This document shows positions 1 to 64,000 of a stretch of DNA of 64,000 nt, piece by piece (position 1 is the stretch's first letter; each line of letters begins with the position of its first letter). The translations under genes were made by a program, and so were the position numbers. The notes under the pieces were generated by a model, which worked only from the letters and a program-made list of their open reading frames with translations, ran no database searches and was not told the DNA's origin. Source of the stretch: Haliotis cracherodii (taxonomy: Eukaryota). The DNA is taken from NCBI RefSeq assembly GCF_022045235.1, contig NW_027266279.1, forward strand, positions 3,410,001-3,474,000. The letters are read 5' to 3'.

Positions 1-107
1 ATCACTAATTCCTACAGGTTTTGTTGATTGTTGCTTGAGAAGCTAGTTCTGAAACCTATGAATAATTTCTGATTAAAAAGAGACAATGCATTATTCGCTG
101 TAAGACT

Positions 108-377
108 GACCTGTGAAATTCCAAGTTAGAAAAGTTCTTCAGCAACCAATGTTTGCCGTAAAAGGCGACTGTGCTTGTCATAAGAGGCGACTAACGGGAT
201 TAGGTGATCAGGCTCGCTAACTTGGTTGATGCATGTCATCGATCCCAACTGCGTGCATTGATGCTCATGATGTCAATCACTGGATTGTCTGGTCCAGACT
301 CGATTATTAACAGACCGCTGTCATATAGCTGGAATATTGCTGAGTGCAGCGTTAAACAACAAACAACTAACAAACAA
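108..377 (+). mobile_element. SINE-like interspersed repeat, family A, copy 1
   Basis: Shares GACC.GTGAA...CTTGTC.TAAGAGGCGAC.AACGGGAT...CTGGTCCAGACTCGATTATT...GCTGGAATATTGCTGAGTGC with copies at 7666, 9055 (minus) and 11796; ends in a (CAAA)n-like tail. Confidence 0.85.
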
Positions 378-970
378 ATGCTGAAATACTGTAATTTGTT
401 TCACTGTGCTATATCTATTGCAACTGTCATTACTACAGCAAGGCATCAATGTCAACCATCTTGACTTAACAGCCATCTATTGCCATTGGCCTACACACAA
501 GAAATATCTTTGCATCTGCAGGTCAATTACTTACTACACCTATTACAGTGAATGGTAAATATGGTAAATAGTACAAATATCTTGGAATATCTTAGAAGTA
601 TGAATATACAAATAACCTAAAGTTGCAGAAATTCTCTTCAGTTTTAGTGGCAGAGAGATAAGTGATGTCATTTGATTGTGATGTCATGGTAACCGATTAC
701 ATCACAATGATTTGCAAAGCACTGTGATGTAATTGCATCAGTGTGATAGATTGCTCTTATCTCTTGTAAATCCAGTAGTAAATGAAAAATTATTTACGAG
801 AACAGCTTAATTATAAAATGTGTGAAAAGTTCATCCAAATTAGTGAGCATCAATTATGTGATAAATTGGTACTTTGCCCCACAAATTCAGGATTACATTG
901 TCCAGTGACTATTGGCGACACAAATGACATAACATCATGAACCTTTTCCTGACTTAATCAATTTGATCCA

Positions 971-1113
971 ACATTTTCTACATCATTACAATTTAAAAAC
1001 AATCTCTATTAGGACCAGTCATTGTTCTGGATGATGAACTGATCTGCAACATTTTGACATTTTCTTCATCATTACCATTTAAAAACAGTCTCCATCATTT
1101 AAGGACCAGTCAT
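971..1113. repeat. Local imperfect direct duplication of ~55 bp
   Basis: acattttct.catcattac.atttaaaaaca.tctc...aggaccagtcat occurs at ~971-1023 and ~1058-1113. Confidence 0.7.
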
Positions 1114-1217
1114 ATTTGTGAAACATTGTGCTACTGAAGGAAATCTATCTTGTCAATAAACTCATGCAGCATTTTATGGACCGAAGCAAGAACACATACA
1201 AATGTTCTGGCAGATCT

Positions 1218-1388
1218 CGTGGGCCTGGAGGGGCGGTCAGGGCATTCGCTCGTCATGCCGAGGACCCGGGTTCAATTCCCAACATGGGTACAATGTGTGA
1301 AGTCCATTTCTGGTGTCCCCCTCCATGATAATTCTGGAATATTGCTTAAAAGCGGCGTAAAACCATACTCGCTCACTAACTCACTCAC
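1218..1388 (+). mobile_element. tRNA-derived SINE, family B
   Basis: Pol III B-box GGTTCAATTCC at 1269-1279 in a tRNA-like head; 3' part ctggaatattgct..aagcggcgtaaaac resembles the family A tail; ends in (CTCA)n. Confidence 0.75.
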
Positions 1389-1650
1389 ATGTGGGCCTGG
1401 GTGCACCAAGTGTGCTCCCCACTTTCTTCAGTCACCAAATGTGTCAAGAGTGTCATGCAGAGCAAACTGTCCAAATGGGTTTTCGTTTACTTCGATAGAA
1501 TGTACATCCTCCCAAATCCCGGAACTTTTGTATAAAACTAACCTGTCATTTTTGAATGAATATATCTTCTTACTCTGCAATGTCAATTCTCCTATTATGT
1601 CCAAAAACAACTAAATAATATCATGTTGTGTTGGGCGAGCTAACAAAAAC

Positions 1651-2810
1651 CAGGGTACTGGGGACCCATTTCAAGTCAGGCTCTCAATACAAGAACAGGG
1701 TACTGGGGACCCATTTCAGTCGGGCTCTCAAGACATGCACAGGGTACTGGGGACCTATTTCAGTCGGGCTCTTAATACAAGAGCAGGGTACTGGGGACCC
1801 ATTTCAAGTCTGGCTCTCAATACAAGAACAGGGTACTGGGGACCTATTTCAGTCTGGCTCTAAATACAAGAACAGGGTACTGGGGACCCATTTCAAGTCT
1901 GGCTCTCAATACAAGAACAAGGTACTGGGTACCTATTTCCATCAGGCTCTCGAGACATGCACAGGGTACTGGGGACCTATTTCAGTCGGGCTCTCAATAC
2001 AAGAACAGGGTACTGGGGACTGATTTCAAGTCTGGCTCTCAATACAAGAACAGGGTACTGGGGACCTATTTCAGTCGGGCTCTCAATACAAGAACAGGGT
2101 ACTGGGGACCGATTTCCGTCGGGCTCTCAATACAAGAACAGGGTACTGGGGACCTATTTCAAGTCTGGCTCTCAATACAAGAACAGGGTACTGGGGACAC
2201 ATTTCAGTCGGGCTCTAAATACAAGAACAGGGTACTGGGGACCCATTTCAAGTCTGGCTCTCAATACAAGAACAAGGTACTGGGTACCTATTTCCATCGG
2301 GCTCTCGAGACATGCACAGGGTACTGGGGACCTATTTCAGTCGGGCTCTCAATACAAGAACAGGGTACTGGGGACTGATTTCAAGTCTCGCTCTCAATAC
2401 AAGAACAGGGTACTGGGGACCTATTTCAGTCGGGCTCTCAATACAAGAACAGGGTACTGGGGACCGATTTCCGTCGGGCTCTCAATACAAGAACAGGGTA
2501 CTGGGGACCTATTTCAAGTCTGGCTCTCAATACAAGAACAGGGTACTGGGGACGCATTTCAGTCGGGCTCTCAATACAAGAACAGGGTACTGGGGACCTA
2601 TTTCAGTCGGGCTCTCAATACAAGAACAGGGTACTGGGTACCTATTTCCATCGGGCTCTCGAGACATGCACAGGGTACTGGGGACATATTTCAGTCAGGC
2701 TCTCAATACAAGAACAGGGTACTGGGAACCTATTTCAGTCGGGCTCTCAAGACAAGCACAGGGTACTGAGGACCTATTTCAGTCGGGCTCTAAAGACAAG
2801 CACAGGGACC
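1651..2810. repeat. 44/45-bp minisatellite, ~26 units
   Basis: Consensus CAGGGTACTGGGGACCTATTTCAGTCGGGCTCTCAATACAAGAA; the ORFs at 1628-2923 are read-through of this repeat. Confidence 0.95.
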
Positions 2811-3814
2811 TGGTCTCCCCAGAATTGTCTGCCACAAAAATACAAAGTTGCAAGATTTCTTTTTTTTGTTTTGTTATGGCTCATAGTTTTAATGAAAAAA
2901 GTATCTGGTTTATGCAGCGTTAGCTAAAAAAATAATCAGTCTCCACAAAAACTTCCAGGCCCTCTTTGGCAAATTCCAATACAATGTGGTTTGAATATTT
3001 TTTATACATGTATTGGCATGTGAACTGCAGAGGGAGGTTTAGTATAATCCTCCAATGGTTAATGAAATAAATTCAAGTCATTCGTCATAGGTTTTCAAGA
3101 AAAAACTCCTCTCCATTTGTTGCTGTTTATAAGCATAACAATTGTAACCACTGTGCATATCAAACACTGTTTCCCGGTCAACTAAGATTGAGTTTTGAAT
3201 TATTTTTTTAATTGTTTAAAAAAACAATTAATACTTGCAAATATAATGAATTATTCAAACATTCAGTTATCAATTCAGACCTCAAAATTCTCAAAAACCT
3301 TCTCAACTCTACATAAAATAGCAATACTAGATGTCATCATATTTGATATCAACAAATTGGTTTTACATAACATCACTAAGGATTTGTCATCAACCCTCTG
3401 CAACAGTTTGAATATTGATTGCAAAGATATCTCACGATGTCAGCTCAAATAAATGGAAGATAACTGAGATTGTGACGACGCATCAAATTCAGAGACATCA
3501 GTCTCCTTCAGATTGACTGTACCATCAAAGGGCGTGGCATGAATGGTATAAATTACACTGTTGTCATGACAACCATAATGAAGTGTCAGGTTACACAATG
3601 AAGCAATCTCCAATTTGTTTGGTAAATGACATGGGAATGGAATTCTACAAGATGGAGACACTTCCCTTGAAAGGTCGAAATCAGATCTTTTGGAAGAGTG
3701 CGATTATGTGATTTCAAATGAATCTCAATCTTCTCTTCACACATGTAACAGAATTTGAAAGATAAGCATTTGATGAGAGTAACAAATCAAGTATTGTTGG
3801 TTCGGTTTGCATCT

Positions 3815-4376
3815 GGTGGAGAGATATAGGCGTATCTAGTGGTGAGATACAGATGTGTCTACTAGTGAGATACAGGTGTGTCTATTGGAGAGATACAGGT
3901 GTGTCTAGTGGTGAGATACAGGTGTGTCTAGTGGTGAGATACAGGTGTATTGAATGGTGAGAAATAGATGTGTCTTCTGGTGAGATACAGGTGTTTCTAG
4001 GAGTGAGATACAGGTGTGTCTTGTGATGAGATACCGGTGTGTCCCATGGTGACATACAGGTGTGTATAGTGGTGAGATACAGGTGTGTCTAGTATTGAGA
4101 TACCGGTGTTTCAAGTGATGAGATACAGTTGTGTCTACTGGTGAGATACAGGTGTGTCGAGTGGTGAGATACAGGTGTATCTAGTGGTGAGATACAGGTG
4201 TCTAGTGGTGAGATACAGGTGTGCCTAGTGGTGAGATACAGGTGTATCTAGTGGTGAGATCCAGGTGTGTCTAGTGGTGAGATACAGGTGTATCTAGTGG
4301 TGAGATACAGGTGTCAAGTGGTGAGATCAGTGTGTCTAGTGGTGAGATACAGGTGTGTCTAGTGGTGAGATACAGG
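3815..4376. repeat. 21-23-bp minisatellite, left part
   Basis: Unit CTAGTGGTGAGATACAGGTGT(GT/AT). Confidence 0.95.
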
Positions 4377-5392
4377 TTTATCATATAATGGGTAGGTTTC
4401 TCGGCAGGATAAAGCCAACGGATAAAAACGATATCCGTTGGGGTCATGTGCGGATAGAGATGCAAATATCAAAGGTCAAGTAGGGACTACTTTCACTGTT
4501 TACAAACAACATGGCGTCGCCCTTGTCATTCGGCGATCGAGTCAGAATTAACCATCGGGAATCTGGATAAACTAAAGGGATAATTGCTATCTTTATTAAA
4601 AGAACAGTCTAATATACTGAAAATCAGTGTCTAACTGTGATGTAGCTAAGGCATTTTATAACTTTTGGCAACTTTGGAGATATAAATTTCGAAACAATTT
4701 TGCGAGGGCACTAGGCCCAGCCAAGCGGGATCAGTAGCCATATCTGTGCTTGTCGACCTCTGCGGCTTTAAACCTTTTCCACAAATTGAAATAGTTGGAT
4801 TAGGCCGAAATATGTTTGAATTGTTACCTTGTTTTGTTTTGTCGCTCTGTGTTCATCTGACTGTACTTGACGTTATGATAGGACAGACCGACTGTCAACA
4901 AAGTCTGAACGTGGCCGTGACGTCTCAAAGACTAGGGTTTGAGTAGCTTCCCTTTGACAAAGGGCAGTTACTCTAGCGGACAGACCGATGGATTGCCGCG
5001 AAATGCAAGTAAAAACAGTTGTTGTTTTGCGTATATGTTGCTTCGCCACTGTATAAGAAACAGATTTTAGTTGGAGCTATATTGGCTACTGTCACAGTCC
5101 GACTGACACATCACTTACCCTGTGACCTAATAAATATTAATGCGCGCATTCCAGAAAAAATCGCAATGTTTCGGTAATGTTTGTGAGAGAGGGAGAGCTA
5201 TTTTCAAGCACAGAATTAAAGAATGACATTATATGATAAAGAGGTTATCACGCTTGTGTGTTCAGGGATGGTAAATATCCTGTATTAGGAATAAACACTA
5301 TGTATTTAGCTCGCCAAGGCTCGCTAAATACAATGTTTATTCCTAATGCAGGATATTTACAATCCCCAAACACACTCGCGTGATAACCTCTA
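4377..5392. mobile_element. ~1-kb non-autonomous element with a 14-bp inverted repeat and a terminal ~152-bp hairpin, inserted in the minisatellite
   Basis: TTTATCATATAATG (4377-4390) and CATTATATGATAAA (5227-5240); imperfect palindrome 5240-5391; the minisatellite resumes in register at 5393. Confidence 0.75.
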
Positions 5393-5612
5393 TGTATCTA
5401 GTAGTGAGATACAGGTGTCTAGTGGTGAGATACAGGTGTATCTAGTGTTGAGATACAGGTGTATCTAGTAGTGAGATACAGGTGTCTAGTGGTGAGATAC
5501 AGGTGTATCTAGTGGTGAGATACAGGTGTCTAGTGGTGAGATACAGGTGTCAAGTGGTGAGATACAGGTGTGTCTAGTGGTGAGATACAACAGTGTGTAG
5601 TGGTGAGATACC
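5393..5612. repeat. 21-23-bp minisatellite, right part
   Basis: Same unit as 3815-4376. Confidence 0.95.
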
Positions 5613-6454
5613 ACAGATATTGAAAATTTTTTAAAATACCTTTGGTCCATTTCCAATGAACCAGGAGTTACAAACTGTACACTACGGTTCTGTGTAATCT
5701 CACCATTACTTTGCCAACATCATCTGCTCATAAATCCTAAACTTCATGTGAAAATGGACATTCTGAATGTCAGGAAATATTAGGATGCACAACCAGTTGA
5801 CTTGTCAAATATATGCCCAATTATAGTGTACTGCAGCTGTCTACGCAGTTTGCAGGTTCTTATCTGCTTGACTTTTGCCATGTCTGTTGCAACACCTCAA
5901 CAATTTACCTTGTAAGATAATATCCCTGAATGTTTTCAATCCTAACAATCGGAACTGCAAACAAATCATGGGCGATAAAACCACTCGAACAATTCTTGCT
6001 CAAAATAACACTCCTCTCGTCGCTTATGGCAACAGCAAGAGAACAATCTCCAGATGCATCTTTGTGATCGGGGCTTATTATGTCGAATTATAAACGTACA
6101 TGAGCCTTTGTTTATGACTAACAGTTCTTCAGGAGTTGGTATGAGAGACACCTGGTGGTATGTGTAGCCACTGTCAGTAAAACTGCATGATGGGATAAAT
6201 CTTGCTGCTTGAATCTCAAGGCCAGATCAATTTGTATTGCTGTTTTACAGGGTGTACTTTCAAAACTAGACAAAATCTAAAAATGATTATTTCATTTGCA
6301 CTGTTGCTCAGCTGGATATGTAATCAACAGCTTAAAATGGCCACAAATAGCTTTCTCATTATCGCGAAAATAGAACATTTATGTCTAAATTCATTTTGTT
6401 AACAGGGACTGTTACCAGTCAACCTACATTTTATAGTTACCACTACTAATAATA

Positions 6455-6760
6455 GGCAATTTATACCGAGCTGTATTTCGACACAACACGGGGGGTGGGG
6501 CATGCTCAAAGCGCTACACTATTATTACCCACGTCAGTGGATCAGTGTGCACTTGATTTCATTCTCAGCTCCCTTGGCTCTATGCAAACCAAGCTGCTTG
6601 TGGGGCACTATAAGGTTAACGGTCACCTACTGGGCACCCATTTACTGCTGGGTGAACAGAGGCCTCTTTCTAAAAAAGTCACTTGTCTCAGGAAACACCA
6701 GGTGTGCACCATGTCCAGTGTGGGGCAGCTTGATATTTGTCACATGTAGTATCGGCAGTG
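6455..6760 (-). mobile_element. Decayed SINE-like element, boundaries approximate
   Basis: Minus strand reads CCTCTGTTCACCCAGCAGTAAATGGGTGCC and GCGCTTTGAGCATG, resembling conserved central and L2-type tail motifs of invertebrate SINEs (recalled resemblance). Confidence 0.45.
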
Positions 6761-7665
6761 GTTGGTGCTGCATCAATCATGTCAAACCAAAATATATCCA
6801 GCTTTAAAACTGTAAATATTTAGCTCCAATTGTTTATATCAATCTCCATTCAATCTCTATCATCTATCATCTCAAACTTCCCAATTCCAGACTCTTTCGG
6901 AACATGATCCCAATATTGTCATATCTGATAACAGTTTGCCACACTGGTGATGAAAACGTCAAGCATATCCCAAACCATCAACAAATGTTTTGGCAGACAG
7001 TAGTCCTAAAGAAGCAGTCTTGCCGCCAGCAGAACATATGGAGACCAACATCGGACCACATCACTACTAACCAGTTAAGTCGTCATGATTGCCATAACTA
7101 GATACTGCTGCTGAGGTTTGTCATAATATACACCGTTGCTAAATGTGTAATGCCGGCCTGGTTTTCTGCCAGGATACCCCAGGGGGGATTACAGGGCAAA
7201 AGAGAACCTCATTCACCCTGTAGTGTCGTAAGGGCCATGGGTGGCCGTAACCTAAAGCACTGCAATTTATTTTACAGAGTTATGTCCCTTAGGTGCACCA
7301 GAAGGCTATGATCCTGCCTTCAAATCTCAATTGGCCCTGATATTGATTCTTGGTTTGTTATCACTGTGGAAACCACCTGTATTTCTTCGTGCTTTCCTTC
7401 GACATTAAGCCGCCATGTGGTGATATAACCAAAATACTGGTCGGCACTAAACCCAATTCACTCACTCACTCTGTTTCATAAGAGCAAACAAAGGTGATGA
7501 TAAGGATTGACAATGTGTCTCCTGGCTGATGTTTTTTTCATTGTTCCTCGATGGAATGTCTTATTGTCCATGCTATCAGTCATTGGTTTAACTAGCACGA
7601 CATTCACAGGTTGCCATGATACATATCACAATCACTGCATTGCACCACCATACTCAGTTCTCAGA

Positions 7666-7926
7666 GACCCGTGAAGATCTAGGGTAGAATAGGTCTTCAG
7701 CAACCCATACTTGCCGTAAAAGACGACTATGCTTGTCGGAAAAGGCGACGAACGGGATCGGGTGGTCAGGCTTGCTGACTTGGTTGATACATGTCATCGA
7801 TCCCAATTGCGTGGATTGATGCTCATGATGTCAATCACTGGATTGTCTGGTCCAGACTCGATTATTTTACAGACCGCTGCTGGAATATTGCTGAGTGCGG
7901 CCTTAAACAACAAACAAACAAACAAA
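7666..7926 (+). mobile_element. SINE family A, copy 2
   Basis: GACCCGTGAAGATC start, full body, (CAAA)n tail. Confidence 0.9.
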
Positions 7927-9054
7927 TATGGTAGTGTAACATTTCAATCTAAATGCATATTGTAAGTTTCATCAGTAAGATTTAATTAGCCGATGTGTTA
8001 TAATGAGAAGTGAAACTATGGAATTATATTTATAGTACAGGCAAAATAAGGTTTCACTTGGAACAAATTAGGAAATGTATATGTTGTCTGCATTGTTGAT
8101 TCATGATCAAATTGTTGTTTGATCCGTTTGATATATGAAATGGCATTTTTCATGTAGGTTTACTGCATCCATTTTTTAACAGAATGGCCGACACTCGTGC
8201 CATTGGCGACGTTTCTGTGTCATTCACAGGGTATGCATTTGTTACAGCTTGTTTCATCTTAATATGCCAAGATGCAAATGTCATATTGTATTTACAAATG
8301 CCCATTTCATTCATAACTACATGTGTGTTTGGTATACTCTTAACACTGTTCAGTAAGCATGTAAAATATAGCTGTTTGTTTTTCATGATTTACAGTGAAT
8401 AACTTATTACTTGATTTCCATATTTACCATATATAAGCACACACTCTCAGTGCTTAGAAAATTGATAATGGGGGCTTTTATTAAATCCATATACAATGAG
8501 TTAAATTTGTTTTCTGTGATTGAGCAGAAGTGAACAACCGTAGTTCAAATGTTGATGAAACCTACAACTAATACAACCTAAAACTTATGTTAACATGCAC
8601 CAAGTGCACGTAAAAAGTCTTCAAATTTGTGTCTTGACTAACCCTAAATTGTCCACTAAACACACACAAAATCTCCAAACTTTAATTTCAATACAACCTC
8701 ACTAATCCCTATGTTGTGTGTAACGTGTCACGCTTCCTTGGGCCTGACATCATGAATTTGTGGGTTCTTCACGATTATGTACTGTAAGGTAGCTTCATAT
8801 ATCACTGAAATTGTCTTCCCAATCACATTATGATATCTATATTATCAAACTAATGATAATCATTATGCAATTTTGATGGTTTTATATTGTGTGCACAAAA
8901 CATTGTCAGGCATCATATACTATTTTGAGAACTTCATCCCTAAAACATACATAAGAGATAGAGAACAAAGGGCATAACAAGCCCAAACAAAGTTGTCCTC
9001 GCAGACCTTTATGTCCTGACGAGTACTGTCACACGTCCTCTGTCAGTGTTGGAT

Positions 9055-9310
9055 GTTTATGTTGATTCTTGCTTAACACTCAGCACTCAGCTATATAAAG
9101 GGGGTCTGTAAATAATAGAGTCTGGACCAGACAATCCAGTGATTGATATCATGAGCATCAATCCACACATTTGGGATCGAGGACATGCATCAACCAAGTC
9201 AGCAAGACTGACCATCCGATCCCGTTAGTCGCCTCTTGCGACAAGCATAGGCACTTCTTATGGCAAGTATGGGTTGCTGAAGACCTATTCTAACCAGATC
9301 TTCACGGGTT
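9055..9310 (-). mobile_element. SINE family A, copy 3, inverted
   Basis: Reverse complement of the family A body; ends gatcttcacgggt at ~9310. Confidence 0.85.
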
Positions 9311-11727
9311 TATCAACTCATACTATAACAGTTCACATTAACAGCAGTTTCAATTGATGCTTTCCACTTGAAGCTACACTACAGGAATCTGTGGACATAC
9401 ACATGATGCAGTTTGAACGGCACTGTCATGTGAAAGGAACCTGCAGGAGTACATTATCGCAACATAAATTTACTAAAGGAGACCCAAATGACAAATACCA
9501 CATTGGATCAGAGCTGTATTCTAATTCCTTTAATATCTGTTCCCTAATTTATTTCCATCAGTATATATCTAAGATTGTGATGAATCATTGTTCAAACAAA
9601 CTTTATTTTTGTAACAAATGGATCGCTGATCATCGTTCTCAAAATCCTTCAAATGTGGATAAATATCAGTAGCTTTTTTTCCTTCTGCGCACTTATTAGT
9701 TACCGTATTCGACGTAATAAACGCCCACAGCGATATTTGCTAATATATTGACTAGTGAACAATCCCAATTAGCACCCCTTCAGACTGATCGATGTACACA
9801 AGACTTATTTATTCGCGTATAATACGCACTCGTGTGTTATATGCACCCTTAATTATAGGCAATTAAATTCTGGAAAAATATATCTGTCATATATAAACAT
9901 TTCAGGCTGTCAGCATAAATCACGAAATTTATCTTTGAACTCTGTTTTTTTTCACCAAAATAATATTCTAACAAGAGCCCCCGATTTCTTATTTTGAGAG
10001 CGCCGTCGGTACGGTAATTCTTTTGCTAGAGTCAAGGTATTCTGGATTCCATTTTTGTCATGATTAATTTGTATAATGTTGATCTGATGCTCTTTTTATT
10101 TAAAGTGCCAATGTTTCCCAGGAAAAGGTTGGAATCAGTTAGTAGAATTCCAGATAAGCATGACACTTTTGGCACATCTTTTCAACTGTGACTTAATGAG
10201 AGTCGACAAGACAACACAGCTCTTGAATCATGTGTTTGCAAAATTTCATGAAAAACAGGTTGTGAATGAGATTTTGCCCAACCTTTAAGTATCTGCCTTC
10301 ATTCTGTGCTCTATTATTAAAAAAGAATAAGAGTGTTGACAAAATATGACATAGTGCTAAGACTGATCCCTCCACTATAATAATTTGGCAGTGCCTATTA
10401 AGCATTCAGAGCCAGTTTATGAGAAAAACTATTGTTGCTAAGATTGCATTCATTTAACAAATATGTGAAACTGCCAGAAGAAGATTATTGCATGTCATTT
10501 AATTTTGATATCAAATATTATCAGAAAAAAACTTGTATTAGCAGATCTTACAATAAATATGATTTGATCAACTGTTTTGAGAGCAACAATTTTGTAGTCC
10601 ATGGTCACAAAATGATTCTTTTACGAATGCTTCTTATACCGTAAGGTGACTAAATCCTGCTCGGGTTTACTCGGCGTATTCCGCTACTTACATAACACCT
10701 CAGGGAGCAATGGAGAAGCGAGTTCACTGTAAACGGTGGAACGCGAGATCCCGCCAAATATATAGTTCGAATAACATGCTAGCAGTTTGGAATACATGTT
10801 ATTCTGTGGTTAACAATAATAGAATAGGTATACACTCTAATTTGCAGACAAGATCAAACTGAAAACAATTTGAACAGTTATGAAGGATTCACGACTGCCG
10901 CCAGGTTAATTTGTGTCATGTGATGGTCACGTGCACGCAACTAGTTCCAATATGGATACCTGACCGTGGGAGCCGGGGTCCTTAATGGACGGAGGAACTT
11001 ATTCTTGCATTATATTTCAAAGTCCTGAATATTTCAACAGAAAACTACCACAAATTAAAATGGTTGATATTTTTTTCAGTAATACAAACAGATTCGGCAC
11101 CGGGCAAACCACACAACCCTTCCGATCAAGAAATAAGTTTATTATAGCGAATGCCATTTAAGTTGTTGGGCTTCAAAATCATTGGGTATGGATGACAGAA
11201 ATAATCGAACATTGCCGTGGACTGGTGATTTACATCTTCAAACTATCTAAACACATATTTATTAAAACAAGAGACGATAAAATAGTTCATGGTCTCTATA
11301 AAAACTTACCAATATCGTTCGCGACCACCGGAAGTCGTTGCTGTAACTATAACGGACGAGTCTAAGTTTTAGCAGGGAGTGTATATGACGTGTGAGATGG
11401 ACCTGATTTTAGGTAAATATTATTGCAATACAAGACAGAAAAGAAACGAGGTGTCAACACGACCCCAAATCCAGTGTTGTATGTTGAATAATCAATATTT
11501 GGCTCCTAAATGCAAACATTGTTTTAAACAAATGTTGCAATCACTTGCACCGGTTGAAGTAGCCTAAATAGGGGAAACCTACTATTGTGTGGATTCACTA
11601 TACCTTCCAGGAAATGTGTGATATCGACGGGTCTTACTGCACCCGCCGGTCTTTGTGTCCATCTTCGAATCAAGTGCAGCCAAACAAATGTCTCCTCAAA
11701 TCTCATTAAACTCCGATCTTAGTTCTC

Positions 11728-11770
11728 GAATGACCATGTAGCAAATACACAAGGCTTTTGTATATAAATG
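11728..11770 (-). promoter_or_regulatory. Orphan copy of the array gene's core promoter (TATA-like to Inr) with no gene attached
   Basis: gaatgaccatgtagcaaatacacaaggcttttgtatataaatg aligns to array sequence gaatgaccatatagcaaatacacaaggccttttatacaaatg (15759-15800). Confidence 0.8.
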
Positions 11771-13341
11771 TTCTCTTTCTTCATAAATGAACTTGGACCC
11801 GTGAAGATCCGGGGTAGAATAGGGCTTCAGCAACCCATGCTTGCTGTTAAAGGCGACTATGCTTGTCGTAAGAGGCGACGAACGGGATCGGGTGGTCAGG
11901 CTCGCTGACTTGTTTGATGCATGTTATCGATCCCAATTGCGTGGATCGATGCTCATGATGTCAATCACTGGATTGTCAGGTCCAGACTCGATTATTTATA
12001 GACCGCCGTCAAATAGCTGGAATGTTGCTGAGTGCGGCGTTAAACAACAGACCAACCAACCAACCAGCCAACCAATAGATGAACTTGTTCTTGAAGTTAA
12101 CTCAAAATCTAAAAATGGCATCCAGTTATATCCAGATGTAATAAGAATATTCCTTTTACTCTTTAATGACGATGTTGTCCTTTTTTCTGATTCGGTAATT
12201 GGTCTTCAACGTCAAATCAATATTTTGAAAAATTATTGTCACAAGTGGTAACTGCCCGTCAATCTAAATAAAACTAAAGTTCTTGTTTTTAAAAACGATG
12301 GGAAATTATCAATTTTCTAGATATTTATAAATATCTAGAATCTACATCTGTTAAAGTTAACAAGTGTTGGTATAAATCCTACAAAGTTTGTTAAATTATG
12401 ATAATCTGCCCTGCCTATCAAATACTTTCAATTTTTTTATACTAAGATAATGCCAATTTTACTTAATTGATCAGAAATATGGGGTTGTGGAAAATATGAG
12501 TGGATAGAAAAAGTTCATGTTAATGCATGTAAACGTGTAATTGGGGTTCGATCCTCCACCCCAAATGGTATTGTACTTAGGGAATGTGGCCGATACCCAC
12601 TGTATATATTTTCGCTTTAGCTCTGTATAAATTATTGCTTAGATTTAACGACTCTTCCATCCACGCGTTACCCAACGAAAGCCTGTAACATGCTATTCTA
12701 TCTCGATCAAAATGTCACTCACGCAATAAAAATGATTGGGCAACAAATATCAAAATCACCCTTTTCAGTTTAGGCCATGGACACGCATGGATGGATCAGG
12801 GTGTTGGAAATGTCAAGATGTTTATGTCATTATCACTCCAAAGAGCTAAAGATTGTTTTCAGCAAATGTGGTAAGAAAAACTGAGAAATAGCAAATATAC
12901 ATAAACCTATTCTCCCTTCAAACAACAATTTATACTCGAAGAATATCCAATATCTGTTTACAATAACACAACTTCGAGTATCGCTAGCGCTGTTCAGAGC
13001 AGCTTATTATGATTTAAAGATAAATAAAGGTTTATTTCAAAAGTCTAACAATATCTGTACACCTTGTAACCTTAATGTTGTAGAAAATGAATAGTATTTT
13101 ATGCTTGTGTGTAAAATCTATCTTCAATTAAGAAATAAGTAATTTTAAAGAAGTTTACATCCTATCCAAATATCAATTTGTTTTCCATACTCATGTCACT
13201 CTCAAATATTACATTATAACAAAATATTGCATTCTACATACATCATGCACTGCTAGTTAGAAGAAACCCACATACCTTGTAAATACGTTGAACTATGGGT
13301 CTGTGGCCTTTCAGTTTGCAATGAATAAACAATTTGAAAAC
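11771..13341 (+). mobile_element. 5'-truncated, decayed LINE (CR1/L2 group) ORF2 C-terminal fragment
   Basis: Remnant RT peptides FSFFINEL, LLFNDDVVLFSDSVIGLQRQINILKNYCHKW*LPVNLNKTKVLVF (degenerate F/YADD), SEIWG, IEKVHVNACKRVIGVRSSTPNGIVLRECGRYPLY and ENE*YFMLVCKIY; AATAAA near the 3' end; many stops; flanked by TA(T/C)AAATG at 11763-11770 and 13342-13349. Confidence 0.85.
11796..12074 (+). mobile_element. SINE family A, copy 4, nested in the LINE
   Basis: 13-bp target-site duplication ATAAATGAACTTG (11783-11795) / ATAGATGAACTTG (12075-12087); (CCAA)n tail. Confidence 0.9.
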
Positions 13342-14957
13342 TACAAATGAAAAAGGAAATCAGGTACACTATGAATCGAAATGCTCCCAATGGAGAAAGA
13401 AAGAGAGCAAGTTCTATTTTGACATTTTCCTCAACATGTATTTGTAAACTAACACCAGATTATATAATATCACCTTGGCATTGGAGAGTTTCATTCTTTA
13501 TTATTTACGTCTTCCTGAATAACCATCAAAACCTGCTGTGCATTTGTTACGTAAGGTGGCGCCCCTTGGATGTTTCTCTGTTGGATTAAATGCAAGGTGC
13601 ACTGACTCATCCAATGAATTCAAAGCAAACATGACATACAAAAAAAATGAATGGACAGATGTCTATAAAATGCAAGAACAGTGATTAGCTATTAATATCC
13701 TGTTACTATAGGTTTCGTTCTGCAGTTTCTTGGTCCCATCAATGACTATTGTAAAAGACGTATATCTGAAATGAGCAAACAGTAGATACTGCATGCTTTT
13801 CATTTGATGAAAATACACCGATATTTATGGAATTACAACACGTACTACATACCTCCATCGCCTTATATGCTGCTCGTAGCACCACAACACATACTGTAAG
13901 TAATATCTACTCAATAATGGACACAGAAGTGACCGTGCAGCCACTTATATTCGAGATATTTACACCTTTCTGAGAAGCGTAGGGCTACAGTCTGAAAGCA
14001 GAATATGAGACCGCTCCATGTCACACATCTGAGTTGCTTTGTTCAAAGCAGTTAAAAGAAAGCTAGACAATTAATTCAACTATTGTAGTCTGCATGTTTA
14101 AAATATTTCTTTGAGCTCTTTCCACACGATCGAAATCGCGTACCAATATATGCTGACCGCTGTAACCTGTAAGGAGCATACTATCTCCATTTGACTCAGC
14201 AATACAGTAAACTAAATGTAATGTCAACGGTATTACATTTAAGAAGGAGTGCTAAATGACATCCTATTATGGTGTGCGGATAGTGTATCAATGCAGTTAG
14301 CACACTGATAGTCAAATGGACAGGTGTGAAGTTAATTAGGTATGGTATGTTGCTACTTTCATACTATTGTAATTCTCCACAAGGTCAAAACTGCTAAAAT
14401 GCAGAAACGTCTAAAAGTGGACAAGAACAAGGTGAAGCATTTGGGGACGATTATGTAGGGTTGAAAATTCTTTAAATCTTGAGACAAAACATATTAGAGG
14501 GGAAGAGTTCTGTTTTTGACGCATACACAGTGAAGACAAAATGTTGAAATACATTAAAAGCAAAATGTTCTCATAGCTTAGATATAAAGGTATTTTGCAA
14601 TTATCAACGGAATCTGTTAAGCTAATTCTAGAGACGATGTGTATGATTTCACTACATGAAACTGATATATACCATGTATTTACAATTCTCTTTCCGACAA
14701 CACAGTCAAGTCAAGAAGTGAATTATTTGCAATGTTTAATTGTAAATTACCTTTTGTATTAAGAGGATTCATATGCCAACAATGGTACTAAAACTAACCC
14801 TCGCTGCAGCTGTTTTTGTAATCAACAGGATACGGTTCTCTGTATGTGCGTTTGTATTATACATCATGTACCACATAGGAGATATGTGTTTCTTCTTTAA
14901 ATTTGCAGGTAAGCAGTAAGTAGATACAAAGTCGAAAAGACATATTCATTTCATGGT

Positions 14958-14963
14958 TTTATT
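14958..14963 (-). terminator. Polyadenylation signal AATAAA of copy 1, present in every unit
   Basis: Plus-strand TTTATT ~113 nt past the stop codon, followed on the minus strand by U-rich TCTTTTCGACTTTGT. Confidence 0.8.
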
Positions 14964-15075
14964 TGAAGTCGTTTCTCAAAGTTGGCATTGAATAGTGTGG
15001 TGTAGCCAACGAGGCTATGACAACGATGACATCAAATGTCCAACATTTGATAGAAATGTGAAGAGCCTGTTGAGT

Positions 15076-15719
15076 TTAACCATGGTGGCCACCGCCTCCA
15101 TGGCCACCTCCTCCATGGCCGCCGCCACCGTGACCACCGCCGCCGCCGCCGCCACCATGACCACCTCCGTGGCCGCCACCTCCATGTCCGCCGCCACCAT
15201 GACCCCCACCACCTTTGCCGCCTCCTCCGTGGCCGCCACCCCCTTTGCCACCGCCTCCTTTTCCGCCACCTCCTCCGTGGCCGCCACCTCCTTTGCCACC
15301 GCCTCCTTTGCCACCACCTCCTTTGCCACCACCTCCTTTGCCACCGCCTCCTTTGCCACCGCCTCCCTTTCCACCGCCTCCCTTTCCACCGCCTCCATGT
15401 CCTCCTCCGCCTCCTTTGCCGCCACCCCCTCCGCGGCCACCATAGGCAGAGCCAAAGAAGGCTGTGAACACTAGAAAGGAGAACAGTGCATCTGTAGTTA
15501 AATGTCTTTAAAGAACAACGCAAGAATATAGTTTTCAACCTCATAATGTTGCCAATTACCTTTTGTACGCTCTTTAAGTCACGTTGTTGTAGAAAATACG
15601 CAATGAATTAAAAGATAAGTGAATTTATCAGTCCACATTTCAATAGAACTCACACAGCTCACGTTTGAAAGGTTGAACTTACCCAAGGCCACAACGAGTG
15701 CAATTTTATAGAGCTGCAT
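15076..15719 (-). CDS. Secreted Gly/Lys/His-rich protein copy 1, 143 aa; exons 15719-15683 and 15470-15076
   Basis: Donor G|GTAAGT at 15682, acceptor TCCTTTCTAG|TG at 15471; the join gives a signal peptide in frame with the Gly repeat; one extra GGGGK and an H>R change near the mature N-terminus. Confidence 0.9.
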
Positions 15720-15758
15720 CTTCACAGTTACGTCTATCCACAGTAGAATAAACGGTGT

Positions 15759-15794
15759 GAATGACCATATAGCAAATACACAAGGCCTTTTATA
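15759..15794 (-). promoter_or_regulatory. Core promoter of copy 1: TATAAAA (15794-15788) and Inr-like TCATTC (+1 A at ~15762), present in every unit
   Basis: TATA-to-Inr spacing ~32 nt; 43-nt 5'UTR to the ATG at 15719 (context GAAGATG). Confidence 0.8.
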
Positions 15795-17545
15795 CAAATG
15801 GATAAGGAAATCAGGACACTATGAATCGAAATACTCCCAATGGAGAAAGAAAGAGAACAAGTTCTATTTTGACTTTTTCCTTAACTTGTATTTGTAAACT
15901 AACACCAGATTATATAATATCACCTTGGCATTGGAGAGTTTCATTCTTTATTATTTACGTCTTCCTGAATAACCATCAAAACCTGCTGTGCATTTGTTAC
16001 GTAAGGTGGCGCCCCTTGGATGTTTCTCTGTTGGATTAAATGCAAGGTGCACTGACTCATCCAATGAATTCAAAGCAAATATGACATACAAAAAAATGAA
16101 TGGACAGATGTCTATAAAATGCAAGAACAATGATTAGCTGTTAATATCCTGTTACTATAGGTTTCGTTATGCAGTTTCTTGGTCCCATCAATGACTATTG
16201 TAAAAGACGTATATCTGAAATGAGCAAACAGTAGATACTGCATGCTTTTCATTTGATGAAAATACACCGATATTTATGGAATTACAACACGTACTACATG
16301 CCTCCATCGCCTTATATGCTGCTCGTAGCACCACACATACACATACTGTAAGTAATATCTACTCAATAATGGACACAGAAGTGACCGTGTAGCCACTTAT
16401 ACACGAGATATTTACACCTTTCTGAGAAGCGTAGGGATACAATAGGGCTACAGTCTGAAAGCAGAATATGAGACCGCTCCATGTCACACATCTGAGTTGC
16501 TTTGTTCAAAGCAGTTAAAAGAAAGCTAGACAATTAATTCAACTATTGTAGTCTGCATGTTTAAAATATTTCTTTGAGCTCTTTCCACACGATCGAAATC
16601 GCGTACCAATATATGCTGACCGCTGTAACCTGTAAGGAGCATACTATCTCCATTTGACTCAGCAATACAGTAAACTAAATGTAATGTCAACGGTATTACA
16701 TTTAAGAAGGAGTGCTAAATGACATCCTATTATGGTGTGCGGATAGTGTATCAATGCAGTTAGCACACTGATAGTCAAATGGACAGGTGTGAAGTTAATT
16801 AGGTATGGTATGTTGCTACTTTAATACTATTGTAATTCTCCACAAGGTCAAAACTGCTAAAATGCAGAAACGTCTAAAAGTGGACAAGAACAAGGTAGAT
16901 GTGAAGCATTTGGGGACGATTATGTAGGGTTGAAAAATTCTTTAAATCTTGAGACAAAACATATTAGAGGGGAAGAGTTCTGTTTTTGACGCATACACAG
17001 TGAAGACAAAATGTTGAAATACATTAAAAGCAAAATGTTCTCATAGCTTAGATATAAAGGTATTTTGCAATTATCAACGGAATCTGTTAAGCTAATTCTA
17101 GAGACGATGTGTATGATTTCACTACATGAAACTGATATATACCATGTATTTACAATTCTCTTTCCGACAACACAGTCAAGTCAAGAAGTGAATTATTTGC
17201 AATGTTTAATTGTAAATTACCTTTTGTATTAAGAGGATTCATATGCCAACAATGGTACTAAAACTAACCCTCGCTGCAGCTGTTTTTGTAATCAACAGGA
17301 TACGGTTCTCTGTATGTGCGTTTGTATTATACATCATGTACCACATAGGAGATATGTGTTTCTTCTTTAAATTTGCAGGTAAGCAGTAAGTAGATACAAA
17401 GTCGAAAAGACATATTCATTTCATGGTTTTATTTGAAGTCGTTTCTCAAAGTTGGCATTGAATAGTGTGGTGTAGCCAACGAGGCTATGACAACGATGAC
17501 ATCAAATGTCCAACATTTGATAGAAATGTGAAGAGCCTGTTGAGT

Positions 17546-18174
17546 TTAACCATGGTGGCCACCGCCTCCATGGCCACCTCCTCCATGGCCGCCGCCACCG
17601 TGACCACCGCCGCCGCCGCCGCCACCATGACCACCTCCGTGGCCGCCACCTCCATGTCCGCCGCCACCATGACCCCCACCACCTTTGCCGCCTCCTCCGT
17701 GGCCGCCACCCCCTTTGCCACCGCCTCCTTTTCCGCCACCTCCTCCGTGGCCGCCACCTCCTTTGCCACCGCCTCCTTTGCCACCACCTCCTTTGCCACC
17801 GCCTCCTTTGCCACCGCCTCCTTTGCCACCGCCTCCCTTTCCACCGCCTCCATGTCCTCCTCCGCCTCCTTTGCCGCCACCCCCTCCGTGGCCACCATAG
17901 GCAGAGCCAAAGAAGGCTGTGAACACTAGAAAGGAGAACAGTGCATCTGTAGTTAAATGTCTTTAAAGAACAACGCAAGAATATAGTTTTCAACCTCATA
18001 ATGTTGCCAATTACCTTTTGTACGCTCTTTAAGTCACGTTGTTGTAGAAAATACGCAATGAATTAAAAGATAAGTGAATTTATCAGTCCACATTTCAATA
18101 GAACTCACACAGCTCACGTTTGAAAGGTTGAACTTACCCAAGGCCACAACGAGTGCAATTTTATAGAGCTGCAT
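17546..18174 (-). CDS. GKH-rich protein copy 2, 138 aa (modal form); exons 18174-18138 and 17925-17546
   Basis: Same structure as copy 1. Confidence 0.9.
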
Positions 18175-19999
18175 CTTCACAGTTACGTCTATCCACAGTA
18201 GAATAAACGGTGTGAATGACCATATAGCAAATACACAAGGCCTTTTATACAAATGGATAAGGAAATCAGGACACTATGAATCGAAATACTCCCAATGGAG
18301 AAAGAAAGAGAACATGTTCTATTTTGACTTTTTCCTTAACATGTATTTGTAAACTAACACCAGATTATATAATATCACCTTGGCATTGGAGAGTTTCATT
18401 CTTTATTATTTACGTCTTCCTGAATAACCATCAAAACCTGCTGTGCATTTGTTACGTAAGGTGGCGCCCCTTGGATGTTTCTCTGTTGGATTAAATGCAA
18501 GGTGCACTGACTCATCCAATGAATTCAAAGCAAATATGACATACAAAAAAATGAATGGACAGATGTCTATAAAATGCAAGAACAATGATTAGCTGTTAAT
18601 ATCCTGTTACTATAGGTTTCGTTATGCAGTTTCTTGGTCCCATCAATGACTATTGTAAAAGACGTATATCTGAAATGAGCAAACAGTAGATACTGCATGC
18701 TTTTCATTTGATGAAAATACACCGATATTTATGGAATTACAACACGTACTACATACCTCCATCGCCTTATATGCTGCTCGTAGCACCACACATACACACA
18801 CTGCAAGTAATATCTACTCAATAATGGACACAGAAGTGACCGTGCAGCCACTTATACACGAGATATTTACACCTTTCTGAGAAGCGTAGGGATACAATAG
18901 GGCTACAGTCTGAAAGCAGAATATGAGACCGCTCCATGTCACACATCTGAGTTGCTTTGTTCAAAGCAGTTAAAAGAAAGCTAGACAATTAATTCAACTA
19001 TTGTAGTCTGCATGTTTCAAATATTTCTTTGAGCTCTTTCCACACGATCGAAATCGCGTACCAATATATGCTGACCGCTGTAACCTGTAAGGAGCATACT
19101 ATCTCCATTTGACTCAGCAATACAGTAAACTAAATGTAATGTCAACGGTATTACATTTAAGAAGGAGTGCTAAATGACATCCTATTATGGTGTGCGGATA
19201 GTGTATCAATGCAGTTAGCACACTGATAGTCAAATGGACAGGTGTGAAGTTAATTAGGTATGGTATATTGCTACTTTAATACTATTGTAATTCTCCACAA
19301 GGTCAAAACTGCTAAAATGCAGAAACGTCTAAAAGTGGACAAGAACAAGGTAGATGTGAAGCATTTGGGGACGATTAGGTAGGGTTGAAAATTCTTTAAA
19401 TCTTGAGACAAAACATATTAGAGGGGAAGAGTTCTGTTTTTGACGCATACACAGTGAAGACAAAATGTTGAAATACATTAAAAGCAAAATGTTCTCATAG
19501 GATAGATATAAAGGTATTTTGCAATTATCAACGGAATCTGTTAAGCTAATTCTAGAGACGATGTGTATGATTTCACTACATGAAACTGATATATACCATG
19601 TATTTACAATTCTCTTTCCGACAACACAGTCAAGTCAAGAAGTGAATTATTTGCAATGTTTAATTGTAAATTACCTTTTGTATTAGGAGGATTCATATGC
19701 CAACAATGGTACTAAAACTAACTCTCGCTGCAGCTGTTTTTGTAATAAACAGGATACGGTTCTCCGTATGTGCGTTTGTATTATACATCATGTACCACAT
19801 AGGAGATATGTGTTTCTTCTTTAAATTTGCAGGTAAGCAGTAAGTAGATACAAAGTCGAAAAGACATATTCATTTCATGGTTTTATTTGAAGTCGTTTCT
19901 CAAAGTTGGCATTGAATAGTGTGGTGTAGCCAACGAGGCTATGACAACGATGACATCAAATGTCCAACATTTGATAGAAATGTGAAGAGCCTGTTGAGT

Positions 20000-20610
20000 T
20001 TAACCATGGTGGCCACCGCCTCCATGGCCACCTCCTCCATGGCCGCCGCCGCCGCCGCCACCATGACCACCTCCGTGGCCGCCACCTCCATGTCCGCCGC
20101 CACCATGACCCCCACCACCTTTGCCGCCTCCTCCGTGGCCGCCACCCCCTTTGCCACCGCCTCCTTTTCCGCCACCTCCTCCGTGGCCGCCACCTCCTTT
20201 GCCACCGCCTCCTTTGCCACCACCTCCTTTGCCACCGCCTCCTTTGCCACCGCCTCCTTTGCCACCGCCTCCCTTTCCACCGCCTCCATGTCCTCCTCCG
20301 CCTCCTTTGCCGCCACCCCCTCCGTGGCCACCATAGGCAGAGCCAAAGAAGGCTGTGAACACTAGAAAGGAGAACAGTGCATCTGTAGTTAAATGTCTTT
20401 AAAGAACAACGCAAGAATATAGTTTTCAACCTCATAATGTTGCCAATTACCTTTTGTACGCTCTTTAAGTCACGTTGTTGTAGAAAATACGCAATGAATT
20501 AAAAGATAAGTGAATTTATCAGTCCACATTTCAATAGAACTCACACAGCTCACGTTTGAAAGGTTGAACTTACCCAAGGCCACAACGAGTGCAATTTTAT
20601 AGAGCTGCAT
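20000..20610 (-). CDS. GKH-rich protein copy 3, 132 aa (18-bp in-frame deletion)
   Basis: Exons 20610-20574 and 20361-20000. Confidence 0.9.
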
Positions 20611-22435
20611 CTTCACAGTTACGTCTATCCACAGTAGAATAAACGGTGTGAATGACCATATAGCAAATACACAAGGCCTTTTATACAAATGGATAAGGAA
20701 ATCAGGACACTATGAATCGAAATACTCCCAATGGAGAAAGAAAGAGAACAAGTTCTATTTTGAATTTTTCCTTAACATGTATTTGTAAACTAACACCAGA
20801 TTATATAATATCACCTTGGCATTGGAGAGTTTCATTCTTTATTATTTACGTCTTCCTGAATAACCATCAAAACCTGCTGTGCATTTGTTACGTAAGGTGG
20901 CGCCCCTTGGATGTTTCTCTGTTGGATTAAATGCAAGGTGCACTGACTCATCCAATGAATTCAAAGCAAATATGACATACAAAAAAATGAATGGACAGAT
21001 GTCTATAAAATGCAAGAACAATGATTAGCTGTTAATATCCTGTTACTATAGGTTTCGTTATGCAGTTTCTTGGTCAAATCAATGACTATTGTAAAAGACG
21101 TATATCTGAAATGAACAAACAGTAGATACTGCATGCTTTTCATTTGATGAAAATACACCGATATTTATGGAATTACAACACGTACTACATGCCTCCATCG
21201 CCTTATATGCTGCTCGTAGCACCACACATACACATACTGTAAGTAATATCTACTCAATAATGGACACAGAAGTGACCGTGCAGCCACTTATACACGAGAT
21301 ATTTACACCTTTCTGAGAAGCGTAGGGATACAATAGGGCTACAGTCTGAAAGCAGAATATTAGACCGCTCCATGTCACACATCTGAGTTGCTTTGTTCAA
21401 AGCAGTTAAAAGAAAGCTAGACAATTAATTCAACTATTGTAGTCTGCATGTTTAAAATATTTCTTTGAGCTCTTTCCACACGATCGAAATCGCGTACCAA
21501 TATATGCTGACCGCTGTAACCTGTAAGGAGCATACTATCTCCATTTGACTCAGCAATACAGTAAACTAAATGTAATGTCAACGGTATTACATTTAAGAAG
21601 GAGTGCTAAATGACATCCTATTATGGTGTGCGGATAGTGTATCAATGCAGTTAGCACACTGATAGTCAAATGGACAGGTGTGAAGTTAATTAGGTATGGT
21701 ATATTGCTACTTTAATACTATTGTAATTCTCCACAAGGTCAAAACTGCTAAAATGCAGAAACGTCTAAAAGTGGACAAGAACAAGGTAGATGTGAAGCAT
21801 TTGGGGACGATTATGTAGGGTTGAAAATTCTTTAAATCTTGAGACAAAACATATTAGAGGGGAAGAGTTCTGTTTTTGACGCATACACAGTGAAGACAAA
21901 ATGTTGAAATACATTAAAAGCAAAATGTTCTCATAGGATAGATATAAAGGTATTTTGCAATTATCAACGGAATCTGTTAAGCTAATTCTAGAGACGATGT
22001 GTATGATTTCACTACATGAAACTGATATATACCATGTATTTACAATTCTCTTTCCGACAACACAGTCAAGTCAAGAAGTGAATTATTTGCAATGTTTAAT
22101 TGTAAATTACCTTTTGTATTAGGAGGATTCATATGCCAACAATGGTACTAAAACTAACTCTCGCTGCAGCTGTTTTTGTAATAAACAGGATACGGTTCTC
22201 CGTATGTGCGTTTGTATTATACATCATGTACCACATAGGAGATATGTGTTTCTTCTTTAAATTTGCAGGTAAGCAGTAAGTAGATACAAAGTCGAAAAGA
22301 CATATTCATTTCATGGTTTTATTTGAAGTCGTTTCTCAAAGTTGGCATTGAATAGTGTGGTGTAGCCAACGAGGCTATGACAACGATGACATCAAATGTC
22401 CAACATTTGATAGAAATGTGAAGAGCCTGTTGAGT

Positions 22436-23047
22436 TTAACCATGGTGGCCACCGCCTCCATGGCCACCTCCTCCATGGCCGCCGCCGCCGCCGCCACCAT
22501 GACCACCTCCGTGGCCGCCACCTCCATGTCCGCCGCCACCATGACCCCCACCACCTTTGCCGCCTCCTCCGTGGCCGCCACCCCCTTTGCCACCGCCTCC
22601 TTTTCCGCCACCTCCTCCGTGGCCGCCACCTCCTTTGCCACCGCCTCCTTTGCCACCACCTCCTTTGCCACCGCCTCCTTTGCCACCGCCTCCTTTGCCA
22701 CCGCCTCCCTTTCCACCGCCTCCATGTCCTCCTCCGCCTCCTTTGCCGCCACCCCCCTCCGTGGCCACCATAGGCAGAGCCAAAGAAGGCTGTGAACACT
22801 AGAAAGGAGAACAGTGCATCTGTAGTTAAATGTCTTTAAAGAACAACGCAAGAATATAGTTTTCAACCTCATAATGTTGCCAATTACCTTTTGTACGCTC
22901 TTTAAGTCACGTTGTTGTAGAAAATACGCAATGAATTAAAAGATAAGTGAATTTATCAGTCCACATTTCAATAGAACTCACACAGCTCACGTTTGAAAGG
23001 TTGAACTTACCCAAGGCCACAACGAGTGCAATTTTATAGAGCTGCAT
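22436..23047 (-). pseudogene. GKH-rich copy 4 with +1 frameshift (C6 at 22752-22757); pseudogene, alternative-frame allele or sequencing error
   Basis: 6 C where the consensus has 5; the frame shifts just after the signal peptide into an Arg/Trp-rich frame ending at 22392. Confidence 0.6.
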
Positions 23048-24874
23048 CTTCACAGTTACGTCTATCCACAGTAGAATAAACGGTGTGAATGACCATATAG
23101 CAAATACACAAGGCCTTTTATACAAATGGATAAGGAAATCAGGACACTATGAATCGAAATACTCCCAATGGAGAAAGAAAGAGAACAAGTTCTATTTTGA
23201 ATTTTTCCTTAACATGTATTTGTAAACTAACACCAGATTATATAATATCACCTTGGCATTGGAGAGTTTCATTCTTTATTATTTACGTCTTCCTGAATAA
23301 CCATCAAAACCTGCTGTGCATTTGTTACGTAAGGTGGCGCCCCTTGGATGTTTCTCTGTTGGATTAAATGCAAGGTGCACTGACTCATCCAATGAATTCA
23401 AAGCAAATATGACATACAAAAAAATGAATGGACAGATGTCTATAAAATGCAAGAACAATGATTAGCTGTTAATATCCTGTTACTATAGGTTTCGTTATGC
23501 AGTTTCTTGGTCAAATCAATGACTATTGTAAAAGACGTATATCTGAAATGAGCAAACAGTAGATACTGCATGCTTTTCATTTGATGAAAATACACCGATA
23601 TTTATGGAATTACAACACGTACTACATGCCTCCATCGCCTTATATGCTGCTCGTAGCACCACACATACACATACTGTAAGTAATATCTACTCAATAATGG
23701 ACACAGAAGTGACCGTGCAGCCACTTATACACGAGATATTTACACCTTTCTGAGAAGCGTAGGGATACAATAGGGCTACAGTCTGAAAGCAGAATATTAG
23801 ACCGCTCCATGTCACACATCTGAGTTGCTTTGTTCAAAGCAGTTAAAAGAAAGCTAGACAATTAATTCAACTATTGTAGTCTGCATGTTTAAAATATTTC
23901 TTTGAGCTCTTTCCACACGATCGAAATCGCGTACCAATATATGCTGACCGCTGTAACCTGTAAGGAGCATACTATCTCCATTTGACTCAGCAATACAGTA
24001 AACTAAATGTAATGTCAACGGTATTACATTTAAGAAGGAGTGCTAAATGACATCCTATTATGGTGTGCGGATAGTGTATCAATGCAGTTAGCACACTGAT
24101 AGTCAAATGGACAGGTGTGAAGTTAATTAGGTATGGTATATTGCTACTTTAATACTATTGTAATTCTCCACAAGGTCAAAACTGCTAAAATGCAGAAACG
24201 TCTAAAAGTGGACAAGAACAAGGTAGATGTGAAGCATTTGGGGACGATTATGTAGGGTTGAAAATTCTTTAAATCTTGAGACAAAACATATTAGAGGGGA
24301 AGAGTTCTGTTTTTGACGCATACACAGTGAAGACAAAATGTTGAAATACATTAAAAGCAAAATGTTCTCATAGGATAGATATAAAGGTATTTTGCAATTA
24401 TCAACGGAATCTGTTAAGCTAATTCTAGAGACGATGTGTATGATTTCACTACAGGAAACTGATATATACCATGTATTTACAATTCTCTTTCCGACAACAC
24501 AGTCAAGTCAAGAAGTGAATTATTTGCAATGTTTAATTGTAAATTACCTTTTGTATTAGGAGGATTCATATGCCAACAATGGTACTAAAACTAACTCTCG
24601 CTGTGCAGCTGTTTTTGTAATCAACAGGATACGGTTCTCTGTATGTGCATTTGTATTATACATCATGTACCACATAGGAGATATGTGTTTCTTCTTTAAA
24701 TTTGCAGGTAAGCAGTAAGTAGATACAAAGTCGAAAAGACATATTCATTTCATGGTTTTATTTGAAGTCGTTTCTCAAAGTTGGCATTGAATAGTGTGGT
24801 GTAGCCAACGAGGCTATGACAACGATGACATCAAATGTCCAACATTTGATAGAAATGTGAAGAGCCTGTTGAGT

Positions 24875-25485
24875 TTAACCATGGTGGCCACCGCCTCCAT
24901 GGCCACCTCCTCCATGGCCGCCGCCGCCGCCGCCACCATGACCACCTCCGTGGCCGCCACCTCCATGTCCGCCGCCACCATGACCCCCACCACCTTTGCC
25001 GCCTCCTCCGTGGCCGCCACCCCCTTTGCCACCGCCTCCTTTTCCGCCACCTCCTCCGTGGCCGCCACCTCCTTTGCCACCGCCTCCTTTGCCACCACCT
25101 CCTTTGCCACCGCCTCCTTTGCCACCGCCTCCTTTGCCACCGCCTCCCTTTCCACCGCCTCCATGTCCTCCTCCGCTTCCTTTGCCGCCACCCCCTCCGT
25201 GGCCACCATAGGCAGAGCCAAAGAAGGCTGTGAACACTAGAAAGGAGAACAGTGCATCTGTAGTTAAATGTCTTTAAAGAACAACGCAAGAATATAGTTT
25301 TCAACCTCATAATGTTGCCAATTACCTTTTGTACGCTCTTTAAGTCACGTTGTTGTAGAAAATACGCAATGAATTAAAAGATAAGTGAATTTATCAGTCC
25401 ACATTTCAATAGAACTCACACAGCTCACGTTTGAAAGGTTGAACTTACCCAAGGCCACAACGAGTGCAATTTTATAGAGCTGCAT
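24875..25485 (-). CDS. GKH-rich protein copy 5, 132 aa, one G>S
   Basis: Exons 25485-25449 and 25236-24875. Confidence 0.9.
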
Positions 25486-27312
25486 CTTCACAGTTACGTC
25501 TATCCACAGTAGAATAAACGGTGTGAATGACCATATAGCAAATACACAAGGCCTTTTATACAAATGGATAAGGAAATCAGGACACTATGAATCGAAATAC
25601 TCCCAATGGAGAAAGAAAGAGAACAAGTTCTATTTTGACTTTTTCCTTAACATGTATTTGTAAACTAACACCAGATTATATAATATCACCTTGGCATTGG
25701 AGAGTTTCATTCTTTATTATTTACGTCTTCCTGAATAACCATCAAAACCTGCTGTGCATTTGTTACGTAAGGTGGCGCCCCTTGGATGTTTCTCTGTTGG
25801 ATTAAATGCAAGGTGCACTGACTCATCCAATGAATTCAAAGCAAATATGACATACAAAAAAATGAATGGACAGATGTCTATAAAATGCAAGAACAATGAT
25901 TAGCTGTTAATATCCTGTTACTATAGGTTTCGTTATGCAGTTTCTTGGTCCCATCAATGACTATTGTAAAAGACGTATATCTGAAATGAGCAAACAGTAG
26001 ATACTGCATGCTTTTCATTTGATGAAAATACACCGATATTTATGGAATTACAACACGTACTACATGCCTCCATCGCCTTATATGCTGCTCGTAGCACCAC
26101 ACATACACACACTGTAAGTAATATCTACTCAATAATGGACACAGAAGTGACCGTGCAGCCACTTATACACGAGATATTTACACCTTTCTGAGAAGCGTAG
26201 GGATACAATAGGGCTACAGTCTGAAAGCAGAATATTAGACCGCTCCATGTCACACATCTGAGTTGCTTTGTTCAAAGCAGTTAAAAGAAAGCTAGACAAT
26301 TAATTCAACTATTGTAGTCTGCATGTTTAAAATATTTCTTTGAGCTCTTTCCACACGATCGAAATCGCGTACCAATATATGCTGACCGCTGTAACCTGTA
26401 AGGAGCATACTATCTCCATTTGACTCAGCAATACAGTAAACTAAATGTAATGTCAACGGTATTACATTTAAGAAGGAGTGCTAAATGACATCCTATTATG
26501 GTGTGCGGATAGTGTATCAATGCAGTTAGCACACTGATAGTCAAATGGACAGGTGTGAAGTTAATTAGGTATGGTATATTGCTACTTTAATACTATTGTA
26601 ATTCTCCACAAGGTCAAAACTGCTAAAATGCAGAAACGTCTAAAAGTGGACAAGAACAAGGTAGATGTGAAGCATTTGGGGACGATTATGTAGGGTTGAA
26701 AATTCTTTAAATCTTGAGACAAAACATATTAGAGGGGAAGAGTTCTGTTTTTGACGCATACACAGTGAAGACAAAATGTTGAACTACATTAAAAGCAAAA
26801 TGTTCTCATAGGATAGATATAAAGGTATTTTGCAATTATCAACGGAATCTGTTAAGCTAATTCTAGAGACGATGTGTATGATTTCACTACAGGAAACTGA
26901 TATATACCATGTATTTACAATTCTCTTTCCGACAACACAGTCAAGTCAAGAAGTGAATTATTTGCAATGTTTAATTGTAAATTACCTTTTGTATTAGGAG
27001 GATTCATATGCCAACAATGGTACTAAAACTAACTCTCGCTGTGCAGCTGTTTTTGTAATCAACAGGATACGGTTCTCTGTATGTGCGTTTGTATTATACA
27101 TCATGTACCACATAGGAGATATGTGTTTCTTCTTTAAATTTGCAGGTAAGCAGTAAGTAGATACAAAGTCGAAAAGACATATTCATTTCATGGTTTTATT
27201 TGAAGTCGTTTCTCAAAGTTGGCATTGAATAGTGTGGTGTAGCCAACGAGGCTATGACAACGATGACATCAAATGTCCAACATTTGATAGAAATGTGAAG
27301 AGCCTGTTGAGT

Positions 27313-27924
27313 TTAACCATGGTGGCCACCGCCTCCATGGCCACCTCCTCCATGGCCGCCGCCGCCGCCGCCACCATGACCACCTCCGTGGCCGCCACCT
27401 CCATGTCCGCCGCCACCATGACCCCCACCACCTTTGCCGCCTCCTCCGTGGCCGCCACCCCCCTTTGCCACCGCCTCCTTTTCCGCCACCTCCTCCGTGG
27501 CCGCCACCTCCTTTGCCACCGCCTCCTTTGCCACCACCTCCTTTGCCACCGCCTCCTTTGCCACCGCCTCCTTTGCCACCGCCTCCCTTTCCACCGCCTC
27601 CATGTCCTCCTCCGCCTCCTTTGCCGCCACCCCCTCCGTGGCCACCATAGGCAGAGCCAAAGAAGGCTGTGAACACTAGAAAGGAGAACAGTGCATCTGT
27701 AGTTAAATGTCTTTAAAGAACAACGCAAGAATATAGTTTTCAACCTCATAATGTTGCCAATTACCTTTTGTACGCTCTTTAAGTCACGTTGTTGTAGAAA
27801 ATACGCAATGAATTAAAAGATAAGTGAATTTATCAGTCCACATTTCAATAGAACTCACACAGCTCACGTTTGAAAGGTTGAACTTACCCAAGGCCACAAC
27901 GAGTGCAATTTTATAGAGCTGCAT
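27313..27924 (-). pseudogene. GKH-rich copy 6 with +1 frameshift (C6 at 27458-27463)
   Basis: Gly/Lys N-terminal half, then an Arg/Trp-rich frame to the stop at 27269. Confidence 0.6.
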
Positions 27925-29749
27925 CTTCACAGTTACGTCTATCCACAGTAGAATAAACGGTGTGAATGACCATATAGCAAATACACAAGGCCTTTTATAC
28001 AAATGGATAAGGAAATCAGGACACTATGAATCGAAATACTCCCAATGGAGAAAGAAAGAGAACAAGTTCTATTTTGACTTTTTCCTTAACATGTATTTGT
28101 AAACTAACACCAGATTATATAATATCACCTTGGCATTGGAGAGTTTCATTCTTTATTATTTACGTCTTCCTGAATAACCATCAAAACCTGCTGTGCATTT
28201 GTTACGTAAGGTGGCGCCCCTTGGATGTTTCTCTGTTGGATTAAATGCAAGGTGCACTGACTCATCCAATGAATTCAAAGCAAATATGACATACAAAAAA
28301 ATGAATGGACAGATGTCTATAAAATGCAAGAACAATGATTAGCTGTTAATATCCTGTTACTATAGGTTTCGTTATGCAGTTTCTTGGTCCCATCAATGAC
28401 TATTGTAAAAGACGTATATCTGAAATGAGCAAACAGTAGATACTGCATGCTTTTCATTTGATGAAAATACACCGATATTTATGGAATTACAACACGTACT
28501 ACATGCCTCCATCGCCTTATATGCTGCTCGTAGCACCACACATACACACACTGTAAGTAATATCTACTCAATAATGGACACAGAAGTGACCGTGCAGCCA
28601 CTTATACACGAGATATTTACACCTTTCTGAGAAGCGTAGGGATACAATAGGGCTACAGTCTGAAAGCAGAATATGAGACCGCTCCATGTCACACATCTGA
28701 GTTGCTTTGTTCAAAGCAGTTAAAAGAAAGCTAGACAATTAATTCAACTATTGTAGTCTGCATGTTTAAAATATTTCTTTGAGCTCTTTCCACACGATCG
28801 AAATCGCGTACCAATATATGCTGACCGCTGTAACCTGTAAGGAGCATACTATCTCCATTTGACTCAGCAATACAGTAAACTAAATGTAATGTCAACGGTA
28901 TTACATTTAAGAAGGAGTGCTAAATGACATCCTATTATGGTGTGCGGATAGTGTATCAATGCAGTTAGCACACTGATAGTCAAATGGACAGGTGTGAAGT
29001 TAATTAGGTATGGTATATTGCTACTTTAATACTATTGTAATTCTCCACAAGGTCAAAACTGCTAAAATGCAGAAACGTCTAAAAGTGGACAAGAACAAGG
29101 TAGATGTGAAGCATTTGGGGACGATTATGTAGGGTTGAAAATTCTTTAAATCTTGAGACAAAACATATTAGAGGGGAAGAGTTCTGTTTTTGACGCATAC
29201 ACAGTGAAGACAAAATGTTGAAGTACATTAAAAGCAAAATGTTCTCATAGGATAGATATACAGGTATTTTGCAATTATCAACGGAATCTGTTAAGCTAAT
29301 TCTAGAGACGATGTGTATGATTTCACTACATGAAACTGATATATACCATGTATTTACAATTCTCTTTCCGACAACACAGTCAAGTCAAGAAGTGAATTAT
29401 TTGCAATGTTTAATTGTAAATTACCTTTTGTATTAGGAGGATTCATATGCCAACAATGGTACTAAAACTAACTCTCGCTGCAGCTGTTTTTGTAATAAAC
29501 AGGATACGGTTCTCTGTATGTGCGTTTGTATTATACATCATGTACCACATAGGAGATATGTGTTTCTTCTTTAAATTTGCAGGTAAGCAGTAAGTAGATA
29601 CAAAGTCGAAAAGACATATTCATTTCATGGTTTTATTTGAAGTCGTTTCTCAAAGTTGGCATTGAATAGTGTGGTGTAGCCAACGAGGCTATGACAACGA
29701 TGACATCAAATGTCCAACATTTGATAGAAATGTGAAGAGCCTGTTGAGT

Positions 29750-30378
29750 TTAACCATGGTGGCCACCGCCTCCATGGCCACCTCCTCCATGGCCGCCGCC
29801 ACCGTGACCACCGCCGCCGCCGCCGCCACCATGACCACCTCCGTGGCCGCCACCTCCATGTCCGCCGCCACCATGACCCCCACCACCTTTGCCGCCTCCT
29901 CCGTGGCCGCCACCCCCTTTGCCACCGCCTCCTTTTCCGCCACCTCCTCCGTGGCCGCCACCTCCTTTGCCACCGCCTCCTTTGCCACCACCTCCTTTGC
30001 CACCGCCTCCTTTGCCACCGCCTCCTTTGCCACCGCCTCCCTTTCCACCGCCTCCATGTCCTCCTCCGCCTCCTTTGCCGCCACCCCCTCCGTGGCCACC
30101 ATAGGCAGAGCCAAAGAAGGCTGTGAACACTAGAAAGGAGAACAGTGCATCTGTAGTTAAATGTCTTTAAAGAACAACGCAAGAATATAGTTTTCAACCT
30201 CATAATGTTGCCAATTACCTTTTGTACGCTCTTTAAGTCACGTTGTTGTAGAAAATACGCAATGAATTAAAAGATAAGTGAATTTATCAGTCCACATTTC
30301 AATAGAACTCACACAGCTCACGTTTGAAAGGTTGAACTTACCCAAGGCCACAACGAGTGCAATTTTATAGAGCTGCAT
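29750..30378 (-). CDS. GKH-rich protein copy 7, 138 aa
   Basis: Exons 30378-30342 and 30129-29750. Confidence 0.9.
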
Positions 30379-32203
30379 CTTCACAGTTACGTCTATCCAC
30401 AGTAGAATAAACGGTGTGAATGACCATATAGCAAATACACAAGGCCTTTTATACAAATGGATAAGGAAATCAGGACACTATGAATCGAAATACTCCCAAT
30501 GGAGAAAGAAAGAGAACAAGTTCTATTTTGACTTTTTCCTTAACATGTATTTGTAAACTAACACCAGATTATATTATATCACCTTGGCATTGGAGAGTTT
30601 CATTCTTTATTATTTACGTCTTCCTGAATAACCATCAAAACCTGCTGTGCATTTGTTACGTAAGGTGGCGCCCCTTGGATGTTTCTCTGTTGGATTAAAT
30701 GCAAGGTGCACTGACTCATCCAATGAATTCAAAGCAAATATGACATACAAAAAAATGAATGGACAGATGTCTATAAAATGCAAGAACAATGATTAGCTGT
30801 TAATATCCTGTTACTATAGGTTTCGTTATGCAGTTTCTTGGTCCCATCAATGACTATTGTAAAAGACGTATATCTGAAATGAGCAAACAGTAGATACTGC
30901 ATGCTTTTCATTTGATGAAAATACACCGATATTTATGGAATTACAACACGTACTACATGCCTCCATCGCCTTATATGCTGCTCGTAGCACCACACATACA
31001 CACACTGCAAGTAATATCTACTCAACAATGGACACAGAAGTGACCGTGTAGCCACTTATACACGAGATATTTACACCTTTCTGAGAAGCGTAGGGATACA
31101 ATAGGGCTACAGTCTGAAAGCAGAATATTAGACCGCTCCATGTCACACATCTGAGTTGCTTTGTTCAAAGCAGTTAAAAGAAAGCTAGACAATTAATTCA
31201 ACTATTGTAGTCTGCATGTTTAAAATATTTCTTTGAGCTCTTTCCACACGATCGAAATCGCGTACCAATATATGCTGACCGCTGTAACCTGTAAGGAGCA
31301 TACTATCTCCATTTGACTCAGCAATACAGTAAACTAAATGTAATGTCAACGGTATTACATTTAAGAAGGAGTGCTAAATGACATCCTATTATGGTGTGCG
31401 GATAGTGTATCAATGCAGTTAGCACACTGATAGTCAAATGGACAGGTGTGAAGTTAATTAGGTATGGTATATTGCTACTTTAATACTATTGTAATTCTCC
31501 ACAAGGTCAAAACTGCTAAAATGCAGAAACGTCTAAAAGTGGACAAGAACAAGGTAGATGTGAAGCATTTGGGGACGATTATGTAGGGTTGAAAATTCTT
31601 TAAATCTTGAGACAAAACATATTAGAGGGGAAGAGTTCTGTTTTTGACGCATACACAGTGAAGACAAAATGTTGAAATACATTAAAAGCAAAATGTTCTC
31701 ATAGGATAGATATAAAGGTATTTTGCAATTATCAACGGAATCTGTTAAGCTAATTCTAGAGACGATGTGTATGATTTCACTACAGGAAACTGATATATAC
31801 CATGTATTTACAATTCTCTTTCCGACAACACAGTCAAGTCAAGAAGTGAATTATTTGCAATGTTTAATTGTAAATTACCTTTTGTATTAAGAGGATTCAT
31901 ATGCCAACAATGGTACTAAAACTAACTCTCGCTGCAGCTGTTTTTGTAATCAACAGGATACGGTTCTCTGTATGTGCGTTTGTATTATACATCATGTACC
32001 ACATAGGAGATATGTGTTTCTTCTTTAAATTTGCAGGTAAGCAGTAAGTAGATACAAAGTCGAAAAGACATATTCATTTCATGGTTTTATTTGAAGTCGT
32101 TTCTCAAAGTTGGCATTGAATAGTGTGGTGTAGCCAACGAGGCTATGACAACGATGACATCAAATGTCCAACATTTGATAGAAATGTGAAGAGCCTGTTG
32201 AGT

Positions 32204-32832
32204 TTAACCATGGTGGCCACCGCCTCCATGGCCACCTCCTCCATGGCCGCCGCCACCGTGACCACCGCCGCCGCCGCCGCCACCATGACCACCTCCGTGG
32301 CCGCCACCTCCATGTCCGCCGCCACCATGACCCCCACCACCTTTGCCGCCTCCTCCGTGGCCGCCACCCCCTTTGCCACCGCCTCCTTTTCCGCCACCTC
32401 CTCCGTGGCCGCCACCTCCTTTGCCACCGCCTCCTTTGCCACCATCTCCTTTGCCACCGCCTCCTTTGCCACCGCCTCCTTTGCCACCGCCTCCCTTTCC
32501 ACCGCCTCCATGTCCTCCTCCGCCTCCTTTGCCGCCACCCCCTCCGTGGCCACCATAGGCAGAGCCAAAGAAGGCTGTGAACACTAGAAAGGAGAACAGT
32601 GCATCTGTAGTTAAATGTCTTTAAAGAACAACGCAAGAATATAGTTTTCAACCTCATAATGTTGCCAATTACCTTTTGTACGCTCTTTAAGTCACGTTGT
32701 TGTAGAAAATACGCAATGAATTAAAAGATAAGTGAATTTATCAGTCCACATTTCAATAGAACTCACACAGCTCACGTTTGAAAGGTTGAACTTACCCAAG
32801 GCCACAACGAGTGCAATTTTATAGAGCTGCAT
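32204..32832 (-). CDS. GKH-rich protein copy 8, 138 aa, one G>D
   Basis: Exons 32832-32796 and 32583-32204. Confidence 0.9.
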
Positions 32833-34657
32833 CTTCACAGTTACGTCTATCCACAGTAGAATAAACGGTGTGAATGACCATATAGCAAATACACAAGGCC
32901 TTTTATACAAATGGATAAGGAAATCAGGACACTATGAATCGAAATACTCCCAATGGAGAAAGAAAGAGAACAAGTTCTATTTTGACTTTTTCCTTAACTT
33001 GTATTTGTAAACTAACACCAGATTATATTATATCACCTTGGCATTGGAGAGTTTCATTCTATATTATTTACGTCTTCCTGAATAACCATCAAAACATGCT
33101 GTGCATTTGTTACGTAAGGTGGCGCCCCTTGGATGTTTCTCTGTTGGATTAAATGCAAGGTGCACTGACTCATCCAATGAATTCAAAGCAAATATGACAT
33201 ACAAAAAAATGAATGGACAGATGTCTATAAAATGCAAGAACAATGATTAGCTGTTAATATCCTGTTACTATAGGTTTCGTTATGCAGTTTCTTGGTCCCA
33301 TCAATGACTATTGTAAAAGACGTATATCTGAAATGAGCAAACAGTAGATACTGCATGCTTTTCATTTGATGAAAATACACCGATATTTATGGAATTACAA
33401 CACGTACTACATGCCTCCATCGCCTTATATGCTGCTCGTAGCACCACACATACACATACTGTAAGTAATATCTACTCAATAATGGACACAGAAGTGACCG
33501 TGCAGCCACTTATACACGAGATATTTACACCTTTCTGAGAAGCGTAGGGATACAATAGGGCTACAGTCTGAAAGCAGAATATGAGACCGCTCCATGTCAC
33601 ACATCTGAGTTGCTTTGTTCAAAGCAGTTAAAAGAAAGCTAGACAATTAATTCAACTATTGTAGTCTGCATGTTTAAAATATTTCTTTGAGCTCTTTCCA
33701 CACGATCGAAATCGCGTACCAATATATGCTGACCGCTGTAACCTGTAAGGAGCATACTATCTCCATTTGACTCAGCAATACAGTAAACTAAATGTAATGT
33801 CAACGGTATTACATTTAAGAAGGAGTGCTAAATGACATCCTATTATGGTGTGCGGATAGTGTATCAATGCAGTTAGCACACTGATAGTCAAATGGACAGG
33901 TGTGAAGTTAATTAGGTATGGTATGTTGCTACTTTAATACTATTGTAATTCTCTACAAGGTCAAAACTGCTAAAATGCAGAAACGTCTAAAAGTGGACAA
34001 GAACAAGGTAGATGTGAAGCATTTGGGGACGATTAGGTAGGGTTGAAAATTCTTTAAATTTTGAGACAAAACATATTAGAGGGGAAGAGTTCTGTTTTTG
34101 ACGCATACACAGTGAAGACAAAATGTTGAAATACATTAAAAGCAAAATGTTCTCATAGGATAGATATAAAGGTATTTTGCAATTATCAACGGAATCTGTT
34201 AAGCTAATTCTAGAGACGATGTGTATGATTTCACTACATGAAACTGATATATACCATGTATTTACAATTCTCTTTCCGACAACACAGTCAAGTCAAGAAG
34301 TGAATTATTTGCAATGTTTAATTGTAAATTACCTTTTGTATTAGGAGGATTCATATGCCAACAATGGTACTAAAACTAACTCTCGCTGCAGCTGTTTTTG
34401 TAATAAACAGGATACGGTTCTCCGTATGTGCGTTTGTATTATACATCATGTACCACATAGGAGATATGTGTTTCTTCTTTAAATTTGCAGGTAAGCAGTA
34501 AGTAGATACAAAGTCGAAAAGACATATTCATTTCATGGTTTTATTTGAAGTCGTTTCTCAAAGTTGGCATTGAATAGTGTGGTGTAGCCAACGAGGCTAT
34601 GACAACGATGACATCAAATGTCCAACATTTGATAGAAATGTGAAGAGCCTGTTGAGT

Positions 34658-35287
34658 TTAACCATGGTGGCCACCGCCTCCATGGCCACCTCCTCCATGG
34701 CCGCCGCCACCGTGACCACCGCCGCCGCCGCCGCCACCATGACCACCTCCGTGGCCGCCACCTCCATGTCCGCCGCCACCATGACCCCCACCACCTTTGC
34801 CGCCTCCTCCGTGGCCGCCACCCCCCTTTGCCACCGCCTCCTTTTCCGCCACCTCCTCCGTGGCCGCCACCTCCTTTGCCACCGCCTCCTTTGCCACCAC
34901 CTCCTTTGCCACCGCCTCCTTTGCCACCGCCTCCTTTGCCACCGCCTCCCTTTCCACCGCCTCCATGTCCTCCTCCGCCTCCTTTGCCGCCACCCCCTCC
35001 GTGGCCACCATAGGCAGAGCCAAAGAAGGCTGTGAACACTAGAAAGGAGAACAGTGCATCTGTAGTTAAATGTCTTTAAAGAACAACGCAAGAATATAGT
35101 TTTCAACCTCATAATGTTGCCAATTACCTTTTGTACGCTCTTTAAGTCACGTTGTTGTAGAAAATACGCAATGAATTAAAAGATAAGTGAATTTATCAGT
35201 CCACATTTCAATAGAACTCACACAGCTCACGTTTGAAAGGTTGAACTTACCCAAGGCCACAACGAGTGCAATTTTATAGAGCTGCAT
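34658..35287 (-). pseudogene. GKH-rich copy 9 with +1 frameshift (C6 at 34821-34826, same site as copy 6)
   Basis: Gly/Lys N-terminal half, then an Arg/Trp-rich frame to the stop at 34614. Confidence 0.6.
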
Positions 35288-37112
35288 CTTCACAGTTACG
35301 TCTATCCACAGTAGAATAAACGGTGTGAATGACCATATAGCAAATACACAAGGCCTTTTATACAAATGGATAAGGAAATCAGGACACTATGAATCGAAAT
35401 ACTCCCAATGGAGAAAGAAAGAGAACAAGTTCTATTTTGACTTTTTCCTTAACATGTATTTGTAAACTAACACCAGATTATATAATATCACCTTGGCATT
35501 GGAGAGTTTCATTCTTTATTATTTACGTCTTCCTGAATAACCATCAAAACCTGCTGTGCATTTGTTACGTAAGGTGGCGCCCCTTGGATGTTTCTCTGTT
35601 GGATTAAATGCAAGGTGCACTGACTCATCCAATGAATTCAAAGCAAATATGACATACAAAAAAATGAATGGACAGATGTCTATAAAATGCAAGAACAATG
35701 ATTAGCTGTTAATATCCTGTTACTATAGGTTTCGTTATGCAGTTTCTTGGTCCCATCAATGACTATTGTAAAAGACGTATATCTGAAATGAGCAAACAGT
35801 AGATACTGCATGCTTTTCATTTGATGAAAATACACCGATATTTATGGAATTACAACACGTACTACATGCCTCCATCGCCTTATATGCTGCTCGTAGCACC
35901 ACACATACACACACTGCAAGTAATATCTACTCAATAATGGACACAGAAGTGACCGTGTAGCCACTTATACACGAGATATTTACACCTTTCTGAGAAGCGT
36001 AGGGATACAATAGGGCTACAGTCTGAAAGCAGAATATGAGACCGCTCCATGTCACACATCTGAGTTGCTTTGTTCAAAGCAGTTAAAAGAAAGCTAGACA
36101 ATTAATTCAACTATTGTAGTCTGCATGTTTAAAATATTTCTTTGAGCTCTTTCCACACGATCGAAATCGCGTACCAATATATGCTGACCGCTGTAACCTG
36201 TAAGGAGCATACTATCTCCATTTGACTCAGCAATACAGTAAACTAAATGTAATGTCAACGGTATTACATTTAAGAAGGAGTGCTAAATGACATCCTATTA
36301 TGGTGTGCGGATAGTGTATCAATGCAGTTAGCACACTGATAGTCAAATGGACAGGTGTGAAGTTAATTAGGTATGGTATATTGCTACTTTAATACTATTG
36401 TAATTCTCCACAAGGTCAAAACTGCTAAAATGCAGAAACGTCTAAAAGTGGACAAGAACAAGGTAGATGTGAAGCATTTGGGGACGATTATGTAGGGTTG
36501 AAAATTCTTTAAATCTTGAGACAAAACATATTAGAGGGGAAGAGTTCTGTTTTTGACGCATACACAGTGAAGACAAAATGTTGAAATACATTAAAAGCAA
36601 AATGTTCTCATGGCTTAGATATAAAGGTATTTTGCAATTATCAACGGAATCTGTTAAGCTAATTCTAGAGACGATGTGTATGATTTCACTACATGAAACT
36701 GATATATACCATGTATTTACAATTCTCTTTCCGACAACACAGTCAAGTCAAGAAGTGAATTATTTGCAATGTTTAATTGTAAATTACCTTTTGTATTAGG
36801 AGGATTCATATGCCAACAATGGTACTAAAACTAACTCTCGCTGCAGCTGTTTTTGTAATAAACAGGATACGGTTCTCTGTATGTGCGTTTGTATTATACA
36901 TCATGTACCACATAGGAGATATGTGTTTCTTCTTTAAATTTGCAGGTAAGCAGTAAGTAGATACAAAGTCGAAAAGACATATTCATTTCATGGTTTTATT
37001 TGAAGTCGTTTCTCAAAGTTGGCATTGAATAGTGTGGTGTAGCCAACGAGGCTATGACAACGATGACATCAAATGTCCAACATTTGATAGAAATGTGAAG
37101 AGCCTGTTGAGT

Positions 37113-37741
37113 TTAACCATGGTGGCCACCGCCTCCATGGCCACCTCCTCCATGGCCGCCGCCACCGTGACCACCGCCGCCGCCGCCGCCACCATGACCA
37201 CCTCCGTGGCCGCCACCTCCATGTCCGCCGCCACCATGACCCCCACCACCTTTGCCGCCTCCTCCGTGGCCGCCACCCCCTTTGCCACCGCCTCCTTTTC
37301 CGCCACCTCCTCCGTGGCCGCCACCTCCTTTGCCACCGCCTCCTTTGCCACCACCTCCTTTGCCACCGCCTCCTTTGCCACCGCCTCCTTTGCCACCGCC
37401 TCCCTTTCCACCGCCTCCATGTCCTCCTCCGCCTCCTTTGCCGCCACCCCCTCCGTGGCCACCATAGGCAGAGCCAAAGAAGGCTGTGAACACTAGAAAG
37501 GAGAACAGTGCATCTGTAGTTAAATGTCTTTAAAGAACAACGCAAGAATATAGTTTTCAACCTCATAATGTTGCCAATTACCTTTTGTACGCTCTTTAAG
37601 TCACGTTGTTGTAGAAAATACGCAATGAATTAAAAGATAAGTGAATTTATCAGTCCACATTTCAATAGAACTCACACAGCTCACGTTTGAAAGGTTGAAC
37701 TTACCCAAGGCCACAACGAGTGCAATTTTATAGAGCTGCAT
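37113..37741 (-). CDS. GKH-rich protein copy 10, 138 aa
   Basis: Same two-exon structure, intact. Confidence 0.9.
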
Positions 37742-39566
37742 CTTCACAGTTACGTCTATCCACAGTAGAATAAACGGTGTGAATGACCTTATAGCAAATA
37801 CACAAGGCCTTTTATACAAATGGATAAGGAAATCAGGACACTATGAATCGAAATACTCCCAATGGAGAAAGAAAGAGAACAAGTTCTATTTTGACTTTTT
37901 CCTTAACATGTATTTGTAAACTAACACCAGATTATATTATATCACCTTGGCATTGGAGAGTTTCATTCTTTATTATTTACGTCTTCCTGAATAACCATCA
38001 AAACCTGCTGTGCATTTGTTACGTAAGGTGGCGCCCCTTGGATGTTTCTCTGTTGGATTAAATGCAAGGTGCACTGACTCATCCAATGAATTCAAAGCAA
38101 ATATGACATACAAAAAAATGAATGGACAGATGTCTATAAAATGCAAGAACAATGATTAGCTGTTAATATCCTGTTACTATAGGTTTCGTTATGCAGTTTC
38201 TTGGTCCCATCAATGACTATTGTAAAAGACGTATATCTGAAATGAGCAAACAGTAGATACTGCATGCTTTTCATTTGATGAAAATACACCGATATTTATG
38301 GAATTACAACACGTACTACATGCCTCCATCGCCTTATATGCTGCTCGTAGCACCACACATACACACACTGCAAGTAATATCTACTCAATAATGGACACAG
38401 AAGTGACCGTGCAGCCACTTATACACGAGATATTTACACCTTTCTGAGAAGCGTAGGGATACAATAGGGCTACAGTCTGAAAGCAGAATATGAGACCGCT
38501 CCATGTCACACATCTGAGTTGCTTTGTTCAAAGCAGTTAAAAGAAAGCTAGACAATTAATTCAACTATTGTAGTCTGCATGTTTAAAATATTTCTTTGAG
38601 CTCTTTCCACACGATCGAAATCGCGTACCAATATATGCTGACCGCTGTAACCTGTAAGGAGCATACTATCTCCATTTGACTCAGCAATACAGTAAACTAA
38701 ATGTAATGTCAACGGTATTACATTTAAGAAGGAGTGCTAAATGACATCCTATTATGGTGTGCGGATAGTGTATCAATGCAGTTAGCACACTGATAGTCAA
38801 ATGGACAGGTGTGAAGTTAATTAGGTATGGTATATTGCTACTTTAATACTATTGTAATTCTCCACAAGGTCAAAACTGCTAAAATGCAGAAACGTCTAAA
38901 AGTGGACAAGAACAAGGTAGATGTGAAGCATTTGGGGACGATTATGTAGGGTTGAAAATTCTTTAAATCTTGAGACAAAACATATTAGAGGGGAAGAGTT
39001 CTGTTTTTGACGCATACACAGTGAAGACAAAATGTTGAAGTACATTAAAAGCAAAATGTTCTCGTAGGATAGATATAAAGGTATTTTGCAATTATCAACG
39101 GAATCTGTTAAGCTAATTCTAGAGACGATGTGTATGATTTCACTACATGAAACTGATATATACCATGTATTTACAATTCTCTTTCCGACAACACAGTCAA
39201 GTCAAGAAGTGAATTATTTGCAATGTTTAATTGTAAATTACCTTTTGTATTAGGAGGATTCATATGCCAACAATGGTACTAAAACTAACTCTCGCTGCAG
39301 CTGTTTTTGTAATAAACAGGATACGGTTCTCTGTATGTGCGTTTGTATTATACATCATGTACCACATAGGAGATATGTGTTTCTTCTTTAAATTTGCAGG
39401 TAAGCAGTAAGTAGATACAAAGTCGAAAAGACATATTCATTTCATGGTTTTATTTGAAGTCGTTTCTCAAAGTTGGCATTGAATAGTGTGGTGTAGCCAA
39501 CGAGGCTATGACAACGATGACATCAAATGTCCAACATTTGATAGAAATGTGAAGAGCCTGTTGAGT

Positions 39567-40195
39567 TTAACCATGGTGGCCACCGCCTCCATGGCCACCT
39601 CCTCCATGGCCGCCGCCACCGTGACCACCGCCGCCGCCGCCGCCACCATGACCACCTCCGTGGCCGCCACCTCCATGTCCGCCGCCACCATGACCCCCAC
39701 CACCTTTGCCGCCTCCTCCGTGGCCGCCACCCCCTTTGCCACCGCCTCCTTTTCCGCCACCTCCTCCGTGGCCGCCACCTCCTTTGCCACCGCCTCCTTT
39801 GCCACCACCTCCTTTGCCACCGCCTCCTTTGCCACCGCCTCCTTTGCCACCGCCTCCCTTTCCACCGCCTCCATGTCCTCCTCCGCCTCCTTTGCCGCCA
39901 CCCCCTCCGTGGCCACCATAGGCAGAGCCAAAGAAGGCTGTGAACACTAGAAAGGAGAACAGTGCATCTGTAGTTAAATGTCTTTAAAGAACAACGCAAG
40001 AATATAGTTTTCAACCTCATAATGTTGCCAATTACCTTTTGTACGCTCTTTAAGTCACGTTGTTGTAGAAAATACGCAATGAATTAAAAGATAAGTGAAT
40101 TTATCAGTCCACATTTCAATAGAACTCACACAGCTCACGTTTGAAAGGTTGAACTTACCCAAGGCCACAACGAGTGCAATTTTATAGAGCTGCAT
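39567..40195 (-). CDS. GKH-rich protein copy 11, 138 aa
   Basis: Same two-exon structure, intact. Confidence 0.9.
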
Positions 40196-42020
40196 CTTCA
40201 CAGTTACGTCTATCCACAGTAGAATAAACGGTGTGAATGACCATATAGCAAATACACAAGGCCTTTTATACAAATGGATAAGGAAATCAGGACACTATGA
40301 ATCGAAATACTCCCAATGGAGAAAGAAAGAGAACAAGTTCTATTTTGACTTTTTCCTTAACATGTATTTGTAAACTAACACCAGATTATATTATATCACC
40401 TTGGCATTGGAGAGTTTCATTCTTTATTATTTACGTCTTCCTGAATAACCATCAAAACCTGCTGTGCATTTGTTACGTAAGGTGGCGCCCCTTGGATGTT
40501 TCTCTGTTGGATTAAATGCAAGGTGCACTGACTCATCCAATGAATTCAAAGCAAATATGACATACAAAAAAATGAATGGACAGATGTCTATAAAATGCAA
40601 GAACAATGATTAGCTGTTAATATCCTGTTACTATAGGTTTCGTTATGCAGTTTCTTGGTCCCATCAATGACTATTGTAAAAGACGTATATCTGAAATGAG
40701 CAAACAGTAGATACTGCATGCTTTTCATTTGATGAAAATACACCGATATTTATGGAATTACAACACGTACTACATGCCTCCATCGCCTTATATGCTGCTC
40801 GTAGCACCACACATACACACACTGCAAGTAATATCTACTCAACAATGGACACAGAAGTGACCGTGCAGCCACTTATACACGAGATATTTACACCTTTCTG
40901 AGAAGCGTAGGGATACAATAGGGCTACAGTCTGAAAGCAGAATATGAGACCGCTCCATGTCACACATCTGAGTTGCTTTGTTCAAAGCAGTTAAAAGAAA
41001 GCTAGACAATTAATTCAACTATTGTAGTCTGCATGTTTAAAATATTTCTTTGAGCTCTTTCCACACGATCGAAATCGCGTACCAATATATGCTGACCGCT
41101 GTAACCTGTAAGGAGCATACTATCTCCATTTGACTCAGCAATACAGTAAACTAAATGTAATGTCAACGGTATTACATTTAAGAAGGAGTGCTAAATGACA
41201 TCCTATTATGGTGTGCGGATAGTGTATCAATGCAGTTAGCACACTGATAGTCAAATGGACAGGTGTGAAGTTAATTAGGTATGGTATATTGCTACTTTAA
41301 TACTATTGTAATTCTCCACAAGGTCAAAACTGCTAAAATGCAGAAACGTCTAAAAGTGGACAAGAACAAGGTAGATGTGAAGCATTTGGGGACGATTATG
41401 TAGGGTTGAAAATTCTTTAAATCTTGAGACAAAACATATTAGAGGGGAAGAGTTCTGTTTTTGACGCATACACAGTGAAGACAAAATGTTGAAATACATT
41501 AAAAGCAAAATGTTCTCATAGGATAGATATAAAGGTATTTTGCAATTATCAACGGAATCTGTTAAGCTAATTCTAGAGACGATGTGTATGATTTCACTAC
41601 ATGAAACTGATATATACCATGTATTTACAATTCTCTTTCCGACAACACAGTCAAGTCAAGAAGTGAATTATTTGCAATGTTTAATTGTAAATTACCTTTT
41701 GTATTAAGAGGATTCATATGCCAACAATGGTACTAAAACTAACTCTCGCTGCAGCTGTTTTTGTAATAAACAGGATACGGTTCTCTGTATGTGCGTTTGT
41801 ATTATACATCATGTACCACATAGGAGATATGTGTTTCTTCTTTAAATTTGCAGGTAAGCAGTAAGTAGATACAAAGTCGAAAAGACATATTCATTTCATG
41901 GTTTTATTTGAAGTCGTTTCTCAAAGTTGGCATTGAATAGTGTGGTGTAGCCAACGAGGCTATGACAACGATGACATCAAATGTCCAACATTTGATAGAA
42001 ATGTGAAGAGCCTGTTGAGT

Positions 42021-42649
42021 TTAACCATGGTGGCCACCGCCTCCATGGCCACCTCCTCCATGGCCGCCGCCACCGTGACCACCGCCGCCGCCGCCGCCAC
42101 CATGACCACCTCCGTGGCCGCCACCTCCATGTCCGCCGCCACCATGACCCCCACCTCCTTTGCCGCCTCCTCCGTGGCCGCCACCCCCTTTGCCACCGCC
42201 TCCTTTTCCGCCACCTCCTCCGTGGCCGCCACCTCCTTTGCCACCGCCTCCTTTGCCACCACCTCCTTTGCCACCGCCTCCTTTGCCACCGCCTCCTTTG
42301 CCACCGCCTCCCTTTCCACCGCCTCCATGTCCTCCTCCGCCTCCTTTGCCGCCACCCCCTCCGTGGCCACCATAGGCAGAGCCAAAGAAGGCTGTGAACA
42401 CTAGAAAGGAGAACAGTGCATCTGTAGTTAAATGTCTTTAAAGAACAACGCAAGAATATAGTTTTCAACCTCATAATGTTGCCAATTACCTTTTGTACGC
42501 TCTTTAAGTCACGTTGTTGTAGAAAATACGCAATGAATTAAAAGATAAGTGAATTTATCAGTCCACATTTCAATAGAACTCACACAGCTCACGTTTGAAA
42601 GGTTGAACTTACCCAAGGCCACAACGAGTGCAATTTTATAGAGCTGCAT
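42021..42649 (-). CDS. GKH-rich protein copy 12, 138 aa
   Basis: Intact; one synonymous Gly codon change. Confidence 0.9.
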
Positions 42650-44474
42650 CTTCACAGTTACGTCTATCCACAGTAGAATAAACGGTGTGAATGACCATAT
42701 AGCAAATACACAAGGCCTTTTATACAAATGGATAAGGAAATCAGGACACTATGAATCGAAATACTCCCAATGGAGAAAGAAAGAGAACAAGTTCTATTTT
42801 GACTTTTTCCTTAACATGTATTTGTAAACTAACACCAGATTATATTATATCACCTTGGCATTGGAGAGTTTCATTCTTTATTATTTACGTCTTCCTGAAT
42901 AACCATCAAAACCTGCTGTGCATTTGTTACGTAAGGTGGCGCCCCTTGGATGTTTCTCTGTTGGATTAAATGCAAGGTGCACTGACTCATCCAATGAATT
43001 CAAAGCAAATATGACATACAAAAAAATGAATGGACAGATGTCTATAAAATGCAAGAACAATGATTAGCTGTTAATATCCTGTTACTATAGGTTTCGTTAT
43101 GCAGTTTCTTGGTCCCATCAATGACTATTGTAAAAGACGTATATCTGAAATGAGCAAACAGTAGATACTGCATGCTTTTCATTTGATGAAAATACACCGA
43201 TATTTATGGAATTACAACACGTACTACATGCCTCCATCGCCTTATATGCTGCTCGTAGCACCACACATACACATACTGTAAGTAATATCTACTCAATAAT
43301 GGACACAGAAGTGACCGTGCAGCCACTTATACACGAGATATTTACACCTTTCTGAGAAGCGTAGGGATACAATAGGGCTACAGTCTGAAAGCAGAATATT
43401 AGACCGCTCCATGTCACACATCTGAGTTGCTTTGTTCAAAGCAGTTAAAAGAAAGCTAGACAATTAATTCAACTATTGTAGTCTGCATGTTTAAAATATT
43501 TCTTTGAGCTCTTTCCACACGATCGAAATCGCGTACCAATATATGCTGACCGCTGTAACCTGTAAGGAGCATACTATCTCCATTTGACTCAGCAATACAG
43601 TAAACTAAATGTAATGTCAACGGTATTACATTTAAGAAGGAGTGCTAAATGACATCCTATTATGGTGTGCGGATAGTGTATCAATGCAGTTAGCACACTG
43701 ATAGTCAAATGGACAGGTGTGAAGTTAATTAGGTATGGTATATTGCTACTTTAATACTATTGTAATTCTCCACAAGGTCAAAACTGCTAAAATGCAGAAA
43801 CGTCTAAAAGTGGACAAGAACAAGGTAGATGTGAAGCATTTGGGGACGATTATGTAGGGTTGAAAATTCTTTAAATCTTGAGACAAAACATATTAGAGGG
43901 GAAGAGTTCTGTTTTTGACGCATACACAGTGAAGACAAAATGTTGAAATACATTAAAAGCAAAATGTTCTCATAGGATAGATATAAAGGTATTTTGCAAT
44001 TATCAACGGAATCTGTTAAGCTAATTCTAGAGACGATGTGTATGATTTCACTACATGAAACTGATATATACCATGTATTTACAATTCTCTTTCCGACAAC
44101 ACAGTCAAGTCAAGAAGTGAATTATTTGCAATGTTTAATTGTAAATTACCTTTTGTATTAGGAGGATTCATATGCCAACAATGGTACTAAAACTAACTCT
44201 CGCTGCAGCTGTTTTTGTAATAAACAGGATACGGTTCTCTGTATGTGCGTTTGTATTATACATCATGTACCACATAGGAGATATGTGTTTCTTCTTTAAA
44301 TTTGCAGGTAAGCAGTAAGTAGATACAAAGTCGAAAAGACATATTCATTTCATGGTTTTATTTGAAGTCGTTTCTCAAAGTTGGCATTGAATAGTGTGGT
44401 GTAGCCAACGAGGCTATGACAACGATGACATCAAATGTCCAACATTTGATAGAAATGTGAAGAGCCTGTTGAGT

Positions 44475-45103
44475 TTAACCATGGTGGCCACCGCCTCCAT
44501 GGCCACCTCCTCCATGGCCGCCGCCACCGTGACCACCGCCGCCGCCGCCGCCACCATGACCACCTCCGTGGCCGCCACCTCCATGTCCGCCGCCACCATG
44601 ACCCCCACCACCTTTGCCGCCTCCTCCGTGGCCGCCACCCCCTTTGCCACCGCCTCCTTTTCCACCACCTCCTCCGTGGCCGCCACCTCCTTTGCCACCG
44701 CCTCCTTTGCCACCACCTCCTTTGCCACCGCCTCCTTTGCCACCGCCTCCTTTGCCACCGCCTCCCTTTCCACCGCCTCCATGTCCTCCTCCGCCTCCTT
44801 TGCCGCCACCCCCTCCGTGGCCACCATAGGCAGAGCCAAAGAAGGCTGTGAACACTAGAAAGGAGAACAGTGCATCTGTAGTTAAATGTCTTTAAAGAAC
44901 AACGCAAGAATATAGTTTTCAACCTCATAATGTTGCCAATTACCTTTTGTACGCTCTTTAAGTCACGTTGTTGTAGAAAATACGCAATGAATTAAAAGAT
45001 AAGTGAATTTATCAGTCCACATTTCAATAGAACTCACACAGCTCACGTTTGAAAGGTTGAACTTACCCAAGGCCACAACGAGTGCAATTTTATAGAGCTG
45101 CAT
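44475..45103 (-). CDS. GKH-rich protein copy 13, 138 aa
   Basis: Intact; one synonymous Gly codon change. Confidence 0.9.
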
Positions 45104-46928
45104 CTTCACAGTTACGTCTATCCACAGTAGAATAAACGGTGTGAATGACCATATAGCAAATACACAAGGCCTTTTATACAAATGGATAAGGAAATCAGGA
45201 CACTATGAATCGAAATACTCCCAATGGAGAAAGAAAGAGAACAAGTTCTATTTTGACTTTTTCCTTAACATGTATTTGTAAACTAACACCAGATTATATA
45301 ATATCACCTTGGCATTGGAGAGTTTCATTCTTTATTATTTACGTCTTCCTGAATAACCATCAAAACCTGCTGTGCATTTGTTACGTAAGGTGGCGCCCCT
45401 TGGATGTTTCTCTGTTGGATTAAATGCAAGGTGCACTGACTCATCCAATGAATTCAAAGCAAATATGACATACAAAACAATGAATGGACAGATGTCTATA
45501 AAATGCAAGAACAATGATTAGCTGTTAATATCCTGTTACTATAGGTTTCGTTATGCAGTTTCTTGGTCAAATCAATGACTATTGTAAAAGACGTATATCT
45601 GAAATGAGCAAACAGTAGATACTGCATGCTTTTCATTTGATGAAAATACACCGATATTTATGGAATTACAACACGTACTACATGCCTCCATCGCCTTATA
45701 TGCTGCTCGTAGCACCACACATACACATACTGTAAGTAATATCTACTCAATAATGGACACAGAAGTGACCGTGCAGCCACTTATACACGAGATATTTACA
45801 CCTTTCTGAGAAGCGTAGGGATACAATAGGGCTACAGTCTGAAAGCAGAATATGAGACCGCTCCATGTCACACATCTGAGTTGCTTTGTTCAAAGCAGTT
45901 AAAAGAAAGCTAGACAATTAATTCAACTATTGTAGTCTGCATGTTTAAAATATTTCTTTGAGCTCTTTCCACACGATCGAAATCGCGTACCAATATATGC
46001 TGACCGCTGTAACCTGTAAGGAGCATACTATCTCCATTTGACTCAGCAATACAGTAAACTAAATGTAATGTCAACGGTATTACATTTAAGAAGGAGTGCT
46101 AAATGACATCCTATTATGGTGTGCGGATAGTGTATCAATGCAGTTAGCACACTGATAGTCAAATGGACAGGTGTGAAGTTAATTAGGTATGGTATATTGC
46201 TACTTTAATACTATTGTAATTCTCCACAAGGTCAAAACTGCTAAAATGCAGAAACGTCTAAAAGTGGACAAGAACAAGGTAGATGTGAAGCATTTGGGGA
46301 CGATTATGTAGGGTTGAAAATTCTTTAAATCTTGAGACAAAACATATTAGAGGGGAAGAGTTCTGTTTTTGACGCATACACAGTGAAGACAAAATGTTGA
46401 AATACATTAAAAGCAAAATGTTCTCATAGGATAGATATAAAGGTATTTTGCAATTATCAACGGAATCTGTTAAGCTAATTCTAGAGACGATGTGTATGAT
46501 TTCACTACATGAAACTGATATATACCATGTATTTACAATTCTCTTTCCGACAACACAGTCAAGTCAAGAAGTGAATTATTTGCAATGTTTAATTGTAAAT
46601 TACCTTTTGTATTAGGAGGATTCATATGCCAACAATGGTACTAAAACTAACTCTCGCTGCAGCTGTTTTTGTAATAAACAGGATACGGTTCTCTGTATGT
46701 GCGTTTGTATTATACATCATGTACCACATAGGAGATATGTGTTTCTTCTTTAAATTTGCAGGTAAGCAGTAAGTAGATACAAAGTCGAAAAGACATATTC
46801 ATTTCATGGTTTTATTTGAAGTCGTTTCTCAAAGTTGGCATTGAATAGTGTGGTGTAGCCAACGAGGCTATGACAACGATGACATCAAATGTCCAACATT
46901 TGATAGAAATGTGAAGAGCCTGTTGAGT

Positions 46929-47557
46929 TTAACCATGGTGGCCACCGCCTCCATGGCCACCTCCTCCATGGCCGCCGCCACCGTGACCACCGCCGCCGCC
47001 GCCGCCACCATGACCACCTCCGTGGCCGCCACCTCCATGTCCTCCGCCACCATGACCCCCACCACCTTTGCCGCCTCCTCCGTGGCCGCCACCCCCTTTG
47101 CCACCGCCTCCTTTTCCGCCACCTCCTCCGTGGCCGCCACCTCCTTTGCCACCGCCTCCTTTGCCACCACCTCCTTTGCCACCGCCTCCTTTGCCACCGC
47201 CTCCTTTGCCACCGCCTCCCTTTCCACCGCCTCCATGTCCTCCTCCGCCTCCTTTGCCGCCACCCCCTCCGTGGCCACCATAGGCAGAGCCAAAGAAGGC
47301 TGTGAACACTAGAAAGGAGAACAGTGCATCTGTAGTTAAATGTCTTTAAAGAACAACGCAAGAATATAGTTTTCAACCTCATAATGTTGCCAATTACCTT
47401 TTGTACGCTCTTTAGGTCACGTTGTTGTAGAAAATACGCAATGAATTAAAAGATAAGTGAATTTATCAGTCCACATTTCAATAGAACTCACACAGCTCAC
47501 GTTTGAAAGGTTGAACTTACCCAAGGCCACAACGAGTGCAATTTTATAGAGCTGCAT
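46929..47557 (-). CDS. GKH-rich protein copy 14, 138 aa
   Basis: Intact; one synonymous Gly codon change. Confidence 0.9.
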
Positions 47558-49382
47558 CTTCACAGTTACGTCTATCCACAGTAGAATAAACGGTGTGAAT
47601 GACCATATAGCAAATACACAAGGCCTTTTATACAAATGGATAAGGAAATCAGGACACTATGAATCGAAATACTCCCAATGGAGAAAGAAAGAGAACAAGT
47701 TCTATTTTGACTTTTTCCTTAACATGTATTTGTAAACTAACACCAGATTATATAATATCACCTTGGCATTGGAGAGTTTCATTCTTTATTATTTACGTCT
47801 TCCTGAATAACCATCAAAACCTGCTGTGCATTTGTTACGTAAGGTGGCGCCCCTTGGATGTTTCTCTGTTGGATTAAATGCAAGGTGCACTGACTCATCC
47901 AATGAATTCAAAGCAAATATGACATACAAAACAATGAATGGACAGATGTCTATAAAATGCAAGAACAATGATTAGCTGTTAATATCCTGTTACTATAGGT
48001 TTCGTTATGCAGTTTCTTGGTCCCATCAATGACTATTGTAAAAGACGTATATCTGAAATGAGCAAAGAGTAGATACTGCATGCTTTTCATTTGATGAAAA
48101 TACACCGATATTTATGGAATTACAACACGTACTACATGCCTCCATCGCCTTATATGCTGCTCGTAGCACCACACATACACACACTGCAAGTAATATCTAC
48201 TCAATAATGGACACAGAAGTGACCGTGTAGCCACTTATACACGAGATATTTACACCTTTCTGAGAAGCGTAGGGATACAATAGGGCTACAGTCTGAAAGC
48301 AGAATATGAGACCGCTCCATGTCACACATCTGAGTTGCTTTGTTCAAAGCAGTTAAAAGAAAGCTAGACAATTAATTCAACTATTGTAGTCTGCATGTTT
48401 AAAATATTTCTTTGAGCTCTTTCCACACGATCGAAATCGCCTACCAATATATGCTGACCGCTGTAACCTGTAAGGAGCATACTATCTCCATTTGACTCAG
48501 CAATACAGTAAACTAAATGTAATGTCAACGGTATTACATTTAAGAAGGAGTGCTAAATGACATCCTATTATGGTGTGCGGATAGTGTATCAATGCAGTTA
48601 GCACACTGATAGTCAAATGGACAGGTGTGAAGTTAATTAGGTATGGTATATTGCTACTTTAATACTATTGTAATTCTCCACAAGGTCAAAACTGCTAAAA
48701 TGCAGAAACGTCTAAAAGTGGACAAGAACAAGGTAGATGTGAAGCATTTGGGGACGATTATGTAGTGTTGAAAATTCTTTAAATCTTGAGACAAAACATA
48801 TTAGAGGGGAAGAGTTCTGTTTTTGACGCATACACAGTGAAGACAAAATGTTGAAATACATTAAAAGCAAAATGTTCTCATAGCTTAGATATAAAGGTAT
48901 TTTGCAATTATCAACGGAATCTGTTAAGCTAATTCTAGAGACGATGTGTATGATTTCACTACATGAAACTGATATATACCATGTATTTACAATTCTCTTT
49001 CCGACAACACAGTCAAGTCAAGAAGTGAATTATTTGCAATGTTTAATTGTAAATTACCTTTTGTATTAGGAGGATTCATATGCCAACAATGGTACTAAAA
49101 CTAACCCTCGCTGCAGCTGTTTTTGAAATCAACAGGATACGGTTCTCCGTATGTGCTTTTGTATTATACATCATGTACCACATAGGAGATATGTGTTTCT
49201 TCTTTAAATTTGCAGGTAAGCAGTAAGTAGATACAAAGTCGAAAAGACATATTCATTTCATGGTTTTATTTGAAGTCGTTTCTCAAAGTTGGCATTGAAT
49301 AGTGTGGTGTAGCCAACGAGGCTATGACAACGATGACATCAAATGTCCAACATTTGATGGAAATGTAAAGAGCCTGTTGAGT

Positions 49383-50011
49383 TTAACCATGGTGGCCACC
49401 GCCTCCATGGCCACCTCCTCCATGGCCGCCGCCACCGTGACCACCGCCGCCTCCGCCGCCACCATGACCACCTCCGTGGCCGCCACCTCCATGTCCGCCG
49501 CCACCATGACCCCCACCACCTTTGCCGCCTCCTCCGTGGCCGCCACCCCCTTTGCCACCGCCTCCTTTTCCGCCACCTCCTCCGTGGCCGCCACCTCCTT
49601 TGCCACCGCCTCCTTTGCCACCACCTCCTTTGCCACCACCTCCTTTGCCACCGCCTCCTTTGCCACCGCCTCCCTTTCCACCGCCTCCATGTCCTCCTCC
49701 GCCTCCTTTGCCGCCACCCCCTCCGTGGCCACCATAGGCAGAGCCAAAGAAGGCTGTGAACACTAGAAAGGAGAACAGTGCATCTGTAGTTAAATGTCTT
49801 TAAAGAACAACGCAAGAATATAGTTTTCAACCTCATAATGTTGCCAATTACCTTTTGTACACTCTTTAAGTCACGTTGTTGTAGAAAATACGCAATGAAT
49901 TAAAAGATAAGTGAATTTATCAGTCCACATTTCAATAGAACTCACACAGCTCACGTTTGAAAGGTTGAACTTACCCAAGGCCACAACGAGTGCAATTTTA
50001 TAGAGCTGCAT
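49383..50011 (-). CDS. GKH-rich protein copy 15, 138 aa
   Basis: Intact; two synonymous Gly codon changes. Confidence 0.9.
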
Positions 50012-51836
50012 CTTCACAGTTACGTCTATCCACAGTAGAATAAACGGTGTGAATGACCATATAGCAAATACACAAGGCCTTTTATACAAATGGATAAGGA
50101 AATCAGGACACTATGAATCGAAATACTCCCAATGGAGAAAGAAAGAGAACAAGTTCTAATTTGACTTTTTCCTTAACATGTATTTGTAAACTAACACCAG
50201 ATTATATAATATCACCTTGGCATTGGAGAGTTTCATTCTTTTTTATTTACGTCTTCCTGAATAACCATCAAAACCTGCTGTGCATTTGTTACGTAAGGTG
50301 GCGCCCCTTGGATGTTTCTCTGTTGGATTAAATGCAAGGTGCACTGACTCATCCAATGAATTCAAAGCAAATATGACATACAAAAAAATGAATGGACAGA
50401 TGTCTATAAAATGCAAGAACAATGATTAGCTGTTAATATCCTGTTACTATAGGTTTCGTTATGCAGTTTCTTGGTCCCATCAATGACTATTGTAAAAGAC
50501 GTATATCTGAAATGAACAAACAGTAGATACTGCATGCTTTTCATTTGATGAAAATACACCGATATTTATGGAATTACAACACGTACTACATGTCTCCATC
50601 GCCTTATATGCTGCTCGTAGCACCACACATACACACACTGCAAGTAATATCTACTCAATAATGGACACAGAAGTGACCGTGTAGCCACTTATACACGAGA
50701 TATTTACACCTTTCTGAGAAGCGTAGGGATACAATAGGGCTACAGTCTGAAAGCAGAATATGAGACCGCTCCATGTCACACATCTGAGTTGCTTTGTTCA
50801 AAGCAGTTAAAAGAAAGCTAGACAATTAATTCAACTATTGTAGTCTGCATGTTTCAAATATTTCTTTGAGCTCTTTCCACACGATCGAAATCGCCTACCA
50901 ATATATGCTGACCGCTGTAACCTGTAAGGAGCATACTATCTCCATTTGACTCAGCAATACAGTAAACTAAATGTAATGTCAACGGTATTACATTTAAGAA
51001 GGAGTGCTAAATGACATCCTATTATGGTGTGCGGATAGTGTATCAATGCAGTTAGCACACTGATAGTCAAATGGACAGGTGTGAAGTTAATTAGGTATGG
51101 TATGTTGCTACTTTAATACTATTGTAATTCTCCACAAGGTCAAAACTGCTAAAATGCAGAAACGTCTAAAAGTGGACAAGAACAAGGCAGATGTGAAGCA
51201 TTTGGGGACGATTATGTAGGGTTGAAAATTCTTTAAATCTTGAGACAAAACATATTAGAGGGGAAGAGTTCTGTTTTTGACGCATACACAGTGAAGACAA
51301 AATGTTGAAATACATTAAAAGCAAAATGTTCTCATAGCTTAGATATAAAGGTATTTTGCAATTATCAACGGAATCTGTTAAGCTAATTCTAGAGACGATG
51401 TGTATGATTTCACTAGTGGAAACTGATATATACCATGTATTTACAATTCTCTTTCCGACAACACAGTCAAGTCAAGAAGTGAATTATTTGCAATGTTTAA
51501 TTGTAAATTACCTTTTGTATTAGGAGGATTCATATGCCAACAATGGTACTAAAACTAACTCTCGCTGCAGCTGTTTTTGTAATAAACAGGATACGGTTCT
51601 CTGTATGTGCGTTTGTATTATACATCATGTACCACATAGGAGATATGTGTTTCTTCTTTAAATTTGCAGGTAAGCAGTAAGTAGATACAAAGTCGAAAAG
51701 ACATATTCATTTCATGGTTTTATTTGAAGTTGTTTCTCAAAGTTGGCATTGAATAGTGTGGTGTAGCCAACGAGGCTATGACAACGATGACATCAAATGT
51801 CCAACATTTGATAGAAATGTGAAGAGCCTGTTGAGT

Positions 51837-52465
51837 TTAACCATGGTGGCCACCGCCTCCATGGCCACCTCCTCCATGGCCGCCGCCACCGTGACCACCG
51901 CCGCCGCCGCCGCCACCATGACCACCTCCGTGGCCGCCACCTCCATGTCCGCCGCCACCATGACCCCCACCACCTTTGCCGCCTCCTCCGTGGCCGCCAC
52001 CCCCTTTGCCACCGCCTCCTTTTCCGCCACCTCCTCCGTGGCCGCCACCTCCTTTGCCACCGCCTCCTTTGCCACCACCTCCTTTGCCACCGCCTCCTTT
52101 GCCACCGCCTCCTTTGCCACCGCCTCCCTTTCCACCGCCTCCATGTCCTCCTCCGCCTCCTTTGCCGCCACCCCCTCCGTGGCCACCATAGGCAGAGCCA
52201 AAGAAGGCTGTGAACACTAGAAAGGAGAACAGTGCATCTGTAGTTAAATGTCTTTAAAGAACAACGCAAGAATATAGTTTTCAACCTCATAATGTTGCCA
52301 ATTACCTTTTGTACGCTCTTTAAGTCACGTTGTTGTAGAAAATACGCAATGAATTAAAAGATAAGTGAATTTATCAGTCCACATTTCAATAGAACTCACA
52401 CAGCTCACGTTTGAAAGGTTGAACTTACCCAAGGCCACAACGAGTGCAATTTTATAGAGCTGCAT
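51837..52465 (-). CDS. GKH-rich protein copy 16, 138 aa
   Basis: Intact. Confidence 0.9.
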
Positions 52466-54290
52466 CTTCACAGTTACGTCTATCCACAGTAGAATAAACG
52501 GTGTGAATGACCATATAGCGAATACACAAGGCCTTTTATACAAATGGATAAGGAAATCAGGACACTATGAATCGAAATACTCCCAATGGAGAAAGAAAGA
52601 GAACAAGTTCTATTTTGACTTTTTCCTTAACATGTATTTGTAAACTAACACCAGATTATATAATATCACCTTGGCATTGGAGAGTTTCATTCTTTTTTAT
52701 TTACGTCTTCCTGAATAACCATCAAAACCTGCTGTGCATTTGTTACGTAAGGTGGCGCCCCTTGGATGTTTCTCTGTTGGATTAAATGCAAGGTGCACTG
52801 ACTCATCCAATGAATTCAAAGCAAATATGACATACAAAAAAATGAATGGACAGATGTCTATAAAATGCAAGAACAATGATTAGCTGTTAATATCCTGTTA
52901 CTATAGGTTTCGTTATGCAGTTTCTTGGTCCCATCAATGACTATTGTAAAAGACGTATATCTGAAATGAGCAAACAGTAGATACTGCATGCTTTTCATTT
53001 GATGAAAATACACCGATATTTATGGAATTACAACACGTACTACATGCCTCCATCGCCTTATATGCTACTCGTAGCACCACACATACACATACTGTAAGTA
53101 ATATCTACTCAATAATGGACACAGAAGTGACCGTGTAGCCACTTATACACGAGATATTTACACCTTTCTGAGAAGCGTAGGGATACAATAGGGCTACAGT
53201 CTGAAAGCAGAATATGAGACCGCTCCATGTCACACATCTGAGTTGCTTTGTTCAAAGCAGTTAAAAGAAAGCTAGACAATTAATTCAACTATTGTAGTCT
53301 GCATGTTTCAAATATTTCTTTGAGCTCTTTCCACACGATCGAAATCGCCTACCAATATATGCTGACCGCTGTAACCTGTAAGGAGCATTCTATCTCCATT
53401 TGACTCAGCAATACAGTAAACTAAATGTAATGTCAACGGTATTACATTTAAGAAGGAGTGCTAAATGACATCCTATTATGGTGTGCGGATAGTGTATCAA
53501 TGCAGTTAGCACACTGATAGTCAAATGGACAGGTGTGAAGTTAATTAGGTATGGTATGTTGCTACTTTAATACTATTGTAATTCTCCACAAGGTCAAAAC
53601 TGCTAAAATGCAGAAACGTCTAAAAGTGGACAAGAACAAGGCAGATGTGAAGCATTTGGGGACGATTATGTAGGGTTGAAAATTCTTTAAATCTTGAGAC
53701 AAAACATATTAGAGGGGAAGAGTTCTGTTTTTGACGCATACACAGTGAAGACAAAATGTTGAAATACATTAAAAGCAAAATGTTCTCATAGCTTAGATAT
53801 AAAGGTATTTTGCAATTATCAACGGAATGTGTTAAGCTAATTCTAGAGACGATGTGTATGATTTCACTAGTGGAAACTGATATATACCATGTATTTACAA
53901 TTCTCTTTCCGACAACACAGTCAAGTCAAGAAGTGAATTATTTGCAATGTTTAATTGTAAATTACCTTTTGTATTAGGAGGATTCATATGCCAACAATGG
54001 TACTAAAACTAACTCTCGCTGCAGCTGTTTTTGTAATAAACAGGATACGGTTCTCTGTATGTGCGTTTGTATTATACATCATGTACCACATAGGAGATAT
54101 GTGTTTCTTCTTTAAATTTGCAGGTAAGCAGTAAGTAGATACAAAGTCGAAAAGACATATTCATTTCATGGTTTTATTTGAAGTCGTTTCTCAAAGTTGG
54201 CATTGAATAGTGTGGTGTAGCCAACGAGGCTATGACAACGATGACATCAAATGTCCAACATTTGATAGAAATGTGAAGAGCCTGTTGAGT

Positions 54291-54919
54291 TTAACCATGG
54301 TGGCCACCGCCTCCATGGCCACCTCCTCCATGGCCGCCGCCACCGTGACCACCGCCGCCGCCTCCGCCACCATGACCACCTCCGTGGCCGCCACCTCCAT
54401 GTCCGCCGCCACCATGACCCCCACCACCTTTGCCGCCTCCTCCGTGGCCGCCACCCCCTTTGCCACCGCCTCCTTTTCCGCCACCTCCTCCGTGGCCGCC
54501 ACCTCCTTTGCCACCGCCTCCTTTGCCACCACCTCCTTTGCCACCGCCTCCTTTGCCACCGCCTCCTTTGCCACCGCCTCCCTTTCCACCGCCTCCATGT
54601 CCTCCTCCGCCTCCTTTGCCGCCACCCCCTCCGTGGCCACCATAGGCAGAGCCAAAGAAGGCTGTGAACACTAGAAAGGAGAACAGTGCATCTGTAGTTA
54701 AATGTCTTTAAAGAACAACGCAAGAATATAGTTTTCAACCTCATAATGTTGCCAATTACCTTTTGTACACTCTTTAAGTCACGTTGTTGTAGAAAATACG
54801 CAATGAATTAAAAGATAAGTGAATTTATCAGTCCACATTTCAATAGAACTCACACAGCTCACGTTTGAAAGGTTGAACTTACCCAAGGCCACAACGAGTG
54901 CAATTTTATAGAGCTGCAT
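54291..54919 (-). CDS. GKH-rich protein copy 17, 138 aa
   Basis: Intact; one synonymous Gly codon change. Confidence 0.9.
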
Positions 54920-56744
54920 CTTCACAGTTACGTCTATCCACAGTAGAATAAACGGTGTGAATGACCATATAGCAAATACACAAGGCCTTTTATACAAATG
55001 GATAAGGAAATCAGGACACTATGAATCGAAATACTCCCAATGGAGAAAGAAAGAGAACAAGTTCTAATTTGACTTTTTCCTTAACATGTATTTGTAAACT
55101 AACACCAGATTATATAATATCACCTTGGCATTGGAGAGTTTCATTCTTTATTATTTACGTCTTCCTGAATAACCATCAAAACCTGCTGTGCATTTGTTAC
55201 GTAAGGTGGCGCCCCTTGGATGTTTCTCTGTTGGATTAAATGCAAGGTGCACTGACTCATCCAATGAATTCAAAGCAAATATGACATACAAAAAAATGAA
55301 TGGACAGATGTCTATAAAATGCAAGAACAATGATTAGCTGTTAATATCCTGTTACTATAGGTTTCGTTATGCAGTTTCTTGGTCCCATCAATGACTATTG
55401 TAAAAGACGTATATCTGAAATGAACAAACAGTAGATACTGCATGCTTTTCATTTGATGAAAATACACCGATATTTATGGAATTACAACACGTACTACATG
55501 TCTCCATCGCCTTATATGCTGCTCGTAGCACCACACATACACACACTGCAAGTAATATCTACTCAATAATGGACACAGAAGTGACCGTGTAGCCACTTAT
55601 ACACGAGATATTTACACCTTTCTGAGAAGCGTAGGGATACAATAGGGCTACAGTCTGAAAGCAGAATATGAGACCGCTCCATGTCACACATCTGAGTTGC
55701 TTTGTTCAAAACAGTTAAAAGAAAGCTAGACAATTAATTCAACTATTGTAGTCTGCATGTTTAAAATATTTCTTTGAGCTCTTTCCACACGATCGAAATC
55801 GCCTACCAATATATGCTGACCGCTGTAACCTGTAAGGAGCATACTATCTCCATTTGACTCAGCAATACAGTAAACTAAATGTAATGTCAACGGTATTACA
55901 TTTAAGAAGGAGTGCTAAATGACATCCTATTATGGTGTGCGGATAGTGTATCAATGCAGTTAGCACACTGATAGTCAAATGGACAGGTGTGAAGTTAATT
56001 AGGTATGGTATGTTGCTACTTTAATACTATTGTAATTCTCCACAAGGTCAAAACTGCTAAAATGCAGAAAATTCTAAAAGTGGACAAGAACAAGGTAGAT
56101 GTGAAGCATTTGGGGACGATTATGTAGGGTTGAAAATTCTTTAAATCTTGAGACAAAACATATTAGAGGGGAAGAGTTCTGTTTTTGACGCATACACAGT
56201 GAAGACAAAATGTTGAAATACATTAAAAGCAAAATGTTCTCATAGCTTAGATATAAAGGTATTTTGCAATTATCAACGGAATCTGTTAAGCTAATTCTAG
56301 AGACGATGTGTATGATTTCACTAGTGGAAACTGATATATACCATGTATTTACAATTCTCTTTCCGACAACACAGTCAAGTCAAGAAGTGAATTATTTGCA
56401 ATGTTTAATTGTAAATTACCTTTTGTATTAGGAGGATTCATATGCCAACAATGGTACTAAAACTAACTCTCGCTGCAGCTGTTTTTGTAATAAACAGGAT
56501 ACGGTTCTCTGTATGTGCGTTTGTATTATACATCATGTACCACATAGGAGATATGTGTTTCTTCTTTAAATTTGCAGGTAAGCAGTAAGTAGATACAAAG
56601 TCGAAAAGACATATTCATTTCATGGTTTTATTTGAAGTCGTTTCTCAAAGTTGGCATTGAATAGTGTGGTGTAGCCAACGAGGCTATGACAACGATGACA
56701 TCAAATGTCCAACATTTGATAGAAATGTGAAGAGCCTGTTGAGT

Positions 56745-57373
56745 TTAACCATGGTGGCCACCGCCTCCATGGCCACCTCCTCCATGGCCGCCGCCACCGT
56801 GACCACCGCCGCCGCCGCCGCCACCATGACCACCTCCGTGGCCGCCACCTCCATGTCCGCCGCCACCATGACCCCCACCACCTTTGCCGCCTCCTCCGTG
56901 GCCGCCACCCCCTTTGCCACCGCCTCCTTTTCCGCCACCTCCTCCGTGGCCGCCACCTCCTTTGCCACCGCCTCCTTTGCCACCACCTCCTTTGCCACCG
57001 CCTCCTTTGCCACCGCCTCCTTTGCCACCGCCTCCCTTTCCACCGCCTCCATGTCCTCCTCCGCCTCCTTTGCCGCCACCCCCTCCGTGGCCACCATAGG
57101 CAGAGCCAAAGAAGGCTGTGAACACTAGAAAGGAGAACAGTGCATCTGTAGTTAAATGTCTTTAAAGAACAACGCAAGAATATAGTTTTCAACCTCATAA
57201 TGTTGCCAATTACCTTTTGTACGCTCTTTAAGTCACGTTGTTGTAGAAAATACGCAATGAATTAAAAGATAAGTGAATTTATCAGTCCACATTTCAATAG
57301 AACTCGCACAGCTCACGTTTGAAAGGTTGAACTTACCCAAGGCCACAACGAGTGCAATTTTATAGAGCTGCAT
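56745..57373 (-). CDS. GKH-rich protein copy 18, 138 aa
   Basis: Intact; ATG read directly at 57373. Confidence 0.9.
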
Positions 57374-59207
57374 CTTCACAGTTACGTCTATCCACAGTAG
57401 AATAAACGGTGTGAATGATCATATAGCGAATACACAAGGCCTTTTATACAAATGGATAAGGAAATCAGGACACTATGAATCGAAATACTCCCAATGGAGA
57501 AAGAAAGAGAACAAGTTCTATTTTGACTTTTTCCTTAACATGTATTTGTAAACTAACACCAGATTATATAATATCACCTTGGCATTGGAGAGTTTCATTC
57601 TTTTTTATTTACGTCTTCCTGAATAACCATCAAAACCTGCTGTGCATTTGTTACGTAAGGTGGCGCCCCTTGGATGTTTCTCTGTTGGATTAAATGCAAG
57701 GTGCACTGACTCATCCAATGAATTCAAAGCAAATATGACATACAAAAAAATGAATGGACAGATGTCTATAAAATGCAAGAACAATGATTAGCTGTTAATA
57801 TCCTGTTACTATAGGTTTCGTTATGCAGTTTCTTGGTCCCATCAATGACTATTGTAAAAGACGTATATCTGAAATGAGCAAACAGTAGATACTGCATGCT
57901 TTTCATTTGATGAAAATACACCGATATTTATGGAATTACAACACGTACTACATGCCTCCATCGCCTTATATGCTACTCGTAGCACCACACATACACATAC
58001 TGTAAGTAATATCTACTCAATAATGGACACAGAAGTGACCGTGTAGCCACTTATACACGAGATATTTACACCTTTCTGAGAAGCGTAGGGATACAATAGG
58101 GCTACAGTCTGAAAGCAGAATATGAGACCGCTCCATGTCACACATCTGAGTTGCTTTGTTCAAAGCAGTTAAAAGAAAGCTAGACAATTAATTCAACTAT
58201 TGTAGTCTGCATGTTTCAAATATTTCTTTGAGCTCTTTCCACACGATCGAAATCGCCTACCAATATATGCTGACCGCTGTAACCTGTAAGGAGCATTCTA
58301 TCTCCATTTGACTCAGCAATACAGTAAACTAAATGTAATGTCAACGGTATTACATTTAAGAAGGAGTGCTAAATGACATCCTATTATGGTGTGCGGATAG
58401 TGTATCAATGCAGTTAGCACACTGATAGTCAAATGGACAGGTGTGAAGTTAATTAGGTATGGTATGTTGCTACTTTAATACTATTGTAATTCTCCACAAG
58501 GTCAAAACTGCTAAAATGCAGAAACGTCTAAAAGTGGACAAGAACAAGGCAGATGTGAAGCATTTGGGGACGATTATGTACAATGTAGGGTTGAAAATTC
58601 TTTAAATCTTGAGACAAAACATATTAGAGGGGAAGAGTTCTGTTTTTGACGCATACACAGTGAAGACAAAATGTTGAAATACATTAAAAGCAAAATGTTC
58701 TCATAGCTTAGATATAAAGGTATTTTGCAATTATCAACGGAATCTGTTAAGCTAATTCTAGAGACGATGTGTATGATTTCACTAGTGGAAACTGATATAT
58801 ACCATGTATTTACAATTCGCTTTCCGACAACACAGTCAAGTCAAGAAGTGAATTATTTGCAATGTTTAATTGTAAATTACCTTTTGTATTAGGAGGATTC
58901 ATATGCCAACAATGGTACTAAAACTAACTCTCGCTGTGCAGCTGTTTTTGTAATAAACAGGATACTGTTCTCACTATGTGCGTTTGTATTATACATCATG
59001 TACCACATAGGAGATATGTGTTTCTTCTTTGAATTTGCAGGTAAGCAGTAAGTAGATACAAAGTTGAAAAGACATATTCATTTCATGGTTTTATTTGAAG
59101 TCGTTTCTCAAAGTTGACATTGAATAGTGTGGTGTAGCCAACGAGGCTATGACAACGATGACATCAAATGTCCAGCATTTGATAGAAATGTGAAGAGCCT
59201 GTTGAGT

Positions 59208-59878
59208 TTAACCATGGTGGCCACCTCCTCCATGGCCACCTCCTCCATGGCCGCCGCCACCGTGACCACCTCCGTGGCCACCACCACCGTGACCACCGCC
59301 ACCGCCGCCGCCACCATGACCACCTCCGTGGCCGCCACCTCCATGTCCGCCGCCACCATGACCCCCACCACCTTTGCCGCCTCCTCCGTGGCCGCCACCC
59401 CCTTTGCCACCGCCTCCTTTTCCACCACCTCCTCCGTGGCCGCCACCTCCTTTGCCACCGCCTCCTTTGCCACCACCTCCTTTGCCACCGCCTCCTTTGC
59501 CACCGCCTCCTTTGCCACCGCCTCCTTTGCCACCGCCTCCCTTTCCACCGCCTCCATGTCCTCCTCCGCCTCCTTTGCCGCCACCCCCTCCGTGGCCACC
59601 ATAGGCAGAGCCAAAGAAGGCTGTGAACACTAGAAAGGAGAACAGTGCATCTGTAGTTAAATGTCTTTAAAGAACAACGCAAGAATATAGTTTTCAACCT
59701 CATAATGTTGCCAATTACCTTTTGTACGCTCTTTAAGTCACGTTGTTGTAGAAAATACGCAATGAATTAAAAGATAAGTGAATTTATCAGTCCACATTTC
59801 AATAGAACTCACACAGCTCACGTTTGAAAGGTTGAACTTACCCAAGGCCACAACGAGTGCAATTTTATAGAGCTGCAT
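59208..59878 (-). CDS. GKH-rich protein copy 19, 152 aa (+42 bp in frame)
   Basis: Extra GGGGK plus an extra 9-aa Gly/His segment. Confidence 0.9.
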
Positions 59879-61712
59879 CTTCACAGTTACGTCTATCCAC
59901 AGTAGAATAAACGGTGTGAATGATCATATAGCGAATACACAAGGCCTTTTATACAAATGGATAAGGAAATCAGGACACTATGAATCGAAATACTCCCAAT
60001 GGAGAAAGAAAGAGAACAAGTTCTATTTTGACTTTTTCCTTAACATGTATTTGTAAACTAACACCAGATTATATAATATCACCTTGGCATTGGAGAGTTT
60101 CATTCTTTTTTATTTACGTCTTCCTGAATAACCATCAAAACCTGCTGTGCATTTGTTACGTAAGGTGGCGCCCCTTGGATGTTTCTCTGTTGGATTAAAT
60201 GCAAGGTGCACTGACTCATCCAATGAATTCAAAGCAAATATGACATACAAAAAAATGAATGGACAGATGTCTATAAAATGCAAGAACAATGATTAGCTGT
60301 TAATATCCTGTTACTATAGGTTTCGTTATGCAGTTTCTTGGTCCCATCAATGACTATTGTAAAAGACGTATATCTGAAATGAGCAAACAGTAGATACTGC
60401 ATGCTTTTCATTTGATGAAAATACACCGATATTTATGGAATTACAACACGTACTACATGCCTCCATCGCCTTATATGCTACTCGTAGCACCACACATACA
60501 CATACTGTAAGTAATATCTACTCAATAATGGACACAGAAGTGACCGTGTAGCCACTTATACACGAGATATTTACACCTTTCTGAGAAGCGTAGGGATACA
60601 ATAGGGCTACAGTCTGAAAGCAGAATATGAGACCGCTCCATGTCACACATCTGAGTTGCTTTGTTCAAAGCAGTTAAAAGAAAGCTAGACAATTAATTCA
60701 ACTATTGTAGTCTGCATGTTTCAAATATTTCTTTGAGCTCTTTCCACACGATCGAAATCGCCTACCAATATATGCTGACCGCTGTAACCTGTAAGGAGCA
60801 TTCTATCTCCATTTGACTCAGCAATACAGTAAACTAAATGTAATGTCAACGGTATTACATTTAAGAAGGAGTGCTAAATGACATCCTATTATGGTGTGCG
60901 GATAGTGTATCAATGCAGTTAGCACACTGATAGTCAAATGGACAGGTGTGAAGTTAATTAGGTATGGTATGTTGCTACTTTAATACTTTTGTAATTCTCC
61001 ACAAGGTCAAAACTGCTAAAATGCAGAAACGTCTAAAAGTGGACAAGAACAAGGCAGATGTGAAGCATTTGGGGACGATTATGTACAATGTAGGGTTGAA
61101 AATTCTTTAAATCTTGAGACAAAACATATTAGAGGGGAAGAGTTCTGTTTTTGACGCATACACAGTGAAGACAAAATGTTGAAATACATTAAAAGCAAAA
61201 TGTTCTCATAGCTTAGATATAAAGGTATTTTGCAATTATCAACGGAATCTGTTAAGCTAATTCTAGAGACGATGTGTATGATTTCACTAGTGGAAACTGA
61301 TATATACCATGTATTTACAATTCTCTTTCCGACAACACAGTCAAGTCAAGAAGTGAATTATTTGCAATGTTTAATTGTAAATTACCTTTTGTATTAGGAG
61401 GATTCATATGCCAACAATGGTACTAAAACTAACTCTCGCTGTGCAGCTGTTTTTGTAATAAACAGGATACTGTTCTCACTATGTGCGTTTGTATTATACA
61501 TCATGTACCACATAGGAGATATGTGTTTCTTCTTTGAATTTGCAGGTAAGCAGTAAGTAGATACAAAGTTGAAAAGACGTATTCATTTCATGGTTTTATT
61601 TGAAGTCGTTTCTCAAAGTTGACATTGAATAGTGTGGTGTAGCCAACGAGGCTATGACAACGATGACATCAAATGTCCAGCATTTGATAGAAATGTGAAG
61701 AGCCTGTTGAGT

Positions 61713-62368
61713 TTAACCATGGTGGCCACCGCCTCCATGGCCACCTCCTCCATGGCCGCCGCCACCGTGACCACCTCCGTGGCCACCACCACCGTGACCA
61801 CCGCCACCGCCGCCGCCACCATGACCACCTCCGTGGCCGCCACCTCCATGTCCGCCGCCACCATGACCCCCACCACCTTTGCCGCCTCCTCCGTGGCCGC
61901 CACCCCCTTTGCCACCGCCTCCTTTTCCACCACCTCCTCCGTGGCCGCCACCTCCTTTGCCACCGCCTCCTTTGCCACCACCTCCTTTGCCACCGCCTCC
62001 TTTGCCACCGCCTCCTTTGCCACCGCCTCCCTTTCCACCGCCTCCATGTCCTCCTCCGCCTCCTTTGCCGCCACCCCCTCCGTGGCCACCATAGGCAGAG
62101 CCAAAGAAGGCTGTGAACACTAGAAAGGAGAACAGTGCATCTGTAGTTAAATGTCTTTAAAGAACAACGCAAGAATATAGTTTTCAACCTCATAATGTTG
62201 CCAATTACCTTTTGTACGCTCTTTAAGTCACGTTGTTGTAGAAAATACGCAATGAATTAAAAGATAAGTGAATTTATCAGTCCACATTTCAATAGAACTC
62301 ACACAGCTCACGTTTGAAAGGTTGAACTTACCCAAGGCCACAACGAGTGCAATTTTATAGAGCTGCAT
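61713..62368 (-). CDS. GKH-rich protein copy 20, 147 aa (+27 bp in frame)
   Basis: Extra 9-aa Gly/His segment shared with copy 19. Confidence 0.9.
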
Positions 62369-64000
62369 CTTCACAGTTACGTCTATCCACAGTAGAATAA
62401 ACGGTGTGAATGATCATATAGCGAATACACAAGGCCTTTTATACAAATGGATAAGGAAATCAGGACACTATGAATCGAAATACTCCCAATGGAGAAAGAA
62501 AGAGAACAAGTTCTATTTTGACTTTTTCCTTAACATGTATTTGTAAACTAACACCAGATTATATAATATCACCTTGGCATTGGAGAGTTTCATTCTTTTT
62601 TATTTACGTCTTCCTGAATAACCATCAAAACCTGCTGTGCATTTGTTACGTAAGGTGGCGCCCCTTGGATGTTTCTCTGTTGGATTAAATGCAAGGTGCA
62701 CTGACTCATCCAATGAATTCAAAGCAAATATGACATACAAAAAAATGAATGGACAGATGTCTATAAAATGCAAGAACAATGATTAGCTGTTAATATCCTG
62801 TTACTATAGGTTTCGTTATGCAGTTTCTTGGTCCCATCAATGACTATTGTAAAAGACGTATATCTGAAATGAGCAAACAGTAGATACTGCATGCTTTTCA
62901 TTTGATGAAAATACACCGATATTTATGGAATTACAACACGTACTACATGCCTCCATCGCCTTATATGCTACTCGTAGCACCACACATACACATACTGTAA
63001 GTAATATCTACTCAATAATGGACACAGAAGTGACCGTGTAGCCACTTATACACGAGATATTTACACCTTTCTGAGAAGCGTAGGGATACAATAGGGCTAC
63101 AGTCTGAAAGCAGAATATGAGACCGCTCCATGTCACACATCTGAGTTGCTTTGTTCAAAGCAGTTAAAAGAAAGCTAGACAATTAATTCAACTATTGTAG
63201 TCTGCATGTTTCAAATATTTCTTTGAGCTCTTTCCACACGATCGAAATCGCCTACCAATATATGCTGACCGCTGTAACCTGTAAGGAGCATACTATCTCC
63301 ATTTGACTCAGCAATACAGTAAACTAAATGTAATGTCAACGGTATTACATTTAAGAAGGAGTGCTAAATGACATCCTATTATGGTGTGCGGATAGTGTAT
63401 CAATGCAGTTAGCACACTGATAGTCAAATGGACAGGTGTGAAGTTAATTAGGTATGGTATGTTGCTACTTTAATACTATTGTAATTCTCCACAAGGTCAA
63501 AACTGCTAAAATGCAGAAACGTCTAAAAGTGGACAAGAACAAGGTAGATGTGAAGCATTTGGGGACGATTATGTAGGGTTGAAAATTCTTTAAATCTTGA
63601 GACAAAACATATTAGAGGGGAAGAGTTCTGTTTTTGACGCATACACAGTGAAGACAAAATGTTGAAATACATTAAAAGCAAAATGTTCTCATAGCTTAGA
63701 TATAAAGGTATTTTGCAATTATCAACGGAATCTGTTAAGCTAATTCTAGAGACGATGTGTATGATTTCACTAGTGGAAACTGATATATACCATGTATTTA
63801 CAATTCTCTTTCCGACAACACAGTCAAGTCAAGAAGTGAATTATTTGCAATGTTTAATTGTAAATTACCTTTTGTATTAGGAGGATTCATATGCCAACAA
63901 TGGTACTAAAACTAACTCTCGCTGTGCAGCTGTTTTTGTAATAAACAGGATACTGTTCTCACTATGTGCGTTTGTATTATACATCATGTACCACATAGGA

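What the first reader, a model, noticed from the sequence alone, without database searches (positions are those of the whole stretch)
15076..62443. At least 20 tandem copies of a spliced gene for a secreted three-amino-acid (Gly/Lys/His) polymer
Seen: what looks like a 2.45-kb satellite is an array of complete transcription units (TATA, Inr, exon 1 MQLYKIALVVAL, 212-nt phase-1 GTAAGT...TTTCTAG intron, exon 2, AATAAA). Splicing yields the signal peptide MQLYKIALVVALVFTAFFGSAYG, with A-Y-G fitting the -3/-1 rule. The modal mature chain is 115 aa: 92 Gly, 10 Lys, 13 His (80% Gly, no Cys, aromatic or acidic residues). Known: Gly-rich cationic secreted peptides include the antimicrobial acanthoscurrins and ctenidins (spiders), holotricin-3/tenecin-3 (beetles) and shepherins (plant, GGH repeats); Gly/His-rich structural proteins include Nereis jaw Nvjp-1 and squid-beak His-rich proteins. 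I do not recognise this protein as a named gene. Inference: amplification on the scale of histone or rDNA arrays points to a bulk-secreted product, either an antimicrobial/mucosal effector or a metal-hardened or adhesive biomaterial. Low-complexity masking would hide it from standard annotation.
Basis: partly seen in the sequence, partly recalled or inferred. Interest (0 to 1): 0.93.

Follow-up and report, generated by a model that had tools for sequence, protein, structure and literature searches.

The report
Abalone Gly/Lys/His polymer gene array
An abalone chromosome carries 27 near-identical head-to-tail copies (20 in this window) of a small two-exon gene for a probably secreted, disordered 8-kDa chain built only from glycine, lysine and histidine. 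It is the lysine-bearing branch of a family of about 120 genes for which I found no published description, and the polymer's function is untested.

Summary
The window holds 20 head-to-tail units (2,436-2,505 bp, 96-99.8% identical) of a minus-strand gene: TATA box, Inr-like site, 37-nt coding exon 1, 212-nt phase-1 intron, exon 2, AATAAA.

- **Copies:** Seventeen encode a signal-peptide-like leader plus a pure Gly/Lys/His chain (modal 115 aa: 92 G, 10 K, 13 H). Three carry +1 G slips.
- **Extent:** The array runs past the window (27 genes). A K-richer sister array 1.8 Mb away has 28.
- **Family:** Both are homologous to two Gly/His arrays (16 and 48 genes) that this scan had already reported on other DNA of this genome. 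That gives about 120 genes.
- **Gene reality:** Promoter, exons and UTRs are conserved between arrays, while intron and spacer have decayed to noise. Variation is mostly synonymous, so the gene is real and constrained.
- **Expression:** Probable RNA runs cover exon 2 and the 3'UTR only. No read across the splice was seen.
- **Relatives:** No similar protein, Pfam family, solved structure or paper was found.
- **Function (untested):** I favour a bulk-secreted, pH- and metal-responsive polycationic matrix or cross-link polymer (0.4) over an antimicrobial peptide (0.25).
- **Organism:** An abalone; the assembly size matches black abalone.

The parts
13679..64000 (-). Array A as far as the window shows it: 20 head-to-tail units plus the spacer after the last gene. 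It continues beyond the window to C16:3490745 (27 genes).
61595..62443 (-). gene copy 1 (TATA to AATAAA), ATG 62368; mature 124 aa G99 K10 H15
59090..59953 (-). gene copy 2, ATG 59878; mature 129 aa G103 K11 H15
56627..57448 (-). gene copy 3, ATG 57373; modal 115-aa chain
54173..54994 (-). gene copy 4, ATG 54919; modal chain
51719..52540 (-). gene copy 5, ATG 52465; modal chain
49265..50086 (-). gene copy 6, ATG 50011; modal chain
46811..47632 (-). gene copy 7, ATG 47557; modal chain
44357..45178 (-). gene copy 8, ATG 45103; modal chain
41903..42724 (-). gene copy 9, ATG 42649; modal chain
39449..40270 (-). gene copy 10, ATG 40195; modal chain
36995..37816 (-). gene copy 11 (reference copy), ATG 37741; modal chain
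34540..35362 (-). gene copy 12, ATG 35287; +1 G in a G5 run near 34826 shifts the frame to an Arg/Trp-rich tail
32086..32907 (-). gene copy 13, ATG 32832; 115 aa with one Gly to Asp change
29632..30453 (-). gene copy 14, ATG 30378; modal chain
27195..27999 (-). gene copy 15, ATG 27924; +1 G near 27463 (frame-shifted) and an 18-nt deletion
24757..25560 (-). gene copy 16, ATG 25485; 109 aa with one Gly to Ser change
22318..23122 (-). gene copy 17, ATG 23047; +1 G near 22757 (frame-shifted early) and an 18-nt deletion
19882..20685 (-). gene copy 18, ATG 20610; 109 aa G87 K10 H12
17428..18249 (-). gene copy 19, ATG 18174; modal chain
14958..15794 (-). gene copy 20 (last of the array), ATG 15719; 120 aa with one His to Arg change
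37809..37816 (-). reference copy: TATA box TATAAAAG. It is kept in all 20 copies, and as TATATAAG in arrays B, C and D.
37781..37786 (-). reference copy: Inr-like TCATTC; the A at 37784 is the inferred transcription start, 32 nt after the TATA
   Evidence: read; the start site is inferred, not measured
37705..37741 (-). reference copy: coding part of exon 1 (12 codons plus 1 nt; n- and h-region of the leader)
37493..37704 (-). reference copy: 212-nt phase-1 intron, GTAAGT...TTTCTAG
37461..37492 (-). reference copy: start of exon 2, the rest of the leader (V)FTAFFGSAYG. Predicted signal-peptidase site after A-Y-G.
   Evidence: the cleavage site is inferred
37113..37460 (-). reference copy: mature Gly/Lys/His chain (115 codons) plus TAA stop. 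The Lys block comes first and the His block last; the chain ends HHG.
36995..37000 (-). reference copy: AATAAA, 112 nt after the stop
37817..38180 (-). reference copy: upstream promoter region conserved with arrays B, C and D (64-68% against 51% for a shuffled control)

Best explanation
Shown or strongly supported (about 0.9):
- Array A is a tandem array of intact, constrained two-exon protein genes of an abalone.
- Each gene has its own TATA/Inr promoter and poly(A) signal.
- The product is a 23-residue signal-peptide-like leader followed directly by an intrinsically disordered chain of about 8.3 kDa made only of Gly (80%), Lys (9%) and His (11%).
- The chain has a (GGGGK)n block followed by a (GGGGH)n block, and ends HHG.
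- It is the Lys-bearing branch of a four-array family of about 120 genes. The other branches are nearly pure Gly/His.

Inferred (about 0.4): the polymer is a bulk-secreted extracellular building or cross-linking component, not a signalling or lytic peptide.
- High gene dosage supplies large amounts from few secretory cells.
- In acidic secretory granules the His residues are protonated. Net charge is about +20 at pH 5.5, which keeps the chain soluble.
- On release into seawater (pH about 8) the His block loses its charge. It becomes free to coordinate Zn or Cu or to self-associate.
- The Lys block stays cationic (about +9). It can bind polyanions such as sulfated mucus glycans or acidic matrix proteins. 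It can also offer amine and imidazole nucleophiles for quinone tanning by the Tyr-rich Gly proteins that this genome also encodes in large arrays.
- The result would be a gel-stiffening, adhesive or hardening co-monomer of mucus, periostracum, jaw or radula.
For: Gene reality:
- All 20 copies have identical exon 1, donor, 212-nt intron and acceptor, and all keep the TATA box and AATAAA.
- Exon 2 has no in-frame ATG, and a stop lies 12 codons upstream in the intron, so it needs exon 1.
- The four arrays keep the 37-nt exon 1, the intron phase, the GH start and the HHG end.
- Between arrays the promoter is 64-68% identical, exon 1 68-81% and the 3'UTR 59-68%. The intron is 54-59% and the spacer 51-52%, against a shuffled control of 47-52%.
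- Among copies of equal length, 21 variable sites are synonymous and 6 are not, where 28% synonymous is expected (p = 1.6e-7).
- The GGG codon is avoided (3 of 92 Gly codons).
- Three probable RNA runs from three studies have contigs on exon 2 and the 3'UTR only, none on intron or spacer. A DNA run covers the whole unit evenly.

Bulk or structural reading:
- 27 + 28 + 16 + 48 homogenised copies.
- The charge switch was computed, and the chain is predicted disordered (pLDDT 44.9).
- The chain has no hydrophobic residue at all.
- Precedents:
  - Glycera MTP is a Gly/His jaw protein that phase-separates with Cu. Nvjp-1 assembles with pH and Zn (PMC9999432).
  - Zn drives shepherin I into fibrils (PMC10698721).
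  - Lys and His side chains cross-link with cuticular quinones (PMC7504153).
  - Earlier scan reports describe large arrays for secreted Gly/Tyr-rich proteins in the same genome (not checked here).
Against: - There are no tissue, protein or metal data of any kind.
- No read joins exon 1 to exon 2, and exon 1 is not covered in the probable RNA runs.
- The chain itself has no Tyr/DOPA, Cys or Gln for covalent cross-links, so it would need a partner.
- 6-8 kDa is small for a structural protein.
- Several features also fit antimicrobial peptides: small size, net positive charge, no pro-region, a terminal Gly (a possible amidation signal) and a Gly-His N-terminus.
- Published abalone shell proteomes do not mention such a protein. 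Trypsin-based proteomics would hardly detect it, though.
Confidence: 0.4

Rival explanations
1. Host-defence peptide. The mature cationic Gly/Lys/His chain, possibly C-terminally amidated after removal of the last Gly, is released into mucus or haemolymph. It inhibits microbes or fungi by a non-lytic, perhaps Zn- or Cu-dependent mechanism, as Gly/His-rich peptides of plants and insects do.
For: - The chain is small (6-8 kDa), strongly basic (pI about 11, +9 to +11 at pH 8.1), and follows the leader directly without a pro-region.
- A terminal Gly after HH is conserved in all four arrays.
- The N-terminus is Gly-His, as in armadillidin (PMC5031766).
- Shepherin I (68% Gly, GGH repeats) becomes antifungal with Zn (PMC10698721).
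- Gly-rich cationic acanthoscurrins and ctenidins are haemocyte peptides (PMC7554965).
Against: - There is no hydrophobic or aromatic residue, so no amphipathic surface.
- Charge density is low (one charge per five residues) and would be largely screened at seawater ionic strength (inference).
- Known defence-peptide families tend to diversify, whereas these copies are homogenised: 11 of 20 proteins are identical. That points to dosage rather than variety.
- The Gly/His-only sister arrays would be almost uncharged at pH 8.
- No expression or activity data exist.
Confidence: 0.25
2. Soluble metal or proton buffer. The chain stays in solution, in haemolymph, extrapallial fluid or gut, and chelates Cu, Zn or Ni through its Gly-His N-terminus and His block, or buffers pH near 6-7. 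For example, it could handle copper for haemocyanin or control carbonate chemistry.
For: - Each chain has 13 His, a conserved N-terminal Gly-His and a C-terminal His-His.
- A His at position 2 of a free N-terminus is a known Cu(II) site, as in the tripeptide GHK (my own knowledge, not tested here).
- Abalones turn over much copper for haemocyanin (my own knowledge).
Against: - Nothing links the gene to a fluid or to a metal.
- Lys blocks are not needed for chelation.
- About 120 gene copies for a buffer would be unprecedented.
Confidence: 0.1
3. No function: a satellite that happens to contain a decayed or never-expressed gene, or an assembly over-expansion of a few copies.
For: - Five of the 27 array-A copies are frame-shifted.
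- The splice junction is not seen in reads.
- Read-depth copy number is not calibrated.
- No predicted protein in two very large collections matched.
Against: - 50 of 55 A and B copies keep an open Gly/Lys/His frame.
- Variation is mostly synonymous.
- Exons, promoter and UTRs are conserved across four arrays while intron and spacer have decayed to noise.
- Probable RNA contigs are restricted to exon 2 and the 3'UTR.
- An independent DNA run shows the same 2,454-bp tandem period at uniformly high depth.
- The published assembly is HiFi at 37x (PMC9709981).
Confidence: 0.05
4. Dual coding. The +1 G slips are real and used, so some copies secrete an Arg/Trp-rich peptide (a typical antimicrobial composition) behind the same leader.
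For: - The slips sit in G5 runs at only two sites, and they recur in five copies.
- The +1 frame stays open into the 3'UTR.
- The assembly's average indel quality of QV 48.7 predicts well under one false indel in these 10 kb (PMC9709981).
Against: - An open +1 frame is a trivial by-product of GGN repeats.
- Array B has no G5 run and no slip, as expected for plain slippage or homopolymer error.
- Nothing shows that these copies are expressed.
- Errors concentrate in homopolymers inside repeats.
Confidence: 0.05

Closest known systems
Gly/His secreted-polypeptide gene arrays of the same abalone genome (arrays C on C16 and D on C23; earlier scan findings s1-829562 and s1-836062)
   Same: - Same gene plan: 37-nt coding exon 1, phase-1 intron, rest of the leader and the whole mature chain in exon 2.
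- Alignable promoter blocks, TATA box, 5'UTR and 3'UTR.
- The mature chain starts GH and ends HHG.
- Head-to-tail arrays on the minus strand.
   Different: - Arrays C and D have no Lys or only 2-3, with 19-27 His. Arrays A and B have 10-12 Lys in a GGGGK block and fewer His.
- The leader sequence differs (MQLYKIALVVAL against MRLLNVAVVVVL).
- Unit length is 2.45 or 2.28 kb against 3.09 or 2.8 kb.
Glycera dibranchiata jaw multi-tasking protein (MTP)
   Same: A secreted, signal-peptide-bearing, low-complexity protein dominated by Gly and His with a little Lys. It is disordered, and His-metal coordination and phase separation drive its assembly (PMC9999432).
   Different: - MTP is 30 kDa with 49% Gly and 40% His, and also has Asp, Glu and Ala. 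It never has more than two Gly in a row.
- The abalone chain is 8 kDa with 80% Gly in runs of 4-8, 11% His and 9% Lys, and no acidic residue.
- There is no detectable sequence relation.
- MTP is an annelid protein, not a mollusc one.
Nereis virens jaw protein Nvjp-1
   Same: Gly/His-rich with GGH-type repeats. A rise in pH and Zn trigger its assembly (PMC9999432).
   Different: Nvjp-1 is 32-40 kDa, with 36% Gly and 27% His plus Asp, Glu and Tyr, so its alphabet is much broader.
[quoted passage not shown]
   Same: Almost pure Gly/His peptides (66-68% Gly) ending in HG. Zn binding changes structure and activity.
   Different: They are plant peptides of 28-38 aa cut from a longer precursor. The repeat is GGH, not G4H. 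They lack Lys, contain Tyr, and are not tandemly amplified (my own knowledge).
Gly-rich cationic peptides of arthropods (acanthoscurrins, ctenidins, armadillidins; holotricin-3 and tenecin-3)
   Same: Linear, Cys-free, Gly-rich, cationic and secreted. Armadillidin also starts with GH and is amidated.
   Different: All carry hydrophobic or aromatic residues (Leu, Phe, Tyr) or Arg or Gln. None is a three-letter polymer, and none is known from arrays of dozens of identical genes (my own knowledge).
Pearl-oyster shell matrix families shematrin and KRMP
   Same: Small secreted mollusc proteins with Gly-rich repeats and a Lys-rich basic part, lineage-specific and clustered (PMC4944945; details from my own knowledge).
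   Different: They are rich in Tyr and have other residues. The abalone chain has no Tyr and no sequence similarity.
Dosage arrays such as histone repeats and fish antifreeze-protein arrays
   Same: Dozens of homogenised head-to-tail units, each a complete small gene, read as selection for output (my own knowledge).
   Different: The products are unrelated.

Membership tests
Abalone Gly/His(-Lys) secreted-polymer gene family (arrays C and D of this genome) | Two-exon plan: 37-nt coding exon 1 ending in a split codon, phase-1 intron of 212-236 nt, exon 2 with the rest of the leader and the whole mature chain | tested here: met
Abalone Gly/His(-Lys) secreted-polymer gene family (arrays C and D of this genome) | Alignable promoter, 5'UTR and 3'UTR blocks above the shuffled control | tested here: met
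   promoter 64-66% and 3'UTR 59-64% against a control of 51%
Abalone Gly/His(-Lys) secreted-polymer gene family (arrays C and D of this genome) | Mature chain begins GH, ends HHG, and uses only Gly, His and optionally Lys | tested here: met
Abalone Gly/His(-Lys) secreted-polymer gene family (arrays C and D of this genome) | Homogenised head-to-tail tandem array | tested here: met
Gly/His-rich antimicrobial peptides (shepherins, holotricin-3, tenecin-3) | Composition dominated by Gly and His in short GGH-type repeats | tested here: inconclusive
   Gly plus His is 91% of the chain, but His is only 11%. The period is G4H, and a Lys block is present.
Gly/His-rich antimicrobial peptides (shepherins, holotricin-3, tenecin-3) | Detectable sequence relation to a described member | tested here: not met
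   No hit in Pfam, PDB, 1.84 billion representatives, 5.8 billion clusters or the Atlas. Low complexity limits the value of these blanks.
Gly/His-rich antimicrobial peptides (shepherins, holotricin-3, tenecin-3) | Measured antimicrobial or antifungal activity | not testable with these tools
   needs synthetic peptide assays
Arachnid and crustacean Gly-rich cationic peptides (acanthoscurrin, ctenidin, armadillidin) | Gly-rich cationic chain that also carries hydrophobic or aromatic residues | tested here: not met
   The modal chain has no residue other than G, K and H.
Arachnid and crustacean Gly-rich cationic peptides (acanthoscurrin, ctenidin, armadillidin) | Constitutive expression in haemocytes | not testable with these tools
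   Run metadata are coded, and only one read-laying run was allowed.
Polychaete jaw Gly/His proteins (Glycera MTP, Nereis Nvjp-1) | 27-40 mol% His, at most short Gly runs, 30-40 kDa | tested here: not met
   11% His, Gly runs of 4-8, 8.3 kDa, compared with PMC9999432
Polychaete jaw Gly/His proteins (Glycera MTP, Nereis Nvjp-1) | Located in a metal-hardened jaw and binds Cu or Zn | not testable with these tools
   needs tissue localisation and metal titration
Mollusc shell-matrix Gly-rich basic proteins (shematrin, KRMP) | Gly/Tyr-rich repeats plus a basic Lys-rich part | tested here: not met
   The mature chain has no Tyr.
Classical secretory precursor (signal peptide) | Short charged n-region, hydrophobic h-region of 7-15 residues, small residues at -3 and -1 | tested here: inconclusive
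   - By eye: the n-region MQLYK has one Lys, the h-region is 13 residues, and the c-region is GSAYG.
- The -3/-1 pair A/G is kept as A/G or V/G in arrays B, C and D.
- No predictor was available, and the joined precursor was not sent to any tool.

The most novel reading that the evidence does not exclude
The four arrays encode a graded set of sequence-defined two- or three-letter block copolymers, from pure Gly/His through Gly/His with a few Lys to Lys-rich Gly/Lys/His. They are co-secreted in bulk and assembled outside the cell by the granule-to-seawater pH jump and by Cu or Zn coordination. With Tyr-rich partner proteins they form an abalone material or mucus hardener that nobody has described, because low-complexity masking hides the genes and trypsin proteomics cannot see the chains. 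The ratio of gene copies (48:16:27:28) would then set the recipe.
Probability: 0.2. Interest if true: 0.85.

Novelty: new variant of a known kind. Interest (0 to 1): 0.6.

Why it matters
If the product is made in bulk, abalones have an unrecognised major secreted polymer built from three amino acids. A genome-encoded block layout separates a permanently charged Lys block from a pH- and metal-switchable His block.

- **Materials science:** this is a very simple natural design for coacervating, metal-hardening or adhesive polymers, and it is easy to make recombinantly.
- **Mollusc biology:** whichever role holds, shell, jaw or mucus formation or mucosal defence, one ingredient has escaped both annotation and proteomics.
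- **Genomics:** 120 homogenised copies in four arrays are a clean case of dosage amplification and concerted evolution of a low-complexity coding gene.
- **Annotation pipelines:** the case also warns that repeat masking can hide real genes.

Tried and rejected
Searches for relatives with exon 2 as the query, all blank:
- 5.8-billion-cluster word/HMMER search.
- Full HMMER scan of 1.84 billion representatives.
- ESM Atlas.
- Pfam, also with the exon 2 translations of arrays B, C and D.
- PDB sequences.

Composition-bias handling makes these blanks weak evidence of novelty.

Other steps that led nowhere:
- A literature string search for G4K or G4H runs found no paper. Keyword searches on abalone with glycine-rich or histidine-rich terms found nothing that fits. 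Neither did the abalone shell proteome and mantle secretome papers.
- The last paper search was badly framed and gave only a general quinone review.
- Rfam found no RNA family in the window.
- The spacer has no long ORF and is array-specific, not a dispersed repeat.
- The flanks of the array hold only satellites and a transposase-like fragment, so neighbours give no functional hint.
- A (GGH)n pattern found no family members.
- The (GGGH)n hit on C9 is an internal exon of an unrelated Gly-rich gene.
- The AlphaFold2 model has no structure (pLDDT 44.9), so no fold search was run.
- align_proteins failed internally twice on these sequences. Comparisons were done at DNA level and in scripts instead.
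- An unspliced reading of exon 2 is rejected: there is no ATG, and a stop lies 12 codons upstream.
- The plus-strand Ala/Thr/Ser-rich ORFs and the Arg/Trp-rich alternative frame are rejected as by-products of GGN repeats.

Left out on instruction:
- The joined exon 1 plus exon 2 protein was not sent to any search, look-up or fold tool.
- No signal-peptide predictor was available.

Full report
**What is in the window.**
- Tandem Repeats Finder shows a 15/45-nt GCCACC-type repeat recurring every 2.45 kb from about 15.1 kb to 62.1 kb. Read on the minus strand it is GGN-rich coding sequence.
- A script found 20 exact copies of the 37-nt coding exon 1 (MQLYKIALVVAL plus one base). Each is followed by GTAAGT, an intron of exactly 212 nt ending TTTCTAG, and a second exon.
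- The ATG-to-ATG spacing is 2,454 bp in 11 of 19 intervals (range 2,436-2,505 bp). Whole units, spacer included, are 96.0-99.8% identical.
- All 20 copies keep TATAAAAG 75 nt upstream of the ATG and AATAAA 112 nt after the stop.
- A TCATTC initiator-like site lies 32 nt after the TATA box (read).

**The protein.**
- Exon 2, translated in its own frame, begins FTAFFGSAYG and then holds only three kinds of residue.
- In 12 copies the chain after A-Y-G has 115 residues: 92 Gly, 10 Lys, 13 His. Eleven of these are identical. Other intact copies have 109-129 residues and at most one foreign residue.
- The layout is a GGGGK block followed by a GGGGH block, and the chain ends HHG.
- The modal chain weighs 8,331 Da, with pI 10.95. 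Its computed net charge is +9 at pH 8.1 and +20 at pH 5.5.
- AlphaFold2 gives no structure (mean pLDDT 44.9, no secondary structure).
- The leader, read across the split codon, has one Lys, 13 hydrophobic residues and the small-residue pair A/G at -3/-1.

**Extent and family.**
- The window is C16:3410001-3474000 of a 1.18-Gb assembly.
- The exon-1 pattern occurs exactly 55 times in the genome, always on the minus strand of C16:
  - 27 times in array A (C16:3423679-3490745, of which 20 are in the window);
  - 28 times in array B (C16:5231290-5294933, unit 2,283 bp).
- Array B encodes MQIFKVALVVAL/(V)FTALFGSAYG plus an 85-residue chain of 67 Gly, 12 Lys and 6 His that also ends HHG. All 28 frames are open, and three are cut to 64 residues by a TGA.
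I located them with a (GGGH)n-coding pattern and a second exon-1 pattern:
  - array C: 16 genes at C16:4974338-5021564;
  - array D: 48 genes at C23:68441001-68573594, plus one lone copy.
- Arrays C and D have the same plan:
  - a 37-nt exon 1 (MRLLNVAVVVVL);
  - a phase-1 intron of 230-236 nt;
  - a leader ending A/V-L-G;
  - a mature chain that starts GH and ends HHG.
- Their chains are pure Gly/His (D) or Gly/His with 2-3 Lys (C).
- Promoter, 5'UTR and 3'UTR blocks align among all four arrays.
- The finding is thus the Lys-bearing branch of a family of 119-120 genes. This agrees with the earlier scan reports s1-829562 and s1-836062, which I re-derived independently.

**Is it a real gene?** Four lines of evidence say yes.
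- Exon 2 has no in-frame ATG, and a stop lies 12 codons upstream in the intron, so only splicing to exon 1 gives it a start.
- Conservation is gene-shaped. Between the A/B and C/D branches the identities are:

| Region | Identity |
|---|---|
| Promoter | 64-66% |
| Exon 1 | 68-74% |
| 3'UTR | 59-64% |
| Intron | 54-55% |
| Spacer | 51-52% |
| Shuffled control | 47-52% |

- Among copies of equal length, 21 variable sites are synonymous third positions and 6 change the residue. Only 28% synonymous is expected (binomial p = 1.6e-7). Caveat: exchange between the internal repeats can move third-position variants around, so the test is inflated.
- In three probable RNA runs from three studies, contigs lie only on exon 2 and the 3'UTR (37016-37472) and never on intron or spacer. 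A DNA run covers the whole unit at an even k-mer depth of about 141, and one of its contigs re-enters the unit after 2,454 bases.

Three weaknesses remain:
- The runs are RNA only by the tool's guess.
- No contig covers exon 1.
- No joint over the intron was seen.

The splice is therefore supported by comparison, not by reads.

**Broken copies.**
- Three copies in the window (ATG 35287, 27924, 23047) and two beyond it carry one extra G in a G5 run, at only two sites of exon 2. The frame then runs on as an Arg/Trp-rich tail.
- Array B has no G5 run and no slip. The GGG codon is generally avoided (3 of 92 Gly codons).
- The published assembly's indel quality (QV 48.7, HiFi 37x; PMC9709981) predicts far fewer than five false indels in these 10 kb. 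However, errors concentrate in homopolymers inside repeats. I cannot decide between real pseudogenes and error.

**Organism.**
- The genome has Egg_lysin exons above Pfam's cut-off. One of them is about 75% identical to the abalone sperm lysin in the PDB.
- Its size, 1,182,234,246 bases in 80 pieces, matches the published black abalone primary assembly of 1,182,252,637 bp in 81 scaffolds (PMC9709981).
- I take it to be Haliotis cracherodii, as earlier scan reports did.

**Relatives and literature.**
- With exon 2 as the query nothing was found in the following:
  - Pfam;
  - PDB sequences;
  - 1.84 billion representatives;
  - 5.8 billion clusters;
  - the ESM Atlas.
- The low complexity of the query weakens these blanks.
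- No paper in the held library contains G4K or G4H strings.
- Abalone shell, mantle and peptide papers do not describe such a protein.

**How it most likely works.**

Shown:
- The genes are amplified and constrained.
- The product has a leader and a disordered Gly/Lys/His chain.

Inferred: I favour a bulk extracellular polymer, for four reasons.
- Dozens of homogenised copies point to selection for output, not variety.
- The chain has no hydrophobic residue.
- The family spans pure Gly/His to Lys-rich members, which looks like a set of components.
- The chemistry fits a secretion switch. His is protonated in acidic granules and neutral in seawater, where it can bind Zn or Cu or self-associate. 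Lys stays charged and can bind polyanions. Both side chains are the nucleophiles used in quinone tanning (PMC7504153).

Precedents:
- Cu-driven phase separation of the Gly/His jaw protein MTP of Glycera.
- pH- and Zn-driven assembly of Nereis Nvjp-1 (both PMC9999432).
- Zn-induced fibrils of shepherin I (PMC10698721).

Earlier scan reports of large arrays for secreted Gly/Tyr-rich proteins in this genome (not checked here) would provide the quinone-forming partners.

My odds for the function:

| Reading | Odds |
|---|---|
| Bulk-secreted matrix or cross-link polymer | about 0.4 |
| Antimicrobial or mucosal defence peptide | 0.25 |
| Soluble metal or pH buffer | 0.1 |
| Used frame-shift products | 0.05 |
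| No function or artefact | 0.05 |
| Something not thought of | the remainder |

The defence reading rests on small size, cationic charge, a terminal Gly that may signal amidation, a Gly-His start as in armadillidin, and Zn-dependent shepherin as a model.

**What I left out.**
- The joined exon 1 plus exon 2 protein was never sent to a search, look-up or fold tool. All such calls used exon 2 or the mature part by reference.
- In the script the two exons were read in series only to find the frame and the stop, and only lengths were printed.
- So there was no exact-sequence look-up of the full precursor in public protein sets, and no signal-peptide prediction.
- Only one read-laying run was allowed, so neither the splice junction nor the copy number could be pursued further.

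**Verdict.**
- This is a real and striking locus.
- It is a new variant of a known kind: secreted Gly/His-rich low-complexity proteins, and dosage arrays.
- I found no description of it in the literature available to me.
- It is not new to this scan, which had already reported the family from the Gly/His arrays.

Noticed in passing
window 1643-2807; 3812-4377; 5397-5611: There are satellites left of the array. One has a 44-bp unit, about 26 copies, with a 355-bp higher-order period. Another has a 23-bp unit in two blocks.
   Followed up: no
window 39523-40020 (-), and the same place in every unit: A 165-codon ORF starts at an ATG inside the intron and runs through exon 2 in the +1 frame, giving an Arg/Trp-rich product. 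On the plus strand, 154-159-codon Ala/Thr/Ser-rich ORFs lie over exon 2, for example at 14995-15474 and 39486-39950. I read both as by-products of GGN repeats.
   Followed up: partly
G000:C16:5290725-5291009, 5267928-5268212, 5265642-5265926: Three copies of array B are cut to a 64-residue mature chain by an in-frame TGA. The chain is still pure Gly/Lys/His.
   Followed up: partly
G000:C16:5294646-5294933: A partial 29th unit (the 3' part only, 94% identical) sits at the upstream edge of array B. Similar spacer fragments sit at the upstream edge of array A, at C16:3490158-3490745.
   Followed up: no
L015 (G000:C23:68712089-68712119, + strand): A lone array-D-type exon 1 lies on the opposite strand, 138 kb from array D. 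My pattern did not find its acceptor and exon 2.
   Followed up: no
window about 37955-37969 and 37830-37839, and the aligned places in L001 and L012: Promoter blocks are kept in arrays A, B and C: GTGATAT(A/T)A(T/C)ATAAT about 215-230 nt upstream of the ATG, CTGATTTCCT about 95 nt upstream, and GTGGATA(G/A)ACGTAA in the 5'UTR. They are candidate binding sites for the factor that drives the whole family.
   Followed up: no
L013 3330-3620 (-) = G000:C9:7858330-7858620: This is an exon of an unrelated Gly-rich gene. It has a short (GGGH)n stretch followed by GGL repeats, and a 42-nt satellite lies upstream.
   Followed up: partly
L011 3663-4082 (-) and 5376-7599 (G000:C16:3497663-3501599): These lie right of array A. 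One is a transposase-like ORF fragment, Tc1/mariner-like by my reading and not tested. The other is a 2-kb satellite that stays open in several frames.
   Followed up: no
G000:C7:25189171-25250896 (L016-L018): Four Egg_lysin-family exon hits lie within 60 kb. This is probably the sperm lysin and sp18 gene pair of abalones.
   Followed up: partly

What the first reader, a model, noticed from the sequence alone, without database searches (positions are those of the whole stretch)
17546..17893. Block-copolymer layout: (GGGGK)n N-terminal block grading into a (GGGGH)n C-terminal block
Seen: all 10 Lys lie in the first ~70 mature residues and the last ~45 residues contain only Gly and His, on a mostly 5-residue period. 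Length variants add GGGGK only in the Lys block (copies 1, 19) and add or remove Gly/His units only in the His block (copies 3-6, 19, 20). Inference: a permanently cationic, cross-linkable block (lysyl oxidase, transglutaminase or quinone tanning) is joined to a pH-switchable Zn/Cu/Ni-binding block. Such a protein could be stored soluble in acidic vesicles and set or coacervate at seawater pH, by analogy with His-rich mussel byssus and squid-beak proteins.
Basis: partly seen in the sequence, partly recalled or inferred. Interest (0 to 1): 0.7.

Follow-up and report, generated by a model that had tools for sequence, protein, structure and literature searches.

The report
Abalone glycine-histidine-lysine peptide gene family
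An abalone-type genome holds 119 copies, in four tandem arrays, of a spliced gene for a small, likely secreted protein made almost only of glycine, histidine and lysine; the lysine-then-histidine layout seen here occurs in only one of the four arrays, so the family likely acts through charge and metal binding, probably against microbes, rather than as a purpose-built two-block material.

Summary
The layout is real but is a gradient, and it is not the family rule. Copy 2 is a two-exon gene (intron skip seen in RNA-type contigs) for a predicted signal peptide plus 115 residues, G92 H13 K10. All Lys lie in residues 8-70, but four His lie there too. The genome, abalone-type by lysin and haemocyanin, has four homologous arrays, 119 genes: A (27; Lys-to-His gradient), B (28; Lys run, then alternating, no His block), C (48; no Lys), D (16; 2-3 central Lys). 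Only the ends (GH...HHG), gene structure and promoter islands are shared. A toy slippage model gives A's layout in 2-12% of runs. A keeps about +10 charge at pH 8.1 and has no aromatic or acidic residue, so simple self-coacervation is unlikely. Best reading, a narrow lead (0.40): Gly/His-rich defence peptides, Lys keeping charge at seawater pH. Rival (0.33): cross-linkable matrix filler. Tissue and activity are untested. I found no description in 10 literature searches. The scan had no note on this family, but notes other Gly-rich arrays in this genome.

The parts
13342..64000 (-). Tandem array A: 20 of its 27 units of about 2.45 kb; continues beyond the window to about G000:C16:3,490,000
18242..18249 (-). 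TATA-like box of copy 2; conserved islands shared by all four arrays lie around it (CAGGAAGA, GTGATATTA, TGATTTCCT, GTTTATTCT, ACGTAA)
   Evidence: function of the islands untested
18138..18209 (-). Exon 1 of copy 2 (ATG at 18174; 37 coding bases, phase-1 donor); transcript reaches at least 18209
   Evidence: contig 9 of X2, contig 16 of X4
17926..18137 (-). 212-nt GT..AG intron
   Evidence: joint 17925-18138 in X2 and X4, not in DNA-like run X15
17894..17925 (-). Exon 2 start: second half of the predicted 23-residue signal peptide, ending A-Y-G
   Evidence: hydropathy plateau; cleavage site inferred from the small-residue -3/-1 rule (recalled), no predictor run
17684..17893 (-). Mature residues 1-70: Gly-His start, 10 Lys and 4 His on a 5-6 residue spacing
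17549..17683 (-). Mature residues 71-115: Gly/His only, 9 His, ends His-His-Gly
17428..17548 (-). Stop codon (17548-17546), 3' UTR with the family-wide TGGACATTTGA island, and AATAAA at 17433-17428
22392..23047 (-). Copy 4, out of frame (one extra G in a G5 run); possibly a read error
27269..27924 (-). Copy 6, out of frame (one extra G in a second G5 run); possibly a read error
34614..35287 (-). Copy 9, out of frame at the same G5 run as copy 6

Best explanation
This is one array of a 119-gene abalone family of spliced genes for small, likely secreted, likely unfolded Gly/His/Lys peptides that probably act as antimicrobial peptides through positive charge and histidine metal binding, with lysine likely keeping them cationic at seawater pH. 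Shown: gene structure, splicing, composition, copy number, four different Lys/His layouts, conserved ends. Inferred: secretion; cleavage to a Gly-His start; possible amidation through the terminal Gly; disorder; binding to anionic microbial surfaces and to Cu/Zn; high gene number as a way to make much peptide. On this reading what matters is the Lys:His ratio, which sets calculated charge at pH 8.1 at about +11 (B), +10 (A), +3 (D) and 0 (C), while all four carry +17 to +28 at pH 5.5. The block layout of A would be largely a by-product of local repeat slippage from an N-terminal Lys run that A and B inherited.
For: Size and composition match characterised Gly-rich antimicrobial peptides (ctenidins 109-120 aa, about 71% Gly; holotricin 3, 84 aa, 64% Gly; shepherins 66-68% Gly; Table 3 passage of PMC5031766) better than structural His proteins (MTP 30 kDa with never more than two Gly in a row; NVJP 32-40 kDa with acidic residues and Tyr). 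Synthetic peptides of Gly plus His only, or Gly plus Lys only, kill Pseudomonas at nanomolar levels, and Gly/His peptides more so with length (section 15 of PMC6399351). Layout varies while ends are kept: of 109 intact copies parsed, 106 start GH and 107 end HHG. Charges. No fold from a single-sequence model (pLDDT 45; weak, no alignment). No matching peptide in 27 of 27 supplement files of the H. laevigata shell proteome, where other poly-Gly strings were found (weak).
Against: No activity, tissue or induction data. The killing data are for 10 mM phosphate at pH 5.5; seawater-strength salt would screen charge, and the peptides have no hydrophobic face (inference). Copies within an array are 96-99% alike, not diversified as many immune families are. 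Array C is about neutral at pH 8.1. A and B (65% alike outside the repeat) both keep Lys first, which may reflect some selection on order. Glycera MTP shows that a Tyr-free Gly/His protein can be structural. Unchecked scan notes report other amplified Gly-rich arrays in this genome read as structural.
Confidence: 0.4

Rival explanations
1. Structural filler for a tanned or metal-hardened material (jaw, radula membrane, larval operculum, periostracum, adhesive mucus). His and Lys would be nucleophiles for quinones or metal ligands supplied by partners; this is the first reader's idea without the need for a two-block design.
For: Gly/His-rich secreted proteins build Glycera and Nereis jaws and squid beak; MTP has no Tyr and relies on separately secreted polyphenols. 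High, homogenised gene number fits bulk production. Unchecked notes e1-9540137, e1-9197086 and e1-9861485 describe Gly/Tyr- and Gly-His-Gly-rich arrays in the same genome that could be partners.
Against: 8 kDa, 12-19% His and long Gly runs differ from MTP, NVJP and HBP. No Tyr, Gln, Cys or acidic residue in the main variants. Not in the adult shell proteome of another abalone (tryptic GGGGK pieces would be too short to see, and its database may lack the gene).
Confidence: 0.33
2. Soluble metal buffer or scavenger in mucus or haemolymph: the His arrays and Gly-His start bind Cu/Zn for detoxification or copper handling; Lys only adds solubility or anchoring to anionic mucus.
For: His is present in every array while Lys is dispensable (C, 48 genes); Gly-His start and His-His-Gly end are kept; the animal uses copper haemocyanin. 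N-terminal Xaa-His as a Cu(II) site is recalled, not tested.
Against: B has only 5-6 His against 11-12 Lys; no metal-induction data; His spaced five apart on a flexible chain would probably bind weakly (inference).
Confidence: 0.15
3. The two-block order in A is itself selected: a cationic arm plus a pH-switched His arm that assembles into micelles or coacervates at seawater pH.
For: Polarity p=0.004 against shuffling; tail charge falls from +8 to about 0; order kept in near-identical contigs of four coded organisms; no indel mixes the two regions in 27 copies.
Against: Absent from 3 of 4 arrays; reachable by slippage in 2-12% of toy runs; the contigs are too close to test conservation; no hydrophobic stickers. 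This concerns the layout and can combine with any of the roles above.
Confidence: 0.12

Closest known systems
Gly/His-rich antimicrobial peptides: holotricin 3, shepherins, tenecin 3; Gly-rich ctenidins, acanthoscurrins, armadillidins
   Same: Small, repeat-built, 64-72% Gly, cationic or His-rich, no defined fold; armadillidin H also starts Gly-His.
   Different: No sequence homology shown; here 79-81% Gly in A-C and 75% in D, a three-letter alphabet with no aromatic or aliphatic residue, and 119 gene copies; activity untested.
[quoted passage not shown]
   Same: Gly/His-only and Gly/Lys-only chains are the synthetic models used there.
   Different: Those are hornerin fragments and synthetic peptides tested in low salt at pH 5.5; this is a natural gene family of a marine animal.
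Glycera multi-tasking protein (MTP) and Nereis jaw proteins (NVJP)
   Same: Secreted, Gly plus His dominated; MTP lacks Tyr and includes HHG motifs.
   Different: 30-40 kDa, 27-40% His, acidic residues; MTP never has more than two Gly in a row.
Squid histidine-rich beak proteins (DgHBP) and mussel preCol His domains
   Same: His in Gly-rich repeats of a mollusc; pH rise on secretion.
   Different: HBPs use GHGxY and GAGFA pentapeptides; preCol His domains flank collagen and carry Dopa. None of these features is here.
Abalone Gly-rich mantle proteins Has-tsfgr1, Has-CL10Contig2, Has-GRBP
   Same: Secreted Gly-rich repeat proteins of abalone.
   Different: Motifs GGYGLGL, GGSGGSGFG, or Gly/Ala/Gln/Met-rich; not Lys/His-based.

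Membership tests
Gly/His-rich antimicrobial peptides (holotricin 3 / shepherin type) | Precursor with signal peptide | tested here: met
   Hydrophobic core and A-x-G end in all four arrays; by inspection, no predictor run
Gly/His-rich antimicrobial peptides (holotricin 3 / shepherin type) | Short mature chain, over 60% Gly, His or basic residues in repeats | tested here: met
   85-119 aa main variants, 75-81% Gly against Table 3 of PMC5031766
Gly/His-rich antimicrobial peptides (holotricin 3 / shepherin type) | No stable fold | tested here: inconclusive
   Single-sequence AlphaFold2, mean pLDDT 44.9; a polyglycine-II bundle cannot be excluded this way
Gly/His-rich antimicrobial peptides (holotricin 3 / shepherin type) | Antimicrobial activity; haemocyte or barrier-tissue expression | not testable with these tools
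   Runs are coded, tissue not given
Gly/His-rich antimicrobial peptides (holotricin 3 / shepherin type) | Homology to a named member | tested here: inconclusive
   No Pfam family, no PDB match, no hit at E<=0.001, 17 weak composition-only hits; low complexity defeats these searches, so 'works like', not 'member'
Squid HBP | GHGxY / GAGFA pentapeptides with Tyr, Phe, Ala | tested here: not met
   Main variants hold only G, K, H; 30 other residues among 11,078 in 109 intact copies
Squid HBP | pH-induced self-coacervation | not testable with these tools
   Only a charge estimate: about +10 at pH 8.1 for A
Glycera MTP / Nereis NVJP | Gly plus His dominate | tested here: met
   91% Gly+His in A, 100% in C
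Glycera MTP / Nereis NVJP | 30-40 kDa, 27-40% His, acidic residues; GGH/GHG/HHG repeats without Gly runs (MTP) | tested here: not met
   8.3 kDa, 11% His, no acidic residue, Gly runs of 3-8 in A
Glycera MTP / Nereis NVJP | Cu or Zn binding and location in a jaw | not testable with these tools
   No tissue or binding data
Mussel preCol His-rich domains | Collagen core, Dopa in the His domain | tested here: not met
   No Gly-X-Y core, no Tyr in the mature chain
Abalone shell-matrix Gly-rich proteins | Peptides in the shell proteome | tested here: inconclusive
   0 hits for three motifs in 27 of 27 supplement files of PMC6003135, control string GGGGG found in 13; detection bias applies

The most novel reading that the evidence does not exclude
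Abalones evolved a 119-gene set of three-letter (Gly/His/Lys) secreted polymers whose four arrays are charge-tuned versions of one chain (His-only, His with central Lys, Lys-to-His gradient, Lys-dominant), co-secreted so that pH and metal switch some members while others stay cationic; the gradient in A would then be a selected sequence pattern, giving a natural test of patterning against composition in disordered proteins.
Probability: 0.2. Interest if true: 0.7.

Novelty: new variant of a known kind. Interest (0 to 1): 0.42.

Why it matters
If the defence reading holds, a farmed mollusc has a very large, apparently undescribed family of Gly/His/Lys antimicrobial peptides, and Lys-for-His exchange would show how a His-based peptide can stay active at seawater pH. 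If the structural reading holds, it names a bulk component of an abalone hard or adhesive tissue. Either way the four arrays are a ready natural series (0, 3, 10, 12 Lys; central, graded or alternating) that makes the role of composition against order directly testable with four short synthetic chains. The block layout by itself is the least robust part of the finding.

Tried and rejected
Other reading frames of the repeat (Ala/Thr/Ser-rich plus-strand ORF; Val/Ala/Glu/Lys and Arg/Trp minus-strand ORFs): rejected as shadows, since only the Gly frame joins exon 1 through the observed splice and is kept in all four arrays. Downstream in-exon AG acceptor, 9 nt on, picked by my script for A and B (proteins printed there are 3 residues short in the signal peptide; mature parts unaffected): RNA-type contigs use 17925; C and D do use the downstream one. 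Protein searches: none at E<=0.001 among 7994 candidates; 17 composition-only hits at E<=1 among 7992, 10 of 17 read, none with the family's ends; Pfam 0; PDB 0; the protein atlas gave no answer. COX1 search in the assembly: 0. AlphaFold2 model too poor for a fold search. Two C19 matches to the 3' motif and two C7 matches to the exon-2 motif were fetched and hold no Gly-rich frame: chance. No listed holder run is on record as RNA; contig depth was not used to rank expression. No one-base indel was listed in 4 of 4 runs, which does not prove the frameshifts are errors. Literature search was too broad to be useful. Complex prediction not run: no partner claim. Neighbouring gene checked for an immune context: no family assigned. 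Dating of the arrays and the ancestral state (His-only or with Lys) not resolved: the tree is unrooted.

Full report
Observation. The stretch 17893-17546 (minus strand) encodes 115 residues and a stop: G92, H13, K10. The order of non-Gly residues is HKHKKKKKKHKKHKHHHHHHHHH, so four His lie in the Lys part and the layout is a gradient. Against shuffling, Lys-before-His has p=0.004, the 9-His tail p=0.0008, the number of runs p=0.11. The length variants are as stated, but duplication inside a uniform run can add only that unit, so they say little.

Gene. Each 2.45-kb unit holds a TATA-like box, a 37-base coding exon 1, a 212-base GT..AG intron and exon 2 with AATAAA. The joint 17925-18138 is present in contigs of 2 of 7 RNA-type runs laid (X2, X4, one study) and absent from the DNA-like run X15, which covers the intron. 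A third run, X3, leaves the genome at the acceptor with 9 of its first 10 loose letters matching the end of exon 1 (my reading). The joined frame gives a hydrophobic N-terminus; cleavage after A-Y-G, leaving Gly-His, is inferred from a recalled rule. The window holds 20 copies and the array 27; 22 are in frame. Five carry one extra G in either of two G5 runs, on different length backgrounds, which looks like read error but is not shown. Among copies, 14 of 19 distinct exon-2 substitutions are synonymous.

Organism. The assembly (1.18 Gb, 80 contigs) has egg-lysin exons, one aligning to the PDB sperm lysins, 1LIS first (E 6e-18; that these are abalone proteins is recalled), and 16 haemocyanin units in two clusters: a vetigastropod, most likely an abalone.

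Family. Searches of the own genome found three more arrays. B (C16, 5.23-5.29 Mb; 28 genes, 25 intact): HKKKKKKKKKHKHKHKHH, no His block. C (C23, 68.44-68.57 Mb; 48 genes, 47 intact): no Lys. D (C16, 4.97-5.02 Mb; 16 genes by ORF, 15 parsed, one skipped by my acceptor pattern): mostly GGGH units with 2-3 Lys at 34-57% of the length. All share exon 1 length, donor, promoter islands and a 3' UTR island. The 127 minus-strand matches to a stop-plus-UTR pattern add up as 27 + 29 + 16 + 49 (two relics included) + 6 unrelated places; 32 matches were not listed and I assigned them by arithmetic. Outside the repeat, A-B are 65% alike, C-D 87%, and the two pairs 52-56% (a gap-tolerant pairwise aligner gave 67-83%); the unrooted tree is (A,B)(C,D). 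Of 109 intact copies parsed, 106 begin GH and 107 end HHG. So a Lys block followed by a His block is found in 1 of 4 arrays.

How the layout can arise. The Lys units of A are near-identical 15-base words, and C shows the same local codon homogenisation with His units. In my toy model (duplication or deletion of 1-3 units, rare Lys/His switches, end His fixed, conditioned on 8-12 Lys and 11-15 His), A's polarity and tail arose together in 2-12% of 1500 runs per setting at switch rates 0-0.1, and 0.4-1.1% at 0.3. The layout is therefore not strong evidence of design, nor is selection excluded.

Chemistry. With textbook pKa values, A carries about +22 at pH 5.5 and +10 at pH 8.1; its tail alone goes from +8 to 0; B +17 to +11, C +17 to 0, D +28 to +3. 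There is no aromatic, aliphatic or acidic residue in the main variants. Passages of PMC9999432 give squid HBPs GHGxY/GAGFA repeats, give preCol His domains Dopa, and point to aromatic residues in phase separation; they also describe Glycera MTP, Tyr-free, which phase-separates with Cu. Self-coacervation of A on a pH rise is thus unlikely, while metal-, polyanion- or catechol-driven assembly stays open (inference). A single-sequence model shows no fold.

Most likely function. Size and composition fit Gly-rich antimicrobial peptides in Table 3 of PMC5031766, and section 15 of PMC6399351 reports nanomolar killing by Gly/His- and Gly/Lys-only peptides in 10 mM phosphate at pH 5.5. I therefore commit, narrowly (0.40), to defence peptides acting by charge and His-metal binding, Lys keeping charge where His is neutral. 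High salt, within-array uniformity and the neutral C array count against it. A structural filler (0.33), a metal buffer (0.15) and a selected two-block design (0.12) are the rivals. No call gave tissue or activity.

Literature seen. Ten searches (listings and abstract starts) gave no description of this family; the library lacks most subscription papers. Passages: PMC4944945 (7 supplement files searched, 0 hits), PMC6003135 (27 supplement files, 0 hits), PMC2034539, PMC5031766, PMC9999432, PMC11206429 (land-snail mucus peptides with single GGGGH/GGGK stretches but also Leu/Val), PMC7017220, PMC6399351 (abstract, section 15 whole, passages). The scan's own notes showed no look-alike window but several other Gly-rich arrays in this genome (unchecked), so amplification of such genes is not special to this locus.

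Verdict. Observation partly confirmed; block-copolymer interpretation partly supported at best. The robust result is an apparently undescribed 119-gene family with four Lys/His layouts: a new variant of a known kind, interest 0.42.

Noticed in passing
window 22392-23047, 27269-27924, 34614-35287; also copies 24 and 25 at G000:C16:3482316 and 3484800: The one-base shifts in G5 runs turn the Gly repeat into an Arg/Trp-rich frame behind the same signal peptide, ending in the 3' UTR. A by-product of Gly codons; real only if the shifts are not read errors.
   Followed up: partly
G000:C16:5266185, 5268471, 5291265 (array B) and C23:68485825 (array C): Premature TGA from a Gly codon in 3 B copies at one site and 1 C copy.
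   Followed up: partly
G000:C16 near 5294960 and C23 near 68587409: Relic partial copies at the upstream end of arrays B and C, the latter with many substitutions.
   Followed up: partly
window 18174-18520 and the same region of arrays B, C, D: Invariant promoter islands CAGGAAGA, GTGATATTA, TGATTTCCT, GTTTATTCT, ACGTAA despite 52-65% overall identity; they recall ETS, GATA-like, Forkhead and bZIP sites (recalled, untested).
   Followed up: partly
L014:3228-3728 (+), about 15 kb beyond array A: First exon of a likely secreted coiled-coil protein, with possible later exons in L070; no Pfam family passed.
   Followed up: partly
window 1643-2807, 3812-4377, 5393-5611: Minisatellites of 44 and 22-23 bases upstream of the array's left end.
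   Followed up: no
window 17379-17393: In DNA-like run X15, contigs leave the sequence on both sides of a 15-base overlap just past the poly(A) signal, as an insertion with a target-site duplication would.
   Followed up: no
L013:5666-6091 (-): Tc3-type transposase fragment right of array A.
   Followed up: no
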